Shown here piece after piece: positions 1-64,000 of a stretch of DNA of 64,000 nucleotides. The DNA lies in contig JAHRHZ010000289.1 of NCBI GenBank assembly GCA_024137785.1, positions 8,183,814 through 8,247,813 on the forward strand, in the 5' to 3' direction. The DNA comes from Ginglymostoma cirratum (taxonomy: Eukaryota). The translations under genes were made by a program, and so were the position numbers. The first letter of the stretch is position 1; every line of letters begins with the position of its first letter. The notes beneath the pieces are model-generated. The model saw only the letters and a program-made list of their open reading frames with translations. It made no database searches and had not been told where the DNA came from.

Positions 1-100
1 CTTTCCTGCTCCTCTGATGCTGTTTGGCCTGCTGTGTTCATCCAGCTCTACACCTTGTTATCTCAGATTCTCCAGCATCTGCAGCTCCTACTAAGTCTCA
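1..100 (+). mobile_element. Penelope-like element pLTR 3' part, family A, truncated by the window start
   Basis: CTTTCCTGCTCCTCTGATGCTG...CATCCAGCTCTACACCTTGTTATCTCAGATTCTCCAGCATCTGCAG is nearly identical to 14427-14525 and matches the terminus of the RT/GIY-YIG element at 56408-58267. Confidence 0.8.
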
Positions 101-104
101 ATCA

Positions 105-2010
105 GGTTTATTGTATATGTATGAGAATGCACAGAGTTTAGTAAATGAGGAGTCACAAATGCAGATTGCCATGTGAAATTTGATGGTGTGGCATTTATGG
201 AGATCTGAATCAAGGAAAGGCAGTTCAGATTATTAAAAAATTATTGGCACAAGGCTTTCAGAAAGGGTTTAAAAGGAAGGAAAAGGAGAGGGGTGACAAT
301 GATAAGGATTGCATTATAGTGCTAGAGAAAGAGGATGTTTCAGATGGTAGTTAAGGAACAAAAAGGATGAAATGACATTTCTCAGAGTAGTCTGTAGATC
401 ATCAACTGGTGGGGAGGATGTAAAGGAACAATTTTGCAGGTAAATTACAAAGAGATGCATACATTATAAAGCAGTTATAATGAGGGACTTTAATACCCAA
501 ACATAGACTGAGATATTATTGTGTAAGAGGAAGTGATGGGCAAATGTTCTTCAATTGTGTTCAAGAGGAATTCTTAAAGCAGAATGTATCCAGTCTAGTA
601 AGAAATAATGCACTGTTGGACCTAGTTCTTGGAAATGAGGTGAGCCAAGTAGACCCAGCATCAATGAGGGTACATTTAGGAGACAGTGATCGTTACATTG
701 CAAGATTCAGGTCAAGCTAGGCCAGATAGAGTGGAATGCAAGTTCTGCAGGAGAAAATGTAACTGACCAATAAGCTACTATCAAAAAGTGGATGGTTAGG
801 ATACAGTCGAGGTATACTTCCTCAAAAGGGAAAATATAGTACAAACAAATCCAGAGCTCCCTGGAAGACAAAGGAGATAGAAAATTGGATAAAGAAGACA
901 AAATGTGCAATGTCAGCTGTCAGGTAGTAAATGCAATTGAGGATCAAGAAGAATACAGAATGTTCAGAGAGGATGTTATGTAGTACTCTAGAAAAGCAGG
1001 AATCAGGATGGAAAAAGAAACTGGCAGCCAACATATGGGGAATGACAAAGTCTTTTTTATAAATAGTATCACAGTGGTAAAAGGAGGAGTAGGGCTAATT
1101 AGGAACCAAAAAGGGAACTTACACATGGGAATATGGGGCATGGTTGAGGCATTAAATGAATACTTTGCACCTGTCTTTGCCAAGGAAGTAGATGTTATCC
1201 AGAGTATGGCAACAGAGCAGGAAACTCTGTCACTAGAATGTTTTGAAATTGATAAGGAAGATCTGTTGGATTGACTGATGGCACTTAACATTGATGAGGT
1301 ACTGGGACCGAATGAAATACATCCAAGGAGATTGAAGGAACTGACAGTCTTTGGATCATCCCCTTGTAGAGAGAAGATTATAAGACCAAGGCTAGAAATT
1401 ACAGATAAGTCAGTTTATCATCAGTGATCAGAAACCTTCGAGAAGCAATTATTCAAATTAGAATTAGTAGTTGTTTGGTAAAAGAGTGATTTGATTAGGA
1501 AAAACCTGCATGAATTCCTAAAGGAGAAATTGCGTTTAACTAACATGTTGGAGTTTTTTGAAGAATTGACAGAAAGGGTCAATAAAAGTAAGCCTATTGA
1601 TGTGACGTAAATAGATTTCCAGTAAGCATATCGTGCAGTGAAACACCTGTGAGAAAATTTATAGGCCATGGAATAAAAGGGGCCATGGCAACTTGAATGT
1701 AAAGTTGACTGAGTGACAGGGAACCAAGAAAAATGGTCAATAAATATTTTTTGAGCTGGAACAAGGCTCCATTTCTAATGGAGTTCCCCAGAAGTCAGCT
1801 TTAGGACCATGTTTCCAGATATATAATAATGATCTGGCTCTAGATCTTAGCATGCAAGGGACAATTTCAAATTTGGGGATAATTCAAAAATTGGAAGAAT
1901 TGTAAACTGTGAGGACAATGCAGAACTTCAAAAGGACATAGACAAGTCGGTAAAGTCGGGTGGATAGGTGGTAAATGAAGATCAATGCAGAGAAATGAAA
2001 GGATAGGGAC
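105..2010 (+). mobile_element. Decayed CR1-clade LINE ORF2 (APE endonuclease plus RT)
   Basis: Frameshifted motifs: DFNxPNIDW-like (~485), ALLDLVL (~610), SDH-like (~685), LTNMLEFFEE (~1535), GVPQ (~1780). Many stops. Confidence 0.85.
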
Positions 2011-2962
2011 AGACAATATGTCCCATCAGCCTGGCAGTCTATTATCCTCACCTTTTATCCTGGTCTTAACATGGATAGTCTTTGCTCAATGCTAACGATT
2101 ATATCATCGGAACCATTGGTCTTTCTGAACTTCCTCCTTTCACTTTTTACTTGGGTTGTGAACCTCTGAGATGAGGTTAAGTCTGAGCTTATGCTGTAAT
2201 GAAGGAAATAGAGTCTTTTGCTCCTGCCATTAATAAATCTGCTCACAAAGATCTAATGCTTAACAATCTTACCCTATTATTCGGTGAGGACAAGCAGACA
2301 TTGTTATTCTCAGAAGTATTTGATTGTTACTAAACTTCTCTCCACTTGTCTAACAGCTTGCAGGTGGAGTGGATAACTGGTCACCTAATGAAATCCATAC
2401 TCTTCCATGAATTGTCAGAAATGTTTCTTTGATGAACTGTTGATAGTAGTCTGATACTGTTTCATCCAGAATACCATATGTGGAAAAAATTGCATTTTAA
2501 AACATTTCCCATAATTTTAGCTGTCATGTTATGGAGCCTGCCAAACAATGAGAGTAGTAATCTCTTATTCTGTAGTAAATCTTCTTCCGAAATCAAAGAG
2601 ATGTAAATCTCACCTTTTACCAATGTCTAGACAGAAAGATTGATTGTAGCTAACATTCAGTGGGTGTTTGATTATTGAGAGCAGAAGTGTGACATGTTGA
2701 AATAAAATATTCTGTGGCATTTCAGTTGCTGGGCCATCATACTGACTATTGTGCCTTTTGTTTGTATTTTATTGCACCCAAATGACTGCCATGGAATTTT
2801 TGGAGAATATCTTCCCTCATAGCCAAAGCGATTTTCTTTGGATAAGACACCACTGCCAGGTATGTTGTTTGGGTATACTTTCAATCCTTTTCTCTTAGGG
2901 GTCTAGCCTACTGCCAGGACATGGATGCCTAATAGCAGCTCAGCCAATTCCCAGTCAGGTAC

Positions 2963-4340
2963 AAACATAAGAAATAGGAGCAGAAATCTTTCTAATTTAT
3001 GTTGCCATTCAATAAGATCATAGCTGATCCACCTATAATTTGAATTCCATATTGCTACCTACCTCTGATAATATCTGATTTTTCTCACCTGACAATAACC
3101 TGTCAATCTATATCTGCCCAAAAAATATTCAATGTCCCCTCTACCAGAGCTCTTTGAGGCAAAGACTCTCAAGGAGGCACAAGTCTCAGAGAAAGAAAAT
3201 TCTCTTCATCACTGTCTTAAAAAGGTGAGTTCTAATTTTAAGACAGTGGCATCAGTCTGGAGTCACCCACAAGAGAAAACATCCTTTCCACATCACCTTG
3301 TCAAGACCATTCAGGATCTTTTACGCTTCAATCAAGTCATTCCCTCACTCTTCTAACTCCAGAGGGAGCAGATCCGGCTTATCAAATGTATCCTCATAAG
3401 ACAAAACACTCATTCCAGATATCAATCTAGTCCACCTCCTCCTTATCACCTCCAATGCAGTTACATCATTCCTTAAATAAGGAGACCAAAACTACACACA
3501 TATTCAAGAGGAAACCTTACGAATGCCCCGTTTAACTGAGGTATAATATCTTTACTTTTATGTTCAATTGCTCTCATAATAAAGGGTAGCATTCCATTAG
3601 TCACCTTCTTCTATGCTGTGCATACATATTAATGTGTTGTAACAAATGCACAAAAACACCAGGATCCGCCTGCACCTCCAGTTTCTGCAGTTTTTCTCCA
3701 TTTGGACAATGCCTTACTTTTGCTTTCTTCCTGCCAGATTAAACACATTTTAGCATCTGCCAGATTTTTACTAATTCACTCAAACTATATCATTCTGCAA
3801 ACTCTTTATGTCTTGACAGTATACTTCCTACCAATCTTGGTGTTGACTGAAAAATTAGCTACCATGCCTTTGCTACCCTCACCTACATTCAAGTAAAGTG
3901 TAAAACATTGAGACTCCAGCACAGAAGGCTGTGGAACTCCATTCATCACATGCTACCAATCCAACAAAGACCTATTTATTCACATTTTCTGTTTTCCACC
4001 AACCATCCAATCTTCTATCCATGCTAATATGTTATCCCCTACACCCTGAATTTTTATTTTCTGCAATAGTTTTTGACTTGGCACTTATCCAGAAGGATAT
4101 CCAGTTACAGTACATCTACTGGTACCCCTTGATCCACATCTACATTACTCAGTCCAAGAAGTTTAATAAGTCAGTTAAACATGATTTCCTCTTCACAAAG
4201 CCATGCAAACTCTTCATAACTGCATTGTGTTTTCTAAATATACAGTTATAATATCATAATGGTCAACTCTAACAACTGCCCCACAACAGACAGAAATAAT
4301 ATTCGGCCCGTAGTTTCCTCTTTTCTGCCTTCCTCCCTTC
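2963..4340 (-). mobile_element. Decayed CR1 LINE, 3' end and RT
   Basis: Reverse-complemented CR1 tail (AAACATAAGAAATAGGAGCAG...) followed by RT remnants (GGAGACCAAAACTACACA; AAGTCAGTTAAACATGATTTCC). Confidence 0.75.
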
Positions 4341-5494
4341 TTTGCCTGCTCACTAGTGGCCATCTGTTGCTTGGAACGTCTCATTGTTTCTTGCTAGCAG
4401 AGCAAAAGTGCAGAACTACAAAGGACACACCATTATCAGGTAAATACAACAATGATTGCAAAAGTCACCTGACTAGATGTCATGTGATCAGACATTACAT
4501 CACCAGACCATCATGCAATCAATTCTCCTGGATTCCCTTCCAGTCAGAGTTAACAGTAAATCACATAATAATTGTTGAACAGATTCTGCTCCATCCACAG
4601 GGAGGATTAACCATAGACTAGCAGCCCAACCTGCACTGCATCTAGCTATAATGAGACTAACAATGGAAAAATTCAAATTCAATTCATCTCATTCTGGAGA
4701 TCTGGGCTTCACTAACCTGCAGTATTTATTGTCCCTCATAGGTACTCTCAAGCCATTGGGAAAACTCAAGATAAATTTACTAAAATGCTAAAAGTGTGTT
4801 TGTGAAGGAAATATGAAAAAACAAATCAATCAAACTCAGAAGACAGACACGGGATATGTCCAATAGGGTACCCTTCATCGTCCAACACTTCCCGGGAGCA
4901 GAGAAACCATGCCACGATCTTCACAACCTTCAACACGTTATCGATGACAATGAGCTCCTCATCAAGATCTTCCTAACACCTTCACTTCTCACCTTCAAAC
5001 AAACGCCAAACCTTAAATAGACCATTGTTCGCAGCAAACTACCCAGCCTTCAGGACAACATCGACCACAACACTATACAACCCTGTCATGGCAAACTCTG
5101 CAAGCCTTGACATGTCCTTGACATGGACACTACCGTCACACATGGGAACACCACCCACCACATGCACGGCAGATAATCATGTGACTCGGTCAATGTTGTC
5201 TATCTCTTATGCTGCAGGCAAGGATGCTCCGAGGCATGGTTTATTGGTGAAACCATGTAGATGCTATGACAACAGATGAATGTACACCGCGCAACAATCA
5301 CCAAACAGGGATGTTCCCTCCCAGTGGGGGAACGCTTCAGCAGTCAAGGACATTCGGCCTCGGATCTTCGGGGAAACGTCCTCCAAGTCGGGATACACAA
5401 CAATGCAGAGTCGCTGAACAGAGGCTGATAGCCACATTTGGTACCCATTAGGACGGCCTCAACTGGGATCTTGGGCTCATGTCGCACAACAGGT

Positions 5495-5785
5495 GACCCA
5501 CCACACTACACACTCTCACACGAGCATATGTACATACACTCACTTACACCAATACACACATATACTCACACAGATCCTCTCTCAAACACAGGCTGTCTCT
5601 CACACACACACACTCACACTCACACTCTCTCACACAGATCCTCTCTCTTACACACACTGTCTCTCAAGTGCACTCTTGGTCTCACACACACTCTCCCTCT
5701 CTCTCATACACACACCCTCCCTCACACACACGCATACACAGTCACTCACTCTCCCACACACACATTCATGCACATACCTGTGCAA
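5495..5785. repeat. Degenerate (CA)n/(CT)n low-complexity tract within the PLE 3' UTR
   Basis: Long imperfect CACACA/CTCTCA run. Confidence 0.9.
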
Positions 5786-6185
5786 ATATCGGATGAATTT
5801 GTATTTGCAGATACATTTTATTTTGTTCAAAAAGCACACAATTTATAAAATGCAATATTGACTGTCTATAAATTCCTACCTTAGAAATAAAGCCAGTCTG
5901 ACTGCAAACCAAAACATAAGCAGATTCTACACAAGGCCTCACATCTAACATGCATTGTCTGGCCTAAAATGTCACCTCTTCTTTATACTGACAAAACCTT
6001 TAGTACTGTCAGGACAGTAACTTCAAAAGAATTCGGTGATCTACATATACATATTAATCAATTAAAGCCTTCTAACTGATTAAATATTTAATAGCATCTT
6101 AGGTTTGTTTAGTGCATCCTCATCAGTGGTGTGACCCTTTGATCTTTTATTTATAAATTCTGTGTCTGATACTACCTCTCCCACC

Positions 6186-6223
6186 AACACCTGAAGAAGG
6201 ACAAGGCTCTGAAAGCTTGTGTT
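6186..6223 (+). ncRNA. Minimal type I hammerhead ribozyme motif with decayed stem II
   Basis: AACAC-CTGAAGA-AGGACAAGGCTCT-GAAAGCTT-GTGTT. Core CUGANGA/GAAA, palindromic helix III (AGCU), stem I AACAC/GTGTT. Confidence 0.65.
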
Positions 6224-7307
6224 TTCAACTAAACCTGTAGGACTATAACCTGGTGTCATGTGATTTCTAACATCTGTAGAGACAAGTTAATATCCTGAGT
6301 GTATGGACCTTTAATTTTTAAAGAGCTAAACTATGAATTTATCTTTTCTCTTTACAAATACAGACTGAACAATTGAGCATCAGCAGTATTTCTGTCTTTA
6401 TTCTTCCAATGGGAACTTTGAATTCAAATATGGAAGACTCAAACTGATTTATAGTTCAGGTTATTCCAATTCAGCTTACAGAGTCCATTTCACGTTACAG
6501 ATCCATATTTTTTAATTCCCAACAGAAATGGTTCACAGTCACAGTTTCAAGGTCGAGCTCTGAGGGATAGAGTTTCCATTTCAAGCATATCTGGTGATTC
6601 AAAACCAAATTGCATTCAAAACTGCATCCATTTTAAAAGATGTTTTTATGCATCCAGTTTCCCCATTTAAACATCATAATTGGGCAAGATTTTAAATGTA
6701 AAATTTTACTTTAAAAGTGTGTGGCTTAATATAGTTAAGAGGAGCAGCTTGACAAATTTCAATTAATACAGTTGAAACTGTGTTTATTGCAAAAAAGAAT
6801 CAGTGTCAATGTGCAAACTATTGAGAGTTACTTTTAATGAAGTGCAGAACTATTTTCTAGTTAGATCGAGGTGCAGTTGTATACCCTCATTGTAAGAAAA
6901 ATAATTCTGTTAAAATCTTTGAAAACAGACCAGTTAATTTTGCTGTGCACAAAAATTCCAGATTAAATATTGAAGATTCCGTGAAGGTCTTCAAATTAGT
7001 GCAATTAGCTAAAATTCCTAAAGGACATTGGTCACAATGGGATGTGGCTAGATTTGTGAGCGCGACCAACTTTTAAGAACCAATGTTCTTAAAACTAACA
7101 CAAAAGAATACAGAAACTCAATTTGCATTGAATGTAATTTAGGCTTATAATTCTGGGATATTTTGCCTCAATTACACTGATATCACTGATGGAAAAGTGT
7201 TCTGAAGAAAAACAATAATAGGAGTTCTACAATTTAGAAACTTGGTCAGCAACTGATCCATAACTTTTATGAGGAAAACTCCAGTGGTGGAAAACTTCAG
7301 ATACCAT

Positions 7308-10006
7308 GGACTGGATTTTTAATTCATTTTCCGGCACCGGACAAGCAGACAAATTCCAGGTCCTGACCCAACTCTGTGCCAGCATCAATGACATGATGAA
7401 ACGGTTAAAGGGAAAGGCCACAACTGGGCCCAGGTTAGGTTGGCACCTAACTAGTGTCATCAGAAGGGGCCTGGAGGTGTTACCTGGCAACAGAGGGCAC
7501 TTTTAAAAAGCAAACAATAGCCAAAACTGGGCTTGCTATTCTTTTTGGAAATGGAGCGGCAGAAAGGTCTCTTGGTCAGTGCCAACCTACACAGGCTTCC
7601 CTGGCAACCGTACGTTTCTTTAATCCTTTCCTTGAGGCATTGACAATCACAGTCACAAAGAGAAGAGAGCTGCTCTTTCTTCTATCTGAACAAAGAAAAC
7701 CTCGCAACCAGACCAAGAAAGCATGGGCAAAGGCAAGCACAGAGACCAGGAGCCAGGGCATAATTTGGAGGATGTGGGTACAGTACTGAGAGTGCTTCAA
7801 TGATGTAGTAAGGTCTGAAAAGGTGAATGGTAAAGAATATCTAGGTGACAGGGGTCTAACTCTATATACATCAGCATGCACACAAGCTGGCAGACTGAGT
7901 GGCCATGGTTCTCCTTGATATTGTAGAAAATGTGGGCAGTTGCATCTCTGAGATGTCAAAATAAATGTACTGTGAACAGTTTGACAGGAGGCATTACCAA
8001 GGAACACAACTTCTCCTGTAAATGTGATGTTGCAATGTGGAAGCTGTTGGAGACACCTGTGGCATTGCAGAGCCAAACTACAGGTACTTCAAGATGTCTC
8101 AGGGTTTTGAGCACGGGACTGATTGCTGACGTTGCTTTGAGTACATGGAGCTCCATGTTGAAAGGGTGGCCAATCTCTTGGAGAGCCATTTAAAGCACCA
8201 CTGCAGTAATGTAGAGTCATAGAGCAAGGAAACAGAGCCTTCGCTCCAATCAATCCATAATCCCAAACTAAAGTAGTCCCGCCTGCCTGCTCCTGGTCCA
8301 TATACTTCCAAAACTTTCCTATTTATGTACTTATCGAAATGTCTTTTAAATGTTGTAATTGTGCCCACATCCATCACTTCCTGCTGAGATTCTCAGATTG
8401 AGTGAGACTCACTTCAGCATTGAATGCTCAGGGCCAAAGATTCTTGGAGTGGATGTCAGTCACATCTCAAACGATGGCCTCATCCCAAATGGAAAGACAC
8501 GATGAAAGGACTGAGGCAATCAGAGGCTGAGGAGAGGTCCATATGTCAGAGCACCCTGGTGTCCACCTTCAATTCTTTGTCCCCACTGTTTGAGGACCCC
8601 CTCCATGTTGCAAGGCTCTGGCTGCCCCTCAAATGACATAAGTGCAGCAGCCTATGGAGGAAACCTTAAGTGCACCTCGATAATGAGGCAGCAGCTAAAG
8701 GCATCTTAGCTGCAAGCAGTAACAAGGGAGCTGGCGGCCTGCACCTCAATCTTATTCACTGAGGGAGCAACGTGGCATTGGCTGTGAACACACTGTTGGA
8801 CATACTTTACAAGTCACTTGGGTGATGTTTTTGATTTAGCTTGTTGTTTTATTTTATCTTGATCTGTTCAAAACAAGTTTGTGCTAATAGGTGGCTCTGG
8901 TTGTAGCGCTTCTCTGTATTGGTGTCTAGGTACCAACAGAGTCTGGATTGTTGGTACTTGGAACATTCGGAGGAGAAAAATATCATGATAGCTGCTCAGA
9001 AAGCAAGCACAGGCCGAGCACAACATACATGCCCTGTGGTTACAGATCTGCTGAACAGCCATTGAGCAGAATCCTTTTCTGTTCAGGAATGTGACTGCTA
9101 TATCAACCCTTTAATGGCCAGTTGGGTACAATCCATGAATCTCTGAACCTGAAGGAGCCTTTCAACAACAGTAAACCCAAATACGCTATGTAGCCTGTAT
9201 TAACTCATCTCTCATAATAAATGTAGCGTCATCCTGTGGGAAAGGGTATTTGTGAACTGCTTGATGGTGTGATAAGCTGCTGACTATGACCACAGCAGAT
9301 CCCTGGAATGACCCCAGTTGTATAAAAATGAAGTGCTTTTTATGGGTGCAGCTTGTTCACAACAAGGTCTCAGCTCATTGTGAACTCGAACACAAATATC
9401 CAAGACCATCTGCCTGGAAAGGAACAGCCTCCTCCTGCACTCCTCTGATCTCCTCCTGGCTAGGAGAATGTATCTGCTGAATCTTTTCTTGCTATACTGT
9501 CCAATGTCAGAGTTGCCTGCTGTTATCTCATTTCAATTTCTTTCCTACTGTTTATTCATTTGACAAGTCTTCATCCACCAACTTCTGATGCTCAAGTGAG
9601 GCCAGAAAAGTCACAAGTGACTCCAAACTCTCACACTTTGTAGGCTCTAGAGGTTAGCCTATCAACACCAGTGATGGCAATTCTGTACCACTGCAGGTGC
9701 ATTTGAGGTTAAATCTTCCTTTTTGTACATTTGCTCACAGCGATCATTAACACTCACAGCTCTGGACTCTGACGTGTCTCACACCCTCCATTTTTCCTGT
9801 GCTTCTAAATGGAAAATTCCAGGCTTTGGGTCCCCAGACTTTTCATGAACTCAACATCAAGAAGATAAATGGAGCTCTCCCTTTGCAAATCGCAATTGCA
9901 TCCCTGAGGCAACCAGCAATACAGTGCCAGTGTGCAAAGTTCCAGTTCCTCCACTAACACCCTCAGCATCTATACACAATCCCATGGTTAACTGAAAATC
10001 CAGCCC
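7308..10006. mobile_element. Ancient PIF/Harbinger-like DNA transposon relic
   Basis: Terminal inverted repeats GGACTGGATTTT / AAAATCCAGCCC with 3-bp flanks CAT/CAC. Faint Myb/SANT-like remnant on the minus strand (~7900-8020) and a possible nuclease remnant on the plus strand (~8770, ~9320-9420). Confidence 0.45.
8208..8385 (-). mobile_element. CR1 LINE 3' end fragment
   Basis: Reverse complement of the CR1 tail seen at 38790-38960 (GTITTFKRHFDKYINRK; CTCTATGACTCTA tail). Confidence 0.8.
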
Positions 10007-11017
10007 CACTGATCTTAATTCACCCATTCCTCTCAAGCATCCTGCACTTACTGAATGTCATGTCTGCATTATTCCAGATCCCATCTTCAATCTAAATATA
10101 TTGTTCATATATCAAGACATTGAGGTTGAACCTTAGACAAATAAAGTCCTATAGTAAAAAGTTTTATATTATTTATGATACAGTAGGAGTACTGCATTCA
10201 AGAACATAGTGTTGACCATGGAATTTTATTGTCGCACAAAAATATCTTTGGAGAGCAAACAAAAATCAATGAAAATACAATGGTTGGAAAAAGAAACATT
10301 TCCCAGTGGATTTTCCGACAAGCAATGTCAATGTAGCTCCTGTAACAGAACAAAGGTCAATGTTCAAACCCAATCCTTTTCGGAAGATTTAAGTCTTACA
10401 GATGCAGCCTCAAACTGCACTGGCTTTAAAAAAAGATTCACTCACTTTACAACTCGTACACAGCAATTTTTCTAGGTGAGCTTTCAGCTCATTAATCAAA
10501 CCTATTCTTCAGTGAAAATTTTACTGATCACAACTCTACACAGGCTCATGTTATTCTGTGTTATGCAACAACACGCAAAGTCATCTATCAGTTGGTTTGC
10601 ACATAGGTATTCCATAACTATTGAATTATTTAATTGTAGTCTACAAAATAAGAAGACAACAATTAAACAAATACGAAGATTTGCCAAATTAAAAACATAT
10701 AACGCTGGAGGAATTCAACAAGTCAGGGAGAGAAACAGAGTTAATGTGTGTTATTTATAGACGTACTAAGCAGTGTTACTTATCGGGGCCTGAACAATGT
10801 GAGGAATGTGGCAGAATCTTATGAGAAGTTTAGCGAGGTTATCTTGATGTTGGGAACAAATAGCTGAATCTTTAAACTAAGTTCGAGGCATCAAGGTAGG
10901 ATTCTCACCAGGTATTGTTGAGTCTATCACTAAAGGGGATTATTGTTTGTTAACAACCTGATTAAATTGCAGATCTTGACATATTAGCATGTACTTTTCT
11001 ATTTTATCACACACGTC

Positions 11018-11969
11018 TGTTATAAAGCAGATGTTGACCCTCCGAGAACTAAAACCAAACCACTGAAAGAGGAGCACCTCGCTCTATAATCTGTAAAAGG
11101 AATGTGAAAAGTGGTGTAACCTGCCATTCAGCACTTCTAGTGCTAAATAAAGTAAATCCCTGATACTTCAAAGACAAGTAACAATTTATTTATCTAGCTC
11201 TAACAGTGAACAAATTAACTAAACTATTAACAAGCTGAATAAATCCCTGCTAACTGCTAACTATTCCCAAATAAAGCAAGATTCTAATGGTATGCTGTCC
11301 CAATAAATACAAGTCCCACTCTTACAAAAGAGAAGACTTTAGTCTCTTGAAATTACTGCCAGGTTACGTGCCTTCCAGAATGTTCCATGCCTTTTCTGTC
11401 AATTCTTCTGTCAGGAATATTAACTAGTTGTGCCATTGGTACCACTGTTATTCAGACGGCGCTTTCTCTAAGACATAGCGGAGGCTGTGAGAGCTAGCGA
11501 TTCTCTGTGAGAGCTGAGGGCTGTTAGCTCTGGCTGATGGCAGCGAGTTCTGGGGCTTTGTCCAATGGCCTTCTTCTTTTTATACCCTCAATGAAATATC
11601 AATATTTATTACAATAAGATTGATCTTATTTTGTCAAAACCATTAGGCTTAAATTTAATAGGTTTTTGGTATTTAAGTGCCTGGTTCAAATTGACTGGCT
11701 AAATTTAAAAGCCTGTTGTCTTGGTAAACTCCTGCTTGGCCTACTAACTGTATGCCCTTTTGATACAAATGTTTCAATTCAGGTGTTCTCTGTGTACTTG
11801 CAAACTTTTGAGCTGCTGCTTACAGACATCCATTTTAGATCACTAAGCACAGAAAAAGCACTTGGTCCTTTAAAGGCACCACAAAATTCTTTCCCCCCGG
11901 CACTTTACAAACACCAAATTCTAACTTCCTGCCTTCCAGTTCATAAGTACCCTGCCCAGCTTCACAACA
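11018..11969 (-). mobile_element. Solo LTR of the Gmr1-like family
   Basis: TGTTATA...TTCACAACA termini, colinear along its length with the LTRs at 37610-39339 and 45533-46492. Confidence 0.85.
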
Positions 11970-12154
11970 CAACAAGTAAACTGGACACGGAGAATTCTCA
12001 ATATGCAAGTCTCAGAAGGTACCTGGTCTCATCAGCTTGCTGGTTTCTCCACAGCACGTCCAATTTGGACACCAGACAGAAATATCTCAGGCTCACCCAT
12101 GGGCATTGGTCACACACCCCCCACCATCCAAAGACATAAGCATCTGACATGTAA

Positions 12155-12740
12155 CCTTGAGCCACCTCTCACTGGCAGATACACCACTAGTGGCACCGTT
12201 ACTGGAAGAGTCCATAATGGTTTGAAACTTTCTGGACACTCTTCCAGTCACAGCTGACTATATCAGAGTTTGGATGCAGAAAATTCCAATCCTGGCAAAA
12301 CTGAAACAGCTGATGGTGAAGGGGAAAACCAAATGACCATCACAACCAGAACTGAAACCTTTTTGGACCTGGAGAGACCAGATCACCGTAAGGAACGGCA
12401 TATTATAATGGGTAGCAAGAGTGGTTGTCCTGAGGAAAGGTTACCATCAGATACCCCACCAGGGTCATCCAAATGTTCCAAAATGAAGATTTTGGTGAGT
12501 GGCCAGGATTAGATGTAGACATAGCTGTATTGGTGGGACAGTGGCCAGAGTGCCAACAAGGACATTTACCACCAGTAGCTCCCCACATTCATGGGAATGG
12601 CCAGGTAAACCCCGGACATGGTTACACATTGACAATGCAGGTCTCAGTGCTCTTAATCATTGTGGATGCCCACTCAGAGTGACTGAACGTGCAGAGAGTT
12701 CATTCGTCAAACACAGGGATGACAGTAGAAAAACGGTGAG
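12155..12740 (+). mobile_element. Gypsy integrase fragment (zinc-binding region and start of core), inverted relative to the adjacent pol
   Basis: GHP..SKMK..WPGLDVDIAVLVGQWPECQ, HSWEWPGKP, WLHID, LIIVDAHS. Confidence 0.85.
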
Positions 12741-15700
12741 CGTGTCTAGAGAATTTGAAACCATTACTGACTCTTCAGTGGCGATACCGCCAGCAATATT
12801 TCTGCTCAATGCATCCACGTTTGTTATTTGGCCTTCCGGACAGTGTTCCAACTTGTAATTATACCATTTAAATATTAGAGCCCACTGCTGATTTCAGCCT
12901 GAAGCTATGCTTGTCACTGCCTTGTCCTCCTTAAGTAGACTTAGCATCAGTATAGAGATTGGTGGGATGTCCTGACTCCAAATATGACCACCAAACCTTC
13001 CTTCTCTATTTAGGCGTACTTATTCTCTGCATTAACCAAAGTCCAGGGTGCATAAGCTATTGGGTGTTCCTCAACGTTAGGCCACCTGTGAGCTAATACT
13101 ACCCCATACGGGGAGGCATTTCATGTCAATGCCAGATTTCGTTTGGAATTATAGTGCGCCAACACCTTAGAGGATGTTAACTGTTTTCTTCATTTCTCTG
13201 AAAGCTATGGCCTGCCTATGTGACCATATCCTTTTTTAACAGTTGATGCAAAGGTGCCAGGTTGGAGGCCAGGCTATGTAGGAACTTTCCGTAATAATTC
13301 ACCAGCCCAAGGTAATACTGAAGCTTGGGAACAGATTAGGGAGCAGGGGCCCTTTTGATCCCCCTCTTTATCTTCCAACACGTGTAACCTGGTCTTATCA
13401 ACTCTGGAGTCCAGGAAGGTCACTAGGGGTGCCTGAAACACACATTTTCCCTTCCAAGGCATATACCCAATCAGAGAAAATTTTAAGCATTATGTCCAAA
13501 TTCTCTAAGTGTTCTTTAATGGTCTTCCCTGTTAATAGCATGTCATCCAGATAAATGGCGACCCTGAGATAGACCTTGTAAAATGTTCTCAATTGTCCGC
13601 TGAAAAATTACACAGGCTGATGATACCCCAAATGGCAGTCTCATATACTGGTACAAACCCTTATGGGAATTAATTGTAGCACAATTCTGGGAATCCTTAT
13701 CTAAGCGCGATTGTAATTACAATGGCTCTCATTCAGCTTTGTGAAGAATAGCCCTCCTGCCAATTGATAAAATATAAACCCTCTATGCGATGGATTGGGT
13801 ATTTATCCAGCTGCAAAAAGCAGTTTACTGTTTGTTTAAACTCCTCACAAAGGTGAGCCAACCCGTTGGGCTTCACAATCAAGACAGCCAGTGCTGCCCA
13901 TTCTACAAACTGGACTGGTTTGATGATTCCTTCGCTTTCTAGCCTTCTGATTTCTGCCTTTAAATTTGCCCATAAGGCAAATGGCACTGGGCAGGCATTG
14001 CAGAAACATGGAATTGCTTCCTAAGCAACATGCAAGGTGGCGTTGTCTCCTTTGATAGTCTCTAGGCCTTCCTGAGAAACTGCCAGGTCTTTAACTAGGA
14101 CTTCACTCAGGCAGCCATTTTCTCATAAAAAGATGTTGAGCCAATCTTGGTGAATCTTTCGCAACCAATTTCAGCCCATCAAGCTTGGGCCAGAGCCTTT
14201 TACTACAATCACTGGTAACTGAACCAACTGCTTCTCATAAGTGATCAAAATCAAAGTTTTACCCATAATCTGTAAACGTTCCCCTGTTTCGGTTTTCAGT
14301 CTAGCTAAGGTCTTGCACAAAGATAAGGATTAGAATCCAGAGTGAATTTTGTTAAATAAAAACCGAAAGAACTGCGGATGCTGTAAATTAGGAACAAAAT
14401 CAAGGGTGTAGGCCCAAAACGTCAGCCTTCCTGCTCCTCTGATGCTGCTTGGCCTGCTGTGTTCATCCAGCTCTACACCTTGTTATCTCAGATTCTCCAG
14501 CATCTGCAGTTCCTACTATCTCTGAAGCTTCACCAGCAACTTTGTTTTTGTTCCTGAATTTTGTTAAAGACTGGTCCTGTGATTACTGAAACAGCTGCAC
14601 TGGTCTTGAGCTCTATTAGAACCAGGTGACCATTTAATGAGATGTTTATCTTGATTGGTTCTGATTTGTATGTTGCTAAGAAATTTAACTGTTCAAAATC
14701 AGGTGTACGTGGACTTTCCAGGGTGGGCACTCGCCTGGATACCAGTCTGTGAGATTTCTTACTCCATTTCGGTCTGGGGGAATCTTTTGCTGTCTTGAGT
14801 CTGCTTACTGGCACAAATACAATGGATTGCTGACTTAGATCCTGAAGCAAATTTTAACTGTTTTTCCGAGGCTTGGCTTCATTTTGGAGTTTTGCTGTGG
14901 GCAGACATAGAGTCCCTCTGTTCAGGATATGTCCTGAGTGAAGTAATGCAATTTCCTTCACTCAAGTGATGTTCCCCAATCTCAGTCAGACTGGCAAGGG
15001 TGTCAATCAATACCCTACAACTCATATGTTCCACTTGCCACTTTTTCCAATGATAAAGCCGGTTGTAGTGCCTGTTTGAAGTAAATTTGGTCTTCAGCTA
15101 GTAGGTGCATTTGCGTGGTTTCATCTTTAATCCCACATACCAAACAGTCTGTCAGCATCTCACTAAGGGTTAAATAAAAGTGAAATGCCTCTGCCAGTCG
15201 TCTTAACCTTGTCCAAAATACCAATATGGATTCCCCGGTTTTGGACTGCCAAGTAAAACTGATAGTGCCTCAGAATTGGAGGAGACTTGGTGTCATAATA
15301 TTCCTTAACTAAATCAGTCAACTCTTGAAAGGTTTTAGTGTTGGGTGCCTCAGGGAAAGTTGGGCTCCAAATAACTAAAAAAGCTGTAGGTCCACAAGCT
15401 GTCAGGAGAATTACTCATTCATTGCCTTTCATCTACCCCAATGTCATTTGTCCAGAAAATAATAATGCATTCTTTCCACAAATTGGGTCAGTTTTCCATG
15501 GCAGAATCTAATGAGTCAAGCTTCCCTAATAACAGAATTATGCTAGAAATACTTGCGCTAACTCAAAGATAATTCTTTAGGAGCATGCTTTTCTCTTGTT
15601 GCCACTGAAATAACTCCACAGAGGCTAGTCAACCTTGATTTACACAAGGAGAGTCCTTGACACTTATCCAGCTCTCTCAGAGCAGGCTGTCAGAGCGAAC

Positions 15701-15825
15701 GGAACTTCTGACATTCTGTTTTTATCTGTCAACCAGGGATCTCTGTTTGGACCAGGTTAATAGCCCCACTTGGGGAACTCATATTCTATAAGGCCCACCT
15801 GGCTGACCTCATTGTAATCACTAAA
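12740..15825 (-). mobile_element. Decayed Ty3/Gypsy retrotransposon: 5' LTR (15606-15825), PBS, gag, PR, RT, RNase H
   Basis: Short LTR followed by a TGGCAACAAG PBS. gag DCLVCGIKDETTQMHLLAE; RT GIIKPVQFVEWAA, DKYPIHRIE, YLDD; RNase H NVDALSR. Confidence 0.9.
14357..14554 (+). mobile_element. Nested mini-PLE: family A pLTR inside a family B cassette, inserted in the Gypsy protease
   Basis: Inverted family B tail (14357-14400), family A pLTR (14401-14525), family B body end. Flanked by the duplication TGAATTTTGTTAAA (14343-14356 / 14555-14568). Confidence 0.8.
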
Positions 15826-16396
15826 GGTGGCACAGCTGTTACTTCTAGTGCAAGTGGGGAGGTGTTCCGTGTGAGTAGGTAGCGCAGAGGGCAGGTAGGG
15901 TCAGTGGTATCAGGGATTGCAGTGGGTGACAGTGAGTGAGGGAAGATGCTGCAGGCAGTAGTGAGAGTGGTAGAGCATGAGGCTTGGTGTGAGGTGGGTG
16001 CTATAGCAGAGATAGACTGAGAGTGAGGTGATGAGGAGAAGATGGTGGCAGTTTTGCTGATGGAGTGCAAATAATCACTGACCTTTTTCCTATAGTGCTG
16101 TGCATTCCCCACAGTTGGCTGCAACTGCACTGATCAGGTTGACAAACTCAGATAAGGCTGGTCAGGTCAAGGCTGACATGGTCTGGCATCATGGCCTCCA
16201 TTACAGGTCCATTACAGTGTCAAGAAGAGGGCATTGAGCATCTGCATTAGCCCAACCACAAGGGCTTCCACGTCCCTACTCACAAAGTGCAGTGTCAATA
16301 TTTCCTTTATCTGCCATGCCCAGGGCAAATATCAGGAATCGTGCAGGGCACGTCTGTTCCAGCTTTGCTTATCTATTTACTCAATAGTCTTTAAAA

Positions 16397-16630
16397 GCCT
16401 GCTCTGAGAGAGCTGGATAAGTGTCAAGGACTGTCCTTGTGTAAATCAAGGTTTACTGGCCTCATTGGAGTTATTTCAGTGGCGACAAGAGAAAAGAACG
16501 CTCCTAAAGAATTATCTTTGAGTTAGCGTAAACATTTCTAGCATAATTCTGTTATTTGGGAAGCTTGACTTGTTAGATTCTGCCATGGAAGACTGGCCCA
16601 GTATGTGGAAAGAATGCATTATTATTTTCC
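16397..16630 (+). repeat. Inverted duplicate of the Gypsy LTR-end/PBS/gag start (copy of ~15453-15688)
   Basis: Direct reverse-complement match, roughly 90% by eye. Includes PBS TGGCGACAAG. Confidence 0.9.
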
Positions 16631-17214
16631 AGTGTCAAGGATATTGAACTATTGTGGGCCATCCAGGCAGATGCAATCTGCTCCTGGTATGGAATGAGAC
16701 TAGATGTGGGTGAGAATAGAGGGAGGAAGGTGATGAATGAGGCAGGTTTTTGCAAGGTATGGTGAGAAAACCGGCTGGGCTTCATGGAGAAAAACTCTCC
16801 ATTAAACTCAACAAAACTGACATTTAGTAAAAATACATAAATTTCAATGTAACATTTCAGGTCAACAACTTTTCATCAGACCTAGGAAAAGTGAGAGGCG
16901 TAATTATTTAGTAAGTAGGGAGAAGATGGAGAAAAGAACAGAAGGAAAGGTCTGTAATAATAGGTTACAGTGCGGGAGACATTAATTCAAAGTATCAATG
17001 TCTATCATTTCTGCCATCTTCACCATAATAACACCATTAAACATGTCTTCCCCCCACTTCCAGCATTCTAAAGGGATTGGTCCCTCCCTGATTCCCTTGT
17101 CCACTCCTCAATTGCCCTCCTTCTTCCCATGGTACTTTACCATTAGAACGTAGGTAATGTAATACCTGCCCTTTTGCTTCCTCTTTTATCACTATAGAAG
17201 AGCACTATCAAAAC

Positions 17215-18249
17215 CAGGAACAAAGACAGAAGCTGCTGGAAAAGCTCAGCAGGTCCGGCAACATCTGTGAAGAAAAAACTCAGAGTTAATGCTTCGGGTC
17301 TGGTGACCCTTCCTCAGAACTGATGGTAGCTGGGAAATCATCGGTTTATATGCAGAAAGTAGGGAGGGGGATGGGGAAGGGAGTAAACAATAGGATAGAG
17401 CCCGGTGAGAGAAAAGCATTTGGATAGATAAAGGAGTTGATAACGATCTGGCTAGGAGGGTGAATAGCTGTTAATGGGGACTGTTAGCGACTAACAATGG
17501 GCAGTGTGTAATAGTGGGACATGTGGTGATATGGCCTGGTGTGTGGGGTAGGGAGCTCGGACATGGGAGAGTTTAGGCCCTAAAATTATTGAACTCAATA
17601 TTGGGCCTGGAGGGCTGTATGGTCCCTAAGCAGAAAATGAGGCATTTTTCCTCCAGCTTGTGTTGAGCTTCGCTGCAACACTGCCGCAAGCCAGAGACAG
17701 AGATGTTGGCCAGGGAACAGGGTGGTACATTAAAGTAGCAGGCAACAGGTAGCTCAGGGTATTTTTTGTGAGCAAAATGTAAATGTTCTGCTCTCATTTT
17801 CTGCTTGGGGACCCTGCAGCCCTCCGGACTCAATATTGAGTTCAATAATTTTACGGCCTAAACTGTCCCTTGTCCAAGCCCCCCTATCCCACATGCCATG
17901 CCTTGTTATCGCATAGCCTGCCATTACACCCTACCTATTGTTAGTCACTAACAGTCCCCATTAACAACTATTTACCCTCCTAGCCAGATCGTTATCAACT
18001 CCTTTGTCTATCCAACTGCTCTTCTCTCTCTTCAGACTCTATCCTATCGTTTACTCCCTACCCCTCCCCCTCCCTATTTTCTGCATATAAATTGACATTT
18101 TCCCAGCTACCATCAGTTCTGAGGAAGGGTCACCAGACCCGAAAAGTTAACTCTTAATTTTTTCTTCACAGATGCTGCCGGACCTGCTGAGCTTCCAGCA
18201 ACTTCAGTTTTTGTTTCTGATTTACAGCATCCACAGTTCTTTTGGTTTT
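17215..18249. mobile_element. Fold-back Penelope element, family B: two inverted pLTR/GIY-YIG 3' arms
   Basis: 17215-17641 is the reverse complement of ~17792-18218. Flanked by CACTATCAAAAC / CACAATCAAAAC (17203-17214 / 18250-18261). Minus-strand ORF remnant AEHL...PELPVACYFN...LGTIQP..NIEFNNFR. Confidence 0.85.
18115..18152 (+). ncRNA. Minimal type I hammerhead ribozyme motif, family B
   Basis: AGTT-CTGAGGA-A-GGGTC-ACCA-GACCC-GAAA-AGTT-AACT. Perfect 5-bp stem II and stem I AGTT/AACT; one helix III substitution. Mirror copy at 17284-17321 (-). Confidence 0.7.
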
Positions 18250-19339
18250 CACAATCAAAACTACTCCTTCCAAGTTAAGCAATATACCCTTGTGAGTTCT
18301 ACTTTGCAAAAAACATACACAGATCGGGTGACGTCCTTGTGGAACGCCGCTATTAAGTTTGTTAGCATAACACCAAGACCCAATGGCTGCGATTTTAAAT
18401 CTCGAGTTTGGTCTCACACTGACCCCTCTATCCTGAGCTTGCTGCAGTGTTCCAGTGAAATTCAACATTAACTCGAGGAACAGTGTTTTACCTTTCAATG
18501 AGGCACTTAGCGCCTTCCTGCCTCGATGTATTTTTAAAATTTCAGATTGCACACTCTGCCCATGTTGATTCTTCACAGGTTTTGGTTTTTCAGTTTTTGA
18601 TTCTTCTTTCCTTATGCATCATCAATCCCTTTGACCCTGCATGCCTGAACCTTCTGTTGGTGGATAAGATTCCTAATGAACCTTTCCCAAGACGTTGCTT
18701 ACCCTTCTAAATGTGACACAGTCTGTCCCTTACTTCCTCCATCATCCCACACTCCCAGCCACTGCGACCTAGCATTTCCACTAATCATAATTTACTCTAG
18801 AATGAAGGAAATATATATTTAAATATTAACAGGTATTGTGAGAGCTGCAGTTGGCTTCATTATTCTTCAGACAGTAAATTATTAAACTCACTCATACCAT
18901 TGAGAGAGACTACTAGAAACAAAATATGCCTGAATTAAAACCAGATCAATAGAATGTTCGATACTTGCATTGGATGGTACATGATAGGCGACTAAGAATA
19001 CATTAATTTGTCATTACCACAGGAACTTCAAAAAGGAGTTAAGCAAAGCTGGAAATGTGAATGCTGTGACATTTGAGTAGGATTTAAAATGCACTGTCAT
19101 TAGATGCCTTTCTTCAGATTACCTCAAATAAAAATTGGTATTTAAGCCTATCAGAGTAGGCTTCAAATGGACAACATACTGGATCAAAGGACAAACTCTG
19201 AAGGGCTAAATAATGTAATTATTCATTAAAAACAATATAAGAATATATTTCCCTATAAAATCCATTATTTCATTTTGCCTTCTTTACTTACCCCAATTAA
19301 ATGTTTACATCAAAATCTCGCAGCATGCATTCATTCAGT

Positions 19340-20305
19340 GATGCAGACAGATAATTCCATACTGCTGGAGATGTCATTCAATTAAGGTCCATCTTCACAT
19401 AGATAATCAGCATGTCATGGCACCATTCAAAAGATAACAGGGGGTGAGTTTACCCAGATCACTGGTCAACATTAGATCCTTAACAAGTAACAAGAGAAAG
19501 AAAAGATCCGTGGTCATTCATCTCATGATTGCTGGTCATGCTTAGTCCTCCACAGATTGGCTGCTACATTTGTCCAAGTACAATCGGAACAAAACTTCAA
19601 AAATATGCAGTCACAGGCAAATAGGTTGGTGAAGGCTGCTTTCTGCATGCTTGCTTTAATCAGTCAGAGCATTGAGTATAGGATTTATGACGTCTTGTTG
19701 CAGCTGTACAACAAGTTGATAAGAGCACATTTGGAGTATTGCATGCAGTTCTGTTTGCCCTACTGTAGAAAGGACATTATTAAACTAGAAGTGGGGGCGG
19801 GGGGGCCGAAAAGATTTACTAGGATGCTACCTGGACTGGAAGGTGTGAGTTATAAAGAGATGTTGGATAGGCAGGGACTTTTCCCCTTGGAGTGTAGGAG
19901 ACTGAGGGTTGATCTTATAGATGTTGATTAAATCATGAGAAACATAGATAAGGTAGATACACAACAGCTTTATCCCATGGTAGGGAAGTCTAAAACGAGA
20001 GGTTTATGGTGAGAGGGGAGTGATACAAAAGAGCCCAGATGGGACAATTTTTTTCATACAGAAGGTGGTGAGTGTCTGGAATGGGCTGTCAGAGATAGTG
20101 GTGGAATTGAGTACAATTTGGGGTGGGATAGGTATGGAGGGACATGGACCAAACACAGGCAAGCAGGGCTGATTTAAAACTGGGGAGCATGGGCAGGTTG
20201 GACTAAAGGGCTTGTTTCCATGCTCTATGACTCGATGACTGTATGTTACTTGTGCATGGGCATCCTAAGGGTGAGCAAGACTCAATATAAATGCATATTT
20301 GTTTG
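19340..20305 (+). mobile_element. Ancient Deu-domain-like SINE (AmnSINE1/SacSINE1 type) split by a CR1 insertion
   Basis: CATGGCACCATTCAAAAGATAACAGGGG...TGGTCATTCATCTCA...ATTGGCTGC before the CR1, and tail ...CATCCTAAGG...ATATAAATGCA after it. Family assignment is from recall of the consensus. Confidence 0.55.
19607..20245 (+). mobile_element. CR1 LINE 3' fragment
   Basis: LYNKLIRAHLEYCMQF...RFTRMLPGLEG...RRLRVDLI; tail CTCTATGACTCGATGACTGTATG. Confidence 0.9.
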
Positions 20306-20467
20306 CTCATATGGTGGTTTAAAAATGCTATTGTGTAAACAAATACCATTGTTAATTATCGAGAAAAATAATATCCCTCTCTAACTTGATACACCTTCTG
20401 GCTTCTTCTGTGCTGAAAAAATCTGTCCAAAACACAAGTAGTGAGAGATTCAGCATTGCACGATGTT

Positions 20468-22006
20468 GGGCAGAATCTTCCCAGGCCCTGAATGATGAGG
20501 GCATTGGCAAGTCATTGGGAAAATATGATGAGGTCGAAAAAATTAGATTTGCAATGTGGAGAAAAAAGTCTGATTTTGCAACCGAGTTTGAAAGGATGAG
20601 ATGAGAATCTTACTTGTGGGCAGCAAGAGGCCTATTTGCATGCATCAGCATTGAGCTTGTACCTAATCTCATCTCATTGATGAGCAGCTTCTCCTCCCAC
20701 CTGCCAGATAGAAATTAGACAGTGACCATTCCTGACATCGAAGTCAGAGCTGGTACGCGGCAACTTCAGATTGCTGTTTCCTCCTCTGGGCGTCTATCTT
20801 GAACAGCAGACACTATTATCCCCGGGCATGTTCAATGGGCAGCAAATACCCATATCCCCTGTCTACGGACTTTGGTATCAGACATATGTCAGGCTCACTA
20901 CGCCCTCATGACAAATCTCTGAAAGACCAACACCATGTGGTCCTGACTGGGGCTGAGCTGGTCTCTGGCAGTCCTCCAAATGCCAGTGATTAGTGGCATT
21001 TCTTCCTCGTCCAGCTACAGAGATGTGGCAGTGAAATGCTCACCAACATGTGCTCCCGAATCTAATCTAAATAAAATACCAACCGAGGTGTCTGTACCTG
21101 AGCTGGTGGAGGGGACAGAGGTAGATTTGCCTGCGAGTCTTCTGAAAGATCTCCATCCTCAGATGTAGAGGAGACAAGTCTCGTGGGTTGGTGCTCTCGA
21201 GGCCAAAGATTCCGCTGGTGTCTGTAGAAGACAAAAGACAGAATGAGTTGTGAAATAGGGGAGGAAGTTTAAGGCTGGTTAAGAATGCACCCACAGTGGT
21301 GGTGATGGGAGAGCACACCAATGGAGAATGAATATTACTCAACTGCTGGGACATGAAGCTTTCACCATCATGACATGAGCAGTCCCGGTCCTCTCCCACT
21401 AAGGCAAGGAGCTTCTCCTTGTCAGAAATGAGGAGACAAATGTCCACCACCCTCCTCGGCTGTTCAGCCTGATTGCAAGCCATTTTTTCCTGAAATGAGA
21501 TGAGACAAAGGGAGGGACAGAGTGAGATGAAATTCCTGGTACTGGTGGGATAAAGATGTTAAGGTGTCCCTAGTAAGTACATAGGCAGCACAGAAAGAAT
21601 GCAGGGTCAGTCATCAGAGTGGGGGAGAACATGTAAGGAAAGATGCTGCCCGAAATAGTGAGAGTGGTAGACCATAAGCCTTGCTGGGTAGACTAGCAGA
21701 CATACAGCATGTGTGAAGTAGCAGAGAGATGATGCTGACACTTCCTACCATCTCAGAGCACAGCATGTCATCCTTAACATTGTTTACAGCATTGCTGGAC
21801 GTTTCTCTGGATCGTGGACATCACAGTGACCTGGATGGCAACTTCAGATGAGGCTGGGACCATGGTCTTGTGCAGCAATCCTGAGGAAACAGGATAAGCC
21901 TCTGACGCTGACAATAGTGTGAGAAAACCCACTATGGATCACAGAGAGAAACTCTCTATACAACTGAGAAATTACAACACAGCCAATTTCTGGCAAAATT
22001 CAGCCC
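20468..22006. mobile_element. Non-autonomous Harbinger-like relic with a Myb/SANT-like remnant
   Basis: TIRs GGGCAGAATCTT / AAAATTCAGCCC. Minus-strand 21740-21910 resembles 16060-16230 (LFP...EVA..V...QC.K pattern). Confidence 0.5.
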
Positions 22007-24234
22007 GTAATTTGATGTTAATTGGAACATTTGCAGCAGAAGCAAAATATTGGAAATATAATGTCTTCTGAAAGCTAAGCTGAAATTTAAAAAGCTCACG
22101 ACATCATTGGTTGAATTCTCAAAGAAGCTTTAGTGTTACAATCTCTGACCATCTTTGTGGTGTACTAGACATCGTAAAATAAGAGATAATATTGGAAAGG
22201 ATTAACAACTGAAAAAGAAAGCTAGGTTAAAATGCATCGATGTTGCAGGTTTAGCATTCACTTGTCATTTTTTTTCATCTTTATATGACCCTAAACCAAT
22301 AACATAAGTCTGGAGTCAGGAACTGACAGATTCAGGAGGGAGACTCTCTGAAATGGATTACGTACTTTGTTCCAGCTCTACATTGCGTGAGTATAAATCC
22401 AGTATATTCTGAAACCTGTGGGTGTTGGGGCAGGGTAATTTTACCCGTAATTACCAGGGGTAATGGGGTGCTAAACCGACAACACAATTCTATGCAGTTT
22501 TACATTGACCCATTCATACTCTCCTAACAGTTCATTTCTAATTTGGGAGATACCCGCTCTGCATGTAATGAGGTCTTCCCACCAAACAAACAGGGCCATT
22601 TAAATCCACAACTCAATAGCAATCAAACAACACGAAGAGTGCTGTGATTATCTGGAATCCAAAAGCAGATGAATATGTAAATATACTTTTATTGTCTCGG
22701 GTGAAGATCCTTGTCAGGACATTGTATCACTGTGGACTTGCAGTGAAAAAAATCCATCTCTAGAACGCTGTCTTCTAATTAGCATTGATAATTGTATCAA
22801 ATATTTGTGTTTATAATTGGTCACAATTAAGAAACAGTATTTAAGTTACGAGTATACTATGGTGTTTTCCTCTCCTTATTCACTGAGTATTAAATGATTG
22901 TGCATCCCTGCAGCATTTACAAACTGATATTTCCATATTGATCCCAACTGGATGAAATTAGAGTGTCACAGTCCTAATGTATGATTATATTAAAGCTCCG
23001 AATTTTGTCCACTTTGCTGCTGGAGGAATTTTGGGATCATTTTGGATCGAGAACATGATTTCCAAATGACCAAGACTTGCACACAACAGACGCGAGAACC
23101 CAATTGCACTATCCGGGAAATCTACCTTAATTTGTAAATGTGTTTTTAAGTTGACAGAAATAACTGTAGCAAAACAACTTTCTAATAATAATTTTAGATT
23201 CATGAATATATCTATTATGACTGTTTCCATGACTTTATAAATTGCTTTTTTGCTGTATCATGTAAAACAACTCACTAAGCTTTGAATTAGTATTCACCCA
23301 AACAAAGGTTTTCTTTCCAAGCCAAACTCCCACACACCTAAAATTTCACTGCACATTACCCATTCCTGTGCACATGACTTAATTTTACTCATCTTAATTT
23401 CACTTCATTTCTCGATAAACGATCCTATTTCACTTCCCTTCACTTCATTCCACATGAATTCATTCATTACTTGACTGTTCCACCTATCCTTGCTTCATAA
23501 GGTTTGACTTTACCCTCTATCACTTTGCTCCACATGAGTCCACTTAGCACTTTATTAGATGATACACCACGTTTACATTGAAAAAGGTTGGCATATTGGT
23601 TTGCTTGCACAGAAGCAGACAACACACTTCAAGGTAAAGGGTAAAATAACAATTAGTCAAAATCACCTTTGTCATCTATGAGTCCTTAATTGGGTGTCCA
23701 TTCCAGAATCTGTCTGAATCCACCTTTGTTTTATTACCTTCATACCTAAGAGAACACCACAATGGGTGCCATTAAAGACAAAAATTGATATTCCAGACGC
23801 TGTTATATTGTTCACTCTTTACCCAAAAGAAAATCAACTAAATTTATTCAAGCACAGTACATTGTGGAAAACAACATGAAGGTAACAAATAGAACTGGAT
23901 TTATCTGAATTTCAAAACCAGAAACTGGGGAAGTTTTCTCAGCTTTGCAAGAAGTATACTGAATTAACACTACAGGGAGTGCTGGCACAAAATGAGGATT
24001 CTAACAATCATCAAAGTATTATCTCCTGATTAGGTGCAGGCATACATTAATAAAGACACCTATTTTCTTATTTTTTTTTGTCCTCATCTGATGGAAAATT
24101 TAAACATATATCATGTGTATGAGGAAAACATTTTGTCCTTTAAGTGAAGAGAAGACAGAATGGAGAGCGGGGCAAAAATGTTTTGTGTTATGATGTGTTC
24201 TCTGTGGTATTATGTTAACTTTGGTATGTATGAG

Positions 24235-25148
24235 GTATGGTTGTAAGTTTGCAGATGATAGGTGGTGTATAAGGTAATGAAGAAGATTACCTCAGAGTAC
24301 AATTGGACATTGATCAGATGGGCTAATGGGCCAAGGACTGGCAGATGGAGTTTAATTCAGATAAACGTGAGATGCTGCATTTTGGTAAGGCAAACCAGGG
24401 CAGGACTTATACAGTAAATTGTAGGGCCCTAGAGAATGTTGCCAAACAAAGACACCTAGAGGTGTAGGTGCATAGTTCCTTGAAAGTGGACTCACAGGTA
24501 AACAGGTTGGTGAATTAGGCGTTTGGCACACTTGCCTTCATTGATCAGAGCATTATGTATAGAAGTTGGGACAACATGTTGCAGCTTTACAGGACATTGG
24601 TGAGGCCACTTTTAGAATACTGCATACAGTTCTGGTCTCCCTTCGATAGGAAGGATTTTGTTAATCTTGAGAGGGTGCAAAAAAGATCTACGAGGATTTT
24701 GCCAGGGCTGGAAGGTTTGAGTTATAGGGAAAGGCTGAATATGCTGGGGCTTTTTTCCTTGAAGCATCAAAGGCTGAGGGGTGATCTTATAGAGGTTTAT
24801 AAAATCATGAGGGACATGGATAGGGTGAATGGCCAAGGTCTTTTTGTATGTTGGGTGAGTCCAAAACTAGAGAGTACAGGTTTAAGGTGTGAGGAGAAAG
24901 ATTTAAAAAGGACCTGAGGGAAAACTTTTTCACACCAAGGGTGGTGCATGTAAGGAATGATCTGCCAGAAGAAGCAGTGGAGCATGGTACAATTACAACA
25001 TTTAAAAGGTTTCTGGATGGGCATGTGAATGGGAAGGGTTTGGGGGATATGGGGCAAATGCTAGCAAATGGAACTAGGTCAGATTGAAATATCTGGTTGG
25101 TACAGACCAGTTGGTGCGAAGGATCTGCTTCCATCAGTGAATCTATGG
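24235..25148 (+). mobile_element. CR1 LINE 3' fragment (RT C-terminus and tail)
   Basis: KFADD, WQMEFN.DK, LYRTLVRPLLEYCIQFWSP, RLRGDLIEVYKIM. Confidence 0.92.
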
Positions 25149-25244
25149 TAACATGAACACTGAGACAGAGTTCTCACTATGAACAAGTTTTCAGAAGAAT
25201 TATACAAAAGCAACTAAAATCATCACAACTCTATCACAAACAGC

Positions 25245-26850
25245 CATTCCAAAGAAGATTCATGCTGGACATGAAACCCGAACACTATTTCTCTCTCAAC
25301 AGATGCTGCCAGACCTGCTGAGTTTCTCTAGCACTTTCGGTTTTCGTTTCAGATTTTCAGCATTCAAAATATTTTGCTTTTATTTGAGTTTTTAATTCAC
25401 TGCTCCCTGTCTTCCAGGTATGTCCACCTTGAAGAACTTCTGCTTTTCGCTCCAGTGGGATTTCCATTTTAGCCTTTTGGGCTTGTTCACCTTTATGGCT
25501 TTCTATTTTGCTCATAGTGTTTGATCAAGTGTTATCCAAAACTTACTTTCACAGACCAATCTCTCTCCTCAATGATTGTTGACTAAAGTTCTATCTTTCA
25601 TGTTTCATATCCACTGCAGAGTACAAGTAACTTTGCAACATACAACATTGTTCAGATAGCTGTTCCTGCCACGTCCTGAGATCCATACCCAGTGCCATGC
25701 ACTTCCACGTGCACATTCTCAACCTCTCTGACCATCAGCACCATCTTACACCATCTCAAAGTGGTCCCTGTACCCAGCTCCATTTCATTCTTTATCTCAT
25801 TCGACACTCTAGTTAAAGAATTTTTTTTCCGTTTTCTGGTGTTTAGGAATGTAAGTTCCAAAAAAACTGATTGGTTACGAAGCCCCTGTGGATTTTACTC
25901 TCCTCCCCTTCTCTCCAACTCCATCCCTTCTCCTACTCCCACTCTTTGCAGCGTATTCAACATACCCTCTCACCTTCCACTCTCCAGTGATGAATGATCT
26001 GTGCTCAGCAAGAGTTCTATACTCGTAGACCTAGAAATATAGAATAAAGTATTAAACAGAGAAACTAGGAGCAAGAGTGGGAAATTCAGCATTCATAATG
26101 ATCATAACTGATAACCTAGCTCAATGCAATATTCCTGCTTTCTTCACATTTCCCTTGATTGCCTTAAAATCTGAAAGCTACCTAGCCCTTTCTTGAGTAT
26201 ATTCAGTTAAGTGGCCTTATCTCTTTATGCCCCCACCTTAATGAATTTTGAGCACAACATGACAAATTCTTCTTCCATGGTCTTTGCCTTCATGCCCACT
26301 TCTTTTGTTAAGAATCCTGTCCACATTCCAGGAACTTTTTCACCCAGCTCCAATAATCCCCCTCCACTAGCACCTTTCCCTCTGGCTTTTCTCATGCACT
26401 TGATCTCTTCGTCAAGAACTGATGACATGACATCAACCATTTAATTTCTCTGCTGACCTGTCTCCGTTTGAACTTGCTGCAGGCTATTCTCTTAGGTCTA
26501 ACTCTGAATTTGTTATCAAACCTGCTGATGAGGATGGTGCTGTTGCCATCTGGCCCTTCGCCTCTACTTTGCAGAGACTGAGTGCCAATTTGTGGATACT
26601 TCCTCCTAACTGCCCCTAATCATGACCCCATCAATCAAAGTCAAGTTGTTATTTCCAGGAATGTCACTGACCTCATCTCCTCGAAAGATCTCCTGTCCAC
26701 AGCTTCCCATCTCATAGACCCCAACTGCACACAGCCCACTTCTAACAGTTCCGAAAAACAGTCAAACTGGGCAAGAAACGTTAACTCTGTTTCTCTCCAG
26801 TCTGAGCCAGAGAAACTCTGAGTTTCTCCAGCACTTTTTGTTTTATTTAT
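25245..26850 (+). mobile_element. Old internally deleted Penelope-like element with decayed pLTRs at both ends and a small CR1-tail insert (~26030-26220)
   Basis: pLTR-like sequence at 25245-25385 and 26745-26850 (GAAACGTTAACTCTG). ORF remnants FFFRF and IKPADEDGAVAIW, matching the PLE DKG motif. Confidence 0.7.
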
Positions 26851-27404
26851 AAGGTCTAAGCTCAATCCAATTGACTAACTGTCTTCCCTAATGGATTACA
26901 AAGTACAGCAATAGCAGTTCAACATATCTTTATACAGGAATACTAAACAGCTTGATATAACACTGATGTCCTCATTTAACTTTCCTAAAGATACATGCTT
27001 GTCTGATCATAGTTGCATGCAATATCACAACATATTATCGATTTTTCTTAACAAATTCACCAGTAAACCCAATTTTATATTGAGTCAAAACTCTGTTTGG
27101 TTTAAATTGGAAGTATTTTGATTGGACATAAAGCCAGAAAAATGTATTATATCTTCATTTGTGTTTATGTTAAATAATATGCATGGAGATGATCGTTCTT
27201 TTTCCAAACTTTCCTGAACTACCATTGTATGACATTCTGTGACATTCTGCACTATGAAAGAATTGACAGAATGGAAGTGCAGCTGTACATTTCTGAGGAA
27301 ACTGTCATCCAAATTTCCTCTAAGAAACGCAGAGCACCCTCTTTTTTTATTAAAAGAAGTGCACTCTGTGTGATTTTGCCACTTATTGGAACATCCAGCC
27401 TAAT

Positions 27405-29205
27405 ACCAAGTTACAGGCCCAAACCAACCTTACAGATTCCCACTGCCTGTGGCAAGGCCTAAGCAACATAACAGGATACAAAATGAAGCACAGCAAGATA
27501 GCGGACAAAGACACATCTCTCCTTAATGTGCCGATGCTGTCTATGCCTAGCTCAAGCAGAATGCCAGCAGCACAGTGTCACCTGCCCTAAAAGCCCCGGA
27601 CACACCTGTTCCCTCTGTCATTGCTGCTGACGTCAGATAGGTCTTCCTAGGAGTTACCCCAAGGAAAGCGATGGACCTGGATGGAGTCCCCAGCTGTGCA
27701 CTTAGATCCTGCGCAGAATAGCTAGCTGGGGTATTCACTGACATCTTCAACCTCTCCCTCCTCAAGCCAAAGTCCCCACCTTCTTCTAGAAGATCACCAT
27801 ATTCCTAGTACCTAAGAAAGCATATGCAATGTGCCTTAATGTCTACTGCCCAGTGGCTCTGACCTCTATAATCATGAAGTGCTTCGAGAGGCTGGTCATG
27901 GCACACATCAACTCTAGCCTCCCAACCTGACTCGATCCCCTGCAATTTGCCTACCAACATAACAGGTTCACAACGGACACCATTTCCCTAACACTGCACC
28001 CATCCCTGGAACACCTGGACAACAAAAAAACCCACATCAGACTCCTGCGCATTGACTACAGCTCTGCCCTCAACACCATTATCCCCTTTAGACTGATCTC
28101 AAAACTCCAAGACCTAAGCCTCAGCTCCGCCTTCTGCAAATGCGTCCTCAGCTTCCTGACCCATAGACCGCAATCAGTGAAAATAGACAACTGCACCTTC
28201 TCCATGATAACCCCCAACACTCAACCCCCCCCACCAAAGTAAGTGTTCTCAGCACCTCTACTGTACTCCTTGTGCACCCATGAATGTGTTGCCAAATGCC
28301 AAACAAATGCCATCTGCAAGTTAGCTGACAGCACCACCGTGGTAGGATGGATATCAAGCAACAATGAGTAGGGTTACAGAAAGGAGATAGAGGGCTTGGT
28401 GACATGTTGCAATGAGAATAACCTCTCTCTCAATGTCGACAAAACAAAAGAACTGATCATTGACTTCAGAAAGAAAGGGCGAGAACATAACCCCATCTAT
28501 ATCCACAGAGCTGAGGTTGACAGGGTTTAGAGCGTCAAGTTCCTAGGAATGACGATAACCAACAACTTGTCCTGGGCTTCCCACATAGATGCGATGGTCA
28601 AGAAGGCACAACAACGTCTCTTTTTCCTCAGGCGGCTCAGGAAATTTGGCATGTTTATAAGAACCCTCACCAATGTTTACAGGTGCACCACTGAAAGCAT
28701 ACTGTCCAGAGTCATAATGGCCTGGTACAGCAACTGGATTGCCCAGGACTGTAAGAAACTACAGAAGGTTGTGTGCACAGCACAGACCATTACGGAAGCC
28801 AACCTCCTATCCACGGACTCCATTTACGCGTCCCTTTGCTGCAGATAGGCTGACAACATCAGCAAAGTCCCATCCCACCCTAGTAATGCTCTCCTACAAC
28901 TTCTTCCATCAGGCAGAACATGCAGGAGCTTGAACACACGCACCGCCAGGTTCAAGAACATCTTCTGCCCTGCTGTTATTAGACTGATGAAAGGACTCTC
29001 TAACTTCAAATAGTGCTGATCTTGTTAATGTTGATCTTGTCTGGCACACTTCCTGTGCGGTGTAACCTGTATGCCTTACTCTGTCCAAGTTTTTGTCACC
29101 CTATGATCTGTATGTCCTTGCTTATTTTGATCTGCTTGTACTGCTCGCAAACAAAGCTTTTCACTGTACTTCAGTACACATGACAATAAATCAAATCAAT
29201 CAATT
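27405..29205 (+). mobile_element. Rex1/Babar-clade LINE, 5'-truncated and frameshifted RT
   Basis: [61 protein letters not shown]. Tail AATAAATCAAATCAATCAA. Confidence 0.9.
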
Positions 29206-29699
29206 AATATCCTAGTTTTGGTGCACTACAAGGTAAGGTTGCTAAAATCCAGAAGAGGTGACATCCTATTTGCAAAAACAAAACTAAACAAATAACTTCC
29301 TGTCACCGCAGAATACAAAATTCCTTGAAAGAGTTATTAGCAGTTTTAAGAGCCAACTTCCTCTGTCTCCAACAATTTTCAGATCATTACTTGAGCTGAA
29401 GACAACTAATGAAACTGTCTAGCTCATTAGAAGTTATGGTTTTAATTATAAGTCAAATCAATAGCAAATGCATATTCTTACAACTCCACAATTTGATCAA
29501 TCAAGTGACAGATGGACCAGCCTCTGCAATTTGCAGAGCTACAAGAAGCTTTACCTCATGCACAAGCCTAAGGAAATTATCTCAAAGCATTGTGGGAGAA
29601 AATGGGAAAAGGAGCCAAAGGATGTTATTTTCTAGGTGGTTAGATTGATCAATGTCAAGAAAATGTGAAAGTCCCAAATGATTTTCAGTCTTGCCTTAT

Positions 29700-29825
29700 A
29701 AAAACCAAAAGAACTGCGGATACCGCAGCTCTGAGGAAGGGTCACCGGACCCAAAATGTTAACTCTGTTTTCTCCTTCACACTTGCTGCCAGACCTGCTG
29801 AGCTTTTCCAGCAATTTTGTTTTTG
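29700..29825 (+). mobile_element. Mini-PLE cassette, family B: inverted tail, hammerhead and pLTR
   Basis: CTGAGGAAGGGTCACCGGACCCAAAATGTTAAC (core decayed at CpGs). Target duplication TTCAGT(C/T)TTGCCTTAT at 29684-29699 / 29826-29841. Confidence 0.85.
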
Positions 29826-30139
29826 TTCAGTTTTGCCTTATTATGTCTCGTCTTACTGTGACTTATGTAATGATACAGTGCCAGATTCTCAAGGTGAAGT
29901 TGATCTTATAGTAATTTTTAAATATTAAACATTTCAGGAAATCAAGTGACAATAAACACCCCCAATCAACAAGGGCATCAATCCAAAAGACCTCCCTAAT
30001 GAAATATCTCTACGGATAGAGAAGGCACATGTTCCCATCAGGAGGAATAAGGAAGTCATAACCATAATAAGAAAACTCGAACAAAGTGGCTTATAATTAT
30101 ATTTGTGCTATAATTGAACACACTTGGCTCTCAGTGAAG

Positions 30140-31042
30140 TATAGCGCAGATAATGGCATAGTGGTATTGTCATTGAGATCCAGGAAATGTTCAGGTAACT
30201 TGGGCTCAAAACCCATCATTGGCAGAAAGTGGAAATTAAATTCAATTGAAAAAAAAGTGGAATTAAAAGTCCAATGACCATAAAACCATGACCATTGTAT
30301 TTAAAAAAGACCCATCTAGTTGACTTAATGTCCTCTAGCAAAGGAAATCTGCCACCCTTACCTGGCCTGGTCTACATGTAACTCCCAACCTACATCTATG
30401 TGGTTGATTCTAAAGTGCCTTCTGAAATGGCCCAGCAGGCCACTCAATCCTATCAAACTACTAAAACAAAACCTCAAAAAGGTATGAAACTGGATGGAAC
30501 ACCACCATTGACATAGGCTCTGGAAAAAGTAACAGCAAAAACAGGTCTGTTGACCTTCAAAGTCCTCTTGGCGAACATCTCAGGCAATCAGCACCGATAT
30601 TGGGAGAGCTGTCTCACAGTGAAACAATAACCTGACATGGTCATCCTCACAGAATCATATCTTATGGACAATGTCCCAGACAAAACCATCACCATCCGGG
30701 GTCTGTCATAATAGCTGTTATTACTCCACCAATAACAGTTCTGAAGTAATAATGTGATGAGTGCCCATAACTTGCAACACCTGTAGCCAAGCTGTTCAAG
30801 TATAGCTGCACCACAGGCACTCATGCAACAAAGTGGAAAATTTATCTCCCTTCAGTATCACTGAGTCAAAAACCTGTAAATCCTTCCCTAACATCACTGG
30901 GGGGTTATCGACACGAAATTGTCTGCAGCAGTTCAAGAAAGCAGCTCACTACTATTATCTGTGGGACAATCAGAGACGGGCAATAAATAGTGCCCCAGCC
31001 AACATTGCCCACATCTCAAGAGTGAAAGAAATAAAAAAAAAA
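30140..31042 (+). mobile_element. tRNA-SINE-headed, internally deleted CR1/L2-group LINE
   Basis: Head and body match the SINE at 45155-45505. Then an APE N-terminus (ILGELSH...PDMVILTESYLMDNVPDKTITIRG) and a 3' end (LQQFKKAAH) with the same tail as that SINE and poly(A). Confidence 0.65.
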
Positions 31043-34000
31043 TTTTCAGAATTTGCACTAAACACTCCGCAGTACCTCATATCTTTATAGCATATGACAA
31101 GTATTTAATTGATTAATAAATTTGATCTTTTCTGATGTTCTTTGCCCCTTTTAGTGTCCATGCATTTATTGCTCCACTTCGTAAAAATGAATTTTGTTCT
31201 TTTCGTTACAGTATGAGATTTTCAATCTAGTATGGATCATGCAGATTTATGTCCAGATTTCCTGCAGTTTTTCCACTGAAGTAGCAGCCCGGCAGATTTG
31301 ATTCCATCCCCCAAAAAATAATGTAGCAGGGTCTCCACCAGCAGTTGGCAATAGTGGGGAAGAGGACATCAATCCTTCCGGGTCTCTTCCATCTCTTCTC
31401 GCAGGGGACAGCGTCATTGGCAAGCTGGGGGGGTGGGGAGGAGTTAAAGGTAAGAGATAAATAAAGAAACAGCAGTAGACCAAGACCTGTGAGTATCAAG
31501 TCACTGATGATGGTCAGACTCAGGCAAGGCATGTAATTGCTGAATGCCTAGCCAGTCCAGCTAACAGCATCCCTGAGCTGGAGCAGCCTCTTGAAGAGAA
31601 AGACAGGATTCCAGATTGGCGATTCAACATTGAAAAGGTAAGGCCAGTAATTGTGCAGACCAAAGCTACTGACGGTGTCCAGAAAGCCAGGAAGTGGTAG
31701 TGGAGTGGGTAAAAAGTTGCAGGAAACTAAACTGGACCCTTTGGGAAAAGTCCCGACGTTCCTTAGGCCATGAGAGGAAGAGGATCCCTTTTTTGTCTGG
31801 GTGCAAGGTAGCCAGGGTTACATGGTCCCAGGAGGTTAGCCATAGGAATTTGTCCAACAGAACCTGTTACCCAGCTGATTAGAGATCAGGTGTGCAGTTC
31901 TACAGCAATATCCTGATGGATGTGAAATATCAGGTGAATGTCCACTGTAAATAGTTAATTCATCTAAGTTACACTTTTATATTAATATTTGCAAATATTC
32001 ATTGTCAGTGGCATAGTCTGCTTTCTAATCTTTGTGCATTTGTATGTGTTTAAATTGTGTGTATTACAATAAGGCAGGCAGACTGAATCATAAGAGGACA
32101 CAAAGTGCATAAGAAAAATAATCGTCTCCAAAATTAAAGGAGTTAGGTAAGCACAATACAAACAACACTTTGGAGCCCAATCCTGCCTTATTTGAAGTAT
32201 TTCTGAAGTTTAATTGTGCAAGTGTTGCTTTAACAGGGTTAAGAATATGTTCTGGGCCACATGCACAAGGAAACAAAAGGTAGCGTGTCCAGTGTGTTAC
32301 CTTATCTGCCCTGGTAAGATCATTGAAATGTGCAGGCTTTGTCTGCAGTTCTAAGGTAGTTGGATCAGTACCACATTCCCCCAGCTGACATATTTCTCCG
32401 GTAATATTTCTGTAGGGCTTCCTGATATGCATACACAACAGGCCATATCTACTAGCTTCAATTTCTCCTCAGAGAGTTTGAGATCTACGTCAGTAAAGTT
32501 CTGTGTTCTCCTGATTAGTATCATGACCTACTGCCATTGTGTAAACATGATCAAATAATTGATAGGTACATCCAGTGAGAAAATTGATACTATTCTTTAT
32601 TTTTTTTTGTCTAGCCACATTAAAGCTTGCAAGTGGACCTGTATTTTTTAAGGAAAACACCCCAGTTATCAAGACTTCCAACAGATTACAACACTGTGGC
32701 ATTTATGGCAATGATTTTTCCAATGAGTTACCAATGGACTTACTTAGAAACCCATGGTGTATCTACTTTGGCTGCCAAGCCACAGGCAGAAAATCCTTTT
32801 CTTGATTCAACACACGTATAATACGCAGATTGGAAATTTATCCACACTCTCTTTTAACTCCAGAAACATCGAGCTGTTTACTTCACAGCTGTAATAGTCG
32901 TGCGCAAAATTCACTTAGGATTTCTTTTCGTAAAGTGCAGATTCATAGCCAAATTTGACACTAAAATGACAACTTTAGTCAAAAGGACCATAAAATTACT
33001 GCAATGGGATATGGGAAAACATTATACTAAAGTAGTAAAGGATGCCATTTGTGTGGCCATTTGAGTCAAAGACAACTGCAGTAAAAAGAAACACTCTAAA
33101 AGTGGTGAATTGATTTTTCAGGATTCCATGAGGAAATGGATAATAATCAATTTTACCCAAAATGTTAAAGAAACTTCTCCATCAGCATTAATTTTCTTTC
33201 CAGGAGCTTTTATTGGAATACTATACATGGCTCTGGCTGCCTTAGCCTTGTCTCATTTGTTACTGGATAAACATTTAATGATTTGTTATAATCTTTATTG
33301 ACCATTTTTACACGATCCTTCTTCATCAACTTTAAGTCCCATTCAGTTTATAAAATGGATATAGATCAAAAGTAAATATTGGTTCCATCATTCTATGTGG
33401 ATTTAGATCAAATCTTATTAAAGGTATGCCAGCATCAGGATCAAATAGATTAAATTGGATCAAAAACTATATTGGTATTGTGGATTTGACAACAGTAGAC
33501 AAGTCAACATATTTAAATGAAATGTAAAATCAAGGGGAAGAAATCAAGGTGTAAGTCAGTATTTCTACCTTTAGTTTTTTAGCTTTATTTAAAGTTATTA
33601 TTCTTTGTGTAAATAATGACAGTACTGAAGAATGGAACTTTTCCATGCTTATGACCCATTGCCAATGTCAAACAAATCAAGTATGGCAATAGTCACTGCT
33701 GTCAGTGCAGCCAAAGACTGATGACCACGCTATGTTAAAAATGAGAGATGATTCAGTTTCTCATTGCAGCTATCGTTCTGGCTTGAGAAAGCCAAACTGA
33801 TTTATTGCTGTGAGGTACCATTTGACTTTAGTCTCCTGAGACCCATAAAAGTGTCTCGTGTTCCTTTCCAGGATCTCTTCAACTCTAACCCTCATGAAGT
33901 TGGTCAAAAGACTTGGTGGCTCAACCAAGTGTCTCCTAAAAAAAGGCATTCGGTTTCTGTATCTATCATAGCTCCCCCACTGCATTATAAACTGGCCAAC

Positions 34001-34341
34001 CAGTTAACTCAGGTAGAGTTGTCCAGGTATCCAGCAGTCTGAGGTAATGGGGCAATCAGTCATTTGGCCCCATGTGCAAGCATTACTACTGTGCATGTTC
34101 TGGGTGGAATGGCCAAAAGTCAGAACTTTGTATTAGAGTTCGATGTGAAAAAATTTGGTGCACTCTGCAAAATATAAGATAAAAGTAGAATTGGCAAACT
34201 ATTAGCATCAACAAACTAAAAGAAAAAAGTAGTCCGTAGTAGTCATAATTAGTATGACTACTATAGCTAGTAGTCATTCAAGTAGTTCATAAATCAGGAA
34301 ACTGATTTTTATGACTTTCTGTCCTATATGGAAGAAGTTTT

Positions 34342-34460
34342 GGGGGCTGTTATGGTGTAATGCTAGTCCTCCTATTTCTAAACCGAGGGGCCTGGGTTTC
34401 AAGCCCCACCCACCCCAGAAGTGTCTTGTAACATATCTGAACAAATTGATTCAAAACACC
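34342..34460 (+). mobile_element. Short tRNA-derived SINE
   Basis: A-box TGGTGTAATGCTAG and B-box GGGTTTCAAGCCC. Related copy at 59278-59380 (-). Confidence 0.6.
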
Positions 34461-36067
34461 TCCTCATAGCTCTTATCAGTTATAGAACATGAAAAGAAAG
34501 TAATAATTTAAAAAGCAGATTTTTTTTTAACTTTACTCCAGCAAAATCAATTCTTCACAGATATCCTGCATTAGAATGCTTAAATATATTATTTTACTTC
34601 CAGCAAGTAAAGTCTTCATATTCCAAATGTGCTATTAACCGTGTCATACCATTACCAGGTATGGCTGTCTCCTGTTACTGTAGATTCTTCTCCCAATGAT
34701 CAGGCAGGCCCTCATTCTGTGAGATCTCAATCTGACAGTTAAAAAGGACTTCTCCATACAAATGCAGTATAGGTCTCTGCTGCATTCAATATTTTGTACC
34801 TTTTTTCACCAGATGGGATGAGTTCACAATATTGATAAACCACACTATCTAACATAGCTTTTTATTTAAAAACACAATACCCATTTATATTTTGCAACCT
34901 TTGTTTAAACCATATCTCGCATCTTTACAAAATGTTGTCCATCTTTCTTTTGCTTTCTCCTGTAATTTTCCATTATCTGAACACCTTATAGTCATTTTCC
35001 CATGAGGAAGAAGTGGAAACTTGCAGGAACACAGTGCTTCCTATTATCTTAATTCATGCCCTTCATGCCTTCATAACTGTAGCACTAGTTTTTCTTGTTA
35101 TCTGTTTCCCCCCAATATTTTGGTCTCTTAACATGGTAAGTTCAGCAAGTGTAATTTTAAAAGACTGACAAACAAGCATTTCTTCATCAGCACTCTTCTA
35201 GCTCCCCAAGACATGTTGATTGAAAGTCAACCTTGAAAAAAAGTTTGAAGTTTTATTTTAATATTCATATTCACTGGGGCCCCTTTCATTTTATCGCCAA
35301 AAACCAATATCACTCATTAAATATCAAATGACAATCAAGAATTTTCAAAGTGTTAACATATTGCTTCTCCTGAGCATCAAGAATGAGCAGTCCCATTGTT
35401 TTAGATGTATTGTGTAGTCAAAGAAAAGGCATTGAATATCGTGCACACTCAATTTTAGATCCTTGTGAAAATCAGCTGTTAAAGTCTAAACAGGGAGAGC
35501 AAGATAGTGTTTCTTTAATCTTTATAGACAGGGTAGAGTTTATTTAATGTTCTTCTCTTGAGAGGTTCTTAACACAGCAGTGACATTTTATACAAGATGA
35601 GTACTTGTTCCATTTCACTAAAAGTCATTCATGAAAATTTATACGGACTTTGACCACGGAGAAGCCTGGTTATTTCTCTTTATGTGTAATATGAAGACAT
35701 TCTATATTTCACATTTCCAAGAGGATTTAGGCTTACAATAATTGTGAAAAGATTATTTATTTGAAGTATTGCAGAAATACCTGAAATGATTTCTTTGCTA
35801 TATGTCATTGGTAAGGTCACCTTGGACATCAGATATTTATTTTTTTGAAAGACTTTGTTTTAAAAGCTACCTGTTTTGCTGTAGATCAGAGCTGTTTCAA
35901 CAGTGACTGGCTTGGAGGGGTGTTTTTTTTTTATTTATCTGGTCTTCAGCCTGCGAGGAAAGGCTGCCCAGCTGAACTCTCCCATTTCTGAAAGGAAAAC
36001 CTTCTTGTTGAGTTTGAGAAAAAGTATTTATTTTTCTGAAAGAGCAAGGCAGGAGCTTCTCAATGAT

Positions 36068-36404
36068 AACAAGCATGGGGCTGGATGAACACAGCAGGTC
36101 AAGCAGCATCATAGGAGCAGGAAAACTTGACGTTTCGGGCCTAAACCCTTCATCAGAAATGGGGGAGGGGAAGAGGGTTCTGAAATAAATAGGGAGAGAG
36201 GGGGAGGTGGATAGAGGAGAGGATAGGTGGAGAGGAGGCAGACAAGTCGAAGAGGCGGGGATGGAGCCAGTAAAGGTGAGTGTAGGTAGGGGGGTAGGGA
36301 GGAGATAGGTCAGTCCAGGGAGGACGGACAGGTCAAGGGGGCGGGATGATGTTAGTAGATAGTATCTCGGATTCTCCAGCATCTACAGTACCTTTTATCT
36401 CTGA
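36068..36404 (-). mobile_element. Mini-PLE cassette, family A pLTR with inverted tail
   Basis: Near-identical to 56411-56717. Inverted tail at 36363-36404. Perfect 14-bp duplication AGCTTCTCAATGAT at 36054-36067 / 36405-36418. Confidence 0.9.
36125..36160 (-). ncRNA. Minimal type I hammerhead ribozyme, intact core
   Basis: Minus strand: ATTT-CTGATGA-A-GGGTTTAGGCCC-GAAACGTC-AAGT. GUC cleavage triplet, ACGU palindrome, stem I AUUU/AAGU. Confidence 0.8.
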
Positions 36405-36567
36405 AGCTTCTCAATGATGTTTTCCTGCACAGGCTATTCTGCAAGACCTCTGAGAGAACTGTGCATGATTCATGGACTTTGAAACATACCCAGCAACTTT
36501 ATGATTCTCTATCCTTTTGCCTTCAAGGATAAAACATTGGCCAAAAGCGTTTTCTTTCAGAAAGCCA

Positions 36568-36570
<3 letters not shown>

Positions 36571-36605
<35 letters not shown>
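36571..36605. repeat. (TG)n microsatellite
   Basis: About 17 perfect TG units. Confidence 0.98.
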
Positions 36606-36606
<1 letters not shown>

Positions 36607-36891
36607 GTGGGGAGAGATAAACATTTACACAGTTTTGCTGCTGACTATGCATGTTAACAGATTATTTCATCTTTATTGAATATGTTTTGTTTTTATAATA
36701 ACCAATAATCGCATTTGCAGTGAAACCTGGTGGATAGAACTACTTATTTAATCCTGTTGTAAAGTATTTAATTTGCCATTTCAGAGACTGGAAAGTTATT
36801 TTTATTTATTCTTTATCGTGACTCATGGAGTAATGGGATTAGAGCAGCAGTGCACTCCTCCCACTGAGTTGTAACACATGATAAATGAAAA

Positions 36892-37070
36892 TGAACCCAC
36901 ATAAACAGAAATTTGCTGGAGAAACTCAGCAGAGATCAGTGGAGAGGACACGGGGTTAATGGTTTGAGTCCAATGACCCTTCCATTTTCTCTTCACAGAC
37001 CTGTTGTGTTTCTCCAGCAATTTCTGTGTTTGTGTGTTTCAGATCTCTAGCATCGCAATTCTTTGTCCAT
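36892..37070. mobile_element. Decayed fold-back mini-PLE cassette
   Basis: CAGAAATTTGCTGGAGAAAC ... GTTTCTCCAGCAATTTCTG inverted arms. Duplication ATAAATGAAAA at 36881-36891 / 37071-37081. Confidence 0.7.
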
Positions 37071-37609
37071 ATAAATGAAAAGGGGCTCACTTCAATTAAA
37101 ATGTTATGTATGTTCCATAATCTCAAAGTTCAGTACACAAAATTGTTCCGATTAATCAAATAACATTTTTAACAAGGTTCTGAAAGAAGTTTACGTTGCT
37201 TTAATGTATCCTGCACATGTCAGAAGTAAGATTGCCAATGAGCAGATCAACACTTATTGCAACTTAATGTGATCTTTTGTGACCAATTCACAAACTGTCC
37301 AATGAACATATTAGCTTTTGGGGCATGGCAAAGCCATGAAAATTGAGGGCACATTCGGATGCCTGGGTAATTTCATGGATGGCTCTTTCAAAAGTCCTAA
37401 CATGAGTTTTAACATAGAAAATAATCAAAATAAAATGGAATATGAGGACATTTGGATAGGTTGATGAATAGAAGACAAAAAGCAGCATTGCACATCCTCA
37501 AGACCTTCGTTTGGCTACATAAAACATTCTACCATAATCTCATGCTTCTTATTGCATAGACATCAGCAAAGCTGCAGAGGATGGTCATGGAATTAATACC
37601 TAAAGTTAT

Positions 37610-39339
37610 TGTTATGGAGCAGAGGTTGATCCCCTCTAAGAACTAAAACAGAAACCCCAAAAGAGGAGCACCTCGCACCATAATCTGTAAGAGGTTTGGG
37701 AAAAGTGGTGTAACCTGCCTTTCAGCAACTTCTAGTGGTTAAATAAGATAAATCCCTGACACTCACTTTAAAATCAACAAGTAACAATTTATTTATCTGA
37801 CTCTCTAACAGTGAACAAATTAACTAAACTATTAATAAGCTGAATATATTCCTGTTAACTACTAGCTATTGTGGAATAAAGCAACATTCTAATGGCACTT
37901 CTGTTCCAATAAATACAAGCCCTACATATATAAAAAAGAAACAATTTAATCTCTCAAAATTATAGCCAGGTTACATGTCTTCCAGAATGTTCTGTGTCTT
38001 CTTCATCGATTCATCTGCCAGAAATATTATCGAGTTGCGCCATTGGTACCATTGTTATTTAGACGGTACTTTCTCTAAGACATAGCAAAGGCTGCTAGAG
38101 CCAGTGATTCTCTTTTGACAGCAGAAGGCCATTAGCTCTGGTGGATGGCAGCTAGCTCTGGGGCTTTGTCCAACTGCCCCCCTTTTATACCTCTGATGAA
38201 ACAAGAATAGGGCTTATATGATTAATGATAGGGCCTCGGGTAGTGTTGTAGAACAGAGGGACCTGGGCTGCAAGTACGTAATTCTTTAAATTTTGTGTCA
38301 CATCTCAACAGGATGATTAAAAAGGCATTTGGCATGCTTGCCTTCATTGCTTAGTGCATTGAGTATAGGAGTTGGGACATTATGTTGAGGTTGTACAGGA
38401 CATTGGGGAGGCCTCTTCTGAAATACTGTGTCCAGTTCTGGTCGCACAGTTATAGGAAGGGTATTATTAAGCTGGAGAAGGTTCAGGAGAGATTTACCAG
38501 GATGTTGCCAGGTATGGAAGGTCTGAGTTATAAGGAAAGGCTGGATAGGCTAGGACTTTGTTCACTGGGAGCGTAGGAGATTGAGAGGTGACCTGATAGA
38601 AGTTTATAAAATAATGAGAGGTATAGATAGAGTTGATGGGGGTTGTCTTTTCCAGAAGATGGGTGTTTTCAAGACTAGGCGGCACATTTTTAAGGAGAGA
38701 GGAGGGAAATTTAAAAAAGACATGAGGCACATGTCTTCTACACAGAGGGCAGTTTGCGTGTGAAATGAACATTGTGATGAAGTAGCGCATGCAGGTACAA
38801 TTATAATGTTTAAAAGACATTTGCATGGATATATGAATAGGGAAGGTTTTGAAGGATATGGGTCAGGAGCAGGTAGGTGGGACTAGCTTAGTTTGGGATT
38901 ATGTTCGGCGTGGACTGGTTGGACCGAAGGGTCTGTTTCTGTGCTGTATGGCTATGGCTATGACATATCAATATTTCTTACAATAGGATTAGTCCCATGT
39001 TGTCAGAACTATCAGACTTAAATTTAGTAGGTTTTTGGTATCAAAGGAACTGGTTCAAATTGACTGGCTAAATTCAAAAGCCTGTTGTTGTGGTAAAATA
39101 AACTGCTGCTTGGCCTGCTAACTGTGTGGCCTTTTGATAAAAATGCTTCAATTCGGGTGCTCTCTGTGTATTGACAACCTTTCTAGCTGCTGCTGACAGA
39201 CATCCATTTTAAATCTCTAAACACAGAAAAAGCACACTGTCTTTTAGAGGGACCATGCAATCCCTCCAAGCATTTTACAAAGACCAAATTTTAACTTCCT
39301 ACCTCCTAATCCACAAGCACTCAACGCTACTTCACAGCA
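37610..39339 (-). repeat. 3' LTR of the Gmr1-like element, split by a CR1; PPT at 39340-39347
   Basis: Matches 45533-46492. Minus-strand GGGGGAGG immediately precedes the TG start. Confidence 0.88.
38200..38963 (+). mobile_element. CR1 3' fragment inserted in the LTR
   Basis: LYRTLGRPLLKYCVQFWS, RGDLIEVYKIMRGID; tail (CTATGG)n. ATGA is present at both junctions. Confidence 0.92.
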
Positions 39340-39518
39340 CCTCCCCCAAAGGAAAAAAATAAACCAATGTTATGAAAAGATGGCTTCATGTCACTCTTTT
39401 TTTTTAAAAAAACCTTAACTCCATTATATCATTAATTCAGAGTTACACTTTTTATACTATTATTATTAATTTGTAACATTGAACACTACTGTTTCTATTT
39501 TATATAAAAACTTTTCTT

Positions 39519-42500
39519 TTAAACTGGCAATAAAGCATTCATGATAATATTTTCACAACCCGCAACATGTATAATCTGTAAAGTAAATGCTTGTAACATG
39601 AGGCTCCAACAAAATAAATTGGTGTTCTTGGCCTTAAATCTTTCCACAAAGGTCAAATGATTGTGATCAGTATACACTATCGTCTCTGATGCATTTGTCT
39701 GCAACAGCAACATTAAAATGTTTTAAGGCCATGACCAAACTCAATAACTTTTTTTCAATGGTTGAATATTTTTTCCAGCGGATATTGAACTTTTTTTGAC
39801 AGATAACCAATTGGCCTTTCAATTCCATAAACATCCTCCTGTAACAACACAGCTTGGACACCTGCATTGCTTGTATTGTTGGCGACTTTGAAGGGTTTCA
39901 AGAAATTTGGTGGGTGGCCAAAACTGGTGCACTGGTTAACACTGCTTTTAAATTCTCAAATGCCTCCTGGCATTGTTCTGTCCACCGAAATTTTGTGTTT
40001 TTTTTAAACAAAACTGTCAGTGGTGCTACTACGCTACTGACATTTGGCACAAATTTCCTGTAGAATCTGCTCAATCCTAAAATTTGTAGCACTTTCTTCT
40101 TCAAGAATGGTCTTGGTAATTCCTTGATGGCCTTAAACTTCATGTTCCTCAGTGTCATCTGTCCATATCCAATGTTGTGCCCTAAAAATGTCACTTTTGC
40201 CTTCACAAATCCTGTTTCTACTAACGTTATGATCAACTTTGCCTTTTGCAGCCTCTCAAAGAGCTCTGCCAAATGCTCCATGTGATCTTTCCATGAGTGG
40301 CTAAAGATCACTAAGTCATCTACGCAGACTACTCAATTAGTCAATCCTGCAACAAATCTGTTCATAAGCCTTTGAAAAGTGGTTGGTGCATTTTTCATTC
40401 CAAAGGGCATTACTCTAAATGGATACACCCTATGTGAGGTTACAAAAGCAGAAACTTCTTTCGTTCGCTCCGACACAGGTACTTGCCAGTAACTGCGAAG
40501 TATTCCAACTTAATGATGTAAGTGGCTTGTCCTACTTTTTCCACACAGTCCTCCAGCCTTGGAATTGGGCATGAGTCAGATTTGGTCACAGCGTTGAGCT
40601 TCTGATAATCTACACAGAATCATTGAGTACCTTCAGGTTTGGGAATCACTATGCTTGGTGAACTCCATTCACTTCAACTCATCTCTATGATGTCTTCTTG
40701 GAGCATCGCTTCCACTTCCTTCTGAACCTGCACTGCTTTGAAAGGATTAACCCTGTTTTTTTCAGAACAGCATTCCCTATATCAAATAAAAACCAAAAGA
40801 ACTGCAGATGCTGTGAATCAGGAACAAAAACAAAGTTGCTGGAAAAGCTCATCAGGTCTGGCAGCACCTGTGAAGGAAAAAACAGAGTTAACATTTCAGG
40901 TCCAGTGACCTTTCCTCAGAACTGTCCTCATAACACTGCAACAAGTCATTCAATTCAGTTCTCTGTTCCTGGAACAGATAGCTCACTGTCATATCCCATT
41001 TCTTAAGGACTTCCTCATTATTCAATTCATTACTCCTCATTATTCTGAGGCACATCAAAATCCAAATCACCTGAATTTGATTCCTCACTCTGGCAATACC
41101 TAATACCCGTTTATCTGGTTTCCTTTCCCTGTCATAGTAAGATTTCAGCATGTTCACATGACATACCCAATAAATTATTTTTCTATCTGGCATCTTTACC
41201 AGATAATTCACCTGACTTAACTTCTCTCAATCTGGTATAGACCACTAAACCTTGCTTTGAAGGGATCTCCTACCATTGGTAACAGAACCAATATCTTATC
41301 CCCCACGGGCAAACATACAAACTTTAGATTTTTTTATCTGCTTCTTACTTCATTAGGAATTATGCCACCTTCAAACATTGTCTAACTAATTCACCTACTC
41401 TGTTTAATCTTTCTCTCACCTCAGATAAATAGTCCAACTGTGAGATCTCTGGCTTCAGGTCTATGGACGTTTCCTTAATTAATTATAAAGGCCCTCTTAC
41501 TTAGTGTCCGAGTATCAATTCAAATGGAATAAACAAAGTCAATTCATCTGTAGCATCTCTAATAGAAAATAATATAAATGGGATACCTTTATCCCAATCA
41601 TTTGGGTAATCCTGGCAAACACCCACGGCATGGGCTTTAGGGTCTGAAGCCACCTTTCCAACTCTCCTTGGGATTCAGGATGGTATGCGCTTGGTTTAAA
41701 GTGCTGAATGCCTAACCTATCCAAGATGTCCTTAAATAGTTTGGCAGTAAAATTGGACCCTTGGTCTGACTGAATCTCCCTGAGAAGTCCATAAATGGAT
41801 AAATAAAGCAAATAACTCCTCCACAACTTTTCTTGCCTTGACATACCATAATGAAATTGCCTCCGGAAACCTGGTAGATCCATCCATTATGGTTAGCTAA
41901 TACTGGTTCCCACTTTTGGTTTTACGGATGGGACCTACACAATCGATTATAACCCACATAAAAGGTTCTTCAATTGCAGGAATTGGCATCAAAGGCATTG
42001 GTTTTATTACTGCCTGTGGCTTTCCTACCATCTGACGCATATGACAGGTATGGCAAAATTCAACCACATCCTTATGTAATACAGGCCAATAAAAATGCCT
42101 CTCTATCTTAGCCTGAGTCTTCCTGACTCCTAGATGACCTACAGATAATTTGTGTGTTACCCACAATATTTCCTGTCTGTATACTGCCAGCAACACAACC
42201 TGGTGAACTTCTGCCCATTTCTCATCCGCATTAACCTGCCAAGGTCTCCTTTTCCACCTTATGATTTTATCCTTAAGGTAATATGATTCTGGAACACGTT
42301 CTGCTTCCTTTTCCGAATAGGTTTTACGATATAAATCCTTTATCATCCTTTTTTTGTTGCAATTCCATTAATCTTTCAGAACTAAACACCTTTGTTTGAT
42401 CCTCTACCTGCTTAAGTTTTTCCTTTACCATTTCATCAAACAGAGTGTCAGCTAACTGGACCTCAACTCCCTCATCTTTCTCTTTTGTTTTCCTTCTTGT

Positions 42501-42925
42501 TTCAATTTATGGCTGCGGGATCTTGTTACCACACAGTCTGGAAAAATTCCAGGGTATTTTTCCTTCCATTTCTCCATTCCCTGGTTTTCTTTTGGCTTTT
42601 CCACCACAATAGGTGCCACTCCCATCTGTGATCCAGCTGCATTGTTTCGAAGAACAAACTGTATTCCTAGAATAGCCAATCTTTTCCATCACTCTCACTA
42701 TCACTTCCCCAGTCTTGATTAAAATTTCTAGCCTTATCGTACACAGAGGAACACTACTCCTTTTCCTTTTATTCCACAGATTATCACTCTCTCGGGCAAT
42801 ATTTCAGAAGGAGTGCAAATATTTTCTTCTCTTACTATTAGAGACAGACTAGTTCCCATATCACTGAATATTTTAACTTCTTTTCCTACTCCCCCTGTTC
42901 TACCTGCATAAATCCTACCCATACA
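39519..42925 (-). pseudogene. Gmr1-like pol remnant: protease, integrase, RT, RNase H
   Basis: PR IFSDMGTSLSL; INT HLGVRKT...FYWP...CHTC, IDCVGP, SDQGSNF, SAYHPESQG; RT VTFLGH, FYRKFVPN; RH KYSTIEKKLL, VYTDH, ENIIMNAL. Confidence 0.9.
40783..40925 (-). mobile_element. Mini-PLE cassette (family B) with hammerhead motif, inserted in Gmr1 pol
   Basis: Minus strand GTT-CTGAGGA-A-AGGTC-ACTG-GACCT-GAAATGTT-AAC followed by the full pLTR and tail. Confidence 0.85.
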
Positions 42926-42999
42926 GGAGAAGTCTTTAAAAAGATTGTGCAGTTTTTTACTTTCCAGCCGTGACTAGGCTGTGCAGTTTCCTGCAGCTC

Positions 43000-44988
43000 C
43001 TCGACATCTCTTGGGATTTCCTTCACTATCTCAACTAATCCCATTGGTTTAGCCTCTTTTACCACATCCTTTTTCCCAGTGCCTTTCTTAAACTACCAGC
43101 ACTGTGACCTTGTGTGTCCCAACTTATTGCAGTGAGAACACCTGGGGTCTTTCATTTCTTTTCCACCCTCTTGGGATTCTTTTTTCACATGTGGTAAACT
43201 GTTCCCAGTGTGATCTACTTTTTGGTTTTCATTGAAGGATCTCCCTCTTTCCCAATTTCTATCCCTCACGGAATGAAATTGCTGTCAGAAGCTAGATTTC
43301 GATTTATGCCCTAATGCAGATTCATCCACTATCTCTGTAGCTCTTTCCACTATTTTAACTTCCTTTTCCTTGACATGAGTTCTTGTACTTCTAGAAGTGA
43401 GTTTTTAAACTCCTCCAGTAAAACAATATCTCTCAGAGCCGCGTATGTCTTTTCTATCGCTCTCATCCATCGATCAAAGTTGCTCTGTTTAATTCTTTCA
43501 AACTCGATCTAAGTCTGAGCTGGCTCCTTTCTCACATTTCTGAACCTTGTCATTATGCTTCTGGTACCAATTCCTAGGCACTCAAAATCGCCTTTTTTAC
43601 TTCTTCATAGTCTACTGACACTTCCTCTGACAGCACTGCAAACACCTCACTAGCCCCACCTACCAATTTGTTCGGAAATAACATTGCCCACACTGTCTCT
43701 GGCCAGTTCATCTGTTTTACCAATTTCATAAAGGAAATGAAAAAGAATTCAATTGAATTCTAGCCATTTCCAAAGATTCTGGTGGCATTTCCAGCAAATT
43801 TAAATGCCGAGCTATTACAGTAATTATCTCTCCTTTTCTCACAGACAAACGCAACTCCAACTGTAGCTTATCCGAAAATTCCAACAGCTTTGCCTTGCTC
43901 CCGGTTTGTAAAAACCCCAAGTCACTTCTATTATGGAGAATAGAATCGAACCCCTCTGATAATTAAACCAAACCACAAACCTCCAATCTGTTATGGCAGG
44001 AGTAGAGATTCCCTTCTAATAATTAAACCCAAAACACCCAGAGAAGCTCACCTCGCCTATATAATCTGTCAAATAATCTGCGAGGGGACGTTAATGAAAG
44101 AAAATCCCTGATGTTCACTTTATAAGTGACAAATAACAATTTATTTATTTAACACTAACAGTGAACAAATTAACAAAACTATTAACAAACTGAACAATTC
44201 CCCCTTAACCACTAACTATTCCCTAATTGAATTAAATTCTGCAGATCTGCTGTTCCGATAAACACAAGTCCCACTTATATAAATCCAAATAATAAGAAGG
44301 CAAATTAAAACTTAATCCCTCAAAGTCTACATGCCTTCTTCTGCTGTTTTCAAGTCATAAACACCTTTCTTCCACTGATCCAGCTGTCAGGGATGTTTTC
44401 TCTGTGAAGTCTTCTGCGAGGACTCTTATCTAGCAGTACTGTTGTACCTTTTACGGATAGATAGTGCTATCTTAGAGAGTTTAGCGATTTCTTGTGAGGG
44501 CCCAATGCTTATTTCTCAGATGGTGGTACGCTTTCACACAGATTTTCAAAAAAACACTCTCCATATATACCTTGGAGGACATATCAACTTTCTTACAATA
44601 ACATTGGTCCAAGGTTGTCAAAACCATCAGATTTAAATTCAATTGGACTTCAATCGGTAAGTGCTTGATTTAAATTAATTGGCTGATTCCAGCTAGTTGC
44701 CAAAACATCAAAACAAGCCTAAGGTTTCCAATCACACAGCCAATTGGTTCGATTTTGGAACTGGCTGTACATCTTCAGCTACATTCTGTTTTTCTGTACA
44801 AATCTCTAAGCTTAGAAAAGCACTTTACCTCTTAAAGGAACAATGCAATCTGCTCCCTTATCGTTCTTTTTACAAACAAATTCTAGCTTCCTGCTAGAAT
44901 TTCATGATTACTCTACATAACTTCGTAACATAACTTCGTGACATTTCTTCCCCAGCCCCAAAAACTCTGAGTGACTGAAACAGCCATT
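43000..44988 (-). pseudogene. Gmr1-like gag remnant with SCAN-like domain and CCHC knuckle, split by a solo LTR
   Basis: Start MAVSVTQSF (~44988) resumes at 43928 (LQTGSKAKLLE). VPEA..QRFRNVRKEP...FDRWMR...LRDIVLLEEFK...ERATEIVDE; CSHCNKLGHTRSQCW at ~43097-43141. Confidence 0.8.
43929..44943 (-). mobile_element. Solo LTR of a related Gypsy subfamily, with doubled termini, inserted in gag
   Basis: Shares blocks with the host LTRs (AACAATTTATT...CTAACAGTGAACAAATTAAC) but is clearly divergent. Flanks CTTC/TTTC. Confidence 0.75.
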
Positions 44989-45154
44989 ACCCTGCTTTTG
45001 ATTTAACCTACTGTAAGCAGCCAAAATTAAACAGATTTTCCACTTCTCACTTAAGTTTTATTTAAAGATCTAGGACACTAGTTCCAAGGACTGTTCAAAT
45101 TTGCAGGGACCTTTCATACCCTATATCTGTTCAAACCTGTCCAAAATTTTTTTT

Positions 45155-45505
45155 ATTCATGAGTGGGATGAGGGCATCACTGGCTATGCAGCATTTATTG
45201 TCCATCCCTAATTGCCAAGAGGGCAGTTCAGAGTCAACCACATTGCTGTGGGTCTGGAGTCACATGTAGGCCAGACCAGGTAAGGATGGCAGTTTCCTTA
45301 CCTAAAGGACATAGTGAACCAGATAGGCTTTTCCAACAATTGACAGTGGATATATAGTCGTCATTAGATTCTTTACTCCAGATTCTTTATTGAATTCAAA
45401 TTCCATTATCCGCCGTGGCAGGATTTGAGCCTGGGCCCCCAGAATGTTATCTGGCTCTCTGGATTCACAGACCAGCAATAATACCATTAGGTCATCATCT
45501 CCCCT
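45155..45505 (-). mobile_element. tRNA-derived SINE with conserved body and LINE-like tail, in the provirus leader
   Basis: Minus-strand A/B boxes (TGACCTAATGGTA...GGCTCAAATCC), body ACTGCCATCCTTACCTGGTCTGGCCTACATGTGACTCCAG, and A-rich tail. Confidence 0.8.
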
Positions 45506-45508
45506 TAA

Positions 45509-45530
45509 ATCCCAGATGACAAGCCCCTAA
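45509..45530 (-). promoter_or_regulatory. Primer-binding site, tRNA-Pro-like
   Basis: Minus strand TAGGGGCTTGTCATCTGGGAT versus canonical TGGGGGCTCGTCCGGGAT, 2-3 nt from the 5' LTR end. Confidence 0.7.
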
Positions 45531-45532
45531 TC

Positions 45533-46492
45533 TGTTATAAACCGGCGGTTGACCCTACTCTGAGAACCAAAACTGAAACACCCGAGAGGCATACCCCTTC
45601 CCATAATCTGTAAAAGGAGTGTGAAAAGTGGCATAACCTGCCTTTCAGCAATTTCTAGTGGTTAAATAAAATGTATCCCTGAAACTCACTTTAAAATCAA
45701 TAAGCAGCAATTTATTTATCTAACTCTAACAGTAAACAAATTAACTATTGACAAACCAAATAAAGCCCTTTGAACTACTAACTAATCCCAAATAAAGCAA
45801 GATTCTAGTCATATACTGTTCTAGTAAATATAAGTCCCTCTTATATAAAGAAATGTATTTCGAAATTACAGCCAGGTTACATATCTTCTGGAATGTTCTG
45901 TGCCTTCTCTATCAATTATTTTGTCAGGAATGTTACTACTTGTGCCATTGGTACCATTGTTATTTAGATAGTTCTTTCTCTAAGACATAGAGGAGGCTTT
46001 GAGAGGCTGTGATTCTGTCTTGAGAGCTAAGAGTCATGAGCTCTGGCAGAAGGCAGCTAGCTCCAGGCCTTTGTCCAACTGTCCCCTTTTTTCTATATTC
46101 TTGAATGACATATCAATATTTTTCACAATAGGATTAGTCCTATGTTGTCAAAACCATCAGACTTAAATTTAATAGGTTTTGGTATTTACGTGTTTGGTTC
46201 AAATTAATTAGTTACATTCAAAAGCCTGTTTTCATGGGTAAAAAAAAAAGCTGCTGCATGGTCTGCTCACTGTACAACCTTTCAATACAAATGTTTCAAT
46301 TTGGGTGCTCTCTGTGTACTTGCAAACTTTCAAGCTGCTGCTCACAGACATCCATTTTAAATCTCTAAGCACAGAAAAAGTACATCGTATTTTAAAGGGA
46401 CCATGCAACGTTTTCCACCCTAACATTTTTCAAACACCAAATTCTAACTTCCTGCCTCTCAACCCACACGTACTCTACACAACTTCACAACA
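45533..46492 (-). repeat. 5' LTR of the Gmr1-like element
   Basis: TGTTATA...TTCACAACA termini with the PBS adjacent. Confidence 0.88.
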
Positions 46493-49400
46493 CTATTGTG
46501 ATGTTCTCAGTGAGCTAGATATTTTTATTTGTGAAAAATTAGACTTAAAGGAAACACAATTGAAGTATTTAAAATGATGGAGGGAGTAAGCTGTGTACAT
46601 GTGTGCAAATTATTTGAATTAGCTAAATTAGAAACAGGGAGGGTACATGCATACAAGCTGCAAGAATGCATATCCAGAATAAATATCAGACTTCTGCTCT
46701 CAGGGCATTATTGATCTTAGAATATGCTGCAGCTCATGCAGATTATATACAAAAAGAAGCTGGACAAGTTCTGAGGCAGGGACCAATATTACTTTATACA
46801 TAAGCTTAAACTGAACTCACCCCCATCCCATTTATCACGCCAGCTGCCTTACAGAACAAATTTCAGGCTAGCCCAGCTCAGACCTGTCCAAATTCTTCAA
46901 TGTCCTGTACTGATGAACTGATTAGTAGGTATGATTAGCAATTACAGGTCACTGACTACATACAGACAAAGCCTGAAACCCAATTACCAGCTAGCCTTGA
47001 GCTGCAGTCTTTGGGTATACATTCCAGTCATGACACACAATTTGGAAGTTTTTGCATAATGTCAATTAATGAGAGAACATCAAACAACCTGTGCATGTTT
47101 AGCCAGAACTAAATCAGAGCTGTCATAGCTCTATGCAAGAATAAATATCAATCCGTGAAATATTCTTCACTGCAAAGGAACTGTGCCAATACAAAGCACA
47201 CATAATAGGTTTTAACACACATCTTCCCCTATTCAAGAAGCCAAGGAACTGTTGTGTTTCCAACAGTAGAAGCCACTGGAAAATGTTGATTAATGATTGA
47301 CTTCATGGTGCCATATCGTGCTAAAGAACAATAGAGGGATCACAGCCTGCAGCAGTCCTGTTTACCATGAATAGTGATTATGGTATCCAGAACTGAGAAA
47401 GCCAGCTCTTTGAACCGCACAGAACTGAGACTGAATAGGTTGCAAAGGATTATGTTGTTGCTTAGAAAAAACACTTACCTCAAATGAAAATTGATCTTTT
47501 TTCTGCATCATCACAAGGATTTTTGGTATAGAACTTGGGAGAAATCAATCAAAATAATTAGTTACCTGATCCACTGAGACATTTGAGAGCATTTTTACAT
47601 CAGAATCAACTGTTTTTTTATTTTAATTTAGAAATTCTGTATGGAAGAATTACTCATGCATGCAGCTGATTGTTTTCAAACTCAGCATTACAAACTTAAA
47701 TAAATTCTCTTTTGTAGATGTTAGAGGGTGCAGGCAGAAGTTAAATACTGGGTATAAACATGCTATGATACAGAGGAAGATAATATGGATTATTTTCCAA
47801 TAATTTACTACATGCTAAGTTTTAGATCCACTGTGCCAAATTATTCAGATTCAAAGTCAACAGATCTAAATGTAAAAAGTAGGCAAAAGTAGATGCAAAG
47901 GTTAATACTTAAATGTAAATACTAAGCTACGTTAGTAGTCACATAAGAGTTCAGTTCATGGGCAGAGAAATGCTGCTGTGCAGTTCTTGTGTAAGTCTGA
48001 ACGTAAATTGTGCAGATAACATTGAATTAAAAAAAGACTTCAAAACTTCCGAGATTTCAACTCTTTAATAATGAAAAGCAGCCAAACACTTCCAAGGCTC
48101 ACCACAATAACAAATGATGACAGAAAGTGAGAGACTCTGCAGCAGCACAAAGCAGCAGAGGAAGCTTCAATGGCAGTAGCACAAGAGGACAGATCAATGG
48201 CGAAATCAGAGAAGGAACAGCCCAGTGACTAGGGAGCAGGTGGCAGCGCAGCGTCTGTCTAAATAAAACAGCACAAGAAGCAGTTTCTAATGGGGTGAAG
48301 CCGTGGAATAGACCCTGCTGCTACCAGAATCTTTCTTGGACATGGAAGGCCCAGGGCCAGCTGAGAAGTGGCAGGGCTGGTACAGATGATTCACACGTTA
48401 AAGGAATGCTTCAGGGTTGGCAGCGAAATCAAATAAAAGTCACGCCAGTACCTACTCTATGCAATTGGCAGCTTTGGAGATAACGTTTTAGCAGGGCAAG
48501 GGGGTAAATGAAACTCACATATTGTGAGATTATCTAAATTTTCAGTATGCACTTCAGTCCTTAGTGAAATAAAACTATGGAGTGCACAAAATTTAATATA
48601 TGGAAGCAAAAGTCTGGGGACAGCATAGATTCTTTATCAATGACCATTATCGCTTAGCAGACAGCTGGGATCTTAAAAGATGACATGATTAGAGATTAAT
48701 GTTTTGGAAGAAATACTATTGGATTTTTAATAATCTGGGGAAGATTTGCCTTTAGTAACAGTGGTGAGACAATGTGAAGTAAGGACACACATAGAGTTAT
48801 TATTTCTGGTGTTAAAGCCATTATGGACAGTAACATTTAAAGAAGTACAATATGTCAGTTCCAAAAATGTGGAAGCACACCAAAGCTGAGGCTGAAGAAT
48901 TACGAAGAAAGGGTGGCAGACACCATAATGTAGTGTTCCCACTGTGACATAAAGAGGTTCCATTGGCTCAAAGATTATCTCACCAAAACTGCAGACTGCT
49001 ATATCTGTGGAAAGATTATAATGCAGTTTAGCATAGTACGAAGATGTTAATCCAAAAACCGAAAGAAAAATCAATAAGGACAAGCAAAATCTCAAAAACT
49101 GAAGAATCAAGCAGCAGTAAAATAACATTCCATGAAAGAATCCATATCAAAAGGTGTGCTGACATAAAAGTAAATAGGCACAAAATCAGTTCAAACTTGT
49201 CACAGGTGCCAGTGTATCAGTCCTGTCCGACGCAGAAAATGATTGAATCAAGAAAAAAACCGTTCCAACTCTCCACCATTTGGCTCCAGAAACTGGGAGG
49301 TATCCAACTAACAATAAAAGGCAACATGACTCTGAGACTGCATTAAGGTGACGAAGTAATCCTTGAGATTCTATATACGTTTCAAAATCAAGAATGGTCT

Positions 49401-49504
49401 TTACATAGCAGGAAGCTTGCACAAATCTGAGACTTGTTTAGAAAGTCAATGTGGTGGACAGCCAAGGAAAATATGATGGATTCAGAGCTGAATTCATAAA
49501 GTTG

Positions 49505-49585
49505 CTCGCCCGAAACGTCAAGTTTTCCTGCTCCTATGATGCTGCTTGACCTGCTGTGTTCATCCAGCCCCATGCTTGTTATCTA
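49505..49585 (+). mobile_element. Family A pLTR fragment carrying the 3' half of the hammerhead
   Basis: GCCCGAAACGTCAAGTTTTCC...CTTGTTATC, identical to the reverse complement of 36065-36140. Confidence 0.85.
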
Positions 49586-49635
49586 GGAAAAGCTACAGTC
49601 AGCTTATCATGTAATGTGAAAGCAGTAATCTTAAA

Positions 49636-49926
49636 ATCATAGAATATCTACAGTGTGGAAGCAGGCCATTCAGCTCATCAAGTGTACACTCACTCTCTGA
49701 AGAGCATCCCACCCAGACTCATCCCATTGCTGTAACCCTACAGTTCCCATGGCAAATCCACATAACCTGCACTTTGTTGGACAGTGGGAGGAAATCAGAA
49801 CACCTGGAGGAAATCCACACTGACACAGGGAGGACATGCAAACTCCACACAGACAGTCACCCAAGGCTGGAATTCAACCTGGGTCCCTGGCACTGTGAAG
49901 CAGCAGTGTTAACCACTGAGCTACCA
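49636..49926 (-). mobile_element. HE1-like V-SINE (tRNA head, V domain, CR1-type tail)
   Basis: Minus strand GGTAGCTCAGTGGTTAACACTGCTGC...GGTTGAATTCC...GTGTGGAGTTTGCATG... Confidence 0.85.
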
Positions 49927-51152
49927 AGACAATTTGCTTATTCACACCTAGAAAAGTCCCATACTCACCTGAAAAAGGTGAAACACAAAACAGAGACAAT
50001 GTTTCACAGGGATTTCACCAATGACCAAGCTTAAAAAAAATAAATTGACGTCTGGCGTTGTATCAGTCCCAAAATCAAATGACTCACTTAGAATCTGTGT
50101 GGATCACACCAAATAGAATAATGCAGCAGAGAGATAAAAACACTCAATGGAATTAGTAGATGAAAGTTTTACAAAGCTAGGAAAGAGCACCATTTTCACC
50201 AAACTTGATGCTGAAACCATGGTTTCCGCATGTTTATTTGGATGAAGAATCTAAATTTTTAATATTATTCATGGCACCATTTTGCAGATATTGCTTTTAA
50301 TGTTTATTTTTCAGCGTTACTTGTGCACCAGAAATCTTCAAAAGAATAATGACAGGCATTAGTTGGGATTATCTTCCAAATGACTAGCATTCTAATACAT
50401 GGTTTAACCACAAAGGCACACAACAAAAAGGTGAGAGTAGGACAGGAAATTTTGCAAAAATTAGGTCTTACTTTGAGTGAGAAAGATGACTTTTTACAGC
50501 CTCCAATCAAGTTCCCGGGGCATATTGTTTGTGCAATGGGTATTACAGCAAACCCATAGAACACTAGAGCAATCAAAGAATTCCCAACTCCCTGCAATGT
50601 CACAGAACTGCAGATTGGCAATCCCTTCATGGGAATGGCCATCCAAATGGGAGCTTCTTTTATTAAATCTCACACAGACAAATGAACTGTTGCGACAACT
50701 ACTCAAACCGGATCAGTCACGGCATGTGAATGAAAGTCAGTAGGAGTCTGTGAGGAAGCAAAAGAAAAGCATATTTTATCAAACACCTGAAATAAAGGAT
50801 CACCTGTAAAATCCATAGTCAAGAGAAAAAGAAAACAAAATAAAATCTTCCATTCTGAGGAGGAGAAGAACATGACCCTTAGTTTAGACAAAGAGAAAAT
50901 CCTTATTTGCACGTACTATCCATCCAGATTTCCAAGAAGACAACCTGTGCAAATAGCTGACAATTTATGATGACTTAACAATTCACTGACTGCAAATGAA
51001 AACCTGGAGAGCACAGATCTTCAACTGCTCTGAGGAATCTGATGACATTGATGAGACCACCACAGACACAGAGACTTTGTGAGAGGGGTGTGCAAATTGT
51101 AGGATGATTGAGGGACTAGATATTGGACAGTAGGATGCCCACTGGGAAGCAC

Positions 51153-51317
51153 NNNNNNNNNNNNNNNNNNNNNNNNNNNNNNNNNNNNNNNNNNNNNNNN
51201 NNNNNNNNNNNNNNNNNNNNNNNNNNNNNNNNNNNNNNNNNNNNNNNNNNNNNNNNNNNNNNNNNNNNNNNNNNNNNNNNNNNNNNNNNNNNNNNNNNNN
51301 NNNNNNNNNNNNNNNNN
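51153..51317. other. Assembly gap (165 N)
   Basis: Run of N. Confidence 1.
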
Positions 51318-52832
51318 CTCCAAACTGAGAATCACAACACCAACACCCACCCCTCGCCACCCCACCACCCCCAACGTTCCTGCTACCTCCCACCTTATAT
51401 CTTATCCTGGATATTCTGCAATCTCAATTATCCAGGATTCCACTAGCAGCCACAGGCTTATCCATGGCACTGCTGAGGGCATGAGTTGCCAGCCTCTGAC
51501 TGGCCAGCAGCTCTCACTGTAGGTTGGACTTCAACCTATGGCGAGTCTTCATTCCAGAGGAGGGCCCATCAATTGCATCAGCACTGCCTGTTTGGCCTGT
51601 TTGGTGTGTGGTTTTGGGGCTTTAATTGAAGAGACAGTTTGAGTCTGCCACAGACTCTCGAGCTAACTGCCAAGACCCACAATGCCCCAACAAGATTCCA
51701 CCCATTATTTCTTAAGATCTAACAGAATCTGGGTATTTAAATAGTGGTATATATTTCACACATTATTAGTGAAACCTTTACTAACTTCATTCTGCAATGC
51801 CAACATTAAATAAATCATGCTAAATTTACAATCTAATAGTATCAAGGATCCCTATAGCAATTGGATGACAGGACACATTAAGAATTTGCTCTTTTATGTC
51901 TCGTAACTGGTTTGAACTGAGCCAGGTTAATGGCTCCTTAGAGAAAATCATTTAGGCAGACCTAGTTCTTAGTAGAGATATAGCCATAGCAACAATCACC
52001 CCATAATTCAGCATTATTTGAATTAAATTGGCAGTCTGATACAGCAAAGCTATAAGGATTCAGTTGGATGTATTCACCTGACAGTCGTAATTTGGATGCT
52101 TTGTAATGTTTTATCTTAATATCCAAAGGCAGGAACTAAAAGTGTAAAAAAACTTAGAATGGAAAAAAAACCCAGAAAAGAGAGCATTTTTCATTTTAGC
52201 GTGCACAAAATTCACAAATAAAAGATACGCCTTATTTGGTCATATTCACAAGTATGTTTTTGTCTTGCATAAAAGCAAAATTCTTTTTGTTTCCTTATTT
52301 TATTAGCAGCACTGGTAAAGCATTATAAGCTTGAAGTTTTATAGGGATTCTCAATTCTAGAGCTCCCTCATCACCAGGGACAATGCTATTCTCCCACTGA
52401 AATTTGTCATAAGACCAAGGGAACATTGTGAAGCAGCCGGCTATATAAGCACCCAAACTGCCTTAGATAAAACCTGACGGAATCACACAAATGCATGTTC
52501 AAAGACATGCCTTGACCCTTCTGTGCTGCCACTATCTCCATACAGATGATATTTCTACTTAAGAAAACAATGAACAAAATGTTTATCTTTTTGCCAGCTG
52601 CAACAATATTTTGTCTAACACAGAATGACCAATAATTCGATGCCACCAAGGTTGCTTAAGTAGATTCAGAAGAACAGGGGACAAATGTACCTTAACCCAT
52701 CACTTCCAGCATTGACTTGTGTCAGAGCTTTCAACTAAGTTACTAGATATGTGGACATGCAGCATAGGAAAGAAAGAAAATATAAAGCTATAATAATTAA
52801 CCCAGCATCACACTAATTATAAAGTAGCAGTT

Positions 52833-53124
52833 ATTAGAATCCCTACAGTGTGGAAACAGGCTCTTCGGCCCAACAAGTCCACACTGACCCTTGGAGCATC
52901 CCACCCAGACCCATCCCCCTATAACCCACACACCCCTGAACACCATGGGCAATTTAGCATGTCCAATCCACCTAGCCTGCTCATCTTTGGACTGTGGAAG
53001 AAAACCGGAGCACCCAGAGGAAACCCACGCAGACACGGGGAGAATGTGCAAACTCCGCACAGACAGTCACCTGAGGTTGGAATCGAACCCGGGTCCCTGG
53101 CACTGTGAGGCTGCAGTGCTAACC
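52833..53124 (-). mobile_element. HE1-like V-SINE
   Basis: Homologous to 49636-49926. B-box GGTTCGATTCC and V-domain CTCCCCGTGTCTGCGTGGGTTTCCTCTGGGTGCTCCGG. Confidence 0.9.
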
Positions 53125-55680
53125 TAAAGAAATCAATTGCTCAAAGTGGACAGACATTCTCTATTCCTACAAAGGTGAGTTTCAAGATGTGGACAGGAAC
53201 AAAATTGGAAATGAGGGGCTCAAGGTGGCAAGGAAGCACATTCACCCTTCCAGGCAACCTTGCTGGATATGGCTCGTCATTGAGAAAGGATACCTAACCA
53301 GCAGCGGTGGTAGCAAATAATGCGCAAATAGAAGTTGGTAGAAGGGACTTGAGGTTTCCACCAGGATCCTCCAAGCATCAGAGCGGCTTCCCACTGAATG
53401 ACAAGTCCAGCAAATGGAGGCAGCCTCCTGCCAAAAAAGGGTCAATAGAACCAATGGTTCCATGCATTGTTGAAGGAGCTGTGGTCAATAAAAGCCACAC
53501 CCATGACCCAAACAATTCCTCTAGCGATGTTACGCTGTGGACCAATGGGACTCACTGTTTAAATTTTATGGACTCCCCTAAGGGGCCTTTAATTTCCTCA
53601 GTGAAACTGTTAGCCATCAAAAGTTGACTGAACTTCTGATTTCCAGACTGCTCGGCGGCAATCTCAAACTGACCACCTCTGAAAAAGTGAGAAAGAGGTG
53701 GGGAGGGTTTCAACACTTGTGGGACCCTACTTTGTCTCCTATGGAAGAATATTTTCAAAGCTGGCAAGATTCCACACAGTGACATAGTTACCCACATGAA
53801 GAAAGGAATATGGGGTACAATGGATGCTGATAAGCTGCGCAGAAATGTCACATGACTATAAACATAATCAGAAAAACTGCAGCAGTTGTGTCAGAAAAAC
53901 TTTCTCCGAAGCAAAATCCATCAACTTTCTGAACAACATACTCATCTTTCCCATACACCAACATTAGCTGAACATGATTATCGGAAGATTTTCGACTGTC
54001 AGTTATGCCTTTTCAGTGACGTAAAATTGATGGTATAAATTTGAGACAGCCCCTAATCAGACTTTTCACTACAGGAGTGCACAGCACATATTAGGCATTT
54101 TGCCTGAAACCATTTGGGCTTAACTCTACTTGCAGTGACAATCTAGCGTAATGTTGAGCAATGTTTAAAAGGCATCTGGGTTTTGTAATGATGCTCTTGG
54201 GCGCTTTTCTCATCACTGAAGCAGAATATTGAAAATGTTTGAAGGAAGCAGTTATTTGCTCATATTCTCAAAGCATTTATAATTTACTGACCAAGAGCAG
54301 ACTTGTCAGGTACTTATGGATATACTTCCCAGAGGTTTCCCTGGGCAGGAGCCTGAATTCACAGCTCACAGGAAGTCTTGCTAGTTAAGAACCATTCAAA
54401 TTGTTCATGCAACACAGTCATAATCAGTGCTAGACAGGAAGAGGAGAGAAATATTAGTGAAAAAGTGGAAAAAAAAACATACTTCTTGCAGCAAATGACG
54501 TGCTTCTAATGCAATTCATTGGCTTTTGTTATCTCAAACAATGTTTTTGCTATTGTACACAGCATGTGGGTGCCGCCGCATTTCTTGCCCATTGTTAATT
54601 ATCCTTGAGAAAGTGGTGGGGAGGTGTCTTCTTGAATTGCTACAGTCTTCCTTGTTGGAGAGGTCCATGCCTAGTGCTTGCATGGCACAAATGTTACTAG
54701 CCACTTCTCGACCCAAATCTGAGCATTATCAAAGTTCTCTTCTTTTCTTTCATGTTCATAAATATAAGCAAGTTGTGGAAGAAACATGCTTGCTGAGTAT
54801 GTCACATGGTGGTGGGATGGAACATCAAAGAAGAAATGATATCCTAGTTGAAGAGTTGCATTGTGAGAACAAGAACAGAAAAGCAGGATACAAAATACTG
54901 GTCAAGTCACAGATGTGCTGAAGTTTACAGTAAACAGTGCTGGAGCTGAGATAAAACTGTGAGATCCTTGTTTCAGTGACTATGAAAATGCCTTCTTGAT
55001 GCCAGCATTGGGAGTATTGTTAGGATTTTAAAGATAACACTCCACTCTTGTGTTGATTCTAGCATGATCTTGAAAAGGGTGCCAGAAAATATAGTTCTGG
55101 GAATACCTTCGAACAGGACAGTGATGCTATTATTAAGCAATTAAATGGGTCAAAATTGGATATTACCTTATATGGCACACCATTGTAACAATGAAGATGT
55201 ACAACGAAATACTTTGAAAACAACTCACCACTGTAGCAGATAGAATAATCTGCCTATCTGTTATGAAGATTTGGCTGAGAGATATATTGATGGATTGATC
55301 ACATGATACAGACCATTGTTCACAAGACTCCCAAGTATCCAGTGTCAGTGGGAACATGTACAATCTATTAGTAGTTTAATAAATGCATGCCACATTTAAT
55401 GGGATGTTTGCAATTAATATCTGGGTCAGAATGTTTAGACCAAATGAGGAATTTCATCAACTTCTGCTGTAGCCTCAGTCTAACAGCTATATATTTTTGA
55501 AGTTGCCTGACTTGGCCAATAGCGGTGCTATCAAGCTACTCTTGATAAAGCACTTTGAAGTCTTTTACCCAGAGTACATTCTGTGCCTCATCCACCCTTA
55601 GTGCTTTCTCTAAGTGGTGTGAACGTGGAACAATACTGATTCATCACGCAAGGAAAGGAGATAATCAGTGAAATATTTCA

Positions 55681-55790
55681 AAGAACAAAGAACAAAACAG
55701 CATAGGAACAGGACTTTCAGCCCTTCAAGCCTGTGCTGAAGCATTTCGCCCTTCCATACTAAACCTTTCCTTGTCCACGTTTGATTTGAT
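55681..55790 (-). mobile_element. CR1 3' tail fragment
   Basis: AAGAACAAAGAACAAAACAGCATAGGAACAGG...CAGCCCTTCAAGCCTGTGCTG. Confidence 0.6.
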
Positions 55791-56407
55791 GGAGACTGCA
55801 TGGAGTCCAAATTAAATGTTGAGGACTCCGAAGGCAACTCCCTCCACATTGTATGTTACTGTGTCACAACTTCAGGTGAGTTGGATCTGTTGATGGGACA
55901 AGACTTACGCAGAGCTGGTGATGAATGTGTCTAAGACATTGTCTGAAAGGTATGATTCCATGGTCCTTGTATGGTCCATAGGTCTATGGCTCACCCAATT
56001 TTGGCTCAAGCATCCATATAGAAGTAAAAAGAATTTTGCAGTGTCAACAGGACTGTAATTACTGAGAAGCTGCTGGTGCCTTGGTTGATGCTGGGTGATT
56101 CAGCTGGTTTCATTCCTTTTATCGTACTTTGTAGTCCTTTGATATGACTGACTGACTTGCTCATCATTTCAGATGGCAGTTAACAGCCAACCACATTGCA
56201 ATGTATTTGGAGTCATGTGTAGGCCAAACCAGACGAGGATGGCAGATTTTCTTTCCTTCAAGGGCATTAGTGTTTTTACAACAATTGGCAATGATTTCAC
56301 AACCATGATTAAACTAGTTTTTGGTAAATCCTAATTTTTGTTAATCATTGCAATGAAATGTCACCATTTGCTATGATGGGATTTAAACCCAAGACCTTAG
56401 AGTATTG

Positions 56408-58267
56408 TGAGATAACAAGCGTGGGGCTGGATGAACACAGCAGGTCAAGCAGCATCACAGGAGCAGGAAAACTTGACGTTTCGGGCCGAGACCCTTCATC
56501 AGAAATGGGGGAGGGGAAGAGGGTTCTGAAATAAATAGGGAGAGAGGGGGAGGCGGATAGAGGATGGATAGAGGAAAGGATAGGTGGAGAGGAGGCAGAC
56601 AAGTCGAAGAGGCGGGGATGGAGCCAGTAAAGGTGAGTGTAGGTAGAGGGGTAGGGAGGAGATAGGTCAGTCCAGGGAGGACGGACAGGTCAAGGGGGCG
56701 GGATGATGTTAGTAGATAGGAGATGGGGGTGGGGCTTGAGGTGGGAGGAGGGGATAGGTGAGAGGAAAAACAGGTTAGGGAGGTGGAGATGAGCTGGGCT
56801 GGTTTTGGGATGCGGTTGGGGGAGGGGAGATTTTGAAGCTTGTGAAATCCACATTGATACCATTGGGCTGCAGGGTTCCCAGGCTGAATATGATTTGCTG
56901 TTCCTGCAGCCTTCGGGTGGCATCACTGTGGCATTGCAGGAGGCCCAGGATGGAGATGTCGTCTGAGGAATGGGAGGGGGAGTTGAAATGGTTCACGACT
57001 GGGAGGTGCAGTTGTTTGTTGCGAACTGAGCACAGGTGTTCTGCAAAGCAGTCCCCAAGCCTCCGCTTGGTTTCCCCGATGTAGAGGAAGCCACAATGGG
57101 TACAGCGGATGCAGTATACCACATTGGCAGATGTGCAGGTGAACATCTGCCTGATGTGGAAAGTCTTCTTGGGGCCTGGGATTGGGGTGAGGGAGGAGGT
57201 GTGGGGGCAGGTGTAGCACTTCCTGCGGTTACAAGGAAAAGTGCCGGGTGTGGTGGGGCTGGAGGGGTGTGTGGAGCGGACAAGGGAGTCGCGGAGGGAG
57301 TGGTCCCTCCGGAAGGCAGATAAGGGTGGGGAGGGAAAAATGTCTTTGGTGGTGGGGTCTGATTGCAGATGGCGAAGTGTCAGAGGATGATGTGTTGGAT
57401 CCGGAGGTTGGTGGGGTGGTACGTGAGGACGAGGGGGATTCTGTTTTGGTTATTATTGCGGGGACGGGGCGTGAGGGATGTGTTCCGGGAAATGCGGGAG
57501 ACACGGTCGAGGGCGTTCTCGACCACTGTTGGGGGGAAGTTGCGGAACTTGAAGAATGAGGACATTTGAGATGTGCGGGATTGGAATGTCTCATCCTGGG
57601 AGCAGATGCGGTGGAGGCGAAGGAATTGGGAATAGGGGATGGCATTTTTGCAGGAAGGAGGATGGGAGGAGGTGTATTCCAGGTAGCTGTGGAAGTCAGT
57701 GGGCTTGAAATGGACATCGGTTTCGAGGTGGTTACCCGAGATGGAGACAGAGAGGTCCAGGAAGGAGAGAGAAGTGTTGGAGATGGTCCAGGTGAACTTC
57801 AGGTTGGGGTGGAAGGTGTTGGTGAAGTGGATGAACTGTTCGAGCCCCTCGTGGGCGCACGAGGCGGTGCCGATGCAGTCATCAATGTAATGGAGGAAGA
57901 GGTGGGGTTTAGGGCCAGTGTAGGTACGGAAGAGGGATTGTTCCACGTAATCTACAAAGAGGCAGGCATAGCTTGGGCCCGTGCGGGTACCCATGGCCAA
58001 CCCCTTTATTTGTCGTAAGTGGGAGGAATTGAAAGAGAAGATGTTGAGGGTGAGGACGAGTTCGGCTAAGCGGATGAGGGTGTCGGTGGAGGGACTCCCA
58101 CAGCTACCTGGAATACACCTCCTCCCACCCACCTTCCTGCAAAAATGCCATCCCCTATTCCCAATTCCTTCGCCTCCACCGCATCTGCTCCCAGGATGAG
58201 ACATTCCAATCCCGCACATCTCAAATGTCCTCATTCTTCAAGTTCCGCAACTTTTATCTCTGATACA
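56408..58267 (-). mobile_element. Young 5'-truncated Penelope-like element, family A (RT, GIY-YIG, pLTR)
   Basis: RT GLAMGTRTGPSYACLF, HYIDD, HPNLKFT; GIY-YIG NVVYCIRCTHCGFLYIGETKRRL. Perfect TSD ACCTTAGAGTATTG at 56394-56407 / 58268-58281. Confidence 0.95.
56471..56506 (-). ncRNA. Minimal type I hammerhead ribozyme, intact core
   Basis: Minus strand ATTT-CTGATGA-A-GGGT-CTCG-GCCC-GAAACGTC-AAGT. Confidence 0.8.
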
Positions 58268-59277
58268 ACCTTAGAGTATTGCCTTGGGTTTCTGAAATAC
58301 TAACAGAGTGACAATACCAACATCTCCCCTTGATGTTTTTCATTTATTAAGAAAAAAGATGTTTGTTGTTCAGTCCAACTAAATTTGCTCCTTAAGTTGG
58401 TTGTCTATCAGCTCCTGTGGATAGAGGCAGCTACCTCTATGTTTTGAACTAGCTCTGCACGATAAAAGATGCTGTCTTGCACATTAGCGAGCAACTATAT
58501 AGAGGGCTAAGTGCATCAGAATAAACTGCTGCTGATCATATTAAAGACGAATCCCACACACCTCCTTCATCATCCTAACAGGCAGACTGGGATACATAAA
58601 GAAATGGAAATAGTTAACAAACAATCTCCAGAAGATCATTATACTGAAGGAACAAAAGACAAATGATGGATTCTGTCATGTGTATACTTCTGTTTGCTAT
58701 TTTTAGTGAGAAGGTTGTGTAAGTATGAAGCAGTGATCCCTGAAAAGACTAAACAGAGCAAAACCTGTCTGAAGCAGTTGAATCTCACATGGCATCTCTA
58801 AATGCCTGTGCTCTGACCTTTGTATGTTTATTGCTTTCATTTGGCCTCCTTCAAGTTCTCTGCTATTTTTGCATTTCTATCCCCCTCTCTGGATTTTGCT
58901 ACTTGCTTGCCTATTGGAAGGTGAACGCCTATGCATTAACAGGTCCAACTCTACAGTGCCATAAGTGCTATTCAGAAGTGGAATTGTGAGAGAAGAGGGA
59001 ATACAGAATCTCTGCAGGTGGGAAAAAAAGCAATTATATTGTAACAGTTGATGGAGATTTTTCATTACAACAGTAATCTTAGAAACTGGTGATGGAAAAG
59101 GTTACAAAAAATTGTGACAAAGACATGACAACAAGAAGAAGCAAAAATATGTACAGGCACATAGGGAATTTTTGAGCAGGTGTGCAGTTAGATTCGTTGT
59201 GGATAGGGAATTTAAAATGGACAAAATGCCTGAGCACCTCAGAAAATTACAGCAATCTATGGCCTTTACATATTTTT

Positions 59278-59380
59278 AAATAACCTGCTCAGACATGTTA
59301 AGACGGACCTCTGGAGCAGAAGGGACTTGCACCCAGGCCTCCTACGCCAGAGGCAGGGACGCTACTATTGCACCACAGGA
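59278..59380 (-). mobile_element. Short tRNA-derived SINE (family of 34342)
   Basis: Minus strand TGTGGTGCAATAGTAGCGTCCCT...CCTGGGTGCAAGTCCC. Confidence 0.65.
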
Positions 59381-62300
59381 AATTTTATTGAGGCTGAGAA
59401 ACATTGGATGACAAACCCATAACCAGAGGCCAGGTTGGCAATTTAAATATGTTAATGAGGTTTAACCTACTGTGACAGACCAGACTCAGGAAATCTGACA
59501 GCTGTAGCAATGTGAGGACAGCTTTGAGAAGAAGGCATGCCTTCACAGCACTACATGTGAATCAGAAGGAGCATAACCACTTCATTACCGTGTGCATGCC
59601 CACAGCCACAACAAGCTCCAACATCATCGAATGATCCCTCAAACATCCCACTGGATCTACGTTCTGAGGAATGGGGATTGACCTCCTCTGGGATTGAGGT
59701 TCAGAACTATCTGGTGCTGTAGCCTTCTTCAGAATGCACCTACCATAAGTAGACATCAGACCTAGTGACCAATGTCAAAGATAAATGTCCAGAAAAAGAA
59801 TCTGTCAAATTTCTAGGCACATACAAGATTTACAGGAAAGCACTACAAGATCTTTGCTACCAGCATGTCAACAAGGAAAAAAAAATTCTCCAATGTCTTT
59901 ATTGTATTGCACACTGTCGGTATTTGTGAGGCTTATTCCAAGACCACATGTGATCTGAGTTAAAGATGGAGCTAAAAAGCAGGAATAATTGTAAAACCAC
60001 GTGCAGATGTAATTCTTATTCAATATTTTAATAAAGTGACTCCAAACAAATAGAAAAACATTACAGCTGAAATATTTGCTGTAGAGACTGGGATGCTGAA
60101 AAGGTGCCAGTTGAGATGTTACAGTGCCACCAGCAGCAGAAGGGTGTAATTACAGTGTTACAAGTTTACATCTGCATTTTCCTACGTAAATGTGGACAGG
60201 AATTATTAATAGGACGTTGTTTAATAGGTCGAAAAGCACAGTAGACAGAAAGTGTTCTCAGGAATAAGGTTTTTAAAATGTTATAGATATTAACGCTGTC
60301 TATTTCAAAAGCATTTCCTCAAGCTCAGTCAACGCTTTTGGAAAGACAATTGAAATATCCCAGGACACATTCAGTGTAATAAACAGACTAAACTCATTGT
60401 TGAATAAATTAATTATTAAAATAACGGTAATACATTATATGATGTTTGCAAGACTATCCATACTTATTGTTCATGAAAATGCATTTCAGTTGTGATGCTC
60501 TTCAGAATAATACAATTACTAGTTCTCAGAGGCGAAGAGAAAGAAAAAAACTGTGAACAAATGGCTGTGGCTTGTTTTCTTTCAAGAAACAATCATCTTC
60601 AAATGAAACTGCTCTTTTGAAGAATCTTATATTGTGGAAAAATAGATAAGAGTTTCACCGAGGACAGCACAAAACAGGAAATTAAATGACACAGATAAAA
60701 GAAAAGGGAAAACAGAAGGACTAAGGCAATAAATGACACAAATGGTGGGTGTAAGCAGCTTTCATAGATTTAGCTGTCAAATCAGAGATGTAACTGTAGC
60801 TTTTAGACAAACAATAATGCAAGAGAGAATATAATATCTTTTGCCCTTCAGCAAACACTGCTGAAGATTACAAATTCAAATACATATAGAGAGAATATGT
60901 TTGTAACATTATATTTTTCAAGCATTCATATTAGCCCAGAGCTGCTTTATCACAATTAATGAATGATAGAGAATATAGAATTTTTCAGTTAATGAGACAT
61001 TCATCTCATATTGCTAGTTGGTGCTTCATATATTTACAGTTAAAAACCTGAATGTTGACTGCAAAATGCTGTGTAGCAATAGTTAAGAACTGTGTAAAAT
61101 TAGTACTTTCGATATGTTTTGCACAATAAGGATTATTTCAACTACTTTAATATAACCTTTGTTAGATGTGGTATATGTAGTGCAATGTGGGATATTATAC
61201 AATAGCGTGTTTATACTTACTTTGTCAATACAACTTCTTTTTTAATGTAAGTACTATTCGTGTAATAATGTGCAAGTTACATTTAGGGATTGGGATCAAC
61301 ACCTCACTCCCGGCAGTATCAGAAATCATTACATTGTTGCAAACCACCATGCATCATTCATTCGGTTCAAGTCAAGCTATTCTCTAGCCCTGTAAACAGC
61401 ATCTGTAGCTGGTATTTTATATCATCCAGTCCAAATTCTGTCAACTCTTATGAAGATTTCCTGTTTGGGAAGAGTACCTTTCACTTTTATTTCTTCATTC
61501 TTGCTTTGCATGCAGGGTTTCAATTTCCAGATACATAAATCTCTGACTAATGATGGAGGAAGCGAAGAGAATAAACAGTTCCTCCACCAATTTAATTCTG
61601 AAACCATCCAAAAATGCATGTCAGTCATACACATTGGCCCACATTACTCTTTTTAAAGAACGGGCCTCACTTTGACTTGCCATATCCCAAAACAGCGCCA
61701 GCTGAGATAATGATTTATAAAACATTTATTTGATTCATTACCTCCATTCAGACAGTGTCCTTGTGTATTCTTTCATTCTGTCCCACATCAAAGGACTAAG
61801 GCCGATTGCAGAAACAAAAAGCACCCTCAAGAACACACTCAAAACAAAGACATGCTCCAAGACAAGGATATCCTAATTATATTTGGTATTGCAATTCCAA
61901 ACAGAAAAACAAAAGGCTTTATTTCATTTCACAATAAACTAAGTCACACAGAATTTTAGACAGCAGAATTTCCAAGCTGCCTACAAACTAAATCAGTTTG
62001 GAATGACAAATCACCTAATAGTTTATTCATACTTATGTAAAATAGTATTGCCCTTTCTCAAGAAATGCTGGTTATCCCAGCTCTAACAAATCCAAAACAC
62101 TGAAATTAAATCCAAATCTTTCTGACGAACGCTGTCAGTAAGGAAGGGATATGGTAATGCAGCCGTGTCATTATTAATTTACCTTGTAAATGGACATGAG
62201 TTCAGCACAATACTTGAGAGACCTAGGTTTGTGAATATAGACATGGGAAGTGTCACTTGGTGCAGCTGATGTGTGGGAGGAAGGAGATTACTCTTCCGAT

Positions 62301-64000
62301 CCATCATTCGCATGGTAATGCAAGAATTGAACTCTGCTGCACTTTCATGGTGGAACCGTTAAAGCTGCTAAGCAAAGGGCCACGGCAGAAGTGAGCCCCT
62401 GTGATCGAGGTGACTGAAGTAGTTAGCAAACTCATTTAGGCATTTAGAATGTCATTTAGTTTTTAGTGAAATACATCAAAAATCGGAGACTTTTAGAAAA
62501 CTGAATAGATCAATTCTAACTAAAAATGAGAGATTTTGACAGGACTGAAACTCATTGTGAAATATTGAATACATCTATACAAATTTTCAACTCAATCTCC
62601 AGAAAAACAAAATACCTTATGTTCAAGGCACAAGTGACTTGAATTCAGATTCAATTACTTGATATAACCCAAGTCATTATAGGTGGACCAAATGTAGAAT
62701 CTCTTATAGTTTGGAGAGGGAAATAAGTGACAGGAGAGGGGATGCTAAATTGATCATCTATTCATGTCTTGGTGTTCAGCTGGTCATTGCCTCAGTTGGG
62801 GAATACAGTATTGCATGACAAAGGAAGACCTCAAAAGATGGAAAAGATAAAACAATGAGAAGTAGCAGAAAACCTCATGCACTTGCAATGCATGTTTACT
62901 GGGCAAGTCAACCTCAGATCAACATGTATAATGTAACTATCAACTACCGACAAAATGATAAAATGCATTTAGTTAAGAAATAGATTAATAAATCAATTGG
63001 AATCATATAGTACACTTAAGAATCTTTTACGTGGTTGAACATTGCACAGGATAAAAATATCTAGAAGATTGGCCAGTTGTATATTAAAAAGGAATTAACA
63101 ATTTTGGTCAATGTTAATGTTTGGAGTATTGAACTCATTCAACACATATTGTATTTTAAACAAAGGATCTACTAAGACAGATGTACGGTTGATAGGTTTT
63201 GTATATTGTATGCTTTGTTCCAAAAGTAAATGCTCAACCAATGCAAAAACAAAGAGGTGAATTTTGAAGGCCCCTGAAGCCAGGAGTGGAGGCTTGTGGC
63301 CCAGAAAGACACTGGCAACATGTCACTACGAAAGTATCAATTCCTTTACCGCCAATAATGAGCTCTTTGTCCAGTTCAGGCCAATGAAAATCATTTATAA
63401 AGTTGTTTGGTCTGAATTGAAGGTAGGAGAGAGTGGGTTATTTCAAGGAACGTAACTGTCAATTTCAGTATAAATTGAAGGAAGTTGAAATAACTGATGG
63501 CTAAGATATTGACGGCATCACCCAGGCCCATAATGGAAAGATACCTATTGCAAAGGGGGACTAGGCAATTGTTAAAATTTGACCATAATTTTGTGGCAGG
63601 GAGATTGGGAATTCAATGCCTGTGCTTTAAACAAGTTCAACAATCCCCTGGCAATGTGGGGGCAGACCAGCAGCAATGGGGAACACTGCCCCGGAAGAAG
63701 ATTCCAACTGGCAATGGAAAAACAGCAGTCATATTTAGGATCCCATGGTGGTGAGGTGAAAAAACCTTTGCAGGAAGGTTTGCATCCCACGCTTTAGGAG
63801 GTCTTGGGATATTAAAGAATGACAAGAAGCTACAAATGATACTTACTTAGAAATTAATGTTTGAGTGCCCAAAGAATAATTTTTTGGGTGAATTAGTTTC
63901 TTCTTGCAGTTATAATATTTAAATGAGAAGTCATGTAATAACAGGCTTTTCATCAGAAAGTAACAGACGATCCATTACTCATCTTCAGCATTAATTTTTA

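Follow-up and report, generated by a model that had tools for sequence, protein, structure and literature searches.

The window, a 64,000-nt stretch of the Ginglymostoma cirratum genome, contains hammerhead ribozyme motifs that are minimal type I hammerheads located in the pseudo-LTR (pLTR) ends of putatively Neptune-type Penelope-like elements (PLEs), a class that is already known. Positions within a motif are given relative to C3 of CUGANGA (position 0). The labels TATA-like and initiator-like, both consensus motifs and their spacing are those that we presume for a core promoter. The features of the window are the following.

4871-5368, plus strand: GIY-YIG region, now degenerate, that comes from an older PLE (tblastn match with 28% identity and E 8e-08)
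6152-6272, plus strand: family C pLTR end, with TATAAA at 6152-6157 and a hammerhead at 6186-6223
14401-14500, plus strand: family E end truncated within the core, with G12>A
16851-16879, minus strand: doubtful hammerhead-like core with mismatched stems, tail homology not found
17208-18253, both orientations: single family B insertion with two inverted pLTRs, the hammerheads of which are damaged (minus strand, C3 at 17317; plus strand, C3 at 18119)
17579-17791 (minus) and 17790-17852 (plus): GIY-YIG C-terminal remnants in the same insertion
18086-18091: TATAAA in the same insertion
25249-25343, plus strand: decayed family B-like tail, from the family searches
26746-26846, plus strand: old family B-like end, core broken
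29726-29828, plus strand: short family B end that begins ca. 5 nt ahead of the core; the G12>A change lies at a CpG and the motif is predicted to be dead
36066-36402, minus strand: solo family A pLTR end with ca. 200 nt of 3' UTR, hammerhead and tail, an inverted 35-nt tail at its 5' end and a 14-bp target duplication
36125-36160, minus strand: intact minimal hammerhead of family A, C3 at 36156
40773-40927, minus strand: short family B end that begins ca. 5 nt ahead of the core (C3 at 40919), with decay at both CpGs and a chance double change, A10.1-U11.1
49508-49594, plus strand: family A end truncated within stem II
56410-58262, minus strand: 5'-truncated PLE insertion, putatively Neptune type, with a 3' pLTR carrying hammerhead and tail and a 14-bp target duplication
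56471-56506, minus strand: family A hammerhead, minimal type I and intact, in which C3 lies at 56502, cleavage is predicted to follow 56475, stem I is AUUU/AAGU and helix III is the palindrome ACGU
56531-56537, minus strand: TATTTAT, which we take to be TATA-like and part of a predicted core promoter, 31 nt before the initiator-like A at 56506
56775-57449: CX4CxxC linker and GIY-YIG/CCHH endonuclease of the 56410-58262 insertion
57380-58099: RT part of that insertion
58093-58253: inverted 5' piece of that insertion

An earlier note on this DNA had reported about ten minimal hammerheads here. The nine cores and both half copies that it listed (the latter at 14402 and 49508, without CUGANGA) are all present where it placed them, except that its minus-strand numbers are the 3' ends of the cores, the C3 of which actually lies at 16879, 17317, 36156, 40919 and 56502. 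We applied a strict descriptor, consisting of CUGANGA, a stem II of at least 3 bp, GAAA, a palindromic helix III, UH and a stem I of at least 3 bp, to the window and to sequence sampled from the genome. There were 21 matches in 864 kb of window and sample, whereas none of 10 dinucleotide shuffles gave any and neither did the reversed sequence; the window motifs are thus not a product of chance. The descriptor was passed by three of the nine window cores (6191, 36156 and 56502), and the other six are damaged. Core 17317 has A15.1>G and no palindrome, 18119 has C15.2>A, 29731 has G12>A, 40919 has a helix III reading AUGU, and 26750 has both U4>C and G8>A. The sixth, 16879, is doubtful as a hammerhead because stems I and II are mismatched and it is absent among the 13 window matches of the family searches. 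These searches, which amount to ca. 200 ends per Mb, added three ends to those listed before (3-75, 25249-25343 and 36910-36983). The Rfam hammerhead models gave 0 matches at E ≤ 5, a silence that is likely due to the loop-less helix III.

The assignment to several families of PLE pLTRs was borne out by the descriptor, by GIY-YIG matches upstream of the motifs and by the anatomy of the pLTRs. All the expected elements of the fold were found, including the unpaired base before stem II and the G10.1-C11.1 pair (GC in 10 of 14 rows) and a palindrome at 15.2-16.2 without a loop, which is ACGU in families A, E, B and F and AGCU in C. In the genome sample, the majority form of a family has an intact core. 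The 56502 motif lies ca. 270 nt past the stop codon that closes a GIY-YIG frame. This frame contains a CX4CxxC linker as well as CCHH residues (CNRRKCYTC, CTHC before YIG, and two later His), and the RT part is found further upstream. The GIY-YIG match had an E value of 0.0016, below the Pfam cut-off; the RT frame gave no Pfam match, and a PDB search with the RT part returned nothing useful. One locus of the genome sample has an 858-codon frame (134 codons unread) that spans both the RT and the GIY-YIG regions. The GIY-YIG protein of the 56502 element also matched remnants within 17208-18253 (family B) and 4871-5368 (upstream of the family C motif at 6191), and since such matches lie upstream of A, B and C motifs, three window families are linked to PLEs. 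By its place and strand, the 4871-5368 region is probably the body belonging to the 6191 hammerhead, the core and AGCU palindrome of which are intact, with stem II weakened to 3 bp and stem I reading AACAC/GUGUU. Endonuclease-bearing PLEs of the Neptune type are described as having a CX2-5CxxC linker and a CCHH motif (PMC8557442); on these residues the 56502 element would be an endonuclease-bearing PLE of that type, the Nematis group also having the linker.

The insertions show the hallmarks expected of PLEs, that is, a pLTR, an inverted 5' copy, a tail of 30 to 40 bp and a target duplication. Both insertions with an intact hammerhead (56502 and 36156) have 14-bp target duplications and an inverted tail. 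The 3' ends of copies gather near +93 and +127, the two preferred ends of the tail.

Genome-wide (4.36 Gb), a family-free pattern detected at least 112,123 intact core motifs, compared with 121 for the reversed-pattern control, confirming the very large dispersed population that had been anticipated from the window. From this count, 1.6 intact motifs would be expected in 64 kb; with 2, the window is typical of the genome. By family, with all counts being lower bounds, exact cores numbered 58,114 intact in A (75,957 allowing CpG change), 6,040 intact in B (21,473 allowing CpG change) and 16,392 intact in E, and a tight pattern for C gave 39. A genome sample of 150 ten-kb stretches from 9 contigs (1.5 Mb, of which 1.07 Mb was readable) held 208 unique A/E/B ends at a density like that of the window, which extrapolates to roughly 0.6 to 0.85 million ends in the genome. 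Within the sample, core and palindrome were intact in 34 of 86 A/E copies and 10 of 52 B copies. Copies arranged head to head, with paired motifs on opposite strands, made up 56 of the 208, and 21 had a same-strand neighbor within 500 nt. One natural intact tandem was seen. There were 3,340 head-to-head core palindromes with both cores whole in family A across the genome.

Stem sequences differ between families and keep their pairing, as had been claimed, with one exception among the examples given. In 14 rows, related and hand-picked, all 8 stem pairs were altered on both sides, a result reached in 0 of 500 shuffles; in the same rows the true stems were 93% paired, versus 19 to 46% for slid controls. 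This covariation between families indicates that active elements kept the fold. The exception is GGGUC/GACCC versus AGGUC/GACCU, where we found the compensated form 169 times and the unpaired AGGUC/GACCC 277 times, and the AGGUC/GACCU copies carry family B loops. Rarer than the unpaired single change and with the loops of family B, AGGUC/GACCU is therefore rejected as a family of its own and is a chance double decay.

After insertion, the core decays like neutral DNA. In core-spanning copies, the non-CpG core bases were changed at 7 of 389 positions in family A (1.8%), 10 of 364 in E (2.7%) and 20 of 413 in B (4.8%), and tail bases, counted after removal of polymorphic columns, at 38 of 1,420 (2.7%), 51 of 1,401 (3.6%) and 80 of 1,262 (6.3%), respectively (P values for core versus tail of 0.46, 0.52 and 0.28). 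A core preserved better than its flanks, the mark of host domestication, was not found in these copies, core and tail rates being equal. The four CpG core bases were changed far more often (26 of 156 [17%] in A, 36 of 148 [24%] in E and 52 of 160 [33%] in B; P < 1e-9), the two core CpGs decaying 7 to 9 times faster. They include the helix III palindrome and G12, which acts as the general base (PMC6155905).

The 5' ends of copies were examined in the 183 usable members of the sample, 25 of the 208 having been dropped for N or stretch ends. Of these, 72 began at -6 to -1 and 5 at -26 to -7, with the caveat that local-alignment ends are imprecise for old copies. The 72 start-site copies comprised 35 head to head, 36 solo and 1 direct. 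The solo copies were 70 to 136 nt long, 10 with a target duplication (control, 0 of 36) and 26 without one, and their upstream flanks were mutually unlike (3 of 630 pairs scored 25 or more), which rules out an alignment artifact from a different subfamily 3' UTR. In family A genome-wide, 27,390 breaks fell at -4 (16,347), -5 (6,424) and -6 (4,619), while 39,932 copies continued to -10 and 1,388 broke at an internal control base; the patterns differ in length, so these ratios are approximate. Family C behaved similarly, 19 of 20 fetched copies beginning between -9 and -3 with a pattern that forced -3 to -1, and several of these starts were near-palindromes centered at -8.

Long copies place a TATA-like box upstream of this point, at -35 in A/E (29 of 33), -33 in B (8 of 13) and -37/-39 in C (3 of 3), and an initiator-like A 29 to 32 nt below it, at -4 in A/E, -4 in B and -7 in C, the copy starts of family C being shifted along with it. 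The box of family A is a TATA variant. Two other causes of a common start were considered and rejected. A splice acceptor before helix I fails because family A has no AG there and the upstream flanks are mutually unlike, and RT stalling at a C-rich run suits A/E but not B or C.

The bases at the junction itself were less uniform. A fourth T after the start A was seen in 27 long copies versus at least 3,999 junction copies and, being nearly confined to the latter, was added at the end. The commonest family A junction has T, not A, at -4 (ca. 81 of 100 matches listed). G preceded the junction in 54, 44, 45 and 51 per 100 matches listed versus 22 per 100 at the internal control, these tallies being hand counts of the first 100 matches listed and not random draws; the G:A ratio did not differ significantly between junctions and the internal control (P = 0.12). 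Within the local sample, a G stood in front of 14 of 58 junctions at the start site, compared with 21 of 67 at internal positions. A G derived from copying a cap has been described for L1 (PMC11702581). A cap-G signature here is suggestive, and the controls do not make the G start-specific.

Our reading, to which we give a probability of about 0.7, is that the motifs here, most of which are broken in core or palindrome, are likely inert relics inserted from RNA that had not been cut, many of them probably arising by run-off copying of the first 100 to 135 bases of the transcript. Support for an RT start within the tail comes from the anole Poseidon element, the in vitro reverse transcription of which starts internally at two tail-bounding sites and the ribozyme of which is protein assisted (PMC11167929); the +93 and +127 ends match those two sites. 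If RT does start in the tail, any copy with both core and tail was made from RNA that was uncut there.

A cycle that would produce these copies can be outlined. A TATA and initiator promoter in the pLTR would direct transcription from an A that begins helix I and lies 4 nt (A, E and B) or 7 nt (C) ahead of C3, making the ribozyme the first fold of the transcript. RT would start inside the tail, long copies arising when a long RNA is copied from its 3' pLTR and short ones when RT runs off the RNA 5' end after ca. 100 to 135 nt, and cDNAs primed from opposite nicked strands would join head to head. Folding of the ribozyme would need the protein of the element or a second copy, and the cut would fall 32 nt from the cap. 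Selection would keep the ribozyme on active elements only, and once inserted it would be lost neutrally, with the fastest loss at the two CpGs to which G12 and the helix III palindrome belong. The search recovered no element with hammerhead and tail running into the start of an ORF, so the layout of the full transcript is one that we infer. In its complete form, with a capped TATA/initiator-driven RNA folding first into the ribozyme, RT starting ca. 100 to 135 nt downstream, short copies as the Penelope counterpart of strong-stop DNA that maps the transcription start at base resolution, the protein-assisted cut as a switch out of the translation and template pool and CpG decay disarming insertions, this proposal is tentative and in our view has somewhat less than an even chance of being right. 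A rotifer pLTR has a putative TATA box and an Inr-like word (PMC3846280). The Penelope of D. virilis has a TATA-less promoter and an intron before the hammerhead (PMC2377424, PMC4209133), and the TATA/initiator layout is therefore not general.

The common start could have another origin with the copies still being inert PLE relics, if RT stalled at a protein-bound ribozyme or if the endonuclease cut, or the cDNA annealed, at the short A-T-rich word that precedes the core. In the anole element, the enzyme favors an ATT motif of the pLTR (PMC11167929); the word in family A is ATTT, with T predominating at -4, and fold-back junctions, the seams of which are shaped by microhomology, account for 35 of the 72 start copies; the G enrichment, not being cleanly start specific, fits as well. 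However, the word differs by family (ATTT, AGTT and ACTTCAC), yet the pile of starts tracks the TATA spacing, and other nearby T-runs (+28 to +35 and -35 to -25) have no comparable pile. A stall at the ribozyme is further opposed by copy ends that fall after, not before, the copying of its structure, and the extra T arises at junctions only. We consider such an origin unlikely.

The earlier note had further proposed that intact copies could cut host pre-mRNA or pair in trans, which the evidence does not support. In favor of an active population whose members would cut host pre-mRNAs singly, as cis pairs or in trans, one can cite the at least 112,123 intact motifs, most with the common ACGU palindrome, the location of both intact window copies on the same strand at a distance of 20.3 kb, and the same-strand neighbors and natural tandem described above. 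Family sequence was also present in contigs of two probable RNA runs, mainly as repeats of 26000-38900, with neither ends nor strand visible. Activity has been reported elsewhere, the anole ribozyme cutting once its protein is added (PMC11167929) and 1 of 9 Xenopus dimers cutting well in vitro (bioRxiv 10.64898/2026.07.22.740005). The remaining 8 of those 9 dimers were inactive, and in PMC4209133 monomers showed no cleavage and dimers were weak. The anole motif is active only with its protein and is not needed for insertion, and no anole reads end at the site (PMC11167929). In the shark copies, the neutral decay of the core speaks against such a role, as does the distribution of copy starts: 7 of 183 fell at the cut site (+26 to +31) versus ca. 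7.6 expected from the 0 to +45 rate, without any pile-up, and in family A genome-wide 821 copies broke there (including point changes) versus 47,211 reading through. In the predicted fold of the monomer, the core strands are paired to one another (UGAUG with CGUCA, -9.3 kcal/mol), and in the natural 94-nt tandem the active dimer lies ca. 23 kcal/mol above the best fold, a rough value since such models undervalue hammerhead cores. A search for host exons in the window found none, the 150 longest of its 296 non-repeat frames giving one sub-threshold Pfam match, although short exons may escape. Host cutting is thus highly improbable on present evidence.

Least credible of all is that the short copies form a self-propagating SINE-like or retrozyme family with its own life cycle, for while their solo lengths (70 to 136 nt), the target duplications in 10 of 36 and the derivation of non-LTR retrozymes from pLTRs (bioRxiv 10.64898/2026.07.22.740005) would suit it, they have lost the upstream TATA-like box, match long copies from the same subfamilies in sequence and seldom occur in direct tandem, with no tandem array in the window.

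For the way in which PLEs are copied and the part that the hammerhead plays in it, a base-precise start common to unrelated families yields a direct prediction, both for RNA 5' ends and for the existing in vitro PLE assay. If the strong-stop reading is true, hundreds of thousands of short copies would map the transcription start. With more than 100,000 intact motifs, above the published counts that we compared, an intron-orientation test of host cost becomes easy once genes are annotated. A literature search covering few subscription journals turned up no report of PLE hammerheads in sharks or of a common copy start.

Among known systems, the closest are the minimal hammerheads (min-HHR) of PMC4209133, which number in the thousands per genome in fish, coelacanth and frog and are mostly present as single copies. 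The core, the extra base between 9 and 10.1, the G10.1-C11.1 pair, the helix I of 4 to 5 bp and the palindromic 15.2-16.2 without a loop are the same, as are the several families per genome and the predominance of single copies, often in opposite-strand pairs. The numbers differ (ca. 4,000 in coelacanth and ca. 9,000 in Xenopus versus at least 112,123 intact here, with different search rules), as does helix II, which is 4 to 5 bp here. The fixed 5' end, the promoter spacing and the CpG decay are features of the present data, with no mention for min-HHR in the available part of PMC4209133. Non-LTR retrozymes (bioRxiv 10.64898/2026.07.22.740005) likewise have a type I hammerhead derived from PLE pLTRs and many monomers, but they form direct tandem arrays with a hammerhead per unit, of which the window holds none.

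The Poseidon of Anolis carolinensis (PAc; Frangieh 2024, PMC11167929) shares the pLTR hammerhead followed by a tail with two end points ca. 35 nt apart, insertions from uncut RNA and priming of both strands. PAc is placed in the Poseidon clade, with an ORF that begins at stem II, while the linker zinc finger here points to the Neptune type; an ORF start inside the ribozyme, as in PAc, was rejected since in family A the ATG of the core runs into a stop after 15 codons. The main text of that paper gives no description of run-off copies that end at helix I. Lastly, insertions of endonuclease-bearing (EN+) PLEs (Arkhipova 2013, PMC3846280; Craig 2021, PMC8557442) show the same 5' truncation, inverted pLTR, one-sided tail, head-to-head palindromes and target duplications. 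The palindromes are read in those papers as self-priming on an antisense template, whereas here the seams gather at one base beside the ribozyme.

Two intact family A motifs were found in direct natural tandem, with a spacing of 94 nt, at a locus outside the window in the same genome (L190, G000:C1:1770203-1770936), where an inverted tandem adjoins them. If any arrangement of these motifs truly cleaves in cis, a direct tandem such as this would be the strongest type of candidate.

Elsewhere in the genome, the loci L286 (G000:C1:968274-968736) and L155 (positions 1-54) hold additional hammerhead families whose stems are longer, at 5 to 6 bp for stem I and up to 7 bp for stem II, and whose palindrome is again ACGU. 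L286 is an inverted pair and has an A-rich box ca. 45 nt upstream of the core. Another family, at loci L287 to L290, has GAGUC/GACUC as stem II and a stem I that ends in AGCU. Its sole long copy carries TATAAA at -34 (relative to C3 of the core), and its three short copies start within ca. 5 nt of the core.

Within the window, the following neighbors and other repeats were identified.

17015-17110 and 18394-18507: two further short PLE-like protein remnants
5430-5780: CA/CT-rich microsatellite, degenerate, which separates the 6191 motif from the old endonuclease remnant
39898-42367 (-): fragmentary pol sequences of LTR-retroelement type (Pfam matches: RT, RNase H, integrase zinc-finger)
19491-20245, 24226-25134, and 38199-38972: high-copy repeat with frames
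11038-11970, 37632-39340, and 44087-46493: several copies of one dispersed repeat (65 to 85% identity)
15455-16629: inverted arms of 241 nt each, 91% complementary, spaced 693 nt

The two PLE-like remnants lie on either side of the inverted pair of family B (17208-18253), which suggests that this pair inserted into an older element. The frames of the high-copy repeat had no match in Pfam; they look like the RT of a CR1-type LINE at its 3' end. The inverted arms showed no link to the hammerhead families.

A tail resembling a 3' splice site was observed at 18145-18175 (+) and in family B copies generally; its AG is absent from families A and E. The family B tail presents, in order, TTAAC at the predicted cut site, which we take to be branch-point-like, a pyrimidine run, and CAG. 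Family B copies in sense orientation within introns could act as cryptic acceptors.
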